Source of the DNA: an uncultured Candidatus Saccharimonas sp.
GTDB taxonomy: Bacteria > Patescibacteriota > Saccharimonadia > Saccharimonadales > Saccharimonadaceae
Length of the DNA stretch: 32,000 bases
NCBI GenBank assembly: GCA_963528875.1
Contig: CAURWT010000002.1
Location: 191,680-223,679, forward strand
Reading direction: 5' to 3'
Shown: positions 1 to 32,000 of the stretch, piece after piece
How positions within the stretch are numbered: the stretch's first letter is position 1
Layout of the letters: each line of letters starts with the position of its first letter
Program-made: the position numbers and the translations under genes
Notes under the pieces: model-generated
Told to the model about the DNA's origin: nothing
What the model saw: only the letters and a program-made list of their open reading frames with translations
Databases searched by the model: none

Positions 1-46
1 TATGCTCGTATTATAGCATAAGTTATTTTGATTGTCAATATTTTGG

Positions 47-2944
47 TTAAGCTTTTTTGAGTGAAATTTTTACTTCTGAACCTTCAACTTTTACAATCTG
101 AGCAAAATCAAGTTCATCTTCTGAAATTTCAGCCTTTGTGGCCAAAACTTCTTTCGAAATTTCTTGTTCAAATTTCTTGAACGCGTCAAGGACTTCAGCA
201 TTTTCAGATGTAAAGTTAAGTTCAATTCGATCATCAACATTTAGACCAGCTTTCTTGCGTGTGGCCTGAATGTGGCGAATAATTTCACGCATTAAGCCTT
301 CTGCACGGAGTTCAGGAGTTAACTCAAAGTCAAATTCAACGCTCTCACTACCAAACTCAACACTTTTAACATTTAATTCTTCCATTAAAATTGGCGCGAA
401 ATCAAAAGATTTTGCATTTTGCGGAACTTTTACACTGGCTAGCGGCTGGCGAATTTTTACGCCATTTTTTGCTCGAAGCGCAAGAGCTTCATTCACATAG
501 CCACGGACTTCGGCCATTTCAGCAAGTAAGCTCTCATCAATCTCGCCAGCTCCTGGCCAATCTTTCAAATGAACTGAACCATCGCCAATCATTTTGCTCC
601 AAAGTTCTTCCGCCAAGAAAGGCACGAATGGCGCAAGAATTAACGCAAGATAGCTCAAAACATAGTGGAGCGTTTGATAAGCTTGAAGTTTATCGGCACC
701 GTTTTCGCTCTTCCAGAAACGACGTCGTGAACGGCGTACAAACCAGTTTGAAGCGTCATCGAGGAACGGCAAAACACCTTCAAGAGCGCGTGGAATATTA
801 TAAACATTCATATTTTCACTAATTTCGTTTCGAAGCTCATGAACACGGCTCACAATCCATTTATCAAGCGGATTTTCAAGATCTTTCGAAGGATCTTTGA
901 GTTCGCCGTTAAATTCCCAACCGTCAACACTTGCATACATCGTGAAGAAATCATACATATTCCAAATCATCGAAAGTTTGCGTGCAACATCCGAAACATC
1001 TTTGTCGTGAAGTGCAAAATCTTCACCATTCAAAAGTGGGCTCGTTAGCAACAAGAATCGCAAACTGTCGGCTGAATATTGGTCCATTAGTTCGTTAGGA
1101 TCGGTATAATTACCAAGCGATTTACTCATTTTTCGGCCATCATTTCCAGCAACAACACCGGTTGTAATCACATTTTTAAAGGCATTTTTACCGAACAAAG
1201 CAGTATTTACCGCATGAACATAATAGAACCACGCACGAACCTGACCAATATATTCAACAATAAAATCACCTGGGAAATTCTTTTCGAACTTTTCTTTGTT
1301 TTCGAAAGGATAATGGAACTGCGCAAATGGCATTGAACCACTTTCAAACCAACAGTCAAGCACTTTATCAATTCGAGTGTATTTTTCGCCATCAATTTCG
1401 AAAGTAATTTCATCAACCCAAGGTCGATGGTAATCTTCAAGTTCCACGCCGCTCAATTCTTTAAGCTCGGCATAAGAACCAACCACGCGAATCTTACCGC
1501 TTTCAGACTTCCAAACTGGCATTGCTGTCGCCCAAAAACGGTCGCGCGACAAATTCCAATCTGGTGCGGCTTCAAGATTTTTTTCGAAACGACCGTGCTT
1601 CAAGTGTGCTGGGAACCAGTTAATATTTTCATTTTGTTCAATCATTAGCTCTTTTTGACCTTGAATATCAAAGAACCAACTTGGGTGTGCTCGATACATC
1701 AATCGGTGACCTGTTCGTGGATTGTGTGGGTATTCGTGGCGAATGTAATCGATTCTCCAAACTACACCACGTTCTTTCAAGATTTTCGCTAATGGCTTAT
1801 TAAATTCCCACACATCTTCACCAGCAAATTCGCCGTCAATATATTTTCCGTATTCATCTAAAACGTGAAAAACTGGAATTCCATATTTTTTACCAAAGTT
1901 AAAGTCTTCTTCGCCATAAGCTGGTGCCGAGTGGACAATTCCCGTTCCACTTTCAAGAGAAACATAGTCTGCACCCCAAACTTTATAAGCATTCTCTTCA
2001 CCTTCACCAGAATATTTCGAATCTTCAGAAAGTGGTTCGTATCTCAAACCAATCAAATCCACGCCATCAATCAAATTGACAATTTCGAAAGGAATCGGTT
2101 GTTTTTTTTCATCAACAAAAACTTTTTCGAGCAAATCTTTTGCCAAAATGAAGAATTCATCACCAACTTTTACTTTTGCGTAGGTAATTTCAGGATTCAC
2201 AAACAAGCCCATATTGGCCGGCAAAGTCCAAGGAGTCGTTGTCCAAGCGAGCATTGCAGTTTTATCTTTTGAGCCTTCTGCATCTTCGAAATCTTTCAAC
2301 CAAAATTTTACAAAAACGCTTGGGTCGGTAACAGTTTTATAGGCGTCGTTATCCATTGTAACTTCACTTTTCGAAAGTGGAGTTGCCCACGCCGTGTCAT
2401 ACATTAGAACGCGTTCACCTTCGTAAATTTTACCCTTTTCGTAAAGAGTTTTGAATGCCCACCAAACAGACTCCATAAAATCTTTATCCATCGTTTTGTA
2501 AGCATTTTTAAATTCAACCCAGCGGCCAATGCGATCAATCGTATTTTCCCAAAGCGCCGCATTCGAAACCATGCTTTCGCGCGCAGTCGTAATATATTCG
2601 GCGAGCGAAATTTTTTCACCAACTTCGTGCCGAGAAGTGATACCGAGCTTTTTCTCAACAAAGTTTTCGGCTGGCAAACCGTGCGTATCCCAACCCCAAC
2701 GGCGTTCAACTCTTTTGCCAAGCATCGTTTGATAGCGCGGAACAGCATCTTTTACGATTGAGCTAAGGAGTGTCCCGTGGTGTGGCACGCCTGTGATAAA
2801 TGGAGGGCCATCATAAAACACGAAGGTGTTATCTTCGCTACGATTTTCAACTGATTGCTCGAAAGTTTTTTCTGCTTTCCAACGCGCCAAAACATCGGCT
2901 TCGTATTCTTTTGCTCGTCTTCTTGAATTTGCTTGAAATTTCAT
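47..2944 (-). CDS. ileS: Isoleucyl-tRNA synthetase (type 2 / eukaryote-like form)
   Basis: 965-aa ORF. Class I aaRS signatures are present: YDGPPFITGVPHHGT (HIGH region), WDTHGLP and KMSKSLGN (KMSKS). An AGGAGG SD lies 4 nt upstream of the ATG and overlaps the TAG stop of the upstream ORF. Confidence 0.9.
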   Translation of the reverse strand: MKFQANSRRRAKEYEADVLARWKAEKTFEQSVENRSEDNTFVFYDGPPFITGVPHHGTLLSSIVKDAVPRYQTMLGKRVERRWGWDTHGLPAENFVEKKLGITSRHEVGEKISLAEYITTARESMVSNAALWENTIDRIGRWVEFKNAYKTMDKDFMESVWWAFKTLYEKGKIYEGERVLMYDTAWATPLSKSEVTMDNDAYKTVTDPSVFVKFWLKDFEDAEGSKDKTAMLAWTTTPWTLPANMGLFVNPEITYAKVKVGDEFFILAKDLLEKVFVDEKKQPIPFEIVNLIDGVDLIGLRYEPLSEDSKYSGEGEENAYKVWGADYVSLESGTGIVHSAPAYGEEDFNFGKKYGIPVFHVLDEYGKYIDGEFAGEDVWEFNKPLAKILKERGVVWRIDYIRHEYPHNPRTGHRLMYRAHPSWFFDIQGQKELMIEQNENINWFPAHLKHGRFEKNLEAAPDWNLSRDRFWATAMPVWKSESGKIRVVGSYAELKELSGVELEDYHRPWVDEITFEIDGEKYTRIDKVLDCWFESGSMPFAQFHYPFENKEKFEKNFPGDFIVEYIGQVRAWFYYVHAVNTALFGKNAFKNVITTGVVAGNDGRKMSKSLGNYTDPNELMDQYSADSLRFLLLTSPLLNGEDFALHDKDVSDVARKLSMIWNMYDFFTMYASVDGWEFNGELKDPSKDLENPLDKWIVSRVHELRNEISENMNVYNIPRALEGVLPFLDDASNWFVRRSRRRFWKSENGADKLQAYQTLHYVLSYLALILAPFVPFLAEELWSKMIGDGSVHLKDWPGAGEIDESLLAEMAEVRGYVNEALALRAKNGVKIRQPLASVKVPQNAKSFDFAPILMEELNVKSVEFGSESVEFDFELTPELRAEGLMREIIRHIQATRKKAGLNVDDRIELNFTSENAEVLDAFKKFEQEISKEVLATKAEISEDELDFAQIVKVEGSEVKISLKKA

Positions 2945-2952
2945 TATTCCTC

Positions 2953-3882
2953 CTATGAATTTACTTTATAGCTTAGTTTCATCATTTCTTTTGCAGTTTC
3001 TAATTGGTCGATACTATCTATTTTTATTTGATAACAGCCAGTAGCCCAATGTCCTTTTTTCGAAACATCTTCAATATCGAAATATATTTTTGGATCAAAA
3101 TCAGAACGTTCAATATTAAGATTTAAATATAGAGAGTTTTTCTGAACAATAATACTAAAAATATTTTTCTTTCTAACTTTAAAAGCCAAATACGTCTTCT
3201 TCACATCTGGTTGAATTTCTGGACTAATATTCTCAGCAAAATCTTTCAATTCCCAATAAAACTCCTGAATAGAATCCGAGCCTCTAGACACTAGTTCGTC
3301 TTCACTATAGTTGACAATTTCCTTGAGCACAGTTTTCTCGTCATTACTATTTTTTGCTATATTCGCTTGGCTTTTTTGACTTCTACCCTTTTTCATACCC
3401 TTTTGTAAGTACTCCACAATATCGCCATATTTCCTAAATTCATATAGTTCAACTGGGAAATTCTCGGTAGTATATTCGCTTGCTCTAAGCTGGTATTCAG
3501 TGAATTTTGGAGAAATAAGAATTACGCGCGACTGAGACCAATCGATTTCTGGTATTCCTCCTCCGTTTTTCTCAATAAATTTTAAAATAAAAGCTTCTTT
3601 ATTTTTCAACATCAACGATAAGTAAGCCAGACCTTGATCTGCAACAGAATCACTTTTAATTTTTTTATATTCAATGATTACAAAACTATTACTCTCATCG
3701 TCAAATGCCAAAGTATCTATCCGTAAATTGTCAACAGCAAACTCTGTTTCTATAAATCTTAACCCAAAAACCTCTTCAAGATTGTCTTCAGTCATTTTTT
3801 GAATATCTTTCTCAAGATATTTCTGAGAAACGTTCTCTTGTTTGATAGCTGTTAATTTTTCATTGTTCAATCTATAAAGCAT
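2953..3882 (-). CDS. Hypothetical protein with an N-terminal NucS/DUF91-like PD-(D/E)xK nuclease motif and a C-terminal DUF5655-like domain
   Basis: The ORF track gives 2953..3912 with a GTG start. I prefer the ATG at 3882 (MLYRL...), which is preceded by the SD GGAGAGGAG. The motif RIDTLAFDDESNSFVIIEYKKIKSDSVADQGLAYL fits the D..(D/E)xK..Q..Y pattern of NucS-like nucleases. The stop overlaps the ileS SD, so the two genes are co-transcribed. The domain names are recalled from memory, not searched. Confidence 0.6.
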   Translation of the reverse strand: MLYRLNNEKLTAIKQENVSQKYLEKDIQKMTEDNLEEVFGLRFIETEFAVDNLRIDTLAFDDESNSFVIIEYKKIKSDSVADQGLAYLSLMLKNKEAFILKFIEKNGGGIPEIDWSQSRVILISPKFTEYQLRASEYTTENFPVELYEFRKYGDIVEYLQKGMKKGRSQKSQANIAKNSNDEKTVLKEIVNYSEDELVSRGSDSIQEFYWELKDFAENISPEIQPDVKKTYLAFKVRKKNIFSIIVQKNSLYLNLNIERSDFDPKIYFDIEDVSKKGHWATGCYQIKIDSIDQLETAKEMMKLSYKVNS

Positions 3883-3903
3883 GTTTTTCTCCTCTCCTAA
3901 ATT

Positions 3904-4100
3904 AAAAATCACCTCTTTTAGACTCGAGAACCAAGCAAGCTCGGCGATACCATCTCGATTCCAAAAGAAGTGATTCTTTTAGCCCTTAATTTTAGCTTTC
4001 ACGGAGCTTTCCCGCCCAGTTCTAATCAGTTTTCGAAACCTTTCTTCTGGGAGCTTCGCGGTTGATAGCCGCTCATTCATCAAAATAAAACGCTTTTATG
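3904..4100 (-). promoter_or_regulatory. T-box-like riboswitch leader (Ile specifier AUC) upstream of the nuclease-like ORF and ileS
   Basis: Read on the minus strand. A GA/K-turn-like UGAUGAAUGA precedes the hairpin GCGG-CUAUCAA-CCGC, which carries AUC plus a purine in its loop (AUC = plus-strand 4064-4066). An F-box-like CCGUGA follows. The antiterminator-type element is UCGAGA / 7-nt bulge UGGUAUC / GCCGAG-CUUG-CUUGGU / UCUCGA (3958-3924). It is nested in an outer helix AUCACUUCUUUUGG / CUAAAAGAGGUGAU followed by UUUUU. Confidence 0.6.
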
Positions 4101-4106
4101 ATTTTT

Positions 4107-4135
4107 ATTTTATCAAAATTTAAAAATATTTTCAA
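4107..4135 (-). promoter_or_regulatory. Sigma70-type promoter for the T-box leader
   Basis: On the minus strand: TTGAAA (4135-4130), 17 nt, then TGaTAAAAT with the -10 hexamer at 4112-4107. Confidence 0.55.
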
Positions 4136-4309
4136 GCTTTTAAGTGTTTTATTTATTACTATCCTTCGGACAGCTAAATAAAACCGACACGACACTATTA
4201 TTTACTACTTTTAGAAATTTCCAACATTTCATCTGCGAGCTTTTTAGTGCCTTAGATTGCGATTGTCGCCTGTAAACCCTCCGAGCATCTCATCTTTAAA
4301 GCTTAATTA

Positions 4310-4347
4310 GTTGCCATATCCCTTAATAATTTAGAATATGACATAAT
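4310..4347 (+). repeat. Orphan degenerate CRISPR repeat
   Basis: The sequence gttgccatatcccttaataatttagaatatgacataat compares with the array repeat gttatagttccctaacaatttagaatatgatataat. The 3' 21 nt differ at two positions. The 5' part is diverged and carries a 1-2 nt indel. It lies 663 bp from repeat 1. Confidence 0.8.
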
Positions 4348-4364
4348 TACAGATGGATATAATA

Positions 4365-4391
4365 AAAATAGTGTAATATTTACACTATTTT
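4365..4391. terminator. Bidirectional hairpin terminator after the small-membrane-protein operon
   Basis: A perfect 12-bp palindrome, aaaatagtgtaa-tat-ttacactatttt. On the minus strand it is followed by TTATTAT. It overlaps the stop of the 76-aa ORF. Confidence 0.6.
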
Positions 4392-4615
4392 AAACTTTGA
4401 GAAACAAGAGATGGTATGGAAGATATAGAAAAATACACAATAATAGCTCCTATAATAGTGATTAGGAATTGAGTAACAACAATAAATGTTATAACATTAA
4501 CATTAGCTTGAATACTTCGTTGAATTTTATATTGAGCTTCTAAATAGTCCTTTTCGGTAAATTCATTTTTTTCTTGCATAAACAACTCCATTAAATTTTT
4601 ATATTTCTGAATCAT
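4385..4615 (-). CDS. Small hypothetical membrane protein (1 predicted TM)
   Basis: 76-aa ORF with a hydrophobic stretch VITFIVVTQFLITIIGAIIVYFSI. The start is uncertain. An internal ATG at 4579 has a GGAG SD 6 nt upstream. I recognise no homology. Confidence 0.45.
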   Translation of the reverse strand: MIQKYKNLMELFMQEKNEFTEKDYLEAQYKIQRSIQANVNVITFIVVTQFLITIIGAIIVYFSISSIPSLVSQSLK

Positions 4616-4970
4616 CAGTATAAGATTTAATTATACGTGATTTCCTGAAATAATAGTAAGGGATCTGTAGGGCAATAAAGAAAAGCCAAACAAATGAAGA
4701 ATTATTTTTTTGTGAATTATACATAAAAAACATAAGCACAAAAAAGAAAGATAGCCATAAAACATGTTTTCGCATTTTAGAAATTTCTTGGCGTATATCG
4801 TGCTTAAGTCGTTGTCTTAAAAGATTTCTTGTCTCAATCGCTAAAGCTTCTTTTTGAGTGTTTTCTTGATATGCATCTGAAGCTTTTCGCTGATTTTCTC
4901 TTGAAGCAAAACTTTTATTTTCTTCAATTTCAATATTATTGTTTAATGGCTCTATTATTTTCTTATCCAT
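4599..4970 (-). CDS. Small hypothetical membrane protein (2 predicted TM)
   Basis: The ORF track gives 4599..4985. The ATG at 4970 (MDKKII...) sits 6 nt downstream of a perfect TATAAT, so I prefer it. Hydrophobic segments are VLWLSFFFVLMFFM and FVWLFFIALQIPYYYF. The N-terminal half is charged. Confidence 0.5.
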   Translation of the reverse strand: MDKKIIEPLNNNIEIEENKSFASRENQRKASDAYQENTQKEALAIETRNLLRQRLKHDIRQEISKMRKHVLWLSFFFVLMFFMYNSQKNNSSFVWLFFIALQIPYYYFRKSRIIKSYTDDSEI

Positions 4971-4976
4971 AATTTC

Positions 4977-5005
4977 ATTATACATTAAGAATAAGCTTAT
5001 TTCAA
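4977..5005 (-). promoter_or_regulatory. Strong promoter for the small-membrane-protein operon, abutting CRISPR repeat 1
   Basis: On the minus strand: TTGAAA (5005-5000), 17 nt, TATAAT (4982-4977), then 6 nt to the ATG at 4970. The -35 box is 5 nt from repeat 1. Confidence 0.6.
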
Positions 5006-5010
5006 TAAAT

Positions 5011-5639
5011 GTTATAGTTCCCTAACAATTTAGAATATGATATAATAATGCCTTCGAAAATGTTTATCGAGAAAGAGTTATAGTTCCCTAACAATTTAGA
5101 ATATGATATAATAATGTATAAGAAACATGGTGTTATGTGTTAGTTATAGTTCCCTAACAATTTAGAATATGATATAATTTTAATACCAGTCTTAATTCCC
5201 ATATCTTGTTATAGTTCCCTAACAATTTAGAATATGATATAATTATATAAATTACCTAAATGCGGACTTGTTGGTTATAGTTCCCTAACAATTTAGAATA
5301 TGATATAATGAATTAGCCGTGAGATTATTTTGTTCAATTGTTATAGTTCCCTAACAATTTAGAATATGATATAATTGAATAGCGGCGAAAATAAACGTTA
5401 TTGAGGTTATAGTTCCCTAACAATTTAGAATATGATATAATCACGTTCATAACCATTGAATAGAGTAAATGGTTATAGTTCCCTAACAATTTAGAATATG
5501 ATATAATGCAAATATTATGGAAAACTCAAGCAAAAAAGTTATAGTTCCCTAACAATTTAGAATATGATATAATAAAATTTTCTTGAATTTTGATCGCATA
5601 CAGGTTATAGTTCCCTAACAATTTAGAATATGATATAAT
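5011..5639 (+). CRISPR. CRISPR array with 10 identical 36-nt repeats and 9 spacers (eight of 30 nt, one of 29 nt)
   Basis: The repeat GTTATAGTTCCCTAACAATTTAGAATATGATATAAT starts at 5011, 5077, 5143, 5208, 5274, 5340, 5406, 5472, 5538 and 5604. The plus orientation is chosen because the repeat starts GTT..., as type II repeats do, and ends in the extended -10 box TGATATAAT. Confidence 0.97.
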
Positions 5640-5646
5640 ACTTGCT

Positions 5647-5676
5647 AAAATCCCCATCTGTTGCGATGGGGTTTTT
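5647..5676. terminator. Bidirectional rho-independent terminator between the array and cas2
   Basis: The hairpin is aaaaTCCCCATC-tgttgc-GATGGGGttttt. There is a U-run on the plus strand and an A-run (U-run on the minus strand) on the other side. Confidence 0.75.
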
Positions 5677-5679
5677 AGT

Positions 5680-6003
5680 TTAAAAAAATGAAAGTTGATC
5701 ATTCGAAACACGCCTTTCTTGCGCAGTTTTTTTACCAGCAATCACATACATATTCGTAAATTGATGCTCTGTTAAATAAATTAGCCGAATCGAACCAACA
5801 TCTGGCGCATTTCTCTTAACACGATTCATATGTTTTTCGGCGGCATCCCTATTCGGGCAAAGCCTCGTGTAAACACTATACTGCAACATATTAAAACCAT
5901 CTTTTAGCAAGAAGTTTCGAAAACGTGTTGCTATTCTTCTTTCTTTTTTACTACCCGTAGGTAGATCAAAAAATACCGCTACTCTCATAAATTTATATGC
6001 CAT
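5680..6003 (-). CDS. cas2: CRISPR-associated endoribonuclease Cas2
   Basis: 107 aa. The N-terminus MRVAVFFDLPTGSKKERRIATRFRNFLLKDGFNMLQYSVY is a typical type II Cas2. An AGAGGAAAG SD is present. The gene is adjacent to cas1 and the array. Confidence 0.93.
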   Translation of the reverse strand: MAYKFMRVAVFFDLPTGSKKERRIATRFRNFLLKDGFNMLQYSVYTRLCPNRDAAEKHMNRVKRNAPDVGSIRLIYLTEHQFTNMYVIAGKKTAQERRVSNDQLSFF

Positions 6004-6038
6004 CTTTCCTCTTTTTGTTTTTATTTTTGTTTTATTTT

Positions 6039-6923
6039 TTATATTTTTGGCAACTCTAGACTACTTGAATCTTTCTTTAAAATACAATCAACAAAACTTT
6101 CAACCGTAATCTCAATTGCATTTTTAATTGCGAATTTTTTACCCTTAATCTTAACCCGAAATTCTAAAACCTCAAGCAAAATCCGGCGTTCTTCTTTCGA
6201 AAGAGCCGAATCTTCTTTTTCGAACCCACTCAAACCAAATTTTTTAAGCACGAACAGGTCGATTAGAGGGCGATACGCTTCAATCAAGTCATCTGCTAAA
6301 TTAAAGCTATTTAGCTCATTATGATGAAAAATACCTTGCGAAACTACCAGCCCACGAGCCGCCAAATGCCGTGCCAACCCTGTGCGAACAAGCGCATAGC
6401 TGTAATTTAATGCCGAATTATACCACATTGGCCGACGACGGGTTGCGTCATCAAGAAGCTGTGAAAAGTAGTCGCGTGCGGCTAAAGACTCACGATTAGC
6501 GGAATCTCCAGATTTAACTTCACTTGCACATTTTCGAAGATATTCATCATTTAAGCCAAAATATTTTAAAACATCAGCCTGATTAGAAATTTTTCGAATA
6601 ATATTATTCTGCCAAATCTGTTTTTTGAGTGGAATCTTCATCTCAATTTGCTGGCGAGATACTTTAGCCTGCCGCGAATGTTGAGAATATGGTAAAACTA
6701 TGGCCGTAGGAAGATGCTTCTGATCACAAATCACAACGCTCACTGCTCGAGAAGAGAGCTCATTTAATAGATTTGTGGTTAAGTTTAAACCATAATTATC
6801 AATTATTAACGAGTCGATATCTTCAATCGGAATCGAAACGTCTTCTTCTTGCGAAATTAAGAGCCGGTTATTTTTAACGCTTAGTCGAGCGGGATTTTCG
6901 ATAGAAATAATGCGCCACGCCAT
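6039..6923 (-). CDS. cas1: CRISPR-associated endonuclease Cas1 (type II)
   Basis: The ORF track gives 6039..6932 with a GTG start. The ATG at 6923 overlaps the cas9 stop as TAATG, so I prefer it. Length (about 294 aa) and position between cas9 and cas2 fit a type II Cas1. Confidence 0.92.
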   Translation of the reverse strand: MAWRIISIENPARLSVKNNRLLISQEEDVSIPIEDIDSLIIDNYGLNLTTNLLNELSSRAVSVVICDQKHLPTAIVLPYSQHSRQAKVSRQQIEMKIPLKKQIWQNNIIRKISNQADVLKYFGLNDEYLRKCASEVKSGDSANRESLAARDYFSQLLDDATRRRPMWYNSALNYSYALVRTGLARHLAARGLVVSQGIFHHNELNSFNLADDLIEAYRPLIDLFVLKKFGLSGFEKEDSALSKEERRILLEVLEFRVKIKGKKFAIKNAIEITVESFVDCILKKDSSSLELPKI

Positions 6924-9900
6924 TAAATCCACCTATAATTATCGCCCAGAACGGAGATATCGTAGCGTTCAATTGAAGTTATTGTACCACCAGAAATTCT
7001 ATCAGTATTCTTCTTATCTGCTTTATCGTGACCTATTAAAGATATTCTACCACTATCTATATCATAGCCAACATAATAACCCTCAACAATCTTATTTCCT
7101 GCATAAATCCGCACATAATCATTTGGATACAACGAAAATTGCTTGACAAATCCATTTTCTTCAGTCGCAAAAATCTTACCTTTTTCATCGCGAATTTTAT
7201 TAAAATCGGCTTTTTCTGCCACACTTCGCCCATTTGGCGTTGGTAAAATTTCAACTTTTTTAGCATTCAACAGATGCGCATAAATTGGCGAAAAATAGTA
7301 TTCAAATTCGCCCTTGTAATTTTTGCGCTTAAACACATCCAACCGAATCGTATCACCGTTATTAACAAAAGCTTTACCTTTGTTAATTAAGAAACCGCTT
7401 TTTGAATTTTGCGTATCATAAACCTTAATTGAGCGAACAATATTACCGCGACCACCATTTTTTGTTGGTTTATAAACTGGGTTGCTTGGGTCGCCAAAAG
7501 CTTTTTCTGGTTTATTACCAAACTTATTTAATCGTGCTTTTAAGATCTCATATAAGGCTGGGTCCGTTTCACTAACTGGTGATTTTTTAAGTATTTCTAA
7601 TTTTACTTTTGTTAATCGGATTCGTTGTTTCCGTGCTATAGCCGGCTTTCCTTCCGAATCTACGTAACCTTCGACAATTTTCGGTGAACGGATCGTTTCT
7701 TCATTAATATTACCCTTTCCCGAGCGTTTTGGCATTCTTGAAACGAAAATAGGCGTTGTTCTATTTCGAAAATCTTCATCATAATTCTCAAGACCAATTA
7801 GTTCGTTGCGAAGCTCCATTGGCGATTCATAATGAGCAGTCCTTTTTCGAACTTCTTTTCCAAAATCTTTCCACGGTTCAATATCCTCAAAGGTCTGTTC
7901 AAAATCCGCTCGACTAAAAATTTCACCCGTTATTTTATCAATAACTTCATCTTCCGCCGAATATTTAAAAAGTTCAAAATATTTGTTCAGGCGTGAAATT
8001 TTTTGAATAACACTTTGGTCGATCGCAGCAATTATACAGGCATCCGTAGCGTGATGAAGGTTGTTTTCTTCGCGATCCTTTGAGCCCACACGCCAAATAC
8101 GGCGCAAATAAGAAGTTATTGAACCATTCGGCACAATCACTCGCTGAGCTGGATTTTCATTCTCAATTTTAGCAAATTTCAAATTCTTACGAAGATATTG
8201 GCTTAAGAACTTTGAAATATATCGCGTATCATTTAACGCACGGCTATTCCAATCTTCTTTTGGTGGAACTTTCGCAAGCAATCGTTCTTTCTTTCGAAAA
8301 GGAAGGTTCATTGAATTTATGCGTGCCTCAAAATCAGCCCATCGGCTTTCATTAGCACCCCAAGCTTCGAAAGGTGCTAAATTACCTTTTTGGCGGTTTT
8401 CTTCAGTGAAAACTAAAACTTTATTTATTAAGCTGTCATTTCCGCAGCGAGAGAATGGAATGATGTGATCAATTTCGGCATAATGCTCATTGGAAAATAG
8501 ATTTTCTAAAACAAGACTTTTTCCAGAATAAACGCATTTTCCGTTTTGTTGTTCATAAAGTTTAAATTTGGTAATTTGTAGGCCGGTTGGCGAAGGAACA
8601 TTAAACTCGTTTTGAAGTCGCTCTTTAATACTTTCGTTGTAACTGGCATTTGCTTTTTGAGTTTTTTTAATTTTTTCACGTTCTTTAAAATTTTTAGCTA
8701 AATCACCCGCAGCTTCAATTTTAATTTGATATGGTGCGCCATATTCTCTGATAATGGCATTTACAACTTTAACAGTCTGCGAAACCGCCCGTTTAACAAC
8801 AGGATTTGTAATTTGAGCTGATTCTTCTTTCGAAAGGGGCGGAAGCTTGTTTTTATCCCCGGAAAGCTGCTGTTTTGTATCGTAGCCTGCATTTTCTGAC
8901 GCATTACGATATGTATCACCTTTCAATAAAAATGGCAAGATTTTTCTAAGCGCCTTAAATGACAAATGGCCAAAACCGCTAACATTAATCATCATCAATG
9001 TTTCAACTGCATCTTTACTTAAATTAAGCTTCGAAATCTCTTTTCGCAAATTTTCATCATCTTTATTACATGAAAGAATTTCACCAAGTTCATCTAGCAT
9101 TCTATAATTATTGTCACAAACTTTTTGCCAATCTTCTGGAGTGTTTGAAAGAACAGCTTTAACCTTATGATAAAAAGAAAGTTCACCGAATTTATTTTCT
9201 TCACCGTTATTTTTGCTATCTTTTTTAATCTCGCCACGAATCATATTTGCTGGAAAGCTAAAGTTTTCATCTTTTTTATAACCTAAAACTTCACGGATGT
9301 GTTGATATTTCAGCGCTTTAATATCCTTAGCTTTTTCAATAACTTTTGAAATTTCTTCTTCCGTTAGACCGCGCTCCTTGTTGTTTATTACAACCCTTAA
9401 GTGCGCTAAGTTTTCTGCCAAACGAAACATCTCGAAACTATAACTCGCTTTTGGCGCACGAAATTCAGATTTCTCGAGACTACACTTTCCGCGCATTTTC
9501 ATAATTAATTCACTAGTTATAAATGGGCGTTGCGAAAAAATTCCGTTAAAATTACCTTCCTTTTCGTTTCCAAAAAGGAGAAAATTAATCTTTTCATCTG
9601 AAAGCTTCAAGCCAAATTCTTTTTGAATTTTTAAAATAAGCTTCGCTTCATCTTCGAAATTCGCCCGCACGAAAGAATTGCTGTAATCTTCAGCTTTATT
9701 CCTTTTGTGAGCTATAAATTTTTCATTCGAATTTAACGCACTAGCAACAGTTTTATACTCTTTGAGTAACTTCTCGTTTTTTGAAATTGCTGAAAGAACT
9801 TTCGAATTTTCTTTATCGTTTTCTTCGGCAGATTTTCGATTACTTTTATATCCACGATGTTTAGCAATGTGATATAAACCAACAAAGAGTTCCTCGTTCG

Positions 9901-10228
9901 AGATCTTCTCATTCAACGCCTTTTCTCGAATTTTATATGGATCAAGTTTATTTCCTGGCTTTAAAAGCTCTTCAATTTGTTCTTTAGCTAATAGATTATT
10001 ATCTCTGAAGAATCTTTTAATAAAATTTAACCGCTGACGGCGACGCTTCAATCTTCTTCTTGTTGAGCGAGCTGTTCGCCGAGCTTCAGACAGACTTTTA
10101 CCATCTTTCGGGTTTTCTGGTTTTTCGAAAATCCGAACGCCAACTTTTTCGATTCTTTTGTTATCTTCATCGATTATAGCCCAACCAATTGAGGTCGTAC
10201 CTATATCTAAACCTATTGAGTACTTCAT
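6923..10228 (-). CDS. cas9: Cas9, type II-C size class (1101 aa), with all catalytic motifs intact
   Basis: RuvC-I is MKYSIGLDIGTTSIGWAII. The Arg-rich bridge helix is RRTARSTRRRLKRRRQRL. RuvC-II is IKIEAAGDL. HNH is EIDHIIPFSRCGNDSLINKVLV..ENRQKGN. RuvC-III is HHATDACIIAAI. Confidence 0.97.
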   Translation of the reverse strand: MKYSIGLDIGTTSIGWAIIDEDNKRIEKVGVRIFEKPENPKDGKSLSEARRTARSTRRRLKRRRQRLNFIKRFFRDNNLLAKEQIEELLKPGNKLDPYKIREKALNEKISNEELFVGLYHIAKHRGYKSNRKSAEENDKENSKVLSAISKNEKLLKEYKTVASALNSNEKFIAHKRNKAEDYSNSFVRANFEDEAKLILKIQKEFGLKLSDEKINFLLFGNEKEGNFNGIFSQRPFITSELIMKMRGKCSLEKSEFRAPKASYSFEMFRLAENLAHLRVVINNKERGLTEEEISKVIEKAKDIKALKYQHIREVLGYKKDENFSFPANMIRGEIKKDSKNNGEENKFGELSFYHKVKAVLSNTPEDWQKVCDNNYRMLDELGEILSCNKDDENLRKEISKLNLSKDAVETLMMINVSGFGHLSFKALRKILPFLLKGDTYRNASENAGYDTKQQLSGDKNKLPPLSKEESAQITNPVVKRAVSQTVKVVNAIIREYGAPYQIKIEAAGDLAKNFKEREKIKKTQKANASYNESIKERLQNEFNVPSPTGLQITKFKLYEQQNGKCVYSGKSLVLENLFSNEHYAEIDHIIPFSRCGNDSLINKVLVFTEENRQKGNLAPFEAWGANESRWADFEARINSMNLPFRKKERLLAKVPPKEDWNSRALNDTRYISKFLSQYLRKNLKFAKIENENPAQRVIVPNGSITSYLRRIWRVGSKDREENNLHHATDACIIAAIDQSVIQKISRLNKYFELFKYSAEDEVIDKITGEIFSRADFEQTFEDIEPWKDFGKEVRKRTAHYESPMELRNELIGLENYDEDFRNRTTPIFVSRMPKRSGKGNINEETIRSPKIVEGYVDSEGKPAIARKQRIRLTKVKLEILKKSPVSETDPALYEILKARLNKFGNKPEKAFGDPSNPVYKPTKNGGRGNIVRSIKVYDTQNSKSGFLINKGKAFVNNGDTIRLDVFKRKNYKGEFEYYFSPIYAHLLNAKKVEILPTPNGRSVAEKADFNKIRDEKGKIFATEENGFVKQFSLYPNDYVRIYAGNKIVEGYYVGYDIDSGRISLIGHDKADKKNTDRISGGTITSIERYDISVLGDNYRWI

Positions 10229-10234
10229 AACTCT

Positions 10235-10263
10235 ATTATAAGATAATAAGTTTTTTTATTCAA
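10235..10263 (-). promoter_or_regulatory. cas9 promoter, predicted to give a leaderless mRNA
   Basis: On the minus strand: TTGAAT (10263-10258), 17 nt, TATAAT (10240-10235), then agagtt (6 nt) to the ATG at 10228. No SD is present. Confidence 0.55.
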
Positions 10264-10432
10264 TATAAAGATAATCCACCCTTTAAGGATGGATTAGAGC
10301 TTTGCCTTAGGTTCGATAATAGAACTCTCAACCGTAGCTACACAGTGCGAAACTGCTGCCCTTAGTTGCTAAGATTATTATAGAAACCTAACGATTTAGA
10401 ATATGATACAATCCTTACTTAAGGGACTGTCC
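10262..10432 (-). ncRNA. tracrRNA (predicted)
   Basis: Plus-strand 10377-10412 is a same-sense copy of the repeat (30/36 identical). A minus-strand transcript is therefore complementary to the crRNA repeat, with a 3-nt mismatch bubble at repeat positions 8-10. Downstream are a nexus-like hairpin CUUAG-CAA-CUAAG and a terminal hairpin AAUCCAUCC-UUAAA-GGGUGGAUU (10295-10273). That hairpin is fully paired only on the minus strand. The ends are estimates. Confidence 0.75.
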
Positions 10433-10438
10433 TTATAC

Positions 10439-10467
10439 AGTATACATCTAAATAAAATTATTGTCAA
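10439..10467 (-). promoter_or_regulatory. tracrRNA promoter
   Basis: On the minus strand: TTGACA (10467-10462), 17 nt, TATACT (10444-10439). The predicted TSS is near 10432, about 20 nt upstream of the anti-repeat. Confidence 0.65.
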
Positions 10468-10469
10468 TA

Positions 10470-10500
10470 CAAAAAACACGCTTTTTTTAGCTTAGCGCGC
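10470..10500 (-). terminator. Terminator of the ftsA-ftsZ-nrdR operon
   Basis: On the minus strand: CGCGCU-(11 nt)-AGCGUG followed by UUUUUU, immediately downstream of the stop at 10492. Confidence 0.5.
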
Positions 10501-10752
10501 ATAGTATGCAGCTTCATCAATTAACGGTAAAGGTCGCCCGCGCCACATCTGCAAAAGTCGGCCATCGTCAGCAATCGCTAAGATTGTTGGATATTCAACG
10601 ATATCATAAGCTTGCAAGAAAAATTGATCCCTACTGCCATCTGGGTTCATTTGCTCAATTTCGAGCCCAGTTTGCCTTTCAAAATCATCAATATATTCTC
10701 GAACTTCACGGCCATGATCGCTAGCATCTCTATAAACTACTACAATTCTCAT
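10492..10752 (-). CDS. Small thioredoxin-fold-like protein without a CxxC motif (hypothetical)
   Basis: 86 aa. The pattern MRIVVVYRD...EYPTILAIADDG is beta-alpha-beta like, as in a glutaredoxin or thioredoxin fold. No cysteines are present. It overlaps the nrdR 3' end by 23 nt. Confidence 0.4.
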   Translation of the reverse strand: MRIVVVYRDASDHGREVREYIDDFERQTGLEIEQMNPDGSRDQFFLQAYDIVEYPTILAIADDGRLLQMWRGRPLPLIDEAAYYAR

Positions 10753-11185
10753 TTTCTTCTCTAACCCTCAATAAAATCTCTTCGAAATCTTCAACTGTTT
10801 CAAAACCATTAAAAACACTTGCGAAACGAATGTACGCAACTTTATTCATCTCAAACAAGACCGAAAGAACCGTTTCGCCAATCTGGTGTGAAGAAACTTT
10901 ACTTGATTTTTGAAGAAGTTCATTCTCAACGCGATTGATAATTTCTTCAACTTGAAGATCAGAAATGAACTTACCAATTGAACGAATAATTGAACTCTTA
11001 AGCTTTTCACGACTAAAATCCTCACGGCCACCATGCGACTTCATAACAACAATTCGTGGTTTTTCAATCCGCTCATAGGTGGTGAAACGGGTGCCATCTG
11101 GCGCAACTCGGCGACGGCGCACAGATTGGCCGTCAACCGACATTCTACTTTCCAAAACTTTTGTTTCGTCAAGTTTAAATTCCAT
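10730..11185 (-). CDS. nrdR: NrdR-family transcriptional repressor homologue lacking the zinc-ribbon cysteines
   Basis: The motifs SVRRRR....RFTTYE, an ATP-cone segment VVMKSHGGREDFSREKL, and KVAYIRFASVF match NrdR. The positions of the two CxxC pairs read EFKLD and VAPD. The start overlaps the ftsZ stop as TAATG. Confidence 0.8.
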   Translation of the reverse strand: MEFKLDETKVLESRMSVDGQSVRRRRVAPDGTRFTTYERIEKPRIVVMKSHGGREDFSREKLKSSIIRSIGKFISDLQVEEIINRVENELLQKSSKVSSHQIGETVLSVLFEMNKVAYIRFASVFNGFETVEDFEEILLRVREENENCSSL

Positions 11186-12408
11186 TAATCTTCCTTTTTA
11201 TTACGTTTTCGGCGTCGTAAAAATGCAGGAATATCGCTCTCATCCTTTTCTTCTTCATCTTGAGCCCAAATATTTTTAGTTTCGATATCACTAGCAAAAT
11301 CTTCGGCTGAAGTTTTTTCTTCATTATTTAATTCCATATCAATTGCGTTCGAAATTGTATGGTTAATTTCTTGCGATTCAGTATGATCGTTTTCAAGATT
11401 AAAAGTTTTCGAAACAGCACTTTCGAGCGAATTTATCACAGGCTCATTATAATCACGGTCAAAACCAGTTGCAACAACTGTAATAATCAATTCATCTTCA
11501 AGCTCAGGTTTAAGTGTTGCACCAAAAATGATATTTGCATCTGGAGCAACAGCACCAGTAATAATCTCAGCTGCCTCTTGAATCTCGCTCATACTCATAT
11601 CATAACCACCAGCAACGTTGAATAGAACACCACGCGCGCCATCAATAGAAACCTCAATCATTGGGCTTTCGATAGCTTGTTCGGCAGCCTTTTGAGCACG
11701 ATTATCACCACTCGCACGGCCAATTCCCATCAAAGCAGAACCAGCATTACTCATAATTGACTTAACATCCGCAAAGTCAAGGTTGATTAAACCATGCTCA
11801 GTAATAAGTTCAGAAATGCCCTGAACACCTTGCCGAAGAACATCGTCGGCAATTTTAAAAGTTTCAAGAAGTGGCAAATTCCTATCAACAGTTTGAAGAA
11901 GACGATCATTTGGGATTGTTATTAAAGTATCAACCGCATCGGCAAGCTTTTCAATTGCCCAATCAGCATTAGTTTTGCGTTTTGCGCCTTCGAAAGTAAA
12001 TGGACGTGTTGCAACACCGATAACTAAAATTCCCATTTCACGAGCAATTTCAGCCACAACGTGACCAGCGCCAGAACCAGTTCCACCACCAGCACCAATG
12101 GCGATAAACACCATATCGGCACCATCAAGAGCCTCGCGAATTTCTTCTCGAGATTCAAGAGCGGCGCTCTCACCAACAATAGGATCAGCACCAGCGCCTA
12201 AACCATTTGTAGTTTCACGACCAAGGTGGATTTTCTTGTCGGCCTTTGATTTATATAAAGCTTGAGCATCAGTGTTCATCGCAATAAACTCGATGTTACT
12301 CAAACCAACATCTTTCATTCGATTAACGGCGCTTCCACCGGCACCACCGATACCTACAACTTTAATTTTAGCAAAAGTTTGAACTTCATTTGGCATAATT
12401 TCTGGCAT
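11185..12408 (-). CDS. ftsZ: Cell division GTPase FtsZ
   Basis: Contains [17 protein letters not shown], the tubulin signature GGGTGSGA, and the C-terminal peptide DIPAFLRRR. Confidence 0.97.
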
Positions 12409-12441
12409 TTCTTCTCCTTAATCTACTCCCATTATATCACT

Positions 12442-13656
12442 TTATTGTTTTTTCTTGAATAATTTTGCGAAAAATCCGATTTTCGCTGGTTCTTCATCTC
12501 TATAACTATTATATCTTGAAGTATTATCGCGCATTTCGATTAACAAACCGACTGCAGCAGAATACTCGAGCGCTTTAACCTTTTCAGAAACTGTATTATC
12601 AATTCCATTTTTACTAATCTGTACTGCAAGCTGAAGATATTTTTTCGCAAATGTATCAATTCCTTTAAGAGCTGCTCCACCCCCAGTTAGTACAATACCG
12701 CCTGGTAATTGATTCTCAAAGCCAGACTTTCGAAGAACCTTTCGAACTTCCTCAAAAATTTCTTCAACCCTTGCCTCAATAATTTCATCAATTTCTTGCG
12801 TATTAAAGCTGTAATGCTCGCGACCATGTTTTACAACAATATCACTATTATTTTCTCTTTCGAAAGCAAAACCGTGCTTAATTTTAATTTCTTCAGCAAC
12901 TTCTGGAGAAACCTTTAGCCCAATTGCAAGGTCGTTGGTAATATTTATTCCTCCCAGCGGAATATTTTCAATGAATTGCAAATTACCATCTTCGAAAATC
13001 ACAACACCGGTAGTTGAAGCTCCCAAATCAACAACAACAACGCCATTTTCTTTTTGGTTTTCAGTTAGCACAGCCCGAGCTGAAGCTACTACACTTGGAA
13101 TGTATAAATTCGAAGAAATATCAAACCGCTCCAAAATATTTTCAGCATTTTCAACTTGTATTCTTGGTGCAGAAATTGCGTTTCCATAAACCTCAAGCCG
13201 TGTTCCAACCATTTCGAAAGGATCAGCAATCCCTTCTTGATTATCAACATTATAATAATAAGGTATAAACTTCAAGATTTCTCGATTTTCTGGGATTTTG
13301 CCGATCAATGCAACATCTTCAACTCGGTCAATATCCTCATCACCAACCAAGCCTTTTTCTGAGTTCACTGCAACCATTCCGTCTACTTTTGTACTCAAAA
13401 TTTGCACGCCATTAACGCTCACAGCTGCTCTTTCCGTTTTATAGCCGCTCATGCGTTCAGCTTCATCAAGAGCTTTATCAATCGCACGATAAACATTTTC
13501 TGGATGCGTGATAACGCCTTTTTTAAGTCCAGAATTTTCAGCCGACCCAAGCCCCAAAATATTTGGCGAACCATCTCTATCAAAGTTCGCAATAAGTACA
13601 CGAACCTTACTTGTTCCAATATCTATTCCTACCGCATATCGAGAATTCTCATTCAT
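12442..13656 (-). CDS. ftsA: Cell division protein FtsA
   Basis: 404 aa with an actin-like ATPase fold: GIDIGTSKVRVLIA and VVDLGASTTGVVIF. It lies immediately upstream of ftsZ. Confidence 0.93.
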   Translation of the reverse strand: MNENSRYAVGIDIGTSKVRVLIANFDRDGSPNILGLGSAENSGLKKGVITHPENVYRAIDKALDEAERMSGYKTERAAVSVNGVQILSTKVDGMVAVNSEKGLVGDEDIDRVEDVALIGKIPENREILKFIPYYYNVDNQEGIADPFEMVGTRLEVYGNAISAPRIQVENAENILERFDISSNLYIPSVVASARAVLTENQKENGVVVVDLGASTTGVVIFEDGNLQFIENIPLGGINITNDLAIGLKVSPEVAEEIKIKHGFAFERENNSDIVVKHGREHYSFNTQEIDEIIEARVEEIFEEVRKVLRKSGFENQLPGGIVLTGGGAALKGIDTFAKKYLQLAVQISKNGIDNTVSEKVKALEYSAAVGLLIEMRDNTSRYNSYRDEEPAKIGFFAKLFKKKQ

Positions 13657-13662
13657 AGTTCT

Positions 13663-13691
13663 ATTATACCGTTAATGCTAATTTTTAGCAA
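13663..13691 (-). promoter_or_regulatory. ftsA operon promoter, predicted leaderless
   Basis: On the minus strand: TTGCTA (13691-13686), 17 nt, TATAAT (13668-13663), then agaact (6 nt) to the ATG at 13656. No SD is present. Confidence 0.55.
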
Positions 13692-13751
13692 GAGTAAAAA
13701 TAATAAAACGAACAAAATTTATATTTTTATTTCAAAGCAGAATATAAAAAT

Positions 13752-13786
13752 AAAAAAGCACCCTCGCAGTAGGTGGGTGTTTTTTC
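13752..13786. terminator. Bidirectional terminator downstream of the tRNA pair
   Basis: The sequence is aaaaaaGCACCC-tcgcagtaggt-GGGTGtttttt, with T-runs on both strands. Confidence 0.6.
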
Positions 13787-13799
13787 AAAAAATAATTTC

Positions 13800-13885
13800 T
13801 GGTGCTGGGAGAAAGATTCGAACTTTCGAAGGCATCTGCCGACAGATTTACAGTCTGTTGTGTTTGACCGCTTCACTATCCCAGC
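13800..13885 (-). tRNA. tRNA-Tyr (GUA) with a long variable arm and encoded CCA
   Basis: Hand-folded. The acceptor stem is GCTGGGA/TCCCAGC. The anticodon loop is CTGTAAA. The variable arm is CGGCAGATGCCTTC. The T arm is GAAAG-TTCGAAT-CTTTC, followed by A-CCA. Confidence 0.9.
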
Positions 13886-13911
13886 ATTCAACTCTTGTAT
13901 TAAAAAATACT

Positions 13912-13988
13912 TGGAGCCACCTTTCGGATTCGAACCGAAGGCCTGCTGTTTACAAAACAGCTGCTCTAACCAGCTGAGCTAAGGTGGC
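13912..13988 (-). tRNA. tRNA-Thr (UGU) with encoded CCA
   Basis: Hand-folded. The acceptor stem is GCCACCT/AGGTGGC. The D arm is GCTC-AGCTGGTTA-GAGC. The anticodon arm is GCTGT-TTTGTAA-ACAGC. The T arm is TTCGG-TTCGAAT-CCGAA, followed by T-CCA. Confidence 0.9.
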
Positions 13989-14007
13989 ACAACCAAGTAT
14001 ATTAATA

Positions 14008-14036
14008 ATTATACACGAGCCTTTTCAAAATTGCAA
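14008..14036 (-). promoter_or_regulatory. Promoter of the tRNA-Thr/tRNA-Tyr unit
   Basis: On the minus strand: TTGCAA (14036-14031), 17 nt, TATAAT (14013-14008), about 20 nt upstream of the tRNA-Thr 5' end. Confidence 0.6.
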
Positions 14037-14048
14037 GCACTTTTTTGA

Positions 14049-14960
14049 TTATTTTTCTAAAATCTCAATCGTCGAATCTACAATCTGAAAATCTGGTAAA
14101 AAATGGGAGATTTTTTTGCGAATCTCAGTAGCTCTTGAAATATCGCTCACAAAAATTCTTGCCGTAAAAATATGTTCCGCTCCGTCAAGGCTCCAAAAAT
14201 GAATATTTTCAATTTTCAAAACACCTTCAATCGCTAAAATTTGCTTTTTAATTTTGTTCAAATTTTTTATACTTGGTGCACGTTGAGTTAAAATTTTTAA
14301 AACACCCCAAGCATTCGAAATTGCTCCCCAAGAAATAAATAATAAAATACATAAACTTGCCACACGATCGAGTATATGAAGGCCTGAAAATGAAATCAAA
14401 ACAGAGGTGATAAATGTTAAAATCCAACCAAGCAGATCTTCAATTAAGTGAAGCGAAACTGTTCGGTCAAGAATATTTTTCGAACCATATAAGCGTGCTG
14501 CAGCGAATAAATTAACTAAAATCCCTGCAATTGAAACAATCATTAATCCTGGAACATTCACATATGGGTGAACATGCGGAAAAGTAAATTCATAATATAC
14601 AGAAATCGCCATTGTGTATGAAAGCCACAAAATCACACCAGCATTTAAAAGAGCCCCGAGCGCTGCAAAACGTTTATAACCATAGCTCATTACAGAAGTT
14701 GGTTTTTTCTTGCTTAGTTTATTTAAAATTAATGTAATCGTAAGCAAAATTGCATCACCCAAATCGTGAACAGCATCAGCCGAAATCGCCGCCGAACTAA
14801 AAAGTGTACCAAAGAAAAATTCCGCAATCGAAAAACCCAAATTTAAACCAATAGCCAGCGGAAGATTACTTGATTTTTTATGATTATGTGCTATTCCAAA
14901 ATGAGCGTGCACTTGTTTGCAAGCATTTTTCTCTTTCGAAAATTTAGCTTTCCCTCCCAT
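14049..14960 (-). CDS. Cation diffusion facilitator family transporter (Zn/Co/Cd efflux type)
   Basis: 303 aa with six hydrophobic segments. The CDF motifs HDLGDAI and HLIEDLLGW are present, along with a His-rich N-terminus. Confidence 0.85.
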   Translation of the reverse strand: MGGKAKFSKEKNACKQVHAHFGIAHNHKKSSNLPLAIGLNLGFSIAEFFFGTLFSSAAISADAVHDLGDAILLTITLILNKLSKKKPTSVMSYGYKRFAALGALLNAGVILWLSYTMAISVYYEFTFPHVHPYVNVPGLMIVSIAGILVNLFAAARLYGSKNILDRTVSLHLIEDLLGWILTFITSVLISFSGLHILDRVASLCILLFISWGAISNAWGVLKILTQRAPSIKNLNKIKKQILAIEGVLKIENIHFWSLDGAEHIFTARIFVSDISRATEIRKKISHFLPDFQIVDSTIEILEK

Positions 14961-14971
14961 TTTTCGAAATT

Positions 14972-15742
14972 TTATTCTAAAGTAAGAATTTCTGCTCCAT
15001 CTTTTGTGACCAAAATGGTGTGTTCAAAATGTGCTGAAAGTGAGCCGTCTCTCATTAAAACATCCCATTCGCTATCTGTTCCATTGAAAATTACATCACC
15101 CTTACCCAGTGAAGTCATTGGCTCAATGCAAAAAGTGTCACCCTCTTGAAAAACTACACCTGTACCAGCTTTGCCGTAATTTGGAACTTCTGGCGCCATA
15201 TGCATTTTTAAACCTACACCATGGCCAACCAATTCCCGAACATTACCAAGTTTTGATTTTTTTAGCGATTTTTCAACTGCCGCACCAATATCACCAGTTT
15301 TCACGCCAGGCTTAACAACAGCAATTCCAGCTGAAAGCGCTTTTTTAGTATCGTTCAAGAGATGCTTAACTGCTCCTTTTGGCTCTTCACCAATCACGGT
15401 TGTCGTGGCAGAATCAGTCATCATTCCCTTAAATTCAATTACCATGTCAAATTTTACTACATCACCTTTTTCGAAAGGGATATCATTTGGCGCGCCGTGG
15501 ACAACACAATCATTCACCGAAATACAAACTACACCAGGAAAATTTACCTCTGGCGTGAGATAAGCAGATCTTGCTCCATATTCTTTAATTTTCTTGCGCG
15601 CAAAAGCATCAACTTCAAGACCAGTCGTGCCAACTTTCGAAAATTCCGTAAGCTCACGCAAAATTCGCGCGAGGATTTTTCCGCCCTCACGCATTGCCTG
15701 AATCTGTGCTTCAGTTTTATTGCCAGTAATTAAATTCCGCAC
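14972..15742 (-). CDS. map: Methionine aminopeptidase, type I
   Basis: Metal-ligand regions are VVKFDMV, GHGVG, FCIEP and HFEHT. The protein is 256 aa. Confidence 0.93.
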   Translation of the reverse strand: MRNLITGNKTEAQIQAMREGGKILARILRELTEFSKVGTTGLEVDAFARKKIKEYGARSAYLTPEVNFPGVVCISVNDCVVHGAPNDIPFEKGDVVKFDMVIEFKGMMTDSATTTVIGEEPKGAVKHLLNDTKKALSAGIAVVKPGVKTGDIGAAVEKSLKKSKLGNVRELVGHGVGLKMHMAPEVPNYGKAGTGVVFQEGDTFCIEPMTSLGKGDVIFNGTDSEWDVLMRDGSLSAHFEHTILVTKDGAEILTLE

Positions 15743-16278
15743 GATTCAATTTCCTCCATAATACGGTCATGGACTTGACCAACCGTACCAGTTCCATCGA
15801 TGTGGGCAATTCTTACGCCGTTTTCATTAAAATAATTCAAAACTGGATACATTTCTTGCCGATAAATTCGAAGGCGCTCGTCGATAACTTCTGGAGTATC
15901 ATCAAGTCGGCCACGAATTTCAAGCCGACGCATCAATTCACTTCGTGGAACTTCCAGAACAATCACTAAATCAACATTTCGACCATGATTTTGCTTATTT
16001 TCAATCAGCCATTTCGCCTGAGCAAGCTGGCGTGGATATCCATCAAGAATAACCTGTTTAACATTTTTACTGTTTGCACGATCAAGAGCCTCACCCATAA
16101 CGCGATTAACAATTTCTGGGTCGACTAGTTTTCCCGTACTCATTCGCGCAAGAAGTTCAGGATCTTTACTATCACGCAAAAGCTGACCAGCGCCAAGCCA
16201 GCGCCAATCATTTCGCGCAGCTAATAAATTGCCTTGAACACTTTTACCAGCACCTGCTGGACCAAAAAATACAATCAT
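15730..16278 (-). CDS. adk: Adenylate kinase (short form without a zinc lid)
   Basis: The P-loop is FFGPAGAGKSVQG. DGYPR is present. The 182-aa gene sits in the usual adk-map order. Confidence 0.88.
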   Translation of the reverse strand: MIVFFGPAGAGKSVQGNLLAARNDWRWLGAGQLLRDSKDPELLARMSTGKLVDPEIVNRVMGEALDRANSKNVKQVILDGYPRQLAQAKWLIENKQNHGRNVDLVIVLEVPRSELMRRLEIRGRLDDTPEVIDERLRIYRQEMYPVLNYFNENGVRIAHIDGTGTVGQVHDRIMEEIESCGI

Positions 16279-16316
16279 TAAATTCCTTTTGTTTTTAAAA
16301 TTATATACTTTTACAT

Positions 16317-16325
16317 TATAGCATA
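16317..16325 (-). promoter_or_regulatory. Extended -10 promoter for adk-map-CDF
   Basis: On the minus strand: TGCTATAAT, about 40 nt upstream of the adk ATG, which has an AAAGGA SD. Confidence 0.5.
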
Positions 16326-16465
16326 AAAAGTTAAAAGTTAGAAATCTTGGCTAAATTAAGTAATATTTTAATTATTCTGTTATAGAGCTGGTATTTTAAG
16401 AAGCTAAACCTATATTTTTATAACATTATTATAAAATGAAATCACATTACGATCGCAATAATTAC

Positions 16466-16903
16466 TTACGAAAGTTCCTCTTTCACGATTTTCGCCAAAA
16501 CCGCACCATCAGCAGAATTACCAAATTTTGCTTTCATTTTGCCAATAATTGTTCCCATTTGCTTGATTGAAACTTCACCCATTGTTAAAATTTCAGCTTT
16601 CACAGCTGCGCGGATTTCATCTTCGCTCGCCATTTCTGGCAAATATTTCGAAAGAATTTCAGCTTCTTTTAATTCATTTTTAGCACGTTCGGCATCTAGT
16701 AAATTCGCAGCTTCTTTGCGTTTTTTTACTTCTCGCACAACCAAAGTTTCAATTTCAGCATCATTTAAGCCTTCTTCACGCTTACCAAGTTTTACTTCTT
16801 CGTCCAAAATTGAAGCTTTCAAGCCTCGCAAAACTGTAGTTTCGAAAGCATTTCGGGCAAGCATTGCTGTTTTTAAATCAGCATTAATTTGTTCTTTTAA
16901 CAT
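16466..16903 (-). CDS. yqeY: GatB/YqeY domain protein
   Basis: 145 aa. The N-terminus MLKEQINADLKTAMLARN... and ..SKYLP... are typical of YqeY. A GGAGG SD is present. Confidence 0.85.
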   Translation of the reverse strand: MLKEQINADLKTAMLARNAFETTVLRGLKASILDEEVKLGKREEGLNDAEIETLVVREVKKRKEAANLLDAERAKNELKEAEILSKYLPEMASEDEIRAAVKAEILTMGEVSIKQMGTIIGKMKAKFGNSADGAVLAKIVKEELS

Positions 16904-16913
16904 TTTCCTCCTT

Positions 16914-16942
16914 TAAAAATAAAATCCAGCCTTTCGACTGGA
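16914..16942 (-). terminator. rpsU terminator
   Basis: On the minus strand: UCCAG-UCGAAAGG-CUGGA followed by UUUUAUUUUU. Confidence 0.6.
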
Positions 16943-16952
16943 ATTTATGTTT

Positions 16953-17171
16953 TTAGCGAATACCAAGTCGCATTTTTTGTGCTTTTTCAGCACGGCGTTG
17001 ATTTCGAACGATTGCTTTTTTGCGTCGTTCAACCTTACTTAGAGGCTTCGAAAATCGCATCGACGCTTTAGCTTCGCTCAAAACTCCACTTTGTAGAACT
17101 TTTCGATTAAAGCGACGAATAATATTTTCGTTAGCTTCTTTCTGGTCTTTCCTTGTTACACTAATACTCAT
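16953..17171 (-). CDS. rpsU: 30S ribosomal protein S21
   Basis: The ORF track gives 16953..17210. The start at ATG 17171 (MSISVTRKDQKEANENIIRRFNRKV...) gives the usual length of about 72 aa. The promoter is TTGCTT-17nt-TGgTAAAAT (-10 at 17187-17182), 10 nt upstream of that ATG. Confidence 0.85.
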   Translation of the reverse strand: MSISVTRKDQKEANENIIRRFNRKVLQSGVLSEAKASMRFSKPLSKVERRKKAIVRNQRRAEKAQKMRLGIR

Positions 17172-17252
17172 ACTGATTACTATTTTACCAAAGTTTTTTA
17201 AAAAAAGCAAGTAGAAAATAAAATTGCTTAATTTTGGACGATTTTATTAAAA

Positions 17253-18302
17253 TTATTTTAATTTTGCTTGCTCTCGATAAAAATCAATCCAAATTTTTAA
17301 CAGCCTGTCTTCTGAATAATACTCTGAAATTTCTTTCGACTTCGCTTTAAATTCTTTTAATTTTTCTGGATTTTTCGAAATATCTTTAATTACTTCATTC
17401 ATCTCTTCGAAATCTTTGCCACAAAGATATTTTCCTTCAAGAATATTTTTATACAAATCCAAATCTCGTAGCATTATTGGCGCCCCGCAACTAGCCGCTT
17501 CCAAAATAGACATTGGGAAAAGCTCCGCATAACTTGGCAGAAGAAACAAATCACAACTTGCATAAAACTTTCGAATTTCTTCGCGCGGAACAATTCCTAA
17601 AAATTTCAAATTTTTTGGTGGATTTTCAACTATTTTTTTGTAACGCTCATAGCCGCTGGTAATTTTTCCGAACGAAAAACCGCCAGCCCAAACAAATTTA
17701 ACATCGGGATTATTTTCTGCTAATTTTACGAAATCATCAATGCCTTTCCGCTGCTGAACTTGACCAACTCCAAAAACCACAATATCATTTTTTTTCCAGC
17801 CTTGTATTTTTCGAAATTCCTCTCGCTCTTCCTCATTCAAAGGTGACCATTTGTCTTTTGCAACGAAATTCGGAATATAAGTTATTTTTTCTCGGTCGAT
17901 ACCAATTTTAACTAATTCTTCTTTAAAATCTGGATTAACCACCACTAAATGATCCATTTTATCATAAAATTTGATCAGATATTTTTTTACAATTTTTTCA
18001 GCAATTGCTGGCATATCTAAACTACCATCAAGAGTGTCAGGAATTAAGTGAACATAGCCAATTCTGCGGCCGGTATATTTTTTAAACTGTGCAGCTAAAT
18101 AAAAATGCGGGTCAATAGTGTGAAAATGCGTAATATCTGGATTTTTCGCACGAAGTGTTTTAGTAATTTTTAACTCGCTCTTTGCTCGATTTTCAAGAAG
18201 ATTCATTAGCTCAACATAAGCACCACCAACACCTTGGCCAGCAACCTTATCCGCAGAACTCATCATATTCACATGGATTTTATTCATAGGCCAATTATAC
18301 AC
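17253..18302 (-). CDS. Glycosyltransferase, family 4 (GT-B fold)
   Basis: 349 aa. The C-terminal motif SYAELFPMSILEAASCGAPIM is the EX7E-type GT4 signature. Confidence 0.8.
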   Translation of the reverse strand: MYNWPMNKIHVNMMSSADKVAGQGVGGAYVELMNLLENRAKSELKITKTLRAKNPDITHFHTIDPHFYLAAQFKKYTGRRIGYVHLIPDTLDGSLDMPAIAEKIVKKYLIKFYDKMDHLVVVNPDFKEELVKIGIDREKITYIPNFVAKDKWSPLNEEEREEFRKIQGWKKNDIVVFGVGQVQQRKGIDDFVKLAENNPDVKFVWAGGFSFGKITSGYERYKKIVENPPKNLKFLGIVPREEIRKFYASCDLFLLPSYAELFPMSILEAASCGAPIMLRDLDLYKNILEGKYLCGKDFEEMNEVIKDISKNPEKLKEFKAKSKEISEYYSEDRLLKIWIDFYREQAKLK

Positions 18303-19929
18303 GCTTTCTCTCTAAATGTAAAATCTGCCCTTCAACACTTTTTTGCCCTTGCCATTCGTTCAGGCCAAGTGAAAAAACCACGTCAATTTCTTCGCCGATT
18401 TCCGCAAAAAATTCTTCTGGCGCATTAAATTTTAACATTTTAATTTCATTCTCGCCATCTGTTAAAGTTAGCTTTAAATGCTGTTTTTTATCGCCCATTT
18501 CTTGCCGAGCTATAACTCGTGCGTTTTTAATTTCGAAAGTTGGCTCTTCATTTCCCTTTCCAAAAGGCTCAAGCGCTGTAATCTTTTCGAAAAGATCTAA
18601 CGAAATTAGTGAAAAGTCTTCAAGCTGAATATCCACTTTTGGCAAAAGATATTTGAGTTGATCTTTAAGATTGAGCGAATCATAAAAATCATTCACGCTT
18701 TTTCGAAAATCATTAATTTTCGAGGTCGGCAGAGTCACACCGGCTGCGGCATCATGACCACCGCCCTTAATAATGATTTTGCGCGCTTTATCAACGGCTT
18801 GACTCGCCGAGAACCCACCGAAGCTTCGCGCCGATCCTTTTGCAATCTCACCCTCAATTGAAATTACAAAAACTGGTTTTTTAAAGCGTTCAAGCAAACC
18901 ACTTGCCACAATCCCAATAATTCCATCGTTAAAACTTTCATCCGCTAAAACTAAAACTTTATCATTTTCGAAATCCTTAGCTTTTTGGATTGCAATTTCG
19001 AGCGCTTCATGTTGAATTTTACGGCGTTTTTTATTTAAATCATCAAGATTTTTAGCTTTTTCGAAAGCCACGAAAGCATCGTTTTCAAGCATTAAATCCA
19101 GAGCCTTTTCAGCCGTTTCAAGCCGGCCAGCCGAATTGATTCGCGGGCCAATAATAAAACCAAGTGTCGAACTTTTTGGCTCTTTCACGCCAGCTAGTGC
19201 AAGTATCGATTTCAAACCAGCTCGGCGAGTTTTCGAAAGGACTTTTAGCCCCCAAAAAATATTTTGGCGATTTTCGATAGTTTGCTCCATAATATCACAA
19301 ACCGTACCAAGCGCTACCATATCAAGAAACCATTTTTCTTGGCCAAGAGGCAAACCATCAAGTTTGGTTTGTAAAGCTTGAACCAATTTAAAAGCCACAC
19401 CAACACCTGCGAATTTCTCAGCCTGCGGATATTTGTTTTCTTTTCGGCGCGGATTCACAACCGCCACCGCATTCGGCTGCACTTCAGCGATATTATGATG
19501 ATCAGTGACAATTGTATCAATCCCAAATCCTTTTGCAAAATCAATTTCAGCATGGTTTAAACTTCCGCAGTCAACTGTTAAAATTAGATTTGTTCCGCGT
19601 TCTGCTAAAATTTTAACGCCGCGTTCGTTCATTCCGTAGCCATCTTTAAAACGATCTGGTAAAAAATAATCTACATTCTTAAAGCCAAAACTTTCGAAAG
19701 CAGTTAAAATTACAGTTGAAGCCGAAACACCATCAACATCATAGTCACCATATACGGTAATTTTTTCTTGATTTTTATGAGCAACAAGCAATCGCTCGAC
19801 TGCTTTTTCCATATCGGGCAATAAAAAAGGATCGTGCTGGTTATCATAATCTGGGTTCAGAAAAGCCTCACGATTCTCTTTCGAAATTCCACGATTCTCT
19901 AAAATTTGTTCAAAAATTTGCTCCACCAC
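18295..19929 (-). CDS. recJ: Single-stranded-DNA-specific exonuclease RecJ
   Basis: DHH motifs are YGDYDVDGVSA, TVDCG and VTDHH. The DHHA1 motif is GGGHDAAAG. The start is GTG. Confidence 0.92.
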   Translation of the reverse strand: MVEQIFEQILENRGISKENREAFLNPDYDNQHDPFLLPDMEKAVERLLVAHKNQEKITVYGDYDVDGVSASTVILTAFESFGFKNVDYFLPDRFKDGYGMNERGVKILAERGTNLILTVDCGSLNHAEIDFAKGFGIDTIVTDHHNIAEVQPNAVAVVNPRRKENKYPQAEKFAGVGVAFKLVQALQTKLDGLPLGQEKWFLDMVALGTVCDIMEQTIENRQNIFWGLKVLSKTRRAGLKSILALAGVKEPKSSTLGFIIGPRINSAGRLETAEKALDLMLENDAFVAFEKAKNLDDLNKKRRKIQHEALEIAIQKAKDFENDKVLVLADESFNDGIIGIVASGLLERFKKPVFVISIEGEIAKGSARSFGGFSASQAVDKARKIIIKGGGHDAAAGVTLPTSKINDFRKSVNDFYDSLNLKDQLKYLLPKVDIQLEDFSLISLDLFEKITALEPFGKGNEEPTFEIKNARVIARQEMGDKKQHLKLTLTDGENEIKMLKFNAPEEFFAEIGEEIDVVFSLGLNEWQGQKSVEGQILHLERKRV

Positions 19930-19942
19930 TTTTTTAAAAAAC

Positions 19943-20263
19943 CTACCTTTTTACAGATTTTTCAATATAATTTCTAGAACGCGAAACACTATTTTGCTCA
20001 CGAACTTTCACCACAATTGATTGAAGTTCAGAAAAAAATAAAAAATTCGTATTTGCAAAATAAGTGTATGTATTCTTTTTCTTTTCTCTATACAAAAAAC
20101 CAACTTTTTCAAGCTTAGCGAGCTCACGCTGAATATTTCCTGGGTCTTCTTTTAAAAGTTTCGCAAGACCGCGAGAATGCATTTTAATTACAGGATACGT
20201 CACGAAAAACACAACAATTTTTCGCTTTACTCGTGATGTAATAAAAATGTCTAAATCTACCAT
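19943..20263 (-). CDS. Small winged-helix DNA-binding protein (hypothetical regulator)
   Basis: The ORF track gives 19943..20314. The ATG at 20263 (MVDLDIF...) has an AAAGG SD. It lies downstream of the promoter TTGCGA-17nt-TAAAAT. The segment SRGLAKLLKEDPGNIQRELAKLEKVGFL looks like a wHTH recognition region. Confidence 0.5.
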   Translation of the reverse strand: MVDLDIFITSRVKRKIVVFFVTYPVIKMHSRGLAKLLKEDPGNIQRELAKLEKVGFLYREKKKNTYTYFANTNFLFFSELQSIVVKVREQNSVSRSRNYIEKSVKR

Positions 20264-20373
20264 ATACTCGCCTTTTCGTATTTCTATTTTACAAAATTTT
20301 CGATATTTTCGCAAGGCTTATTTTAACATAAAAATATTTTATTTTTCGCTATTTTTGATGTAAAATAAAATAT

Positions 20374-22341
20374 ATGGAATTCTATTTTGAAGTTGCCCCA
20401 ACAAAAATTGTTCGCTCAAATAGCGAAGTTTTTACTTACGCTTCAAAAGATAAACTTAAAATTGGCCAGATCGTTGAAATTCCCGTTGGTAAAAAAAATA
20501 TGACTGGCATAGTTTGGCGTGAAGTTCAAAGGCCAGATTTTGAGACTCGTGAAATTACAAAAATTATAGAAAAAATAGCAATCCCTAAGCATTTAATTCA
20601 GCTTTCAAAATGGATGAAAGAATATTATGGCACTCCGCTCTCACAAGTTTTGAGTGGAATTTTACCAAATGGCGTTAATAAAAATCGGCGTTTTTCGAAA
20701 ACTGAAAAAAATAAAATAACAGATGAAAAACAAACTAGTTGTTCAAATTTTTTATACACAGCTCAACAAGAAAAAACTATCAATAAACTTGATAGAATAA
20801 ATTCAGGAACAATCCTTTTGCACGGAATTACAGGTTCTGGAAAAACTTCAATTTATATTAACCAAGCAAAAAAAACTTTACAAAATCAAAAATCGATAAT
20901 AATTTTAGTGCCAGAAATTGCCTTAACTTCACAATTAGTTTCTAATTTTGAAAAGTATTTTGAAAATATTAAGATCATTCATTCACACCAAACTGAAGCA
21001 GAACGCCACAAAACTTGGTTAAAAATTTTGCACGACGAAAACCCGCAAATTATTATTGGAGCTCGTTCTGCACTTTTTGCACCAGTTCGAAATTTAGGTT
21101 TAATTGTAATTGATGAATGCCATGAGCCAAGTTTTAAACAAGATCAAACACCAAAATATTCTGCATTACGAGCGAGCAGTTTTTTGGCTTCGAAATTTAA
21201 TTTTAAAGCAATTTTTGGTTCAGCAACGCCACTTGTTGAGGATTATTTTCTGGCAGAAATTTCAGCAAAAAACGGCGGAAATGAAATCATAAAACTAACT
21301 GAACTTGCTAAAAAAGAAGCCAAACCGCCAAAAATTGAACTAATAGATTTAACCAAAAAAGATTCAAAATCACACCGATTCTTTTCAAAAAAAATGCTTG
21401 CCGAAATGGAACAAACTTTAAATGAAAATAAACAAGTTTTAATTTATCACAACCGCCGTGGTTCAGCGAGCGTAACACTTTGTCACAACTGCGGATGGAC
21501 GGCACTTTGCCCGAATTGCCTCATCCCGCTCACTTTGCATACAGATAAATTTCAACTAGTTTGCCATATTTGTGGGTACAAAGAAAGGCCGCCAACTTCT
21601 TGCCCAGATTGCGGAGAACCAGAAATTATTCATAAAGGTATTGGCACAAAAGCAATCGAAGAAGAGATTCGCAAGCTTTTTCCAAACAAAAAAATTGCAC
21701 GGTTTGATGCTGACAGCGATAAAAATGAAACTGTCGAGAAGCTTTATCATCAAATTCGAAACGGTGAAATCGATATTATTATCGGTACACAAGTTATTGC
21801 TAAGGGTTTGGATTTGCCAAATTTAAAAACCGTCTGTGTGGTTCAGGCAGATGCTGGTTTGGCTTTGCCAGATTTTACTTCAAGTGAGCGAAATTTTCAG
21901 CTTATTTCACAAGTTATCGGGCGAGTTGGGCGACATTCAAACGAGTCAAATGTAATTATTCAAACTTATCAGCCTGAAGCCCCATCAATTCAATTTGGTT
22001 TAAAGCAAGATTACGCTGGCTTTTATGATTTCGAAATTAAAAATCGCCAAAAACAGAATTATCCACCATTTGTTTATTTACTAAAATTAACTTGCGTTTA
22101 TAAAACTGAAATTTCAGCCGTGCGAAATTCGCAGAAAGAAGCGCGCGAGATTCGCAAAAAAAAATCGAAAGATATTCAAATTTTTGGTCCAACGCCAGCT
22201 TTTTATGAGCGAATTGGCGAAACTTATCGCTGGCAAATTGTTATAAAAAGTAAAAAACGCGCACAACTTCTCACAATTGCGCGCGAATTTCAAGGCAAGC
22301 CACAGTGGCGAGTTGATTTAGATCCGCCAGGATTGATTTAA
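20374..22341 (+). CDS. priA: Primosomal protein N' (replication restart helicase PriA)
   Basis: Walker A is GITGSGKT. The DExH motif is VIDECHE. The Cys-rich zinc region is CHNCGW..CPNC..CHICG..CPDCG. Confidence 0.93.
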   Translation: MEFYFEVAPTKIVRSNSEVFTYASKDKLKIGQIVEIPVGKKNMTGIVWREVQRPDFETREITKIIEKIAIPKHLIQLSKWMKEYYGTPLSQVLSGILPNGVNKNRRFSKTEKNKITDEKQTSCSNFLYTAQQEKTINKLDRINSGTILLHGITGSGKTSIYINQAKKTLQNQKSIIILVPEIALTSQLVSNFEKYFENIKIIHSHQTEAERHKTWLKILHDENPQIIIGARSALFAPVRNLGLIVIDECHEPSFKQDQTPKYSALRASSFLASKFNFKAIFGSATPLVEDYFLAEISAKNGGNEIIKLTELAKKEAKPPKIELIDLTKKDSKSHRFFSKKMLAEMEQTLNENKQVLIYHNRRGSASVTLCHNCGWTALCPNCLIPLTLHTDKFQLVCHICGYKERPPTSCPDCGEPEIIHKGIGTKAIEEEIRKLFPNKKIARFDADSDKNETVEKLYHQIRNGEIDIIIGTQVIAKGLDLPNLKTVCVVQADAGLALPDFTSSERNFQLISQVIGRVGRHSNESNVIIQTYQPEAPSIQFGLKQDYAGFYDFEIKNRQKQNYPPFVYLLKLTCVYKTEISAVRNSQKEAREIRKKKSKDIQIFGPTPAFYERIGETYRWQIVIKSKKRAQLLTIAREFQGKPQWRVDLDPPGLI

Positions 22342-22686
22342 TTATCTTTTTTTCGAAGTGTTAAAAATATAATTCTTTAGATAGTATAAAATAGCTTCTC
22401 TTGCTTCATCTTTTGTAATTTTACCAGATTTTACCTTTTCAATATCTTCAAGCATAAAGCCAGTTAGCTCACCAAATTCCACCACGCTGGGCGAAAATTT
22501 ATTATCAGAACTAGAAAATCCTCGGCCTTCAGAAATCATTCGTCCGCAATAATCTTTCGCAAGATATTCTATACCTTCGTAGTTATCCGTTTCAAAAAAT
22601 ATCAACGCAAGATAAATCAACGGTGAAAACATTTCCCTGTCATTTTTTGGTTTTATTAGATCTAAAAAATCTGTAATTTCTTTCAT
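22342..22686 (-). CDS. Hypothetical protein (114 aa)
   Basis: The ORF carries no motif I recognise. Its stop abuts the priA stop with zero spacing. It is the last gene of a three-gene minus-strand cluster. Confidence 0.4.
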   Translation of the reverse strand: MKEITDFLDLIKPKNDREMFSPLIYLALIFFETDNYEGIEYLAKDYCGRMISEGRGFSSSDNKFSPSVVEFGELTGFMLEDIEKVKSGKITKDEAREAILYYLKNYIFNTSKKR

Positions 22687-22718
22687 GAAATGACTTCTTA
22701 TACTTTAAAGAGCAAAGA

Positions 22719-22991
22719 TTAATCCATCTCCGCTAAAATAATCCAACCGTCAGAAGATAGAGTTCCGATATCGCCACTATTAGTTTTTATATATCTTTTA
22801 AATTCTTTGCCATATTCCGATATTTTTTTCGGGTAAAATGTTTTTATTTCATTATCACTAAAATAATCAGTAATGATTAAAGCATATTTTTCAAAAAAAT
22901 ATATACTTTGATCGAGTATATCTCTGTCAAAATACCTATCTATCACAGGGCCTAACTCTATGTCAAACTCCTTTTCTATATTTGCAGTCAT
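22719..22991 (-). CDS. Hypothetical protein (90 aa, acidic)
   Basis: ORF only, with no recognisable motif. Confidence 0.4.
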   Translation of the reverse strand: MTANIEKEFDIELGPVIDRYFDRDILDQSIYFFEKYALIITDYFSDNEIKTFYPKKISEYGKEFKRYIKTNSGDIGTLSSDGWIILAEMD

Positions 22992-23069
22992 TTCGTCTAT
23001 ATTTACCTCCCTAGTAAAACACTAATCGAAACTTCTACTCCTAATTGTAGTGTGCATATACGTATGTTG

Positions 23070-23849
23070 TCAAGAGTTTTTTAAAATATCTAGATTTATC
23101 GTTTCTTTTCGCTGGTTGAAACGAATTATAACTTTTGACTTTTCAAAATATTCGCTCTTTACTGTTTTCGAAAAATCTTCACGCAAAAAATCTGAAATTT
23201 CATCCAAAATCCGCTCGTCGAAATCACGTAAAATATCACGGTGCGAATAAGTTCCAATTGAAAAATATCCCGTTAGAGAATTCTTGAAATCCTGATTTTT
23301 AAAGTGATAAAAACCAAAGCTAAAACCAATGAATCGCGAAAGATTTTCAAGCAAAAAATCGTGAGTTTTAGCATTTTCAGATTCAACCGAAATTCGCAAA
23401 ATATCGCGCCGATTTCTCGGCTTCGAAAGATATTGCGAAGAAAATGCACTCGTTTCGTGAGGTTTAAATCTTAAAATTGGCTTTTCGAAAAAATATTTCG
23501 AAGCATGAATTTCATTCAACATTTTGCGAATTTTACTCAAGTCAAAATCATCACCAAATCGCCAAGATTGCTCTTCTGCAAAAATTTGATTAGCGTATTT
23601 TTCAATTTCCCAATCTTCAATCTGCAAGTTTTGATCCATAAATTTTTCAAATTCTGAATATATATTTTCATTTTTCGACTTTAAAGATATTTCAGTAATT
23701 CCGCTATTATGCCAAGTTAAGCCTAATACCGAATAGTCCTTAAAATAAACCCATCCTCCTTCATGCATTCTTCGCCAGAATTCATCCACGATAATGTGTT
23801 CATATAAATGCAGAACTTCCCAATATTTATAAGATTTATATATATTCAA
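23070..23849 (-). CDS. Hypothetical protein with an N-terminal HxxEH motif (possible minimal M16/insulinase-like fold)
   Basis: The start is TTG, with a GAAAGG SD 6 nt upstream. The motif LHLYEHII occupies residues 13-20. A Glu pair (AEEQ) lies about 75 residues downstream, which matches the HxxEH...E spacing of M16 peptidases. The assignment is weak. Confidence 0.45.
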   Translation of the reverse strand: MNIYKSYKYWEVLHLYEHIIVDEFWRRMHEGGWVYFKDYSVLGLTWHNSGITEISLKSKNENIYSEFEKFMDQNLQIEDWEIEKYANQIFAEEQSWRFGDDFDLSKIRKMLNEIHASKYFFEKPILRFKPHETSAFSSQYLSKPRNRRDILRISVESENAKTHDFLLENLSRFIGFSFGFYHFKNQDFKNSLTGYFSIGTYSHRDILRDFDERILDEISDFLREDFSKTVKSEYFEKSKVIIRFNQRKETINLDILKNS

Positions 23850-23861
23850 AATTAACCTTTC

Positions 23862-23893
23862 TCTTTAAAATAAAAACGAGCTATATAGCTCGT
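23862..23893 (-). terminator. Rho-independent terminator or attenuator upstream of the 259-aa gene
   Basis: A perfect 18-nt palindrome ACGAGCTATATAGCTCGT (23876-23893), followed on the minus strand by TTTTTATTTT. Confidence 0.7.
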
Positions 23894-23903
23894 TAACCTT
23901 GAG

Positions 23904-24060
23904 ACTACTTTCTTCGAGTATTAGACCTAATACCTTCTGAAATATGCTTATTAGTCCCTTTAAACTTCTTATAGGAACCATCGCTGCGAGTATTGGTTTT
24001 CTTTTTATGTGATTTTGATTGAAAAATCCAACCACTCTTGTCACACTTCTTATCAGCTAT
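23904..24060 (-). CDS. Candidate small basic protein (about 52 aa) with no canonical start codon
   Basis: Not in the ORF track. On the minus strand, the SD AAGAGGTGG is followed by an open frame: ATA GCT GAT AAG AAG TGT ... CGA AGA AAG TAG. The translation is IADKKCDKSGWIFQSKSHKKKTNTRSDGSYKKFKGTNKHISEGIRSNTRRK. The hairpin terminator follows directly. A possible promoter TTGATT-17nt-TAGGAT lies near 24134-24162. Confidence 0.35.
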
Positions 24061-24192
24061 ATAACCACCTCTTTCTCAAGTGCGGAGCGTTCTTAGCTCA
24101 TTCGAAATATTTGTCATTTTAAATATCTGGTTTTAATCCTATCATAATTAAATCTAAAAATCAATGATTTTATAGCTTTTTTACCCTAAAAA

Positions 24193-24201
24193 TGGTATAA
24201 T
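24193..24201 (+). promoter_or_regulatory. Extended -10 promoter of def-fmt (leaderless or near-leaderless)
   Basis: TGGTATAAT lies 8 nt upstream of the def ATG (24210). No SD is present. Confidence 0.55.
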
Positions 24202-24209
24202 AAAAAATA

Positions 24210-24791
24210 ATGAAAAAAGAAGATATCATAACCTTACCTAACCAAAATTTACGCAAAAAATGCGAACGCGTTCATGTTATTACAGATGAAGTTCACCAAA
24301 TTGTGCAAGATATGATTGATGCCAGCCTCGACTGGGAAGAGGCACACCCGCACGAAATTTCAGCCGCAATTGCTGCGCCACAAATTAACAAACTTTGCAA
24401 AATCATTATTGTTCGAAGTGATTTAGATGACAAAAATAACAAGGAATTTACCGCTTTAATCAACCCTGAAATTACAAAATTCGAAGGAAAAACTGTTGAA
24501 GATTTCGAAGGCTGCCTTTCAATTAAAGGAATTTATGGTAAAGTTCCGCGAGCTTCAAAAATTCGCGTTAAAGCGCTTGATATTTATGGAAATGAAGTTC
24601 GAATTAAGGCTGAAGATTTTCTTGCTCGCGTCCTCCAGCATGAAATTGACCACACAAACGGCGTTCTCTTTATCGACCATATTCGCGACAAAAAAGACGC
24701 GTTTTATCGTTTAGATAAAGATGGTGAATTACAACCACTAAACTACGAGAAAGACATCAAAAATAACTCTAATTTATGGGAGGATTTATAG
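24210..24791 (+). CDS. def: Peptide deformylase
   Basis: The motifs EGCLS and HEIDH are present. The protein is 193 aa. Confidence 0.93.
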   Translation: MKKEDIITLPNQNLRKKCERVHVITDEVHQIVQDMIDASLDWEEAHPHEISAAIAAPQINKLCKIIIVRSDLDDKNNKEFTALINPEITKFEGKTVEDFEGCLSIKGIYGKVPRASKIRVKALDIYGNEVRIKAEDFLARVLQHEIDHTNGVLFIDHIRDKKDAFYRLDKDGELQPLNYEKDIKNNSNLWEDL

Positions 24792-25676
24792 TTGAAAAAT
24801 CCTATAATTTTCTTTGGTACGGAAGATTTTTCGGCCGTTTCACTCCAAAAACTTATTGATGAAGGTTTCGAAGTTGCTGGAATTATCACTAAACCAGATT
24901 CCAAAAAAGGGCGTGGCCAAAAACTTCAATCGCCAAAAGTTAAGAAAATTGGTGAAAAGTTTAAAATTCCCGTTCTCCAACCACAAAAAATGGATGAAAT
25001 TATCAAATTTGTACAGAATTTTAAAAATCCAGTGGGTGTTTTAGTTTCGTTTGGGCGAATTATTCCGCAAGAAATCATTGATTTGTTCACACCCGCAATA
25101 GTGAACGTTCACCCTTCGCTTTTGCCAAAATACCGCGGGCCAAGCCCAATTGAAAGCACAATTTTAAATGGTGATGCAAAAACTGGCGTTTCGCTAATGA
25201 AACTCTCAAAAGAAATGGACGCTGGCGATATTTATTCGCAAGAAGAAATTAAACTTTCGAAAACAGAAACTGCCAGTGAGCTTTATAAAATTTGCGGTAA
25301 GATTGGCGCTGAAATGCTAGTACGGGATCTGCCAAAGATTATTTCTAGTGAACTAAAAGGTGAAAAACAAGATAATTCACAAGCCGAATACTGCCAACTC
25401 CTTAAAAAAAGTGATTCAATCTTACAACCAGATATGCAAACAGCTACACAAGCAGAACAGCAAATTCGAGCTTTCGAAATCTTTCCAAAAAGTAAGATTC
25501 AAATTGATGATTATTTAGTAGTTATTAAAACTGCAAAAGTGGTAAACTCGAACCCTAAAAATTCACCTTTAACGCTTGAATTTGCGGATGGAGAGTTTCT
25601 AGAAATAAAAACGCTTCTTACGCCAAACGGCAAAGAAACAACTGCGCAGAGCTTTATAAACGGCTATTTGAAATAA
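24792..25676 (+). CDS. fmt: Methionyl-tRNA formyltransferase
   Basis: The TTG start directly follows the def stop. A GGGAGGA SD is present. The motifs NVHPSLLPKYRG and the N-terminal FFGT are present. Confidence 0.9.
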   Translation: MKNPIIFFGTEDFSAVSLQKLIDEGFEVAGIITKPDSKKGRGQKLQSPKVKKIGEKFKIPVLQPQKMDEIIKFVQNFKNPVGVLVSFGRIIPQEIIDLFTPAIVNVHPSLLPKYRGPSPIESTILNGDAKTGVSLMKLSKEMDAGDIYSQEEIKLSKTETASELYKICGKIGAEMLVRDLPKIISSELKGEKQDNSQAEYCQLLKKSDSILQPDMQTATQAEQQIRAFEIFPKSKIQIDDYLVVIKTAKVVNSNPKNSPLTLEFADGEFLEIKTLLTPNGKETTAQSFINGYLK

Positions 25677-25687
25677 TTTTACAAAGA

Positions 25688-25718
25688 AAAAAACCGTGTT
25701 TATTTGCACGGTTTTTTG
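25688..25718. terminator. Bidirectional terminator between fmt and the 137-aa ORF
   Basis: The sequence is aaaaaaAACCGTG-tttatttg-CACGGTTttttt. Confidence 0.75.
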
Positions 25719-25722
25719 AATT

Positions 25723-26136
25723 CTAGCTAAAAATTTTATCAATATTAGCTTTAAGTTCGTCTTGCATTTCCTTCATTACGATTGTTGTAATTTGGTTAAA
25801 ATCTGGGCGATTGATTTCAAGCCATTTCATTGAAGCAAATTCCGCAATCGTTTGGCGATTTTCTTGCCCACCATTTTGTTGAGTGAGTGCTATAAATGCA
25901 CGATCGTTTCGAAAATCTGACACATTAATCATTAGCCAATTATCTACAAACCCTGGAGCGTCATCGATAATTTTTTCAAACTCTTCAAGCTTTTCATTCG
26001 AAAATCCATCTGTTATACGCTCGCCAACACGAGTTTCAAGTTCTTCCTGAACATGTTGTTTAAAAACTGCCGCTTCTTGCGGAGACATTCGTTCAATGCC
26101 AATTCCTTCAAAAAATTTGTCGTCTAATTGAAACAT
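25723..26136 (-). CDS. Hypothetical protein (137 aa, acidic)
   Basis: ORF with coding-like composition and no motif I recognise. Confidence 0.45.
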   Translation of the reverse strand: MFQLDDKFFEGIGIERMSPQEAAVFKQHVQEELETRVGERITDGFSNEKLEEFEKIIDDAPGFVDNWLMINVSDFRNDRAFIALTQQNGGQENRQTIAEFASMKWLEINRPDFNQITTIVMKEMQDELKANIDKIFS

Positions 26137-26210
26137 TCTCTTTTTCCTTGTTTAGTTATTTCTATTTTAGCACAAGCAAAATGTTTTTTCAAATTATTTT
26201 ATTATGCTAT

Positions 26211-27998
26211 CTAGTCTTTAAGTTTACGAGCAACAACTTCACGGGTAAAGAATTCAAGTTTGTCGCCAACTTCAAGCTGGATTTTCTTTTTAGTTTTCAA
26301 CGAAAGACCACACATTTCACCCTCAATAACATCTTTCGCTTCTTGTTGCTGGCGCTGAACGTGCGAAACTTCAACTTCAGCAATTTGCTCTTTCTTTCGA
26401 ATTACGCGAGCTAGCAATCCAGCATAAACACGGCCTGATTTAACTTCTCCACCAGCAATGATTTCTTCTTTCATTGTGCGGAAAACACCTTTAACTTCAA
26501 GTGATCCAATTTCAGTTTCAACAACTTCTGGCGCAAGAAGTTTTTCCATTTCAGCACGAGCGTCGTCAAGAAGCTCATAAATAACTTTATAAATTCGAAC
26601 TTCAACGCGGTCACGAGTAGCGATTTTCTTGATTGCAGGTGGAAGCTCAACATTAAATCCATAAATAATTGTTTTTTCACCAGCAGCAGCTAAGTGAATG
26701 TCGTTCTCAGTAATGTTTCCAATTCCACTACTTACGACATTTAAATTGACTTCACCACCAGTTTCAATCAAGCGTAAACTATCCGATACAGATGTGAGCG
26801 AACCTTGAACATCGGCCTTAATTACGATATTGAAATCTTCAGCATCATGTTTCTGGTTCATCATTTTTAATAAGTCCGCACCAGTAACGTTGGCGGTTGC
26901 AGCATTTTGAGCAGCCTCAATTTTAGCTTTTTGAGCAAGATTTCGAGCCTCTTTCTCATTCTTTACCACCTTAAAAACATCACCAAATTGCGGTAGCTCT
27001 TTGAAGCCAGTTACAGTTACGGGAGTTGAAGGACCCGCAGATTTAAGAGCTCCCCCCTTATAATCTTGAAGGGTTCGAACTTTTGCGTAAGTTGTTCCAG
27101 CAACTAAAAATCTACCTTGTTTTAAGTCTCCATGTTCAACAAGAAGAGAAACAACTGAACCTTTACCAACCTCCATATGCGATTCAATCACCAAGCCTTC
27201 AGCAGGAATATCAACATCGGCGCGCAACTCCTCTAAATCAGCAGTTAAAATAACCATATCAAGAAGATCATCAATCCCATCACCATTTTTCGCCGAGATT
27301 GGCACCATAGTAATATCACCACCCCACTCCTCTGGCATTAAACCACGTTCAGAAAGCTCTGCCATTACGCGATCTCTATTTGCAGTATCTTTATCCATTT
27401 TATTGATTGCGACAACAATTTTTGCGTTGGCGTTTTGAGCAAACCTAATTGCTTCAACAGTTTGAGGCTTAACACCATCGTCTGCCGCAACGACAATAAT
27501 CACAACGTCAGTTAAAGTGGCTCCATGTTGGCGAAGTGCCGCAAAAGCCTCGTGTCCTGGCGTGTCAAGGAGTGTAATTTTACGCCCTTTTCTTTCAGTT
27601 TGATAAGCTGAAATATGCTGAGTAATTCCACCAGCCTCGCCAGAAACAGTTTTTGTACCGAGAATCGTATCAAGAAGTGTAGTTTTTCCATGATCAACAT
27701 GCCCCATCACAGCCACAATTGGTGGCCGAGGTTTTGCATTTTCAGAAACTTCATGCATTTTTTGCAAACGAGAAGTTACGACATCAGTTTTTACTTTTTT
27801 CTTAAGTTCAACATCTTTTAAACCAAGTTCTTCAACCACAATCACGGCAGTTTCGAAATCAATTCGTTGATTAATAGTTGCAACAATTCCATTCTTAAAA
27901 AGCTCACCAATCAAAGTTGTAACAGGGAGATTTAAAGCTCCAGCTAACTCATCAACAGTAATTGAATCTGTGATATTTACGATTTTCTTCTGACTCAT
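26211..27998 (-). CDS. infB: Translation initiation factor IF-2 (short form)
   Basis: G-domain motifs are VAVMGHVDHGKTTLLD, DTPGH and NKMD. The protein is 595 aa. A GGAGG SD is present. Confidence 0.95.
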   Translation of the reverse strand: MSQKKIVNITDSITVDELAGALNLPVTTLIGELFKNGIVATINQRIDFETAVIVVEELGLKDVELKKKVKTDVVTSRLQKMHEVSENAKPRPPIVAVMGHVDHGKTTLLDTILGTKTVSGEAGGITQHISAYQTERKGRKITLLDTPGHEAFAALRQHGATLTDVVIIVVAADDGVKPQTVEAIRFAQNANAKIVVAINKMDKDTANRDRVMAELSERGLMPEEWGGDITMVPISAKNGDGIDDLLDMVILTADLEELRADVDIPAEGLVIESHMEVGKGSVVSLLVEHGDLKQGRFLVAGTTYAKVRTLQDYKGGALKSAGPSTPVTVTGFKELPQFGDVFKVVKNEKEARNLAQKAKIEAAQNAATANVTGADLLKMMNQKHDAEDFNIVIKADVQGSLTSVSDSLRLIETGGEVNLNVVSSGIGNITENDIHLAAAGEKTIIYGFNVELPPAIKKIATRDRVEVRIYKVIYELLDDARAEMEKLLAPEVVETEIGSLEVKGVFRTMKEEIIAGGEVKSGRVYAGLLARVIRKKEQIAEVEVSHVQRQQQEAKDVIEGEMCGLSLKTKKKIQLEVGDKLEFFTREVVARKLKD

Positions 27999-28092
27999 AC
28001 AACCTCCTCTGGTTTTTATTTTTCTTAAGCTGAAGTTCGGAAACCGATTTCAAAACCGATTTCCGACTATTCAGCGCAAGAATAATTTTGAA

Positions 28093-29160
28093 TTATTTTG
28101 CAAGGCTAAGAGAGATTTTTCGATTCTCTTTATCGATATCAATAACTACAAATTCTTTACGCTCATTTAGAGTAAAGATATTTTCTGGGTTGATATCGTT
28201 TCCTTTGCCAAGTTCTGAAACATGAACAAGAGCTTCAATTGCAGGGCTGATTTTTACGAAAGCACCAAATGGTGTAATTCGAGTTACAGTTCCTTCAACT
28301 TTCGAACCTTTTTTGAATTGCTCAACTTCTGAAAGCCAAGGGTCTTCAGTTAGTTGTTTCATTGAAAGGCTTAAGCGATCTTTATCGATTGCGATAATTT
28401 TTGCCTTAATTGTATCACCAATTTTTACATAATCTTTTGGATTATTTACGCGTTCCCAAGAAATTTCAGAAATGTGAACCAAGCCTTCAATTCCTTCAAT
28501 ATTTACAAAAACGCCAAAATCTACAACACCAGTTGCAACACCTTCAACTTCATCTCCAATTTTTAAGCTGTCAAATCGTTCATTTAAACCATCTTTAATA
28601 GCTTCTTTTTCACTAAAGATAAGTTTATTAGTTTTGCGGTCTGCATCAAGAATTCGAACACTAATTGGCTCATCAATAAGCGCATTCAATCGGCTCAAAA
28701 TCTCATCTTTATCGCTTGCACCAACGCGTGGGTAGTGTTCTGCTGAAAGTTGAGAAACAGGCAAGAATCCACGAATTCCTTCATATTCAACTAGTAAACC
28801 ACCTCGGTTAGCATCAAATGGAATAATTTCGATAATTTCGCCATTTTCCATTTTTTCAATAACTTCTTCCCAACCGCGATCTTTTGCAGCTTTTCGAAGA
28901 GAAAGCAACGACATTCCGTTATCCATTTCAGTATCAACAACACTTGCTGTTACTGTTTCACCTTCAACAAGGTTTTTTGAATGACCAGCTTCTCGGCGAG
29001 GAACAAATCCAACACCTTTCGCTCCTAAGTCAATTAAAATCTCGTGTTTGCGAACTGAAAGAATTGTTCCTTCAACAGTTTCGCCTTGGTTTAGTTGGTT
29101 TGCGCTCTCTGGAGCAGACGCCAACAATTCGTCCATTGTTATTTTTTTGGCTGTTGCCAT
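28093..29160 (-). CDS. rpsA: 30S ribosomal protein S1 (four S1 domains)
   Basis: Repeated S1 OB-fold units are visible: GETVEGTILSV, GETVTASVV, GDEVEGVATGVVDFGVFV and GSKVEGTVTRITPFGAFV. An AAGGAAGGAG SD is present. Confidence 0.88.
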   Translation of the reverse strand: MATAKKITMDELLASAPESANQLNQGETVEGTILSVRKHEILIDLGAKGVGFVPRREAGHSKNLVEGETVTASVVDTEMDNGMSLLSLRKAAKDRGWEEVIEKMENGEIIEIIPFDANRGGLLVEYEGIRGFLPVSQLSAEHYPRVGASDKDEILSRLNALIDEPISVRILDADRKTNKLIFSEKEAIKDGLNERFDSLKIGDEVEGVATGVVDFGVFVNIEGIEGLVHISEISWERVNNPKDYVKIGDTIKAKIIAIDKDRLSLSMKQLTEDPWLSEVEQFKKGSKVEGTVTRITPFGAFVKISPAIEALVHVSELGKGNDINPENIFTLNERKEFVVIDIDKENRKISLSLAK

Positions 29161-29277
29161 TAGTCTTTAAGACTCCTTCCTTAATTGTATTTCTTTGAAC
29201 ATAGCTAAAATTAACCTGCCCAATAGATTGCTACCATTTTAACATTTTGAACTAAAAAAATCAAGCGTTTTAAAAGG

Positions 29278-29306
29278 TTGAATTTTTATTTTTTTCATCG
29301 TAAAAT
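29278..29306 (+). promoter_or_regulatory. Promoter of the ROK kinase operon, predicted leaderless
   Basis: TTGAAT (29278-29283), 17 nt, TAAAAT (29301-29306), then agagtt (6 nt) to the ATG at 29313. The 6-nt spacer is identical to the one upstream of cas9. Confidence 0.55.
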
Positions 29307-29312
29307 AGAGTT

Positions 29313-30137
29313 ATGATTATTGCAATTGATACGGGCGGAACAAAAACTTTATTGGCGGGATTTTCGAAAGAAGGCAAACTTTTAAAATCTTTCGAATTTC
29401 AAACGCCAAAATCTCAGCAAAAATATCTTGAAATTATTGAAAAAGTTATTAAAAAAGAATTTTCGAAACAACTAAAATCGGGTGAAATCCAAGCAATTTC
29501 TTGTGCCGAACCTGGAATTATTGAAAACGGTGTAATTTTGTGGGCAAAAAATTTACGCTGGCAGAATTTTAATGTAAAAGCTGAACTTTCAAAAATATTT
29601 CCAAATATTAAAATTTTAGTTGAAAACGACGCTAATCTTGCTGGGCTTTTCGAAAGTAAAAAATTCAAAAATAAAGCTCAAAACATTCTTTATGTTACAC
29701 TTTCAACGGGAATTGGTTCAGGCATAATAACAGATGGAAAAATCAACCAAGGCCTAAAAAATAGCGAAATTGGACGAATCCCAATTGAATTTGATGGCCG
29801 AGTGCGAGAATGGGAAGAATTTGCGAGTGCGCGGGCAATTTTTAATGTTTATGGTAAATATGCAAGCGAGATTTCAAAACTACGACAATGGCAAAATATT
29901 GCAGATAGAATTTCGCGTGGATTTTTAGTGATAATCCCAGTAATTCAGCCAGAGGTAATTATTATCGGTGGTAGCCTTGGTGAAAATTTCAAAAAATTCG
30001 ATCTTTTTCTAGAACAAATTGTTCGCGAAAACCTGCCCGAAGGAATTTCTTGCCCAAAAATTGTTCAAGCTCAAAAACCGCGCGAAGCAGTGATTTATGG
30101 CTGTTTTGAATCTGCAAAAGAGGCGTTGAATTTTTAA
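29313..30137 (+). CDS. ROK-family / glucokinase-like sugar kinase
   Basis: The motifs IAIDTGGTKT, ENDANLAGL and LSTGIGSGII are present. The protein is 274 aa. Confidence 0.75.
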   Translation: MIIAIDTGGTKTLLAGFSKEGKLLKSFEFQTPKSQQKYLEIIEKVIKKEFSKQLKSGEIQAISCAEPGIIENGVILWAKNLRWQNFNVKAELSKIFPNIKILVENDANLAGLFESKKFKNKAQNILYVTLSTGIGSGIITDGKINQGLKNSEIGRIPIEFDGRVREWEEFASARAIFNVYGKYASEISKLRQWQNIADRISRGFLVIIPVIQPEVIIIGGSLGENFKKFDLFLEQIVRENLPEGISCPKIVQAQKPREAVIYGCFESAKEALNF

Positions 30138-30589
30138 TGAATTTGGAATTTGTTGGAAAATTGCGCAAAGACTTTCCTCAATTCAATTTCGAAGAAAGCG
30201 ATGATTTCTATTGGTCAAAGAAAGAAAATACAATTTTTTTCGAACCAGAATCTTCAAATTTTCATCTGTTAATTTTACATGAATTAGCCCACGCGTTACT
30301 TGGTCACGAAGATTTTTGGCTTGATATTGAACTCCTTAAAATGGAGTCTGAAGCTTGGGAACTCGTTCGAAATAACCTTACAAGTCAATATGGGTTTTGT
30401 TTTAGTTCAAATTTAGCTGAAAGCAAGCTTGACACTTACCGAGATTGGCTACATAAAAGAAGCCTCTGCCCAAAATGCAAACTAAATGGTTTTCAACAAA
30501 AAGATTTAACATATAAATGCCCCGCTTGCGGAACTATCTGGCAAAATAACGATTCTCGTTTTAAAAGTTTGCGGCGAAAAATAAAATAA
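30137..30589 (+). CDS. Hypothetical HExxH metallopeptidase-like protein (ImmA/IrrE-like) with a C-terminal zinc ribbon
   Basis: The motifs HELAHALLGHE and CPKC...CPAC are present. The start overlaps the ROK stop as TAATG. Confidence 0.55.
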   Translation: MNLEFVGKLRKDFPQFNFEESDDFYWSKKENTIFFEPESSNFHLLILHELAHALLGHEDFWLDIELLKMESEAWELVRNNLTSQYGFCFSSNLAESKLDTYRDWLHKRSLCPKCKLNGFQQKDLTYKCPACGTIWQNNDSRFKSLRRKIK

Positions 30590-30622
30590 AATCACGCAAT
30601 ATTTCGAAAGCGTGATTTTATT
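30589..30622. terminator. Bidirectional terminator
   Basis: The sequence is AAATCACGC-aatatttcgaaa-GCGTGATTT, flanked by A- and T-rich runs. Confidence 0.65.
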
Positions 30623-30633
30623 TGTGTATCTTT

Positions 30634-30885
30634 TTAAGCTACACGAACTTCAATTTTTGATTCTTCAGACTCTTCAGTCATTGAAATCTTTGTTGTAGCT
30701 GGGCCACGACGGCTAATTCGACCACCCTTTTGCCCCGCGATTTTTGCAAGTTCACGGTTTGCGGCAAATCCACCAGTTGTTCCATTTTTACCGCCTTTTT
30801 GCCCAATTCGTGAATAAAAATCTTTTCCATATTTTGCTTTATTAGTTGCAGCTGCCTTTGCGCCGCCCGCCTTTGTTCCGGCCAT
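30634..30885 (-). CDS. KGG-repeat general stress protein (GsiB-like)
   Basis: 83 aa. Repeated GQKGG units (IGQKGGKNG and AGQKGGRIS) fit the stress-induced KGG motif family. An AAAGGAGA SD is present. Confidence 0.75.
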   Translation of the reverse strand: MAGTKAGGAKAAATNKAKYGKDFYSRIGQKGGKNGTTGGFAANRELAKIAGQKGGRISRRGPATTKISMTEESEESKIEVRVA

Positions 30886-30935
30886 TTAATCTCCTTTGTT
30901 TTGTTAAAATCTAATCTATTTTTGATTATGTTTTA

Positions 30936-30944
30936 ATTATAGCA
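30936..30944 (-). promoter_or_regulatory. Extended -10 promoter for the KGG protein gene
   Basis: On the minus strand: TGCTATAAT, about 50 nt upstream of the ATG at 30885. Confidence 0.5.
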
Positions 30945-31037
30945 CAACTTATGCTTTTTGTCAATATTTACATAAGAGCTTTTTTATTTTATTATAATAT
31001 TTTTGTATTTCTAATCTGTTTATGTTATAATTTTCTT

Positions 31038-31895
31038 ATGTTTTTTCGAATAAATAATAAGTTCTACCGTAAGTTGCCTAAGCAAATTTGTATATTTTTC
31101 TTACCAAAATCAATAAAAACTAAAATACAAAATAAAGCGATTCTAGAGCTTCAAAAGCAACTTTCGAATACTTTACCTAATTTTACCAAAAACGAGCTAG
31201 AAGAGTATAAAAATAGTATTATAAATGTAAAATTCTGGCACGGAACTGGAGGCTTTGAGTATGATTCTAGTAGAAATATTACACCAATTTTTGATAATAT
31301 TTTAAAAAACGGATTAAAAACTCAGCAAGATGACTACTTAATTATTTATTCTAAAAAATTAAGTATGAAATCAATATCTCTAGTAACTAAAAGAATTATC
31401 GCTAGATGCTATGCAGACAACCATAATTTTAAGAATCCTAAAACTTTTCGTTTTGGTGATAGTATTTTTTGGATTGTGCGACATTACACGAAAATGTATA
31501 TTTTAGCATATACGATACTTGCTCCACGTTCACTTGTGAATATTCTTAGTTGGAGAAAGAAAAATAAAATAAATTCAAAAAAATCTTGGAGTGGAAAAGT
31601 AAATAAAACTTGTAAAAATACATGGGAATCTTTTGAAAAATATTCTGACATTAGAGAGAATTTCCCGGTAATTCTTGGTATTAAAAAGCTAAATAAAATT
31701 GCAAAATTACCAAAAATATTTAGCGAAACTGAAATTCGTTCTTTAGAGGATATTCCTTTTGAAGATATTATTCACATAGAAATTCCTCTTGAAAAATATA
31801 ATGAATTAAATAATAAAATTCGAAAATATAACCAAAAAGTAAAAATATTTCCTATTGAATTAGGTGAAGTATTTGAATATAAAAGTATAAAATAA
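31038..31895 (+). CDS. Hypothetical protein (285 aa), very AT-rich gene
   Basis: The ORF track gives 30951..31895. The ATG at 31038 (MFFRINNKF...) lies 6 nt downstream of TGtTATAAT (-10 at 31026-31031), with TTGTAT at -35. The upstream 29 codons are a Phe/Ile/Tyr-rich promoter sequence. I recognise no motif. Confidence 0.5.
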   Translation: MFFRINNKFYRKLPKQICIFFLPKSIKTKIQNKAILELQKQLSNTLPNFTKNELEEYKNSIINVKFWHGTGGFEYDSSRNITPIFDNILKNGLKTQQDDYLIIYSKKLSMKSISLVTKRIIARCYADNHNFKNPKTFRFGDSIFWIVRHYTKMYILAYTILAPRSLVNILSWRKKNKINSKKSWSGKVNKTCKNTWESFEKYSDIRENFPVILGIKKLNKIAKLPKIFSETEIRSLEDIPFEDIIHIEIPLEKYNELNNKIRKYNQKVKIFPIELGEVFEYKSIK

Positions 31896-31951
31896 GTTGT
31901 GACACTATTTCTTACTAGTATTTTTTAAAGCCAAAAAAATAAATAACGAAA

Positions 31952-31980
31952 AAACTCCACCGACTAGGAGGAGTTTTTTA
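31952..31980 (+). terminator. Rho-independent terminator
   Basis: The sequence is AAAACTCC-accgactagga-GGAGTTTTTT. Confidence 0.7.
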
Positions 31981-32000
31981 TAATTCGGCACCGTGCTATT

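Follow-up and report, generated by a model that had tools for sequence, protein, structure and literature searches.

Over-representation of the palindrome TTCGAA in a genus-level clade of Saccharibacteria

The over-representation of TTCGAA is confirmed in a 32,000-nucleotide stretch of DNA (the window) at the end of a 375-kb Saccharibacteria scaffold, and related lineages share it. The best reading of TTCGAA, weakly extended to tTTCGAAa, is that of a lineage-specific 'highly iterated palindrome'.

Abundance and codon context in the window

The window contains exactly 105 TTCGAA sites per 32,000 bases (mean spacing 304 bp), close to the approximately 100 counted by hand in a preliminary description. 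The sites are dispersed across positions 1..32000 and start at the following positions.

Sites 1-15: 153, 829, 885, 1283, 1301, 1397, 1583, 2016, 2084, 2285, 2370, 2562, 3059, 4032, 5053
Sites 16-30: 5702, 5916, 6196, 6219, 6533, 6593, 7765, 7846, 8293, 8366, 8829, 9030, 9653, 9726, 9801
Sites 31-45: 10124, 10781, 11348, 11408, 11989, 12729, 12741, 12859, 12991, 13109, 13213, 13817, 13825, 13929, 14314
Sites 46-60: 14479, 14935, 14963, 15470, 15636, 15867, 16647, 16841, 17003, 17047, 17374, 17406, 17570, 17810, 18532
Sites 61-75: 18586, 18702, 18967, 19060, 19232, 19693, 19880, 20694, 21086, 21189, 21755, 22030, 22352, 23167, 23422
Sites 76-90: 23484, 23497, 24101, 24412, 24480, 24504, 24598, 24867, 25256, 25473, 25908, 25997, 26396, 26594, 27074
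Sites 91-105: 27852, 28301, 28653, 28893, 29363, 29391, 29462, 29649, 30188, 30239, 30366, 30603, 31045, 31163, 31819

The context TTTCGAAA is present at 45 of the 105 sites. The neighbouring positions show a weak preference that makes the word tTTCGAAa, with T at -1 in 69% of sites and A at +1 in 64%; no conservation is found beyond these positions in the 105 sites. Base composition predicts 10.7 sites, so the earlier expectation of 10-15 holds as a composition-only figure. It does not hold against context-aware null models, under which the excess is approximately 3-4-fold and not 7-10-fold. Dinucleotide-preserving shuffles yield 25.7 ± 5.7 sites (maximum 43; 0 of 100 shuffles reach 105), and Markov models predict 53 at order 3 and 85.7 at order 4. 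Naive fold estimates are inflated because the dinucleotides TT, AA and CG are each over-represented in the window. At maximal order, TTCGAA has a z-score of 6.2 and ranks first among the 4096 hexamers. The second-commonest NNCGNN word has 21 copies, and the one-letter variants TTCGAT (15 copies, z = -4.6) and ATCGAA (8 copies, z = -3.4) are depleted. The preliminary description would have discarded the signal had the Markov z-score been near zero or had these variants been equally enriched; the signal therefore stands.

Within the window, 95 sites are coding (3.4/kb) and 10 lie outside protein-coding genes (2.3/kb). Four of the latter fall in tRNA genes or the CRISPR array. The features referred to below are as follows.

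47..2944, minus strand: isoleucyl-tRNA synthetase (IleRS) gene, 12 TTCGAA sites in phases 0, 1 and 2
1283..1306, minus strand: two TTC-GAA sites, each encoding a universally conserved Phe-Glu (FE) dipeptide of IleRS
4032..4037, no strand: first of six intergenic TTCGAA sites; the others start at 14963, 17003, 17047, 24101 and 30603
5048..5077, no strand: CRISPR spacer 1, with TTCGAA at 5053
5680..10228, minus strand: cas2-cas1-cas9 genes, 16 TTCGAA sites
13800..13988, minus strand: tRNA-Tyr (sites 13817 and 13825) and tRNA-Thr (site 13929)
30590..30628, plus strand: terminator-like hairpin AAAATCACGC[AATATTTCGAAA]GCGTGATTTT with a T run after it, as seen in the sequence itself

The coding sites use all three codon phases, as first described, with 34, 26 and 35 sites in phases 0, 1 and 2, and the phases encode unrelated peptides (FE, x-R-x and x-S-K/N). 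The IleRS gene is an example of a conserved gene with TTCGAA in all three phases. It carries the Phe-Glu sites at 1283 and 1301 and the Ser-Lys site at 153, which reads Ile-Ser-Lys (..T TCG AAA); these readings agree with the original ones. At the conserved FE dipeptides, outgroups mostly have TTT-GAA or TTT-GAG, and the window, L001 and L002 all have TTC-GAA. When synonymous codons are shuffled with protein and codon usage kept, 33 ± 4.8 sites are obtained (maximum 49), compared with the 95 observed. In the window, TTC accounts for 52% of Phe codons before Glu and 20% elsewhere, with no preference for TTC before GAT, GAC or GAG. TCG accounts for 54% of Ser codons between T and AA (16% elsewhere) and CGA for 68% of Arg codons between TT and A (23% elsewhere). 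The reported preference of Phe-Glu for TTC-GAA is thus borne out, and the codon-pair check suggested with it finds context dependence for both Phe-Glu and T-Ser-AA.

Intergenic DNA contains six sites where composition predicts 1.2 (3,514 bp, GC 31%, tRNAs and CRISPR excluded), an approximately 5-fold excess. The sites at 4032 and 14963 are intergenic on the gene map, as stated previously. The site at 30603, described as lying in a terminator loop, sits in the 12-nt loop of a hairpin with a 10-bp stem and a T run after it. The loop holds TTTCGAAA, and a consensus terminator scan missed the hairpin because its loop exceeds 8 nt. The first CRISPR spacer does hold the site reported at 5053. The copies reported in both tRNA T-loops are present but are rejected as part of the phenomenon, being the universal T-loop sequence GTTCGAATC. 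The only unusual tRNA copy is the extra one in tRNA-Tyr, where the variable arm meets the T-stem. Codon phases, synonymous shuffles, codon context and the intergenic excess agree in supporting a signal that acts on the DNA word and not on the protein, as originally proposed.

Distribution, conservation and protein footprint

The enriched lineages span approximately 1.1-4.2 TTCGAA/kb and are confined to a small clade, which was sampled in two separate genome regions (approximately 200 kb of clade DNA read). In the window region, the window species has 3.3 sites/kb, L001 has 3.0, L090-95 have 2.1-2.4 and L002 has 4.0. In the second, unlinked region, densities are 3.25 in L340, 4.2 in L242, 2.8 in L342, approximately 1.9 in L344/345 and 1.1 in L349. 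Low densities are found in L096 (0.28/kb) and L346-348 (0.3-0.5/kb), and 78 other Saccharibacteria/Patescibacteria loci have 0-0.8/kb. No hexamer reaches a comparable z-score in any of the other, non-enriched loci, and relatives of similar GC content lack the excess. The enriched clade is a genus-level group within Saccharibacteria. Independent assemblies from several studies are equally enriched, and an assembly artefact is therefore rejected as the source of the excess.

Over 42 contiguous kb of this genome, the sites are spaced more evenly than random (CV 0.805, P = 0.006). The same spacing test finds no evenness in L002 or L090, which counts against the best explanation.

Window sites are retained at 87% in L001, 67% in L090 and 58% in L002, compared with 74%, 41% and 29% for other hexamers and 60%, 34% and 26% for other NNCGNN words. 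TTCGAA sites are thus kept approximately twice as well as other hexamers, and two separate comparisons agree on this for L001 and L002. In IleRS, 11 of 12 sites are shared with the sister species L002 (87% nucleotide identity). The TT..AA flanks differ at 0 of 220 positions in L001, 5.3% in L090 and 7.8% in L002. Other TTNNAA words differ at 3.5%, 14.7% and 21.1% of the corresponding positions (Fisher p = 0.0015, 6e-4 and 1e-5, respectively), so that the motif flanks change approximately 2.7-fold more slowly. This conservation shows constraint or drive, and would be expected alike from uptake drive and from selection for another chromosomal function.

When the window is compared with L001 (94% identical), every gain or loss of the motif is a CpG transition (TTCGAA<->TTCAAA/TTTGAA), except at site 3141, which has two changes. 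Over longer distances, TTCGAA is gained from many neighbours, including CTCGAA, TTCGAG, TTCGCA, TTCTAA and TACGAA. Motif CpG transitions amount to 7 losses in 55 and 3 gains in 34, compared with 15-29% and 3.5-8% in other contexts. The motif CpG is not hypermutable (12.7% versus 15-29% for other CpGs), and its gain/loss ratio is approximately twice that of other CpGs. TTTGAA/TTCAAA are barely depleted, at 0.81 of expectation here and 0.91 in outgroups.

In orthologous columns, outgroups have only 0.44 times the Phe-Glu dipeptides of the window, where they are roughly doubled. Identity to outgroups is 39% at residues encoded by the motif and 54% at all others (p = 7e-5). The replacements are typically YE, LE or FD to FE, K to R, and A or V to S. 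In IleRS, outgroup orthologues hold YE, FD, FA, VAN or gaps at several motif positions. TTCGAA has thus altered protein sequences in the clade.

Recent islands are poor in the word. The methylase and GmrSD/HNH island has 2 sites in L002 (approximately 10 expected at local density) and 0 in L090 (approximately 5.6 expected), the AlwI restriction-modification and recombinase island of L340 has 2 in approximately 5 kb, and the resolvase element of L342 has 0 in 3 kb. The only methyltransferases seen in clade DNA, of the EcoRI family and an AlwI-type Dam-like group, are all on such motif-poor mobile islands. The EcoRI-family methylase of sister genomes is excluded as the cause of the excess. Neither a methyltransferase specific for TTCGAA nor a reader protein or an uptake receptor is found in the approximately 200 kb of clade DNA read. 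Avoidance of palindromic restriction sites, which the preliminary description correctly called the norm, is visible for TCGA in L072, GATC in L002 and GAATTC in the clade.

The cas2-cas1-cas9 locus is absent from L001. Its density is native (3.0-6.2 sites/kb, the same as core genes), in contrast to the density of the islands in sister genomes that carry the methylase or AlwI. TTCGAA is present in 2 of 20 distinct spacers from the window array and a sister strain's array (3.3/kb, equal to host density), and no protospacers are found for the spacers.

Candidate explanations

A force on double-stranded DNA very probably favours fixation and retention of the exact word in one genus-level clade. 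Sites would build up slowly in long-resident DNA wherever coding permits, first through the choice among synonymous codons and later through conservative amino-acid changes where the protein is variable. The whole word would be preserved once formed, and recently acquired mobile DNA would not yet have gained it. More tentatively, a clade-specific recognition protein may read the word, plausibly in methylated form, as a 'self' mark in DNA exchange. The mark would act when DNA of the same species is taken up and/or recombined in natural transformation. Preferential transmission of alleles bearing TTCGAA would follow, a molecular drive combined with selection, as proposed for USS/DUS and recently for cyanobacterial HIP1. 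Saccharibacteria are naturally transformable via ComEC (PMC10633639). HIP1 sites are conserved and tied to orphan methyltransferases, methylated HIP1 raises transformation efficiency, and HIP1 is now proposed to comprise uptake sequences (PMC5861425, PMC4390886, bioRxiv 10.1101/2024.09.10.611283, bioRxiv 10.64898/2026.06.24.733823).

It is unlikely that the word is instead a chromosome-maintenance signal unrelated to transformation, with an orphan TTCGAA methyltransferase marking DNA for mismatch-repair strand discrimination (as in Dam/MutH and Elhai's HIP model), replication timing or nucleoid organisation. The methyl-reading function would require a site no more than a few hundred bases away, and selection would favour a high density for that reason. 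At approximately 1 site per 300 bp, TTCGAA is about as dense as GATC in organisms that use Dam/MutH, although GATC is not known to be much enriched where Dam is present. According to Elhai, HIP densities are compatible with repair over approximately 1 kb (PMC4390886). In this genome the TTCGAA sites are conserved and their spacing is somewhat even, but the spacing is not even in L002 and L090. A CpG that is not hypermutable is compatible with m6A or m4C methylation, or with the absence of C5 methylation, and m6A at TTCGAA is known in other prokaryotes; however, neither such a methyltransferase nor a nicking enzyme is seen in the approximately 200 kb read. Per-site selection for repair would be tiny, yet TTCGAA drove amino-acid replacements.

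A neutral by-product of biased repair or mutation, with no function for the word, is improbable to much the same degree. Vsr-like very-short-patch repair could turn T:G mismatches in TT(T/C)GAA into C:G, or a methyl-directed mismatch-repair ratchet could fix new copies. The CpG transitions that dominate turnover against L001, the twofold gain/loss ratio and an enrichment that varies by degrees between lineages and is missing from recent islands, as a slow cumulative process predicts, all fit, and Elhai's model permits over-representation as an epiphenomenon (PMC4390886). However, TTTGAA/TTCAAA are barely depleted, ordinary CpG transition rates in the motif explain at most a 2-fold excess, the four slowly evolving flank positions lie beyond CpG-directed repair, and long-distance gains arise from many different words. 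A repair bias acting on CpG alone fails to account for the pattern. Of the three causes offered in the preliminary description, pure context-dependent mutational bias has the least support: the word is conserved in full, flanks included, and motif CpG transitions are unremarkable. Far less probable still, and for the most part refuted by the codon phases, the shuffles and the outgroups, is an effect of preferred peptides, codon-pair bias, an mRNA motif (UUCG loop, RNase site) or AT-rich composition with CpG context. Phe-Glu is enriched in proteins, TT, AA and CG are each in excess, and strand analysis cannot separate an RNA-level reading because TTCGAA is palindromic. Against these points, the three phases are about equal, Phe codons do not favour TTC when GAT, GAC or GAG follows, intergenic DNA is enriched too, the excess survives synonymous shuffling and Markov models to order 4, and similar-GC relatives lack it.

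Comparison with known systems

The closest precedent for a highly iterated palindrome, unnamed in the preliminary description, is HIP1 (GCGATCGC) with the alternate cyanobacterial HIPs (Elhai 2015, PMC4390886; Xu, Lawrence & Durand 2018, PMC5861425). Both are short, hyper-abundant palindromes in all frames and intergenic DNA (HIP1 genome-wide, TTCGAA in two genome regions). Both have a 6-bp core with weaker outer positions extending it to an 8-mer, site positions conserved between related genomes above background, and a lineage-specific distribution in which other lineages have different words or none. TTCGAA differs in being AT-rich with a hexamer core, where HIP1 is a GC-rich octamer, and in its host, a different phylum (Patescibacteria/Saccharibacteria) with a genome of approximately 1 Mb or less. 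Its excess is 3-10x compared with 15-300x for HIP1, which counts against the best explanation, although its absolute density is as high or higher (approximately 3/kb). TTCGAA is limited to a genus-level clade whereas HIP1 is spread across a phylum, and the cognate orphan methyltransferase, the key HIP association, is not found for TTCGAA in the approximately 200 kb read.

Like the USS of Pasteurellaceae and the DUS of Neisseriaceae, TTCGAA is dispersed at approximately 1 or more copies per kb and mostly intragenic, at less conserved protein positions with a proteome footprint. It is under-represented in recently acquired DNA, its spacing is somewhat even in this genome, and its host phylum is naturally competent (PMC10633639). 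The known signals are 9-12 nt, non-palindromic and have a defined receptor such as the ComP pilin, whereas TTCGAA is a 6-8 bp palindrome, much shorter and of lower specificity. A hexamer discriminates weakly, except against GC-rich host DNA, which also counts against the best explanation.

Dam GATC/MutH and other orphan-methyltransferase motifs share with TTCGAA a short palindrome every few hundred bases and a possible hemimethylation mark, but no methyltransferase or MutH-like gene is identified in the clade DNA read. In Dcm/Vsr very-short-patch repair (E. coli CCWGG excess, CTAG deficit), the repair shift is centred on the methyltransferase target. Recent TTCGAA turnover is likewise dominated by CpG transitions, but its deamination products are not specifically depleted, its CpG rates are ordinary and its flanks are constrained, contrary to what defines that system. 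BstBI/AsuII-type TT^CGAA restriction systems recognise the same word, and TTCGAA-specific modification exists in nature; the sign is opposite, the clade being enriched where restriction-site avoidance would deplete. TTCGAA would thus be a HIP1-like or uptake-signal-like word in Saccharibacteria, tiny bacteria that live on other bacteria.

TTCGAA in the window

The window has a GC content of 35.7% and contains 105 copies of TTCGAA and 45 copies of TTTCGAAA. Base composition predicts 10.7 TTCGAA, dinucleotide shuffles 25.7 ± 5.7 (maximum 43), an order-3 Markov model 53 and an order-4 model 85.7. The over-representation proposed in the preliminary description stands after Markov correction (z = 6.2 at maximal order), and each site located there by coordinate is present in the sequence. 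By z-score, TTCGAA ranks first of the 4096 hexamers in the window, where the second most frequent NNCGNN word has 21 copies. The excess is specific, as the non-palindromic permutations TTCGAT (15 copies) and ATCGAA (8 copies) are both below expectation. The one-letter neighbours of TTCGAA are mostly mildly depleted, seven of nine classes more so than in outgroups (relatives without the enrichment). Among these neighbours in the window, TTTGAA and TTCAAA show no special depletion. The searchable literature yielded no description of a TTCGAA excess in bacteria.

The sites are preceded by T in 69% of cases and followed by A in 64%, which gives a weak tTTCGAAa consensus. There is no flank information past these two positions, so TTCGAA does not lie within a longer repeat. 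An interspersed repeat element (REP- or MITE-like) is ruled out, since the copies have no similarity beyond the core and the adjacent bases. The features of the window are as follows.

Features of the window (protein genes by Pfam assignment)
Protein genes: IleRS, NrdR, FtsZ, FtsA, CDF transporter, MAP, Adk, YqeY
Protein genes: GT4 glycosyltransferase, RecJ, PriA, Def, Fmt, short IF-2, S1-domain protein, ROK kinase
RNA genes: tRNA-Tyr and tRNA-Thr
CRISPR: type II CRISPR-Cas locus with cas9, cas1, cas2 and 10 repeats
2953-10228: nrdR-ileS gap region, with a DUF5655 gene and the type II CRISPR-Cas9 locus

Among GTDB species genomes, the relatives of the window FtsZ are exclusively Saccharibacteria/Patescibacteria. 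The closest are L001, a 'Candidatus Saccharimonas sp.' MAG with 94% nucleotide identity, and L002, a second MAG with approximately 79%. IleRS and other window genes likewise have Saccharibacteria relatives. By exact protein matches, the window is the terminal 32,000 bases of ENA ERZ28636975 scaffold_8 (374,812 bp). Several independent assemblies end at the same point, 100-900 bp past the gene at 30951-31895 (window 31895-32000; L084-L087, comparison loci), and these shared breaks suggest a repeat, either an rRNA operon or a mobile element, directly past the window end.

The 95 coding sites are spread over the three codon phases (34/26/35), which encode the unrelated peptides FE, x-Arg-x and x-Ser-Lys/Asn. 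Synonymous-codon shuffling within each gene leaves 33.1 ± 4.8 sites (maximum 49 in 1000 shuffles) versus the 95 observed. Phe-Glu is written TTC-GAA in 34 of 65 cases, where TTC otherwise makes up 20% of Phe codons and shows no such preference ahead of GAT, GAC or GAG. Ser in a T|Ser|AA context is TCG in 54% of cases versus 16% elsewhere, and Arg in a TT|Arg|A context is CGA in 68% versus 23% elsewhere. Intergenic DNA, leaving out the tRNAs and the CRISPR array, contains 6 TTCGAA versus 1.2 expected. The codon phases, the shuffle, the context-dependent codons and the intergenic excess all uphold the earlier proposal that selection is on the DNA word and not on the protein.

The TTCGAA copies in the tRNA T-loops are the universal T-loop sequence and are to be discounted. 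In the tRNA-Tyr gene (13800-13885), TTCGAA is also present where the variable arm meets the T-stem (ccTTCGAAaGTTCGAAtc), 8 nt 5' of its T-loop occurrence. A hairpin at 30590-30628, 3' of the gene at 30137-30589, has a 10-bp stem, a 12-nt loop (AATATTTCGAAA) and a following T run. It is terminator-like as judged by sequence and was missed by a consensus terminator scan because its loop is long. The gene at 30137-30589 encodes a 150-aa hypothetical protein with a zinc-ribbon-like region at its C-terminus; its match to an AID/APOBEC-like deaminase family is non-significant (Pfam E = 0.07) and is probably noise.

Distribution among relatives and in mobile DNA

Enrichment was measured in two genome regions of the clade. 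In the FtsZ region, TTCGAA density is 3.3 per kb in the window, 3.0 in L001, 2.1-2.4 in L090-95 (loci with 84% nucleotide identity to the window) and 4.0 in L002. The 10 kb that adjoin the window outside its start contain 25 TTCGAA. The other 78 Saccharibacteria/Patescibacteria loci, some of them equally low in GC, have 0-0.8 per kb, and L096, a relative with approximately 70% identity to the window, has 0.28. TTCGAA is the top hexamer in every clade locus (z 7-15). No hexamer has a comparable z-score in the non-clade loci, where the top words are mostly ordinary coding words.

The second, unlinked region (HIT-RlmH-ABC-FtsX) was reached through homologues of an ABC-transporter protein on L242, a metagenome contig found among the matches listed in a taxon-blind pattern scan and assigned to the Saccharibacteria by its ABC-transporter homologues. 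Density in this region is graded, from 4.2 per kb in L242 through 3.25 in L340, 2.8 in L342 and approximately 1.9 in L344/345 to 1.1 in L349; L346-348 have 0.5 and 0.3. The excess is thus limited to a small clade and reaches beyond the window.

Among the matches listed in dense-pattern scans of IMG/VR and metagenome contigs, most are local clusters or repeats. A 107-kb viral contig (IMGVR_UViG_3300044959_000303, 78,728-91,038; L200 and L201) contains 79 TTCGAA in 12.3 kb (6-8 per kb). This region has 36% GC; both TCGA and CG are frequent there whatever the context, and TTTGAA hardly occurs. The contig encodes several HNH homing endonucleases and has no sequence similarity to the window, and its richness may be a separate phenomenon or that of a phage of a TTCGAA-rich host.

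Spacing of TTCGAA is slightly even in the window genome (CV 0.805, P = 0.006, 42 kb contiguous) and is not even in L002 or L090. In L002, a 62-nt stretch that corresponds to window 20676-20738 (PriA N-terminus) contains four copies, and in L349 seven lie within 1 kb at 9,000-10,000. These local clusters make spacing over-dispersed in L002 and L349, unlike in the window genome.

The nrdR-ileS gap is a hotspot for defence islands. In the window it is occupied by CRISPR-Cas and in L001 it is empty; L002, L090-95 and the non-clade L096 carry an operon of an EcoRI-family methylase with GmrSD_N/HNH there.

Methylase and GmrSD_N/HNH island in the nrdR-ileS gap
L002: 12352-14864
L090: 10001-12357
L096: 10001-12507

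L002 and L096 share 91% nucleotide identity over the 2.5-kb methylase island, although their core genes have diverged much further (approximately 79% and 70% identical to the window, respectively). The island contains 2 TTCGAA in L002 (approximately 10 expected from the surroundings) and none in L090 (approximately 5.6 expected). An AlwI restriction-modification and recombinase island at 2,000-7,000 of L340, with RE_AlwI, two Dam-like methyltransferases and a serine recombinase, has 2 TTCGAA in approximately 5 kb, and a large resolvase element at 18,000-20,800 of L342 has none in 3 kb. Overall, mobile islands contain 0-2 TTCGAA where local density predicts 5-16. It follows that resident DNA acquires the enrichment slowly.

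The EcoRI-family methylase is rejected as the cause. A 95%-identical copy occupies this position in L096, a Saccharibacterium with no enrichment, the operon is absent at this locus in the window and L001, and its own island is motif-poor. The Dam-like methyltransferases of the AlwI type in L340 are rejected because they too lie on a motif-poor mobile island. Pfam scans of all window ORFs of at least 90 aa found no methyltransferase, and no TTCGAA methyltransferase or reader was found in approximately 200 kb of clade DNA.

The window CRISPR locus consists of 10 copies of a 36-nt repeat (GTTATAGTTCCCTAACAATTTAGAATATGATATAAT), cas2, cas1 and a 1101-aa cas9; cas genes are absent from L001 despite its 94% identity. 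The window cas genes carry TTCGAA at native density. TTCGAA occurs in 2 of 20 distinct CRISPR spacers from the window array and a sister-strain array, which equals host density and, at this small number, hints that the spacer sources are also TTCGAA-rich. An exact search of two spacers against IMG/VR gave no match, and none of the 20 has a real match in 120 pattern-selected viral loci.

Other short words are under-represented in some loci. L072, a 21-kb locus of a sheep-jejunum Saccharibacteria MAG, contains a single TCGA in its 21,233 bases, compared with 20-230 in other loci; avoidance this extreme suggests that the lineage has a TaqI-type restriction system. GATC occurs 12 times in L002 (21 kb) versus approximately 78 expected. 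GAATTC is 2-3-fold under-represented in the window, L001 and L002, with an expectation inflated by abundant GAA and TTC trimers.

Conservation, substitution and protein footprint

Window TTCGAA sites are retained at the aligned position more often than other hexamers, including those with a central CpG. The four flank positions of TTCGAA were compared with those of all other TTNNAA words, and they change approximately 2.7-fold less.

Table. Retention of window words and changes at flank positions in three clade relatives
Measure: L001; L090; L002
TTCGAA retained: 87%; 67%; 58%
Other hexamers retained: 74%; 41%; 29%
Other central-CpG hexamers retained: 60%; 34%; 26%
Flank changes, TTCGAA: 0 of 220; 5.3%; 7.8%
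Flank changes, other TTNNAA: 3.5%; 14.7%; 21.1%
p, flank comparison: 0.0015; 6e-4; 1e-5

Where the motif differs between the window and L001, the change is a CpG transition that gives TTCAAA or TTTGAA, with the exception of site 3141, which has two changes. Across window 1-22052, approximately 20% of non-motif CpGs differ from L001 by transition, versus 5.6% of all bases. The motif CpG is lost in 7 of 55 cases and is, if anything, less labile than other CpGs, while gain of TTCGAA from TTYRAA (3 of 34) is inside the range of other contexts. With such ordinary rates, a CpG-restricted bias explains at most a 2-fold excess. Among strains of the window species there are seven motif-affecting differences, too few to weigh gains against losses.

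CpG is over-represented overall in the window (rho 1.31) despite its lability. On the + strand of window 1-22052, G>A changes relative to L001 number 91 versus 56 C>T, a sign of strand-asymmetric substitution. C (6527) is also far more frequent than G (4893) on the + strand.

At most motif sites of conserved genes, the outgroup residues differ. From outgroup to clade, YE, LE or FD becomes FE, Lys becomes Arg, and Ala or Val becomes Ser. Residues encoded by the motif match the outgroups in 39% of cases and other residues in 54% (p = 7e-5). In orthologous columns the outgroup median of Phe-Glu is 0.44x the window count, so that the window has 2.3x that of the outgroups. By these alignments, the TTCGAA word has reshaped clade proteins.

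Comparison with known systems and possible function

For thirty years hyper-abundant palindromes have lacked an agreed explanation, with selection, repair bias and DNA uptake debated as causes. To our knowledge they are essentially confined to cyanobacteria, in the form of HIP1 (GCGATCGC). TTCGAA shares with the class of highly iterated palindromes (HIPs) a short palindrome grossly above composition-aware expectations, dispersion in all coding frames and non-coding DNA outside any longer repeat, and conservation at orthologous positions above background. It differs from HIP1 in its word and phylum, and the fold excess reported for HIP1 is higher. HIPs are associated with a word-specific methyltransferase, for which the approximately 200 kb of clade DNA offer no candidate, and HIP quasi-periodicity lies at 10-90 kb, where 42 kb are contiguous here. 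TTCGAA is thus an analogue of HIP1, not a member, and behaves like a HIP by abundance, dispersion and conservation. With the USS/DUS uptake sequences it shares a density of at least approximately 1 per kb (3.3 per kb in native DNA), scarcity in recently acquired DNA, sites at weakly constrained protein positions and a proteome footprint. Those sequences are 9-12 nt and asymmetric, whereas TTCGAA is a 6-bp palindrome with weak information at ±1.

The TTCGAA signal is real, strong and unusual in a poorly understood phylum, as seen in the two genome regions examined. In resident DNA, a lineage-specific force at the DNA level favours both the gain of the complete word and its retention. Such a force speaks against an origin that is purely mutational or directed by CpG only, in line with the reasoning of Xu et al. 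for HIP1 (PMC5861425). The force would be mediated by a TTCGAA-recognising protein.

The reading that we tentatively favour, at somewhat less than an even chance, is that TTCGAA serves as a self-mark, possibly recognised when methylated, for DNA exchange by natural transformation, at the uptake and/or the recombination step. Saccharibacteria are naturally transformable, as reported in a study that does not mention an uptake sequence (PMC10633639). Classic signatures of uptake sequences are present in the weakly constrained positions, the scarcity in foreign DNA and, for the window genome, the mildly even spacing. HIP1, the closest analogue, has lately been linked to methylation-dependent transformation; its sites are reported to be conserved and associated with orphan methyltransferases, and have been proposed as uptake sequences (PMC5861425, PMC4390886, bioRxiv 10.1101/2024.09.10.611283, 10.64898/2026.06.24.733823). 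The weak points of the self-mark reading are that no TTCGAA methyltransferase or reader was found in the approximately 200 kb of clade DNA, a word that is short for an uptake signal, and the uneven spacing in L002 and L090. A methylation mark that serves DNA repair or the organisation of the chromosome is a minor possibility. A neutral repair ratchet is about as unlikely; a CpG-restricted bias yields at most a 2-fold excess, and the flanks are constrained. VSP-type repair (m5C deamination and repair, Dcm/Vsr) leaves a specific depletion of its product words and a bias limited to the methylated C, and TTCGAA has neither. It is rejected as the sole cause, since TTTGAA and TTCAAA are at 0.81 of expectation (0.91 in outgroups), the motif CpG is gained and lost at rates within 2-fold of those elsewhere, and the flanks are constrained. 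An effect of protein, RNA or composition is very improbable, as the phases encode unrelated peptides and the excess survives the synonymous shuffle. The rest of the probability falls to something not yet considered.

It is conceivable, although we consider it doubtful, that TTCGAA is the first self-recognition word for uptake or recombination in the Candidate Phyla Radiation: a hexamer palindrome, possibly methylated, by which a naturally competent epibiont separates conspecific DNA from that of a GC-rich host (as assumed from general Saccharibacteria biology) and forms a second independent system of the HIP1 type. If so, the drive would be strong enough to double the proteome frequency of a dipeptide, and in a tiny genome with close non-enriched relatives the responsible gene would be findable by simple comparative genomics.

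Saccharibacteria genomes are typically about 1 Mb or less. The TTCGAA case is an independent HIP-like example in very small genomes, with a graded density (approximately 4 per kb to background) and non-enriched sisters. This setting is ideal for phylogenetic profiling of the responsible gene and for tests of selection versus drive with existing metagenome population data. TTCGAA density marks native versus recently acquired DNA in the clade, which aids contig binning and the spotting of mobile islands, and may help to match phages with their hosts. Should the word promote transformation, better genetic tools for Saccharibacteria could follow. The case also shows that a force on the DNA itself can have a measurable effect on protein sequences in a reduced genome.

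What the first reader, a model, noticed from the sequence alone, without database searches (positions are those of the whole stretch)
3904..4135. T-box-like leader with an AUC specifier in a terminal 7-nt loop, controlling a nuclease-like ORF plus ileS
On the minus strand, downstream of TTGAAA-17-TGaTAAAAT, the RNA shows these elements in order:
- a GA/K-turn-like UGAUGAAUGA
- a short hairpin GCGG-CUAUCAA-CCGC presenting AUC (the Ile codon) followed by A
- an F-box-like CCGUGA
- a textbook antiterminator geometry: 6-bp helix UCGAGA/UCUCGA, a 7-nt 5' bulge UGGUAUC (consensus UGGNACC; UGGU would pair with an ACCA tRNA end), and a 6-bp helix capped by CUUG

A specifier in a terminal loop on a truncated Stem I is the architecture described for actinobacterial ileS T-boxes. 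The specifier matches the ileS gene downstream.

Two features are unusual. The first ORF after the leader is not ileS but a 309-aa PD-(D/E)xK-like gene whose stop overlaps the ileS SD. The antiterminator-like element is also nested inside a 14-bp outer helix that is followed by U5. The switching logic therefore does not look canonical, and I could not resolve it by eye.
Basis: partly seen in the sequence, partly recalled or inferred. Interest (0 to 1): 0.7.

Follow-up and report, generated by a model that had tools for sequence, protein, structure and literature searches.

The report
T-box leader with rewired terminator
This is a genuine tRNA-sensing RNA switch (a T-box) in front of the isoleucyl-tRNA synthetase operon of an ultra-small Saccharibacteria (TM7) bacterium. 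Its "off" hairpin is wired differently from described T-boxes, and standard RNA-family annotation misses it.

Summary
The window comes from a Candidatus Saccharibacteria genome. Homologous leaders sit upstream of ileS in 74 of 80 related species. All T-box helices (Stem I, II, IIA/B, III, A1, A2) show strong covariation.

The AUC specifier is kept in 74 of 75 leaders and UGGU in 71 of 75. All 64 tRNA-Ile(GAU) genes recovered from TM7-type rRNA operons end in ACCA. The decoding half matches the actinobacterial "ultrashort Stem I" ileS T-box, which regulates translation. Here the readout is an intrinsic terminator.

The unresolved switching logic can now be explained. The strand after helix A1 pairs with the 3' strand and loop of Stem III, not with the A1/A2 strands. 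The T-box bulged helix therefore survives inside the terminator, and Stem III is the element that excludes the terminator. Both alternative pairings covary. This topology occurs in 59 of 75 leaders; 9 relatives have the canonical topology and 7 lack a normal Stem III.

Rfam's T-box model scores 33 bits against a gathering score of 93. The first ORF after the leader is a candidate anti-phage gene (PADLOC PDC-S18), sitting in a gene-insertion hotspot. Verdict: a new variant of a known kind. The mechanism is inferred, not tested.

The parts
4107..4135 (-). Sigma-70-like promoter: TTGAAA, 17 nt, TGaTAAAAT (extended -10).
   Evidence: 10 of 12 matches plus TG. A -10-like box lies a median 27 nt upstream of the K-turn in 66 of 75 homologous leaders. 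The leader RNA therefore starts about 20 nt before Stem I, leaving no room for a long Stem I.
4077..4088 (-). Small 5' hairpin (P0) directly abutting the K-turn strand. It is weak in the window (UUAU-UUUG-AUGA).
   Evidence: A hairpin abuts the K-turn in 50 of 75 leaders. It is absent in the L013/L014/L033/L039/L065 type. Its function was not tested.
4056..4075 (-). Ultrashort Stem I. It comprises K-turn/GA motif halves (UGA 4075-4073; GA 4057-4056) and a 4-bp helix GCGG/CCGC. The 7-nt terminal specifier loop CUAUCAA carries AUC at 4066-4064 and the stacking purine A4063.
   Evidence: Stem I is 100% paired with 2 of 4 pairs covarying. AUC occurs in 74 of 75 loops and a purine follows in 73 of 74. 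Rfam aligns the GA motif halves with a 26-nt stretch in place of the 80-nt Stem I core.
4015..4051 (-). Stem II. The lower helix is CCCAG/CUGGG. The S-turn strands are AAGAA (4046-4042) and AUUAGA (4026-4021). The upper helix is variable.
   Evidence: The lower helix is 93% paired and 5 of 5 pairs covary. AAGAA occurs in 66 of 75 leaders. The sequences match the N. farcinica ileS S-turn G37A38A39 / G67..A69G70A71 described in PMC7583486.
3994..4014 (-). Stem IIA/B pseudoknot with F-box. IIA is CGG/CCG. The loop AGCU pairs with AGCU at 3997-3994. The F-box CCGUGA lies at 4004-3999.
   Evidence: IIA is 97% paired. All 4 IIB pairs covary despite imperfect alignment (68% paired). The F-box of N. 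farcinica is CCGUCA.
3983..3987 (-). 5' purine string AAGGG (the RRRxG motif) preceding Stem III.
   Evidence: A-A-G-x-G is invariant or nearly invariant in A3. The motif definition comes from PMC7583486 and PMC11404447.
3961..3982 (-). Stem III: CUAAAAG-AAUCACUU-CUUUUGG. Its 3' strand and loop double as the 5' strand of the terminator.
   Evidence: Stem III is 95-100% paired with 4 of 6 pairs covarying on an alignment not fitted to any structure. When the downstream strand is withheld, the minimum-energy fold is Stem III plus A1/A2 in 59 of 59 leaders.
3959..3960 (-). Conserved AA linker between Stem III and A1 (the 3' purine string).
   Evidence: AA occurs in 72 of 75 leaders.
3924..3958 (-). 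T-box bulged helix. A1 is UCGAGA/UCUCGA, the bulge is UGGUAUC (3952-3946), and A2 is GCCGAG-CUUG-CUUGGU with G-U at its base.
   Evidence: A1 is 100% paired and A2 93-94% paired, with 4 of 6 and 5-6 of 6 pairs covarying. Bulge variants: UGGUACC 63, UGGUAUC 5, UGGUAAC 3, UGGAACC 3, UGGCACC 1. The base pair of A2 is G-U in 30 of 51 leaders.
3904..3922 (-). Terminator 3' strand UCUAAAAGAGGUGAUU plus U5. It pairs with 3975-3960 (Stem III loop, 3' strand and the first linker A), enclosing A1-bulge-A2.
   Evidence: Minimum-energy folds. The outer helix has 15 pairs, 91-93% paired, with 12 of 15 covarying. RNAalifold independently predicts this consensus (-33.65 kcal/mol; 21 of 27 pairs compensatory).
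2953..3897 (-). SD GGAGAGGAG (3897-3889) and the first ORF (ATG 3882, 309 aa). The ORF has a DUF5655 C-terminal domain and matches the candidate anti-phage protein PADLOC PDC-S18. Its N-terminal half has a D...ExK motif.
   Evidence: Pfam DUF5655, E=5e-9. PADLOC PDC-S18, E=3.9e-83, full length. Weak NucS_C, HSDR_N_2 and PDDEXK_1 hits, all below threshold. The gene is absent at this position in L002 and in 46 other relatives, where the leader abuts ileS.
47..2952 (-). ileS (965 aa), with its SD AGGAGG overlapping the stop codon of the upstream ORF.
   Evidence: Pfam tRNA-synt_1, E=8.9e-117, plus Anticodon_1 and DUF5915. Junction sequence.

Best explanation
The element is a tRNA-Ile-sensing T-box riboswitch that controls transcription of a two-gene operon: an inserted defence-candidate gene plus ileS.

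**Decoding (well supported).** The decoding module is of the actinobacterial ultrashort-Stem-I type. It consists of a K-turn, a 4-bp Stem I whose terminal loop presents AUC+A to the GAU anticodon, a Stem II S-turn and the IIA/B pseudoknot. The discriminator (RRRxG-Stem III-AA plus A1-UGGUAUC-A2) would pair UGGU with the uncharged ACCA 3' end.

**Readout (inferred).** The readout is an intrinsic terminator with non-canonical wiring.

1. The strand that follows A1 is complementary to the 3' strand and loop of Stem III.
2. Without uncharged tRNA, this strand displaces the 5' strand of Stem III.
3. That extends A1 into a long hairpin (16 outer pairs, plus A1, bulge and A2) that ends at U5, and transcription stops.
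4. [quoted passage not shown] The invading strand cannot take the Stem III 3' strand, no hairpin abuts the U-run, and RNA polymerase reads through.

Stem III, not the T-box helix, is therefore the structure that excludes the terminator.

**Shown versus inferred.** Shown: homology, covariation of every helix and of both alternative pairings, a matching tRNA, and a conserved U-run. Inferred: tRNA binding, the direction of the switch, and the strand-displacement step.
For: **T-box identity**
- Rfam aligns the T-box model end to end, E=1.3e-5.
- 75 of 81 sources carry one hit, upstream of ileS.
- Covariation on A1: 91.2% of cells paired against 71.6% in shuffles and 32-47% in slid controls; 31 of 40 pairs show changes on both sides.
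- AUC in 74 of 75 leaders, UGGU in 71 of 75, AA in 72 of 75, and RRRxG conserved.
- 64 of 64 tRNA-Ile(GAU) genes have the CUGAUAA anticodon loop and an ACCA end.

**Switch**
- On one MAFFT alignment not fitted to any structure, columns 37-43 (the Stem III 3' strand) pair with the Stem III 5' strand: Stem III is 95-100% paired (96.0% for Stem III+A1+A2 together) and 4 of 6 pairs covary.
- The same columns pair with the strand after A1: the 15 outer pairs are 91-93% paired and 12 of 15 covary.
- For example, column 37 covaries with column 20 (GC 26, AU 16) and with column 102 (CG 29, UA 19).
- RNAalifold predicts the nested terminator on its own.
- In 59 of 59 nested leaders, Stem III plus A1/A2 is the fold before the last strand exists. 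The full-length fold is the terminator. The median energy difference is -12.2 kcal/mol. That is about the gap TBDB reports for canonical T-boxes, -7.4 versus -19.5.
- A U-run (median 5 nt) follows the helix.

**Literature**
- Nine relatives carry the same aptamer with a canonical terminator. This shows that the family is transcriptional and that the expression platform has been swapped.
Against: - There is no experiment; every mechanistic step after sequence and structure conservation is inferred.
- A1-bulge-A2 persists in the terminator fold. tRNA could in principle still touch the bulge in the 'off' state.
- Seven relatives (class O) have nested terminators but little or no Stem III. Stem III competition therefore cannot be the whole story in the family.
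- The published view is that transcriptional T-boxes need a long Stem I with the elbow-binding platform for fast tRNA capture. This leader lacks it.
- The window's bulge is UGGUAUC, not UGGUACC. Four relatives have UGGA or UGGC, which mismatch A73.
- The Rfam score is well below the gathering score.
- The shuffle controls of the count of structure pairs are not probabilities for related sequences.
- The tRNA-Ile set comes from contigs selected with a TM7 16S probe sequence recalled from memory. It does not come from the window's own genome.
Confidence: 0.62

Rival explanations
1. It is a real tRNA-Ile T-box and a real terminator, but Stem III competition is not the decisive step. Under this reading, tRNA docked on the bulge, together with the RAG and AA purines latched into the minor groove, sterically or kinetically prevents the base of the long hairpin from closing next to the U-run. 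Stem III matters only as part of the tRNA-binding pocket.
For: Class O relatives (L047, L051, L062, L073, L076) have a nested outer helix but no Stem III hairpin. In those leaders the outer helix pairs directly with the conserved AAG purines. The linker A is drawn into the outer helix in the window. The purine strings are conserved.
Against: In the 59 nested leaders the downstream strand is complementary to the Stem III 3' strand and loop over a median of 12 non-U-run pairs, with 12 of 15 pairs covarying. That is hard to explain unless taking that strand away from Stem III matters. The two readings overlap and are not mutually exclusive.
Confidence: 0.2
2. The hairpin plus U-run is a constitutive attenuator or RNA-stability element. 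Under this reading the T-box acts at another level, for example translation of the first ORF as in actinobacterial ileS T-boxes.
For: The decoding module is of the type so far tied to translational control. The SD lies only about 7 nt downstream of the U-run.
Against: The SD GGAGAGGAG is unpaired in the minimum-energy fold, and no anti-SD strand is evident. The strand that alternates is followed by a conserved U-run rather than by the SD. Nine relatives have a textbook terminator that shares the A1 3' strand.
Confidence: 0.08
3. It is a decayed or chance T-box look-alike with no tRNA-sensing function.
For: It scores below the Rfam gathering score (33 versus 93 bits). Its bulge is atypical (UGGUAUC). 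An accessory gene sits between the leader and ileS.
Against: The leader is conserved upstream of ileS in 74 of 80 species, spanning IleS identities from 97% down to 58%. Compensatory changes occur in every helix. AUC, UGG and the purine strings are near-invariant, and the tRNA matches.
Confidence: 0.03

Closest known systems
Actinobacterial ileS T-box with ultrashort Stem I (Mycobacterium smegmatis/tuberculosis, Nocardia farcinica; PDB 6UFG, 6UFM as cited in PMC7583486)
   Same: It regulates ileS. The AUC specifier plus purine sits in the terminal loop of a short Stem I above a K-turn, with no elbow-binding platform. It has a Stem II S-turn, an IIA/B pseudoknot with F-box (CCGUCA versus CCGUGA), RRRxG-Stem III-AA, and a UGGN-ACC bulge between A1 and A2.
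   Different: Those leaders regulate translation by sequestering the SD with the A1/A2 3' strands. Here the readout is an intrinsic terminator with a U-run. The alternating strand is the Stem III 3' strand, not the A1/A2 strands. The host phylum is Saccharibacteria (CPR), not Actinobacteria.
Canonical transcriptional T-box (Bacillus subtilis tyrS, glyQS; Rfam RF00230)
   Same: It is a tRNA-dependent transcription attenuator, with a discriminator of the same composition and a terminator hairpin followed by a U-run.
   Different: The canonical leader has a long Stem I with an AG bulge and distal loop platform that binds the tRNA elbow, described as essential for transcriptional T-boxes. Its terminator 5' strand is made of the 3' strands of A1 and A2, so the bulged helix is destroyed in the 'off' state. 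In the window the bulged helix is retained inside the terminator and Stem I is 4 bp. The Rfam score is 33 against 93 bits.
Canonical-terminator ileS leaders of other Saccharibacteria (class C: L048, L053, L058, L059, L063, L069, L070, L074, L078)
   Same: They share the aptamer (hits to model R1 at 87.6-116.6 bits), the AUC specifier, the UGGUACC/UGGUAAC bulge and the position upstream of ileS.
   Different: The strand after A1 is complementary to the A1 3' strand (for example UUCCAAU-GAAA-AUUGGAA-U7), or in L070 and L078 to the A2 5' strand. A1 is therefore broken in the terminator fold. These leaders score higher with Rfam (42-50 bits).
Generic two-hairpin riboswitch expression platforms (a competing upstream helix sequesters the 5' strand of the terminator)
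   Same: One strand has two mutually exclusive partners, one upstream and one downstream. The ligand-bound aptamer holds the upstream pairing. This is a functional analogy from general knowledge.
   Different: Here the competing helix is itself a ligand-contacting part of the aptamer (Stem III of the discriminator). The ligand is a tRNA 3' end.

Membership tests
T-box riboswitch (all classes) | A specifier codon matching the amino-acid class of the regulated gene, followed by a purine, presented in Stem I. | tested here: met
   AUC (Ile) plus A lies at 4066-4063, upstream of ileS. AUC occurs in 74 of 75 homologous leaders and a purine follows in 73 of 74.
T-box riboswitch (all classes) | A 7-nt T-box bulge 5'-UGGN-ACC-3' between helices A1 and A2, with N complementary to the tRNA discriminator base. 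| tested here: met
   The window has UGGUAUC (3952-3946) between covarying A1 (100% paired) and A2 (93-94%). UGGU occurs in 71 of 75 leaders. All 64 TM7-type tRNA-Ile(GAU) genes end in ACCA. Deviation: the sixth bulge base is U in the window, versus C in 63 of 75.
T-box riboswitch (all classes) | Discriminator motif 5'-RRRxG-Stem III-AA-3'. | tested here: met
   AAGGG-Stem III-AA lies at 3987-3959. A-A-G-x-G and AA are invariant or nearly so. Stem III is 95-100% paired and covaries. The definition comes from PMC7583486 and PMC11404447.
T-box riboswitch (all classes) | K-turn (GA motif) at the base of Stem I. | tested here: inconclusive
   The sequence pattern U-GA...GA flanks Stem I in the window and in most relatives: 5' side xGA in 57 of 75 and xAA in 12; 3' side GA in 64 of 75. 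The kinked geometry cannot be tested here. In 50 of 75 leaders a hairpin is inserted where the K-turn bulge would be.
T-box riboswitch (all classes) | Binding of uncharged cognate tRNA switches the fold. | not testable with these tools
   This needs in vitro transcription or binding assays.
T-box riboswitch (all classes) | Score at or above the Rfam RF00230 gathering threshold (an operational criterion, not a biological one). | tested here: not met
   The window scores 33 bits against 93. None of 13 relatives reaches it. The best relatives score 42-50 bits.
Stem II-containing T-boxes | Stem II with an S-turn, and a Stem IIA/B pseudoknot carrying the F-box. | tested here: met
   The lower Stem II is 93% paired and 5 of 5 pairs covary. 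IIA is 97% paired, and 4 of 4 IIB pairs covary. AAGAA occurs in 66 of 75 leaders. The CCGUGA F-box was aligned by Rfam. Compared with N. farcinica.
Canonical transcriptional T-box | Long Stem I with an AG bulge and distal loop (IDTM platform) contacting the tRNA elbow. | tested here: not met
   Stem I is a 4-bp helix with a 7-nt terminal loop. Rfam deletes the 80-nt core to 26 nt. The promoter -10 lies a median 27 nt upstream of the K-turn.
Canonical transcriptional T-box | The terminator 5' strand is formed by the 3' strands of A1/A2, so terminator and bulged helix are mutually exclusive. | tested here: not met
   In the window and 58 relatives the terminator 3' strand pairs with the Stem III 3' strand and loop, and A1/A2 are retained. 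The feature is met in 9 relatives (class C).
Translational (actinobacterial) ileS T-box | A sequestrator helix that pairs the SD with the A1/A2 3' strands. | tested here: not met
   The SD at 3897-3889 is unpaired in the minimum-energy fold. The alternating helix is followed by a U-run instead.
Translational (actinobacterial) ileS T-box | Ultrashort Stem I with the specifier in the terminal loop, compensated by the Stem II domain. | tested here: met
   The class is described in PMC7583486 and the TBDB preprint.

The most novel reading that the evidence does not exclude
Most Saccharibacteria use a previously undescribed T-box switching logic. The tRNA-acceptor-binding bulged helix is constitutive. 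The decision is made by whether Stem III and its purine latch hold on to a strand that the terminator needs.

If true, this would show two things:
- A transcriptional T-box can work with an ultrashort Stem I, without the elbow contact thought to be essential.
- Stem III, rather than the classical 'antiterminator', can be the antiterminating element.

A more speculative extension: the slot behind this switch is used to put anti-phage genes (PDC-S18, PD-T7-4-like, a restriction-modification system) under control of tRNA-Ile charging.
Probability: 0.5. Interest if true: 0.75.

Novelty: new variant of a known kind. Interest (0 to 1): 0.66.

Why it matters
**T-box biology**
- T-boxes are the paradigm of RNA-RNA sensing. 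Their rules were derived from Firmicutes and Actinobacteria: a long Stem I for transcriptional control, an antiterminator helix that competes with the terminator, and Stem III in every member.
- This family, found in the host-dependent, genome-reduced Saccharibacteria, breaks the first two rules. Some relatives break the third.
- The tRNA-contacting core is nevertheless kept intact.
- The family offers a natural experiment on what Stem III and its purine latch do. It suggests how kinetic control might be achieved without the elbow contact. It also shows that an expression platform can be exchanged while the aptamer stays fixed: canonical, nested and Stem III-less versions all occur within one phylum.

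**Practical consequences**
- The family is invisible to Rfam-based annotation at the curated threshold. Riboswitch censuses of CPR genomes therefore undercount it.
- ileS T-boxes are antibiotic targets. Saccharibacteria are abundant human oral epibionts that cannot be manipulated easily.

**The insertion hotspot**
- The slot behind the leader is a gene-insertion hotspot that includes defence genes. This raises the question of whether tRNA charging status is used as an infection or starvation cue for them.

Tried and rejected
- **Rfam at gathering thresholds** found only two tRNAs in the window and nothing T-box-like in 13 relatives. I did not treat this as absence, because the permissive scan gave a full-length T-box alignment.
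- **The other permissive Rfam hits** (SSRC34, mir-3122, snoRNAs, TD-2) have E-values from 0.7 to 9.5 and merely reflect the long hairpin. I rejected them as chance.
- **tRNA-Ile in the window and 60 ileS loci:** none was found. I obtained it instead from contigs carrying the TM7905 16S probe target.
- **My first motif regex for trimming leaders** missed six sequences and mis-trimmed several. It was replaced by covariance-model alignment.
- **Three papers were not held:** Sherwood 2015, Vitreschak 2008 and Battaglia 2019. Their content is cited only through the review PMC7583486.
- **The Mtb ileS sequence** was not in the main text I could read, so I made no direct alignment to a solved T-box.
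- **A PDB sequence search** with the 309-aa protein gave only spurious antibody hits.
- **A translational (SD-sequestering) reading** was considered and rejected, because the SD is unpaired and the alternating helix is followed by a U-run.
- **A second covariance model for the terminator state** was considered. I did not build it, because the unfitted MAFFT alignment A3 already resolved both pairings.
- **Not attempted:** structure prediction of the ORF, and a wider homologue search for IleS. Both are peripheral to the RNA.
Full report
**1. The observation**

- A promoter-like site: TTGAAA, 17 nt, TGaTAAAAT (4135-4107). It matches 10 of 12 positions and has an extended -10.
- UGAUGAAUGA, followed by the hairpin GCGG-CUAUCAA-CCGC (4072-4058). 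AUC lies at 4066-4064 and an A at 4063.
- CCGUGA at 4004-3999.
- Helix UCGAGA/UCUCGA around the 7-nt bulge UGGUAUC (3952-3946), and a 6-bp helix capped by CUUG.
- An outer helix AAUCACUUCUUUUGGA/UCUAAAAGAGGUGAUU followed by U5 (3908-3904).

The minimum-energy fold of the leader is -63.2 kcal/mol (z = -2.9 against shuffles). It contains the nested long hairpin. The next ORF (ATG 3882, 309 aa) ends in a TAG that lies inside the ileS Shine-Dalgarno sequence (TAGGAGGAATAATG). ileS itself runs from 2944 to 47 (965 aa).

**2. Is it a T-box?**

At Rfam's gathering thresholds nothing but two tRNAs is reported in the window. A permissive scan of 3800-4400 aligns the T-box model RF00230 from position 1 to 219. 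The GA motif, Stem II, F-box, Stem III and T-box sequence are all in register, and 80 nt of Stem I are replaced by 26 nt. The score is 33 bits against a gathering score of 93, with E=1.3e-5 for that search. This makes it a lead, not a call.

**3. Source organism and relatives**

The IleS protein retrieves 80 loci. Nearly all carrying an organism label are from Candidatus Saccharibacteria (TM7, Patescibacteria/CPR), and a few are labelled only as uncultured bacteria. Identity ranges from 97% down to 58%. The closest named species is Ca. Nanogingivalis gingivitcus at 80%.

- nhmmer with the window leader finds a homologous sequence upstream of ileS in about 60 of them.
- A covariance model (R1: 183 positions, 35 base pairs) was built from 30 aligned leaders. 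It finds exactly one hit in 75 of 81 sources. Every hit is on the ileS strand and upstream of ileS, at 55-180 bits.
- None of 13 diverse relatives reaches the Rfam gathering score. In permissive mode two reach 42-50 bits.

The family is therefore systematically missed by standard annotation. I found no paper in the held library that mentions T-box riboswitches together with Saccharibacteria, TM7, Patescibacteria or the candidate phyla radiation. TBDB searched for its translational Ile model only in Actinobacteria. Absence from this library is not proof that the family has never been described.

**4. Anatomy and covariation**

On the 30-sequence MAFFT alignment, 91.2% of cells in the proposed structure form standard pairs. 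Shuffles give 71.6% and slid controls 32-47%. Thirty-one of 40 pairs show changes on both sides.

| Helix | Cells paired | Note |
|---|---|---|
| Stem I | 100% | C-G to U-A swap at the second pair |
| Lower Stem II | 93% | 5 of 5 pairs covary |
| IIA | 97% | |
| IIB (pseudoknot) | 68% | 4 of 4 pairs covary; imperfect alignment |
| Stem III | 99.5% | |
| A1 | 100% | |
| A2 | 94% | |

Across 75 leaders:

- The loop reads AUC in 74 and is followed by a purine in 73 of 74.
- The S-turn strand AAGAA occurs in 66.
- The bulge is UGGUACC in 63, UGGUAUC in 5 (including the window), UGGUAAC in 3, UGGAACC in 3 and UGGCACC in 1.
- AA follows Stem III in 72.

A-A-G-x-G precedes Stem III. This is the 5'-RRRxG-Stem III-AA-3' signature of the T-box discriminator. 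The frequent G-U pair at the base of A2 (30 of 51) is the described steric sensor (PMC7583486).

[quoted passage not shown] A -10-like box lies a median 27 nt upstream of the K-turn in 66 of 75 leaders. There is no room for a long Stem I, so this is an ultrashort Stem I.

**5. The tRNA**

Neither the window nor the 60 ileS loci scanned (L001-L060) encode tRNA-Ile. I scanned metagenome contigs for the target of the TM7905 16S probe. The probe sequence was recalled from memory, so the taxonomic identity of these contigs is assumed rather than verified. ARAGORN found 64 tRNA-Ile(GAU) genes next to those rRNA genes. All have the anticodon loop CUGAUAA and end in ACCA, meaning A73 plus an encoded CCA. 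AUC pairs with GAU, and UGGU pairs with ACCA.

**6. The switching logic**

In canonical T-boxes the 3' strands of A1 and A2 become the 5' strand of the terminator (PMC7583486). Here they do not. The strand after A1 (3922-3907) is complementary to the loop and 3' strand of Stem III plus the first linker A (3975-3960).

Per-sequence folding of the 3' domain sorts the 75 leaders into three classes.

| Class | Leaders | Topology |
|---|---|---|
| N (nested) | 59, including the window | A1-bulge-A2 retained inside the terminator |
| C (canonical) | 9 | Terminator strand pairs with the A1 3' strand (with the A2 5' strand in L070 and L078), and A1 is broken |
| O | 7 | Little or no Stem III; the outer helix uses the strand next to the RAG purines |

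I then tested both pairings on one 51-sequence MAFFT alignment that was not fitted to any structure.

- Stem III + A1 + A2: 96.0% paired, against 77.7% in shuffles and 33-55% in slid controls.
- Outer helix + A1 + A2: 91.6% paired, against 73.4% and 34-54%. The 15 outer pairs are 91-93% paired, and 12 show changes on both sides.

The same columns of the Stem III 3' strand covary with both partners. For example, column 37 pairs with column 20 (GC 26, AU 16, GU 5) and with column 102 (CG 29, UA 19, UG 2). Whole-sequence swaps are tracked by all three strands, such as AAAAG/CUUUU to UUUGAG/CUCAAA in L040, L077 and L080. RNAalifold predicts the nested terminator unaided (-33.65 kcal/mol; 21 of 27 pairs compensatory).

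Energetically, if the last strand is withheld, the fold is Stem III plus A1/A2 in 59 of 59 leaders (median -21.3 kcal/mol). With the strand present, the terminator wins (median -34.0). The median difference is -12.2 kcal/mol, with a range of -5.2 to -20.4. TBDB reports about the same gap for canonical antiterminator and terminator pairs, -7.4 versus -19.5. The helix is followed by a U-run of median length 5.

**7. Proposed mechanism**

The order of synthesis is Stem III, then A1-bulge-A2, then the invading strand.

- Without uncharged tRNA-Ile, the invading strand displaces the 5' strand of Stem III and gains extra pairs with the former loop. A1 is extended into a long hairpin that ends at the U-run, and transcription terminates.
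[quoted passage not shown] The review states that the A1/A2 helix without Stem III does not bind tRNA appreciably, and that the purine string latches only on the tRNA-T-box duplex. The Stem III 3' strand is then unavailable, no hairpin abuts the U-run, and the polymerase continues into the operon.

What is shown: the aptamer homology, the two covarying alternative pairings, the U-run and the matching tRNA. What is inferred: tRNA binding, the direction of the effect, and the displacement step.

Three points weigh against the model.

- The bulged helix persists in the 'off' fold.
- Class O leaders manage without Stem III. In those leaders the outer helix pairs with the AAG purines themselves. 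This suggests that the common principle is competition for the Stem III region and purine latch rather than for Stem III alone.
- The field holds that transcriptional T-boxes need the elbow-binding long Stem I.

**8. Comparison with known systems**

The decoding module is that of the actinobacterial ultrashort ileS T-box. The readout type (an intrinsic terminator) is that of Firmicutes T-boxes. I did not find the wiring of the readout described anywhere in the literature I could search. [quoted passage not shown]

I file the element as a T-box family member, because the tRNA-contacting features are all met. It is a new variant, because it fails two features of the canonical transcriptional class (long Stem I; terminator sharing the A1/A2 strands) and one feature of the translational class (SD sequestrator).

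**9. The first ORF and its surroundings**

- The 309-aa protein has a DUF5655 C-terminal domain. It matches PADLOC's candidate defence family PDC-S18 over its full length (E=3.9e-83).
- Its N-terminal half gives only sub-threshold matches to PD-(D/E)xK families: NucS_C E=0.005, HSDR_N_2 and PDDEXK_1. A D...E-x-K pattern is visible. 'Nuclease-like' is therefore plausible but not established.
- In L002 and 45 other relatives the leader abuts ileS, with a median gap of 23.5 nt.
- In 28 of 74 relatives, one or more unrelated genes occupy that slot. These include PD-T7-4-like (L005, whose IleS is 97% identical to the window's), a type II restriction-modification pair plus PDC-S18-unrelated PDC-S57 (L020), cupin, ArsC, GNAT, CAP and YunG-UDG proteins. 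Several have stop codons overlapping the ileS start.
- The gene in the window is thus a recent insertion into a hotspot. It has taken over the original ribosome-binding site behind the leader.
- Immediately upstream of the promoter lies a type II CRISPR-Cas locus. It comprises Cas9, Cas1 and Cas2 at 10228-5680 and a 10-repeat array at 5007-5641.

**10. Verdict**

The unresolved switch now has a specific, testable explanation. It is a new variant of a known kind, of real interest to riboswitch specialists, but the mechanism rests on comparative inference only.

Noticed in passing
window 2953-3882; L005:3318-3857; L020:610-4001; 28 of 74 related loci: The slot between the leader's terminator and ileS is a gene-insertion hotspot. 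Forty-six relatives have a median 23.5-nt gap and 28 carry one to several unrelated genes. Several match anti-phage families: PDC-S18 in the window, L001 and L003; PD-T7-4-like in L005; PDC-S57 plus a type II methyltransferase and a GmrSD/HNH restriction enzyme in L020. Others are cupin, ArsC, GNAT, CAP and YunG-UDG proteins. Strains with 94-97% identical IleS carry different genes there.
   Followed up: partly
L048, L053, L058, L059, L063, L069, L070, L074, L078 (about 3700-4000 in each; L069 2691-2874; L078 2516-2712): Nine Saccharibacteria leaders have the same aptamer but a canonical terminator whose 5' strand is the A1 3' strand (for example UUCCAAU-GAAA-AUUGGAA-U7), or the A2 5' strand in L070 and L078. 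The expression platform has therefore been exchanged within the phylum.
   Followed up: partly
L047:3808-3980, L051:1742-1918, L062:509-716, L073:3796-3974, L076:3730-3908: These leaders have no Stem III hairpin between RAG and AA. A short strand right after UAAG pairs with a strand just before the U-run, enclosing A1-bulge-A2. [quoted passage not shown] How these leaders switch is unexplained.
   Followed up: partly
window 5007-5641, 5680-10228, 4321-4349: A type II CRISPR-Cas locus lies directly upstream of the T-box promoter on the same strand. It comprises Cas9 (6923-10228), Cas1 (6039-6932), Cas2 (5680-6003) and a 10-repeat array with a 66-nt period (5007-5641). A degenerate same-strand repeat copy at 4321-4349 could be the tracrRNA anti-repeat.
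   Followed up: partly
window 4385-4615 and 4599-4985: Two ORFs (76 and 128 aa) between the CRISPR array and the T-box promoter have no Pfam or PADLOC match. They overlap the region of the possible tracrRNA and may not be genes.
   Followed up: no
window 4077-4088; equivalent position in 50 of 75 leaders: A small hairpin of variable sequence sits exactly where the 3-nt bulge of the Stem I K-turn would be (GCGUU-[hairpin]-AUGAG). It is absent in leaders of the GACGUUUGAG type. It may turn the K-turn into a three-way junction.
   Followed up: partly
L014, L061, L073 (UGGAACC); L043 (UGGCACC): Four leaders have a bulge whose fourth base would mismatch the A73 discriminator seen in all 64 tRNA-Ile genes recovered. 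I could not check whether their own tRNA-Ile differs.
   Followed up: no
window 13800-13988; L002:3523-3701; L004:312-488: A tRNA-Thr(UGU)/tRNA-Tyr(GUA) pair lies about 100 nt upstream of the ileS leader in Ca. Nanogingivalis (L002). In the window it lies 9.7 kb away, with ftsA, ftsZ, nrdR and the CRISPR-Cas locus in between. This indicates rearrangement or insertion between the tRNAs and the leader.
   Followed up: no
L056, L071, L075, L079 (also L008, L066 with short upstream sequence): Six of the 80 ileS loci gave no leader hit. Two have too little upstream sequence. The other four were not examined and may lack the leader or have it further upstream.
   Followed up: no

Follow-up and report, generated by a model that had tools for sequence, protein, structure and literature searches.

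A transcription unit of an inovirus-like phage very probably occupies the oldest spacer slot of a type II-C CRISPR array in Candidatus Saccharimonas

The window, a stretch of 32,000 nucleotides from a Candidatus Saccharimonas (Saccharibacteria) genome, carries a compact CRISPR-Cas locus. The array (5011-5639, plus strand) consists of 10 identical copies of a 36-nt repeat, GTTATAGTTCCCTAACAATTTAGAATATGATATAAT, separated by nine spacers. It would be read into crRNA in the direction of cas2, and the consensus scan places an intrinsic terminator just after its last repeat (5652-5671, plus strand). The minus strand encodes cas2 (5680-6003; Pfam CRISPR_Cas2), cas1 (6039-6932; Cas_Cas1), and a cas9 of 1,101 aa (6923-10228; HNH_4, RuvC_III, Cas9_RuvC, and Cas9_a). 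These are the only cas genes of the locus (5680-10228), which has neither csn2 nor cas4. From a reading of the sequence we place the tracrRNA gene at 10265-10466 (minus strand), with a promoter of the form TTGACA...TATACT at about 10466-10438, an anti-repeat at 10412-10377, and a terminator hairpin near 10290-10265. The duplex of a normal repeat with this anti-repeat has a computed energy of -34.6 kcal/mol. Every array repeat closes at its 3' end with an extended -10 element, TGATATAAT. The locus can thus be classed at the sequence level as a type II-C system with a minimal gene set, having both the tracrRNA anti-repeat and the repeat-embedded promoters of this subtype, and its crRNAs would be made on the plus strand, with the embedded promoter of each repeat driving their transcription. 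The type II-C arrays of Neisseria meningitidis and Campylobacter jejuni resemble it in having only cas9, cas1, and cas2, in the extended -10 at the repeat end, and, according to the literature, in crRNA transcription towards cas2 and acquisition at the 3' end of the array. It differs from them in its host, a Saccharibacterium, and in its Cas9 alleles, which seem to vary in PAM across the population.

The orientation of the array indicates which of its spacers are oldest. Five independent protospacers have a 3' PAM, NNNRCC, that becomes visible only when the spacers are read on the plus strand. The arrays of two relatives, L023 and L028, have in common the spacers at the end away from cas2 (s23 and s24), whereas towards cas2 their spacers are not the same. 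The PAM orientation and these shared spacers place spacer acquisition at the cas2 end, and the end near position 5011 is therefore the oldest. Variant repeats cluster at this old end.

Beyond it, at 4310-4347 on the plus strand, lies a solitary 38-nt diverged copy of the array repeat, GTTGCCATATCCCTTAATAATTTAGAATATGACATAAT. Its outer 5' half has diverged and its 3' end retains TGACATAAT, the promoter-like sequence that had been pointed out in the initial annotation. We searched the window with a degenerate 27-nt pattern, which matched only the 10 array repeats, this orphan repeat (0 mismatches), and the tracrRNA anti-repeat (10386-10412), with 0 matches in 100 shuffles. This bears out the earlier report of a diverged repeat 663 bp away from repeat 1. 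The intervening segment (4348-5010) has 688-690 bp in the other haplotype.

This segment contains one complete transcription unit on the minus strand, hereafter the cassette. Its promoter, TTGAAA-17-TATAAT (4977-5005; -35 at 5005-5000, -10 at 4982-4977), agrees with the consensus at 11 of 12 positions, and its -35 box is 5 nt off repeat 1. The first gene, ORF-A, spans 4599-4985 as the longest open reading frame (128 aa). A second ATG at 4970 gives a protein of 123 aa (4599-4970), and this is where the homologues with a complete N-terminus begin (40 homologues in total, 42-97% identity), except for forms of 128-145 aa that begin further upstream. Since the -10 box falls within the annotated first codons, the mRNA of ORF-A is probably leaderless. 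The first 75 or so residues of the protein are hydrophilic, and a hairpin comes after them. We read this hairpin as two transmembrane (TM) segments on the basis of the AF2 model (a plain helical hairpin with helices 29-91 and 98-123 in the numbering of the 128-aa form, pLDDT 68), and the hydropathy window scan flags the first of these hydrophobic stretches only. ORF-B extends over 4385-4615 as the longest frame (76 aa), and its homologues begin at the ATG at 4579, giving a protein of 64 aa (4385-4579, minus strand) with a GGAG motif ahead of it at 4586-4589, a conserved N-terminus (MQEKNEFTEKDYLEAQYKIQRSIQ), and one TM helix that is clear by hydropathy. Its length is 61-64 aa in relatives and phages.

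Most elements of the initial description survive this analysis, including the near-consensus promoter close to repeat 1 and the number of TM helices, two for ORF-A and one for ORF-B. The description of two overlapping minus-strand ORFs, of about 123 aa and 64-76 aa, holds for the genes themselves and not for their overlap, which disappears when the starts supported by homologues are used. The perfect 12-bp hairpin terminator is also present (4365-4391; 3-nt loop; -10.6 kcal/mol with ViennaRNA), with a minus-strand T-run, TTTTTATTAT, and had escaped the consensus scan because it has too few G-C pairs. With these signals, the cassette would be expressed autonomously from its own promoter. The same hairpin also faces the embedded promoter of the orphan repeat, which would fire about 10 nt before this terminator, so that no crRNA could be made from it.

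The origin of the cassette is indicated by its homologues. The 663-bp segment is about 87% identical to the unit that follows the Rep gene of an inovirus-like prophage of about 5.5 kb. The blastn alignment with L012 (87% identity) runs from position 5010 of the window down to 4454, and the homology with L004 likewise begins at 5010, the base adjoining repeat 1. At the other end, the match is with the phages L017 and L043; it covers the terminator and about 15 nt past it and stops at about 4349-4351, which leaves 1-3 nt before the orphan repeat. L017 has the same hairpin after ORF-B. In the phages, a direct repeat flanking the prophage comes after the terminator, and the match with the window ends where this direct repeat begins. 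The direct repeat is presumed to be the att core and looks like a dif site; the 28-bp dif-like site of the phage is ATGTCGTAAAA-GATATA-TTGTGCGACAC. The donor element has the hallmarks of an inovirus: a Zot-like ATPase (PF05707 at 22.1 bits against a cut-off of 20.3, weak and above threshold; phrog_197, E = 2.6e-7), a rolling-circle Rep (PF23343; phrog_3419), a length of 5.5 kb between the direct repeats, and small coat-like ORFs of 45-77 aa. It is also found in IMG/VR viral contigs. The cassette is present in at least 15 phage loci, and every ORF-A context found, other than the array-adjacent one, is the prophage at the MurG/DUF3048 chromosomal site. Of the two refuting observations named in the initial annotation, the first—the two ORFs at unrelated loci without CRISPR association—has thus been made, both at this prophage site and in the IMG/VR contigs. 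We found no prophage copy in the window, where the 15-bp core of the direct repeat is absent.

The phage loci also clarify which parts of the cassette belong to the phage. In 15 of them, the same promoter and a palindrome, CTTATTTCAAT-TT-ATTGAAATAAG, precede either ORF-A or an alternative cargo encoding a DUF2726 protein. Only the right half of the palindrome survives in the window. Judging from these alignments, the promoter and palindrome are phage backbone, and the position after the Rep gene is a slot for accessory cargo. The palindrome beside the Rep gene may be an origin or nick site. Sequence comparison thus shows the 663 bp to be the copy of a transcription unit that belongs to a filamentous, inovirus-like phage found in the same bacterial population.

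Arrays that lack the cassette show what the orphan repeat used to be. In L024 and L034, the order is IleRS, a flank ending in ...ctttaaagcttaatt, a repeat of sequence GTTGCCATGTCCCTTAA[T/C]AATTTAGAATATGATATAAT, a 30-nt spacer, the remaining array, and cas2-cas1-cas9. There, the sequence of the orphan repeat, with the same left flank, closes the array as its last repeat, one normal spacer away from the next repeat and without any interruption, and ORF-A and ORF-B are missing. Because the same sequence and flank end these contiguous arrays, we identify the orphan by sequence as the ordinary degenerate terminal repeat (DRt) of the array. Like the DRts at the trailer ends of CRISPR arrays, it is homologous to the repeat, lies opposite the acquisition end, and is most diverged in its outer half. 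Unlike a usual DRt, it sits 663 bp from the array, with phage DNA filling the last spacer slot. This agrees with one of the readings offered initially, an insertion that split the old end of the array, since there are cassette-less relatives with a contiguous terminal repeat and the cassette side is the old end. The alleles could differ because an array without the cassette received it, or because recombination between repeats removed it from an array that had it. The identity of the flanking genes does not separate the alleles in this respect, being 90-97% for all of them. From these comparisons we consider it very probable that the orphan is a worn terminal repeat and the cassette a phage fragment in the oldest-spacer slot, rather than CRISPR machinery. 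The presence of the phage fragment in a spacer slot would then be the only unusual point of the locus.

The other readings of the initial annotation treat these elements as parts of the CRISPR-Cas system and fare much worse. One makes the pair of membrane proteins a toxin or CRISPR accessory module, acting in abortive infection together with Cas9. Outside the prophage site, all the chromosomal copies of the cassette that were found do lie next to the array, it has a strong promoter of its own, and ORF-A has a dN/dS of 0.05-0.2, which indicates that it is under purifying selection. This selection could, however, stem from the phage, with gene flow into the chromosomal copy. What decides against a link with Cas9 is the distribution of the cassette, which does not co-occur with cas genes across genomes as an accessory gene should. 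Cassette and orphan repeat are kept in strains that have lost cas9, cas1, cas2, and the tracrRNA (L001-L003, L008, L021, and L031-L033), whereas the cas-positive L024 and L034 lack the cassette. It is thus not always found beside the array among relatives. An inovirus carries it as cargo at an unrelated chromosomal site, viral contigs contain it too, and it has no match in PADLOC. These presence/absence patterns indicate that the cassette is independent of the cas genes and largely refute its role as an accessory module, which we regard as extremely improbable. Regulatory RNAs made from degenerate repeats are known in type II systems, such as the Francisella scaRNA and the long-form tracrRNA, and the orphan is, like them, a solitary diverged repeat adjoining a Cas9 locus. 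It could accordingly act as a guide resembling scaRNA or crRNA on the plus strand, or, through read-through of the ORF-B terminator, as a second anti-repeat on the minus strand that pairs with the pre-crRNA. In antisense orientation, the orphan could pair with the crRNA repeat almost as stably (-32.6 kcal/mol) as the true anti-repeat does, but this falls to -25.7 and -22.1 kcal/mol in other haplotypes, among which the orphan differs at 7-11 of its 38 positions. Its last 11 nt, where the extended -10 lies, have changed less than the rest (at 1-2 of 11 positions, compared with 6-10 of the other 27), and this 3' end may retain a residual promoter role. Yet the pairing of the orphan with the tracrRNA anti-repeat is only -20.9 kcal/mol and has lost the guide-proximal stem, precisely where pairing is needed. 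In contrast with the known regulatory RNAs, no plus-strand promoter was detected ahead of the orphan in the consensus scan, and no guide-like segment was found. A second tracrRNA was also sought by aligning the sequence that flanks the orphan on the minus strand locally with the tracrRNA body; the similarity was not significant, as 174 of 500 shuffles scored as high. The 12-bp terminator, moreover, separates ORF-B from the orphan, and the cassette-less alleles have this sequence as their normal terminal repeat. A regulatory role for the orphan is therefore very unlikely, and we see it as what would now be a decaying relic. For annotation purposes this removes a false lead: the two proteins should not be listed as membrane accessory proteins of type II systems, nor the orphan as a new regulatory RNA.

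The direction of transfer between phage and chromosome also has to be considered, since phages do capture host genes and the cassette might be an old chromosomal gene pair that a phage took up from beside the array. ORF-A and ORF-B are accessory within the phage family, being absent from L041, L045, and L036-L039, as would be expected of such a capture. However, the promoter and palindrome of the cassette are part of the phage backbone, show compensatory changes, and also precede different cargo, and in the phages the terminator is followed by the prophage-flanking direct repeat. The chromosomal homology ends at the two CRISPR repeats, of which no phage has any remnant, and none of the viral contigs carries the CRISPR repeat. 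The phage copies are also the more diverse ones (65-92% identity). Capture from the host thus seems improbable, and we retain the phage as the source of the fragment.

How the fragment came to lie in the slot is less clear. It abuts repeat 1 with 0 nt to spare and stops 1-3 nt short of the terminal repeat, a fit that suggests a site-precise mode of entry at the borders of the two repeats. One candidate is the CRISPR integrase itself, with Cas1-Cas2 having inserted the fragment as an oversized spacer, instead of the phage Rep/Xer or host recombination. The segment replaces exactly one spacer, it does so in the oldest slot, as would fit a very early acquisition, and its donor is the main target of the array. 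On the other hand, the phage ends, tgaaat and atttac, do not comply with the NNNRCC PAM, and a second haplotype has 19 extra nt at the junction. The repeats on either side of the segment did not arise by duplication of one another, the outer one being the DRt that was already in place. Each end also coincides with a landmark of the phage (one with the conserved palindrome, the other with the point where the direct repeat begins), a pattern that points to processing of the DNA by the phage. We therefore think that integration by Cas1-Cas2 is unlikely. We are equally doubtful of the broader formulation that a functional 0.66-kb phage operon was written into the array much as a spacer would be, in place of the oldest one, with its ends at repeat borders and phage landmarks. 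We also discarded normal PAM-guided acquisition and capture by spacer homology, given that the flanks of the cassette ends are unlike NNNRCC and, by our reading, unlike other PAM variants. The 8-nt match between the oldest spacer of L024 and the cassette end is, by our estimate, due to chance. The repeat does not qualify as a pseudo-att site either: the 28-bp dif-like site matches it at best at 13 of 19-28 positions, within the range of the shuffles (mean 12.2, 95th percentile 15).

The closest precedent is PhiAP1.1, a prophage that integrates into the CRISPR repeats of a type II-A array of S. pyogenes, often at the degenerate terminal repeat, and whose integration across different repeats can delete the spacer between them (Varble et al., bioRxiv 10.1101/2020.10.09.333658). 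Both cases involve phage DNA within a Cas9 array. PhiAP1.1 is a whole cos-type prophage with 8 bp of its attP in common with the repeat (bioRxiv 10.1101/2020.10.09.333658), whereas we observe a 0.66-kb fragment of an inovirus lacking an integrase, with junctions at the repeat borders and not inside the repeat. Here, no attP core is identical to part of the repeat, the direct repeat of the prophage has no above-chance similarity to it, and none of the arrays examined holds a whole prophage between split repeats, only the 0.66-kb unit. The locus would thus add a naturally occurring example, from beyond Streptococcus, of a Cas9 array that harbours phage DNA, and would be distinct in its type II-C host (a Saccharibacterium), in the filamentous nature of the phage, and in that a complete gene unit fits the spacer slot. 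If Cas1-Cas2 did act, alone or on ends produced by the phage Rep/Xer, arrays could occasionally capture whole genes, and phage genes captured in this way could add immunity at the level of the receptor or the membrane against the phage targeted by the array. A slot-precise insertion mediated by an integrase would in this sense bear on the reach of Cas1-Cas2 as a gene-capture machine.

The function of the two small proteins is harder to approach. The searches for remote homology and structure suggested in the initial annotation were uninformative for both. ORF-A and ORF-B had no match above threshold in Pfam, PHROGs, or PADLOC, and the sole Pfam match, T6PP_N, was below the cut-off (17 bits). 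A profile search of 1.84 billion representatives returned only 13 clusters, all from one narrow family, and the search for similar viral structures with Foldseek gave nothing (best E = 0.8). In the cassette region, Rfam gave only a sub-threshold T-box match and a spurious miRNA match on the hairpin. Our tentative guess is that the cassette is kept for a phage-type accessory role at the membrane, for instance the exclusion of superinfecting related filamentous phages; the main alternative to exclusion is that it acts in addiction or in the way of a toxin. The points that bear on such a moron-type role are the membrane topology, the dN/dS of ORF-A, and the slot held in common with a cargo encoding a TM-DUF2726 protein. 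A known example is PfsE of phage Pf (PMC8764522), which is also a small inner-membrane protein of a filamentous prophage, non-essential in its phage family and with its own expression signals. The present proteins have no similarity to PfsE in sequence or fold, their role in exclusion is a guess, and the gene pair is located outside the prophage. ORF-A is frameshifted in L023/L026 and in L032, which suggests that the cassette is dispensable in some strains.

The spacers also bear on the relation between these bacteria and the phage. Among the 115 distinct spacers, 26 (23%) match the inovirus element with up to five mismatches, and none of the 26 falls within ORF-A or ORF-B. Two spacers of the window, at 5376-5405 and 5442-5471, match the inovirus with three and four mismatches, respectively, over their full 30 nt. 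Spacer s47 of L024 comes from the phage region with the flanking direct repeat. Strains of the population have repeatedly lost the cas genes, at least once through recombination of a CRISPR repeat with the tracrRNA anti-repeat. Together with the apparent variety of PAMs among the Cas9 alleles, the population data thus reveal an intense conflict between these bacteria and one small family of inoviruses.

Along the window, minus-strand genes for IleRS (47-2944) and a DUF5655 protein (2953-3912) are followed by a diverged repeat, the orphan (4310-4347, plus strand), two small minus-strand ORFs (4385-4985), 10 identical 36-nt repeats (5011-5639, plus strand) and a plus-strand terminator (5652-5671). 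Then come, on the minus strand, cas2, cas1 and cas9 (5680-10228, with the 1101-aa cas9 at 6923-10228), the tracrRNA (about 10265-10432, anti-repeat 10377-10412) and, from 10492 onward, an 86-aa gene, NrdR and FtsZ. Our reading of the window found neither csn2 nor cas4 in the locus, and an extended -10 box (TGATATAAT) forms the end of every array repeat; by sequence, the locus is thus of type II-C design.

The orphan, placed by the initial annotation 663 bp from repeat 1, does lie at that distance and matches a degenerate 27-nt repeat pattern without mismatches (0 matches expected by chance). We scanned metagenome contigs for the repeat and found two relatives with cas genes but no intervening cassette (4348-5010, minus strand), L024 and L034. 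Each has the left flank of the orphan, then GTTGCCATGTCCCTTAA[T/C]AATTTAGAATATGATATAAT, a normal 30-nt spacer and the remaining array. This contiguous last repeat differs from the window's orphan at only 2-3 of 38 positions. The orphan is thus the array's ordinary degenerate terminal repeat, with the last spacer slot filled by the 663 bp. The polarity of the array points the same way. With the spacers read as plus-strand sequence, 5 independent inovirus protospacers have a 3' NNNRCC motif and their 5' sides show none, indicating that crRNAs are plus-strand and run towards cas2. The contigs L023 and L028 have the two cassette-nearest spacers in common and unlike cas2 ends, and repeat variants are concentrated at the cassette end. 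New spacers thus enter at the cas2 end, which fits the published behaviour of II-C arrays and puts the orphan beyond the oldest end of the array. Of the readings initially proposed, that of a broken-off old array end was therefore right.

The orphan had also been proposed to act as a regulatory pseudo-repeat RNA or second anti-repeat. Read in antisense, the window's orphan could indeed form a duplex of -32.6 kcal/mol with crRNA repeats, but a strong terminator precedes the antisense orphan and such pairing decays in other strains. The duplex of the orphan with the anti-repeat is weak (-20.9 vs -34.6 kcal/mol for a normal repeat) and loses the guide-proximal stem; a promoter scan found no plus-strand promoter upstream, and the minus-strand flank does not significantly resemble the body of the tracrRNA. 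Between haplotypes, 7-11 of the 38 positions vary, above the rate of adjacent intergenic DNA, a comparison that is only indicative because a T-box-like leader places its own constraint on this DNA. These features make the orphan a poor candidate regulator, and the regulatory-RNA reading is not supported. The leader-like match (3923-4089, minus strand; sub-threshold at 33 bits against a gathering score of 93, E 3.8e-5) and a promoter-like site (4135-4107, minus strand) lie upstream of the DUF5655-IleRS pair; the leader may explain the good conservation of the orphan's left flank.

The content of the cassette points to a phage. Contigs with homologues of ORF-A, the first cassette gene, show only two contexts: the window-type chromosomal site, with or without cas genes, or the end of a ~5.5-kb integrated element. 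The gene order at the latter is MurG, a 292-aa gene, ORFs of 77, 58, 45, ~400, 54, 246 and 104 aa, Rep, ORF-A and sometimes the second cassette gene, ORF-B; DUF3048 follows in most loci, then SmpB where the contig reaches. The element's Zot-like 246-aa protein, a Rep of the rolling-circle initiator type and the presence of 7 such contigs in IMG/VR mark it as an inovirus-like prophage. On either side of the prophage is a 15-25-bp direct repeat (GATATATTGTGCGAC), which lies within a 28-bp site organised 11-6-11 like Xer sites (L012 5198-5225 and 10702-10729; L017 about 7165-7192), with arms palindromic at 8 of 11 positions. This site, and the fact that no integrase gene was seen in the prophage, suggests Xer-type integration. 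DNA homology between window and phage begins at 5010, the base adjoining repeat 1, and extends across the two ORFs and their terminator as far as about 4349-4351, which corresponds to the start of the flanking direct repeat in L017, L043 and L044. In 15 phage loci, as in L012 (9934-10000), a 24-bp palindrome (CTTATTTCAAT-TT-ATTGAAATAAG) overlaps the -35 box of the cargo promoter. Its arms show compensatory changes (CTTATTTCAAT/ATTGAAATAAG vs CCTATTTCAAC/GTTGAAATAGG), and its possible roles are those of an operator or a single-strand origin hairpin; only one arm survives in the chromosomal cassette (4986-5010). Promoter and palindrome are phage backbone, conserved before either ORF-A or a different cargo in the same slot. 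The alternative cargo protein, 167-175 aa long, combines an N-terminal TM helix with a DUF2726 domain (PF10881, 84 bits; L045 473-976, L018 6822-7325, L041 6994-7521), a domain of restriction-endonuclease-like fold. Since several phages lack both ORF-A and ORF-B, the pair is accessory cargo rather than core phage machinery. In L046 (7838-8697), L005, L017 and L019, ORF-A is present a second time beside the prophage, as a diverged copy (about 65% identity) that follows the 77-aa phage gene and adjoins DUF3048. This copy looks as if it was left over from a prophage that was earlier or in tandem.

The same inovirus family is targeted by the arrays. Among 115 distinct spacers from the window, L020, L024, L025, L027, L028, L029 and L034, 26 match it at ≤5 mismatches, several perfectly; they include window spacers 5376-5405 and 5442-5471 (3 and 4 mismatches). 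None of the 26 matches ORF-A or ORF-B; given the chromosomal copy, such a spacer would be self-targeting. Protospacers in L004, L012-L019 and L022 gave PAMs of NNNRCC (window, L020), about NNNNGTA (L034) and about NNRRAA (L025, L029), and identity to the window over Cas9 residues 1000-1100 is 97% in L020, 89% in L034 and 78% in L027. PAMs seem to differ between the Cas9 alleles of this population.

As to entry, the array-side cassette junctions are repeat borders, the phage-side ends are two phage landmarks, and the ends in the phage are not PAM-compliant. The prophage-flanking direct repeat was considered as a CRISPR-repeat look-alike and shows no resemblance. No array holding a whole prophage was found among metagenome array contigs or viral contigs checked for the repeat. 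Phage type, fragment size and junction position set our case apart from its closest precedent, the integration of a prophage into II-A repeats of S. pyogenes (bioRxiv 10.1101/2020.10.09.333658). In a second haplotype (L001 about 8645-8663, L020, L023), the orphan junction is longer by 19 nt (AATTATGTTGTAATACCTG), enclosed by ATTATGT direct repeats; the form in the window looks as if it arose by deletion between these repeats. The 19-nt stretch has a weak resemblance to the phage flanking direct repeat (10/17 positions). Cassette-less arrays may be ancestral or products of repeat-repeat deletion; the identities of flanking genes fail to separate the alleles.

The initial description of the cassette itself holds well. 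The TTGAAA-17-TATAAT promoter matches at 11 of 12 positions with its -35 box 5 nt from repeat 1, and folding recovers the perfect 12-bp hairpin stem. Homologues set the true starts at ATG 4970 for ORF-A (123 aa) and ATG 4579 for ORF-B (64 aa, preceded by GGAG). The -10 box ends 7 nt ahead of ATG 4970, so ORF-A is probably leaderless. A hydropathy scan gives one clear hydrophobic segment in ORF-B and flags 1 stretch in ORF-A; the AF2 model of ORF-A is a two-helix hairpin, which we read as two TM segments, as annotated. ORF-A has 40 homologues (42-97% identity) and a dN/dS of 0.05-0.2, whether chromosomal copies are compared with each other or with phage copies. The suggested remote-homology and structure searches were uninformative: a profile search returned a tiny family, and the predicted helical-hairpin fold gave no informative structural match. 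The accessory slot, autonomous promoter and membrane location lead us to favour, tentatively, a moron role in the phage, for instance superinfection exclusion, for which PfsE of Pf phages (PMC8764522) is a precedent. Some chromosomal copies of ORF-A are frameshifted (L023/L026 10016-10385, L032 28-385), showing that the cassette is dispensable there; protein clusters P0015 and P0040 have aberrant C-termini.

The remaining proposal, a toxin or Abi-like module tied to CRISPR, draws on the position of the cassette beside the array, which the strain comparison upheld at the chromosomal site. The same comparison placed the cassette in phage genomes too, found it missing from the cas-positive L024 and L034, and showed it kept, with the orphan, in at least five cas-less strains. 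A PADLOC search of the cassette gave no match, and a functional tie to CRISPR is not supported by these distributions. Both cassette haplotypes include cas-positive and cas-less states. The cas-less mini-arrays of L033 (about 748-880) and L021 have as their last repeat a hybrid (equivalent to window 5011-5046 and 10377-10432) with a CRISPR-like 5' end and an anti-repeat-like GATACAAT end, directly followed by the tracrRNA 5' leader (ccttacttaagggactgtc). Here cas2, cas1, cas9 and the tracrRNA body were therefore deleted by recombination between CRISPR repeat and anti-repeat, acting as direct repeats. L001, L008, L031 and L032 have a different junction between the 86-aa gene and ORF-A, with a repeat, then tatttttaataatatataatgctaaaatcgag, then the tracrRNA promoter, so the cas genes were lost at least twice. 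The cas-less mini-arrays of L008, L021, L031, L032 and L033 have in common one odd 34-nt spacer (ATAAGTGGCTCCAGCTTCGGCTGGAGTACTATTT), in which a TTCG loop caps a 7-bp stem; L021 has two copies of this spacer.
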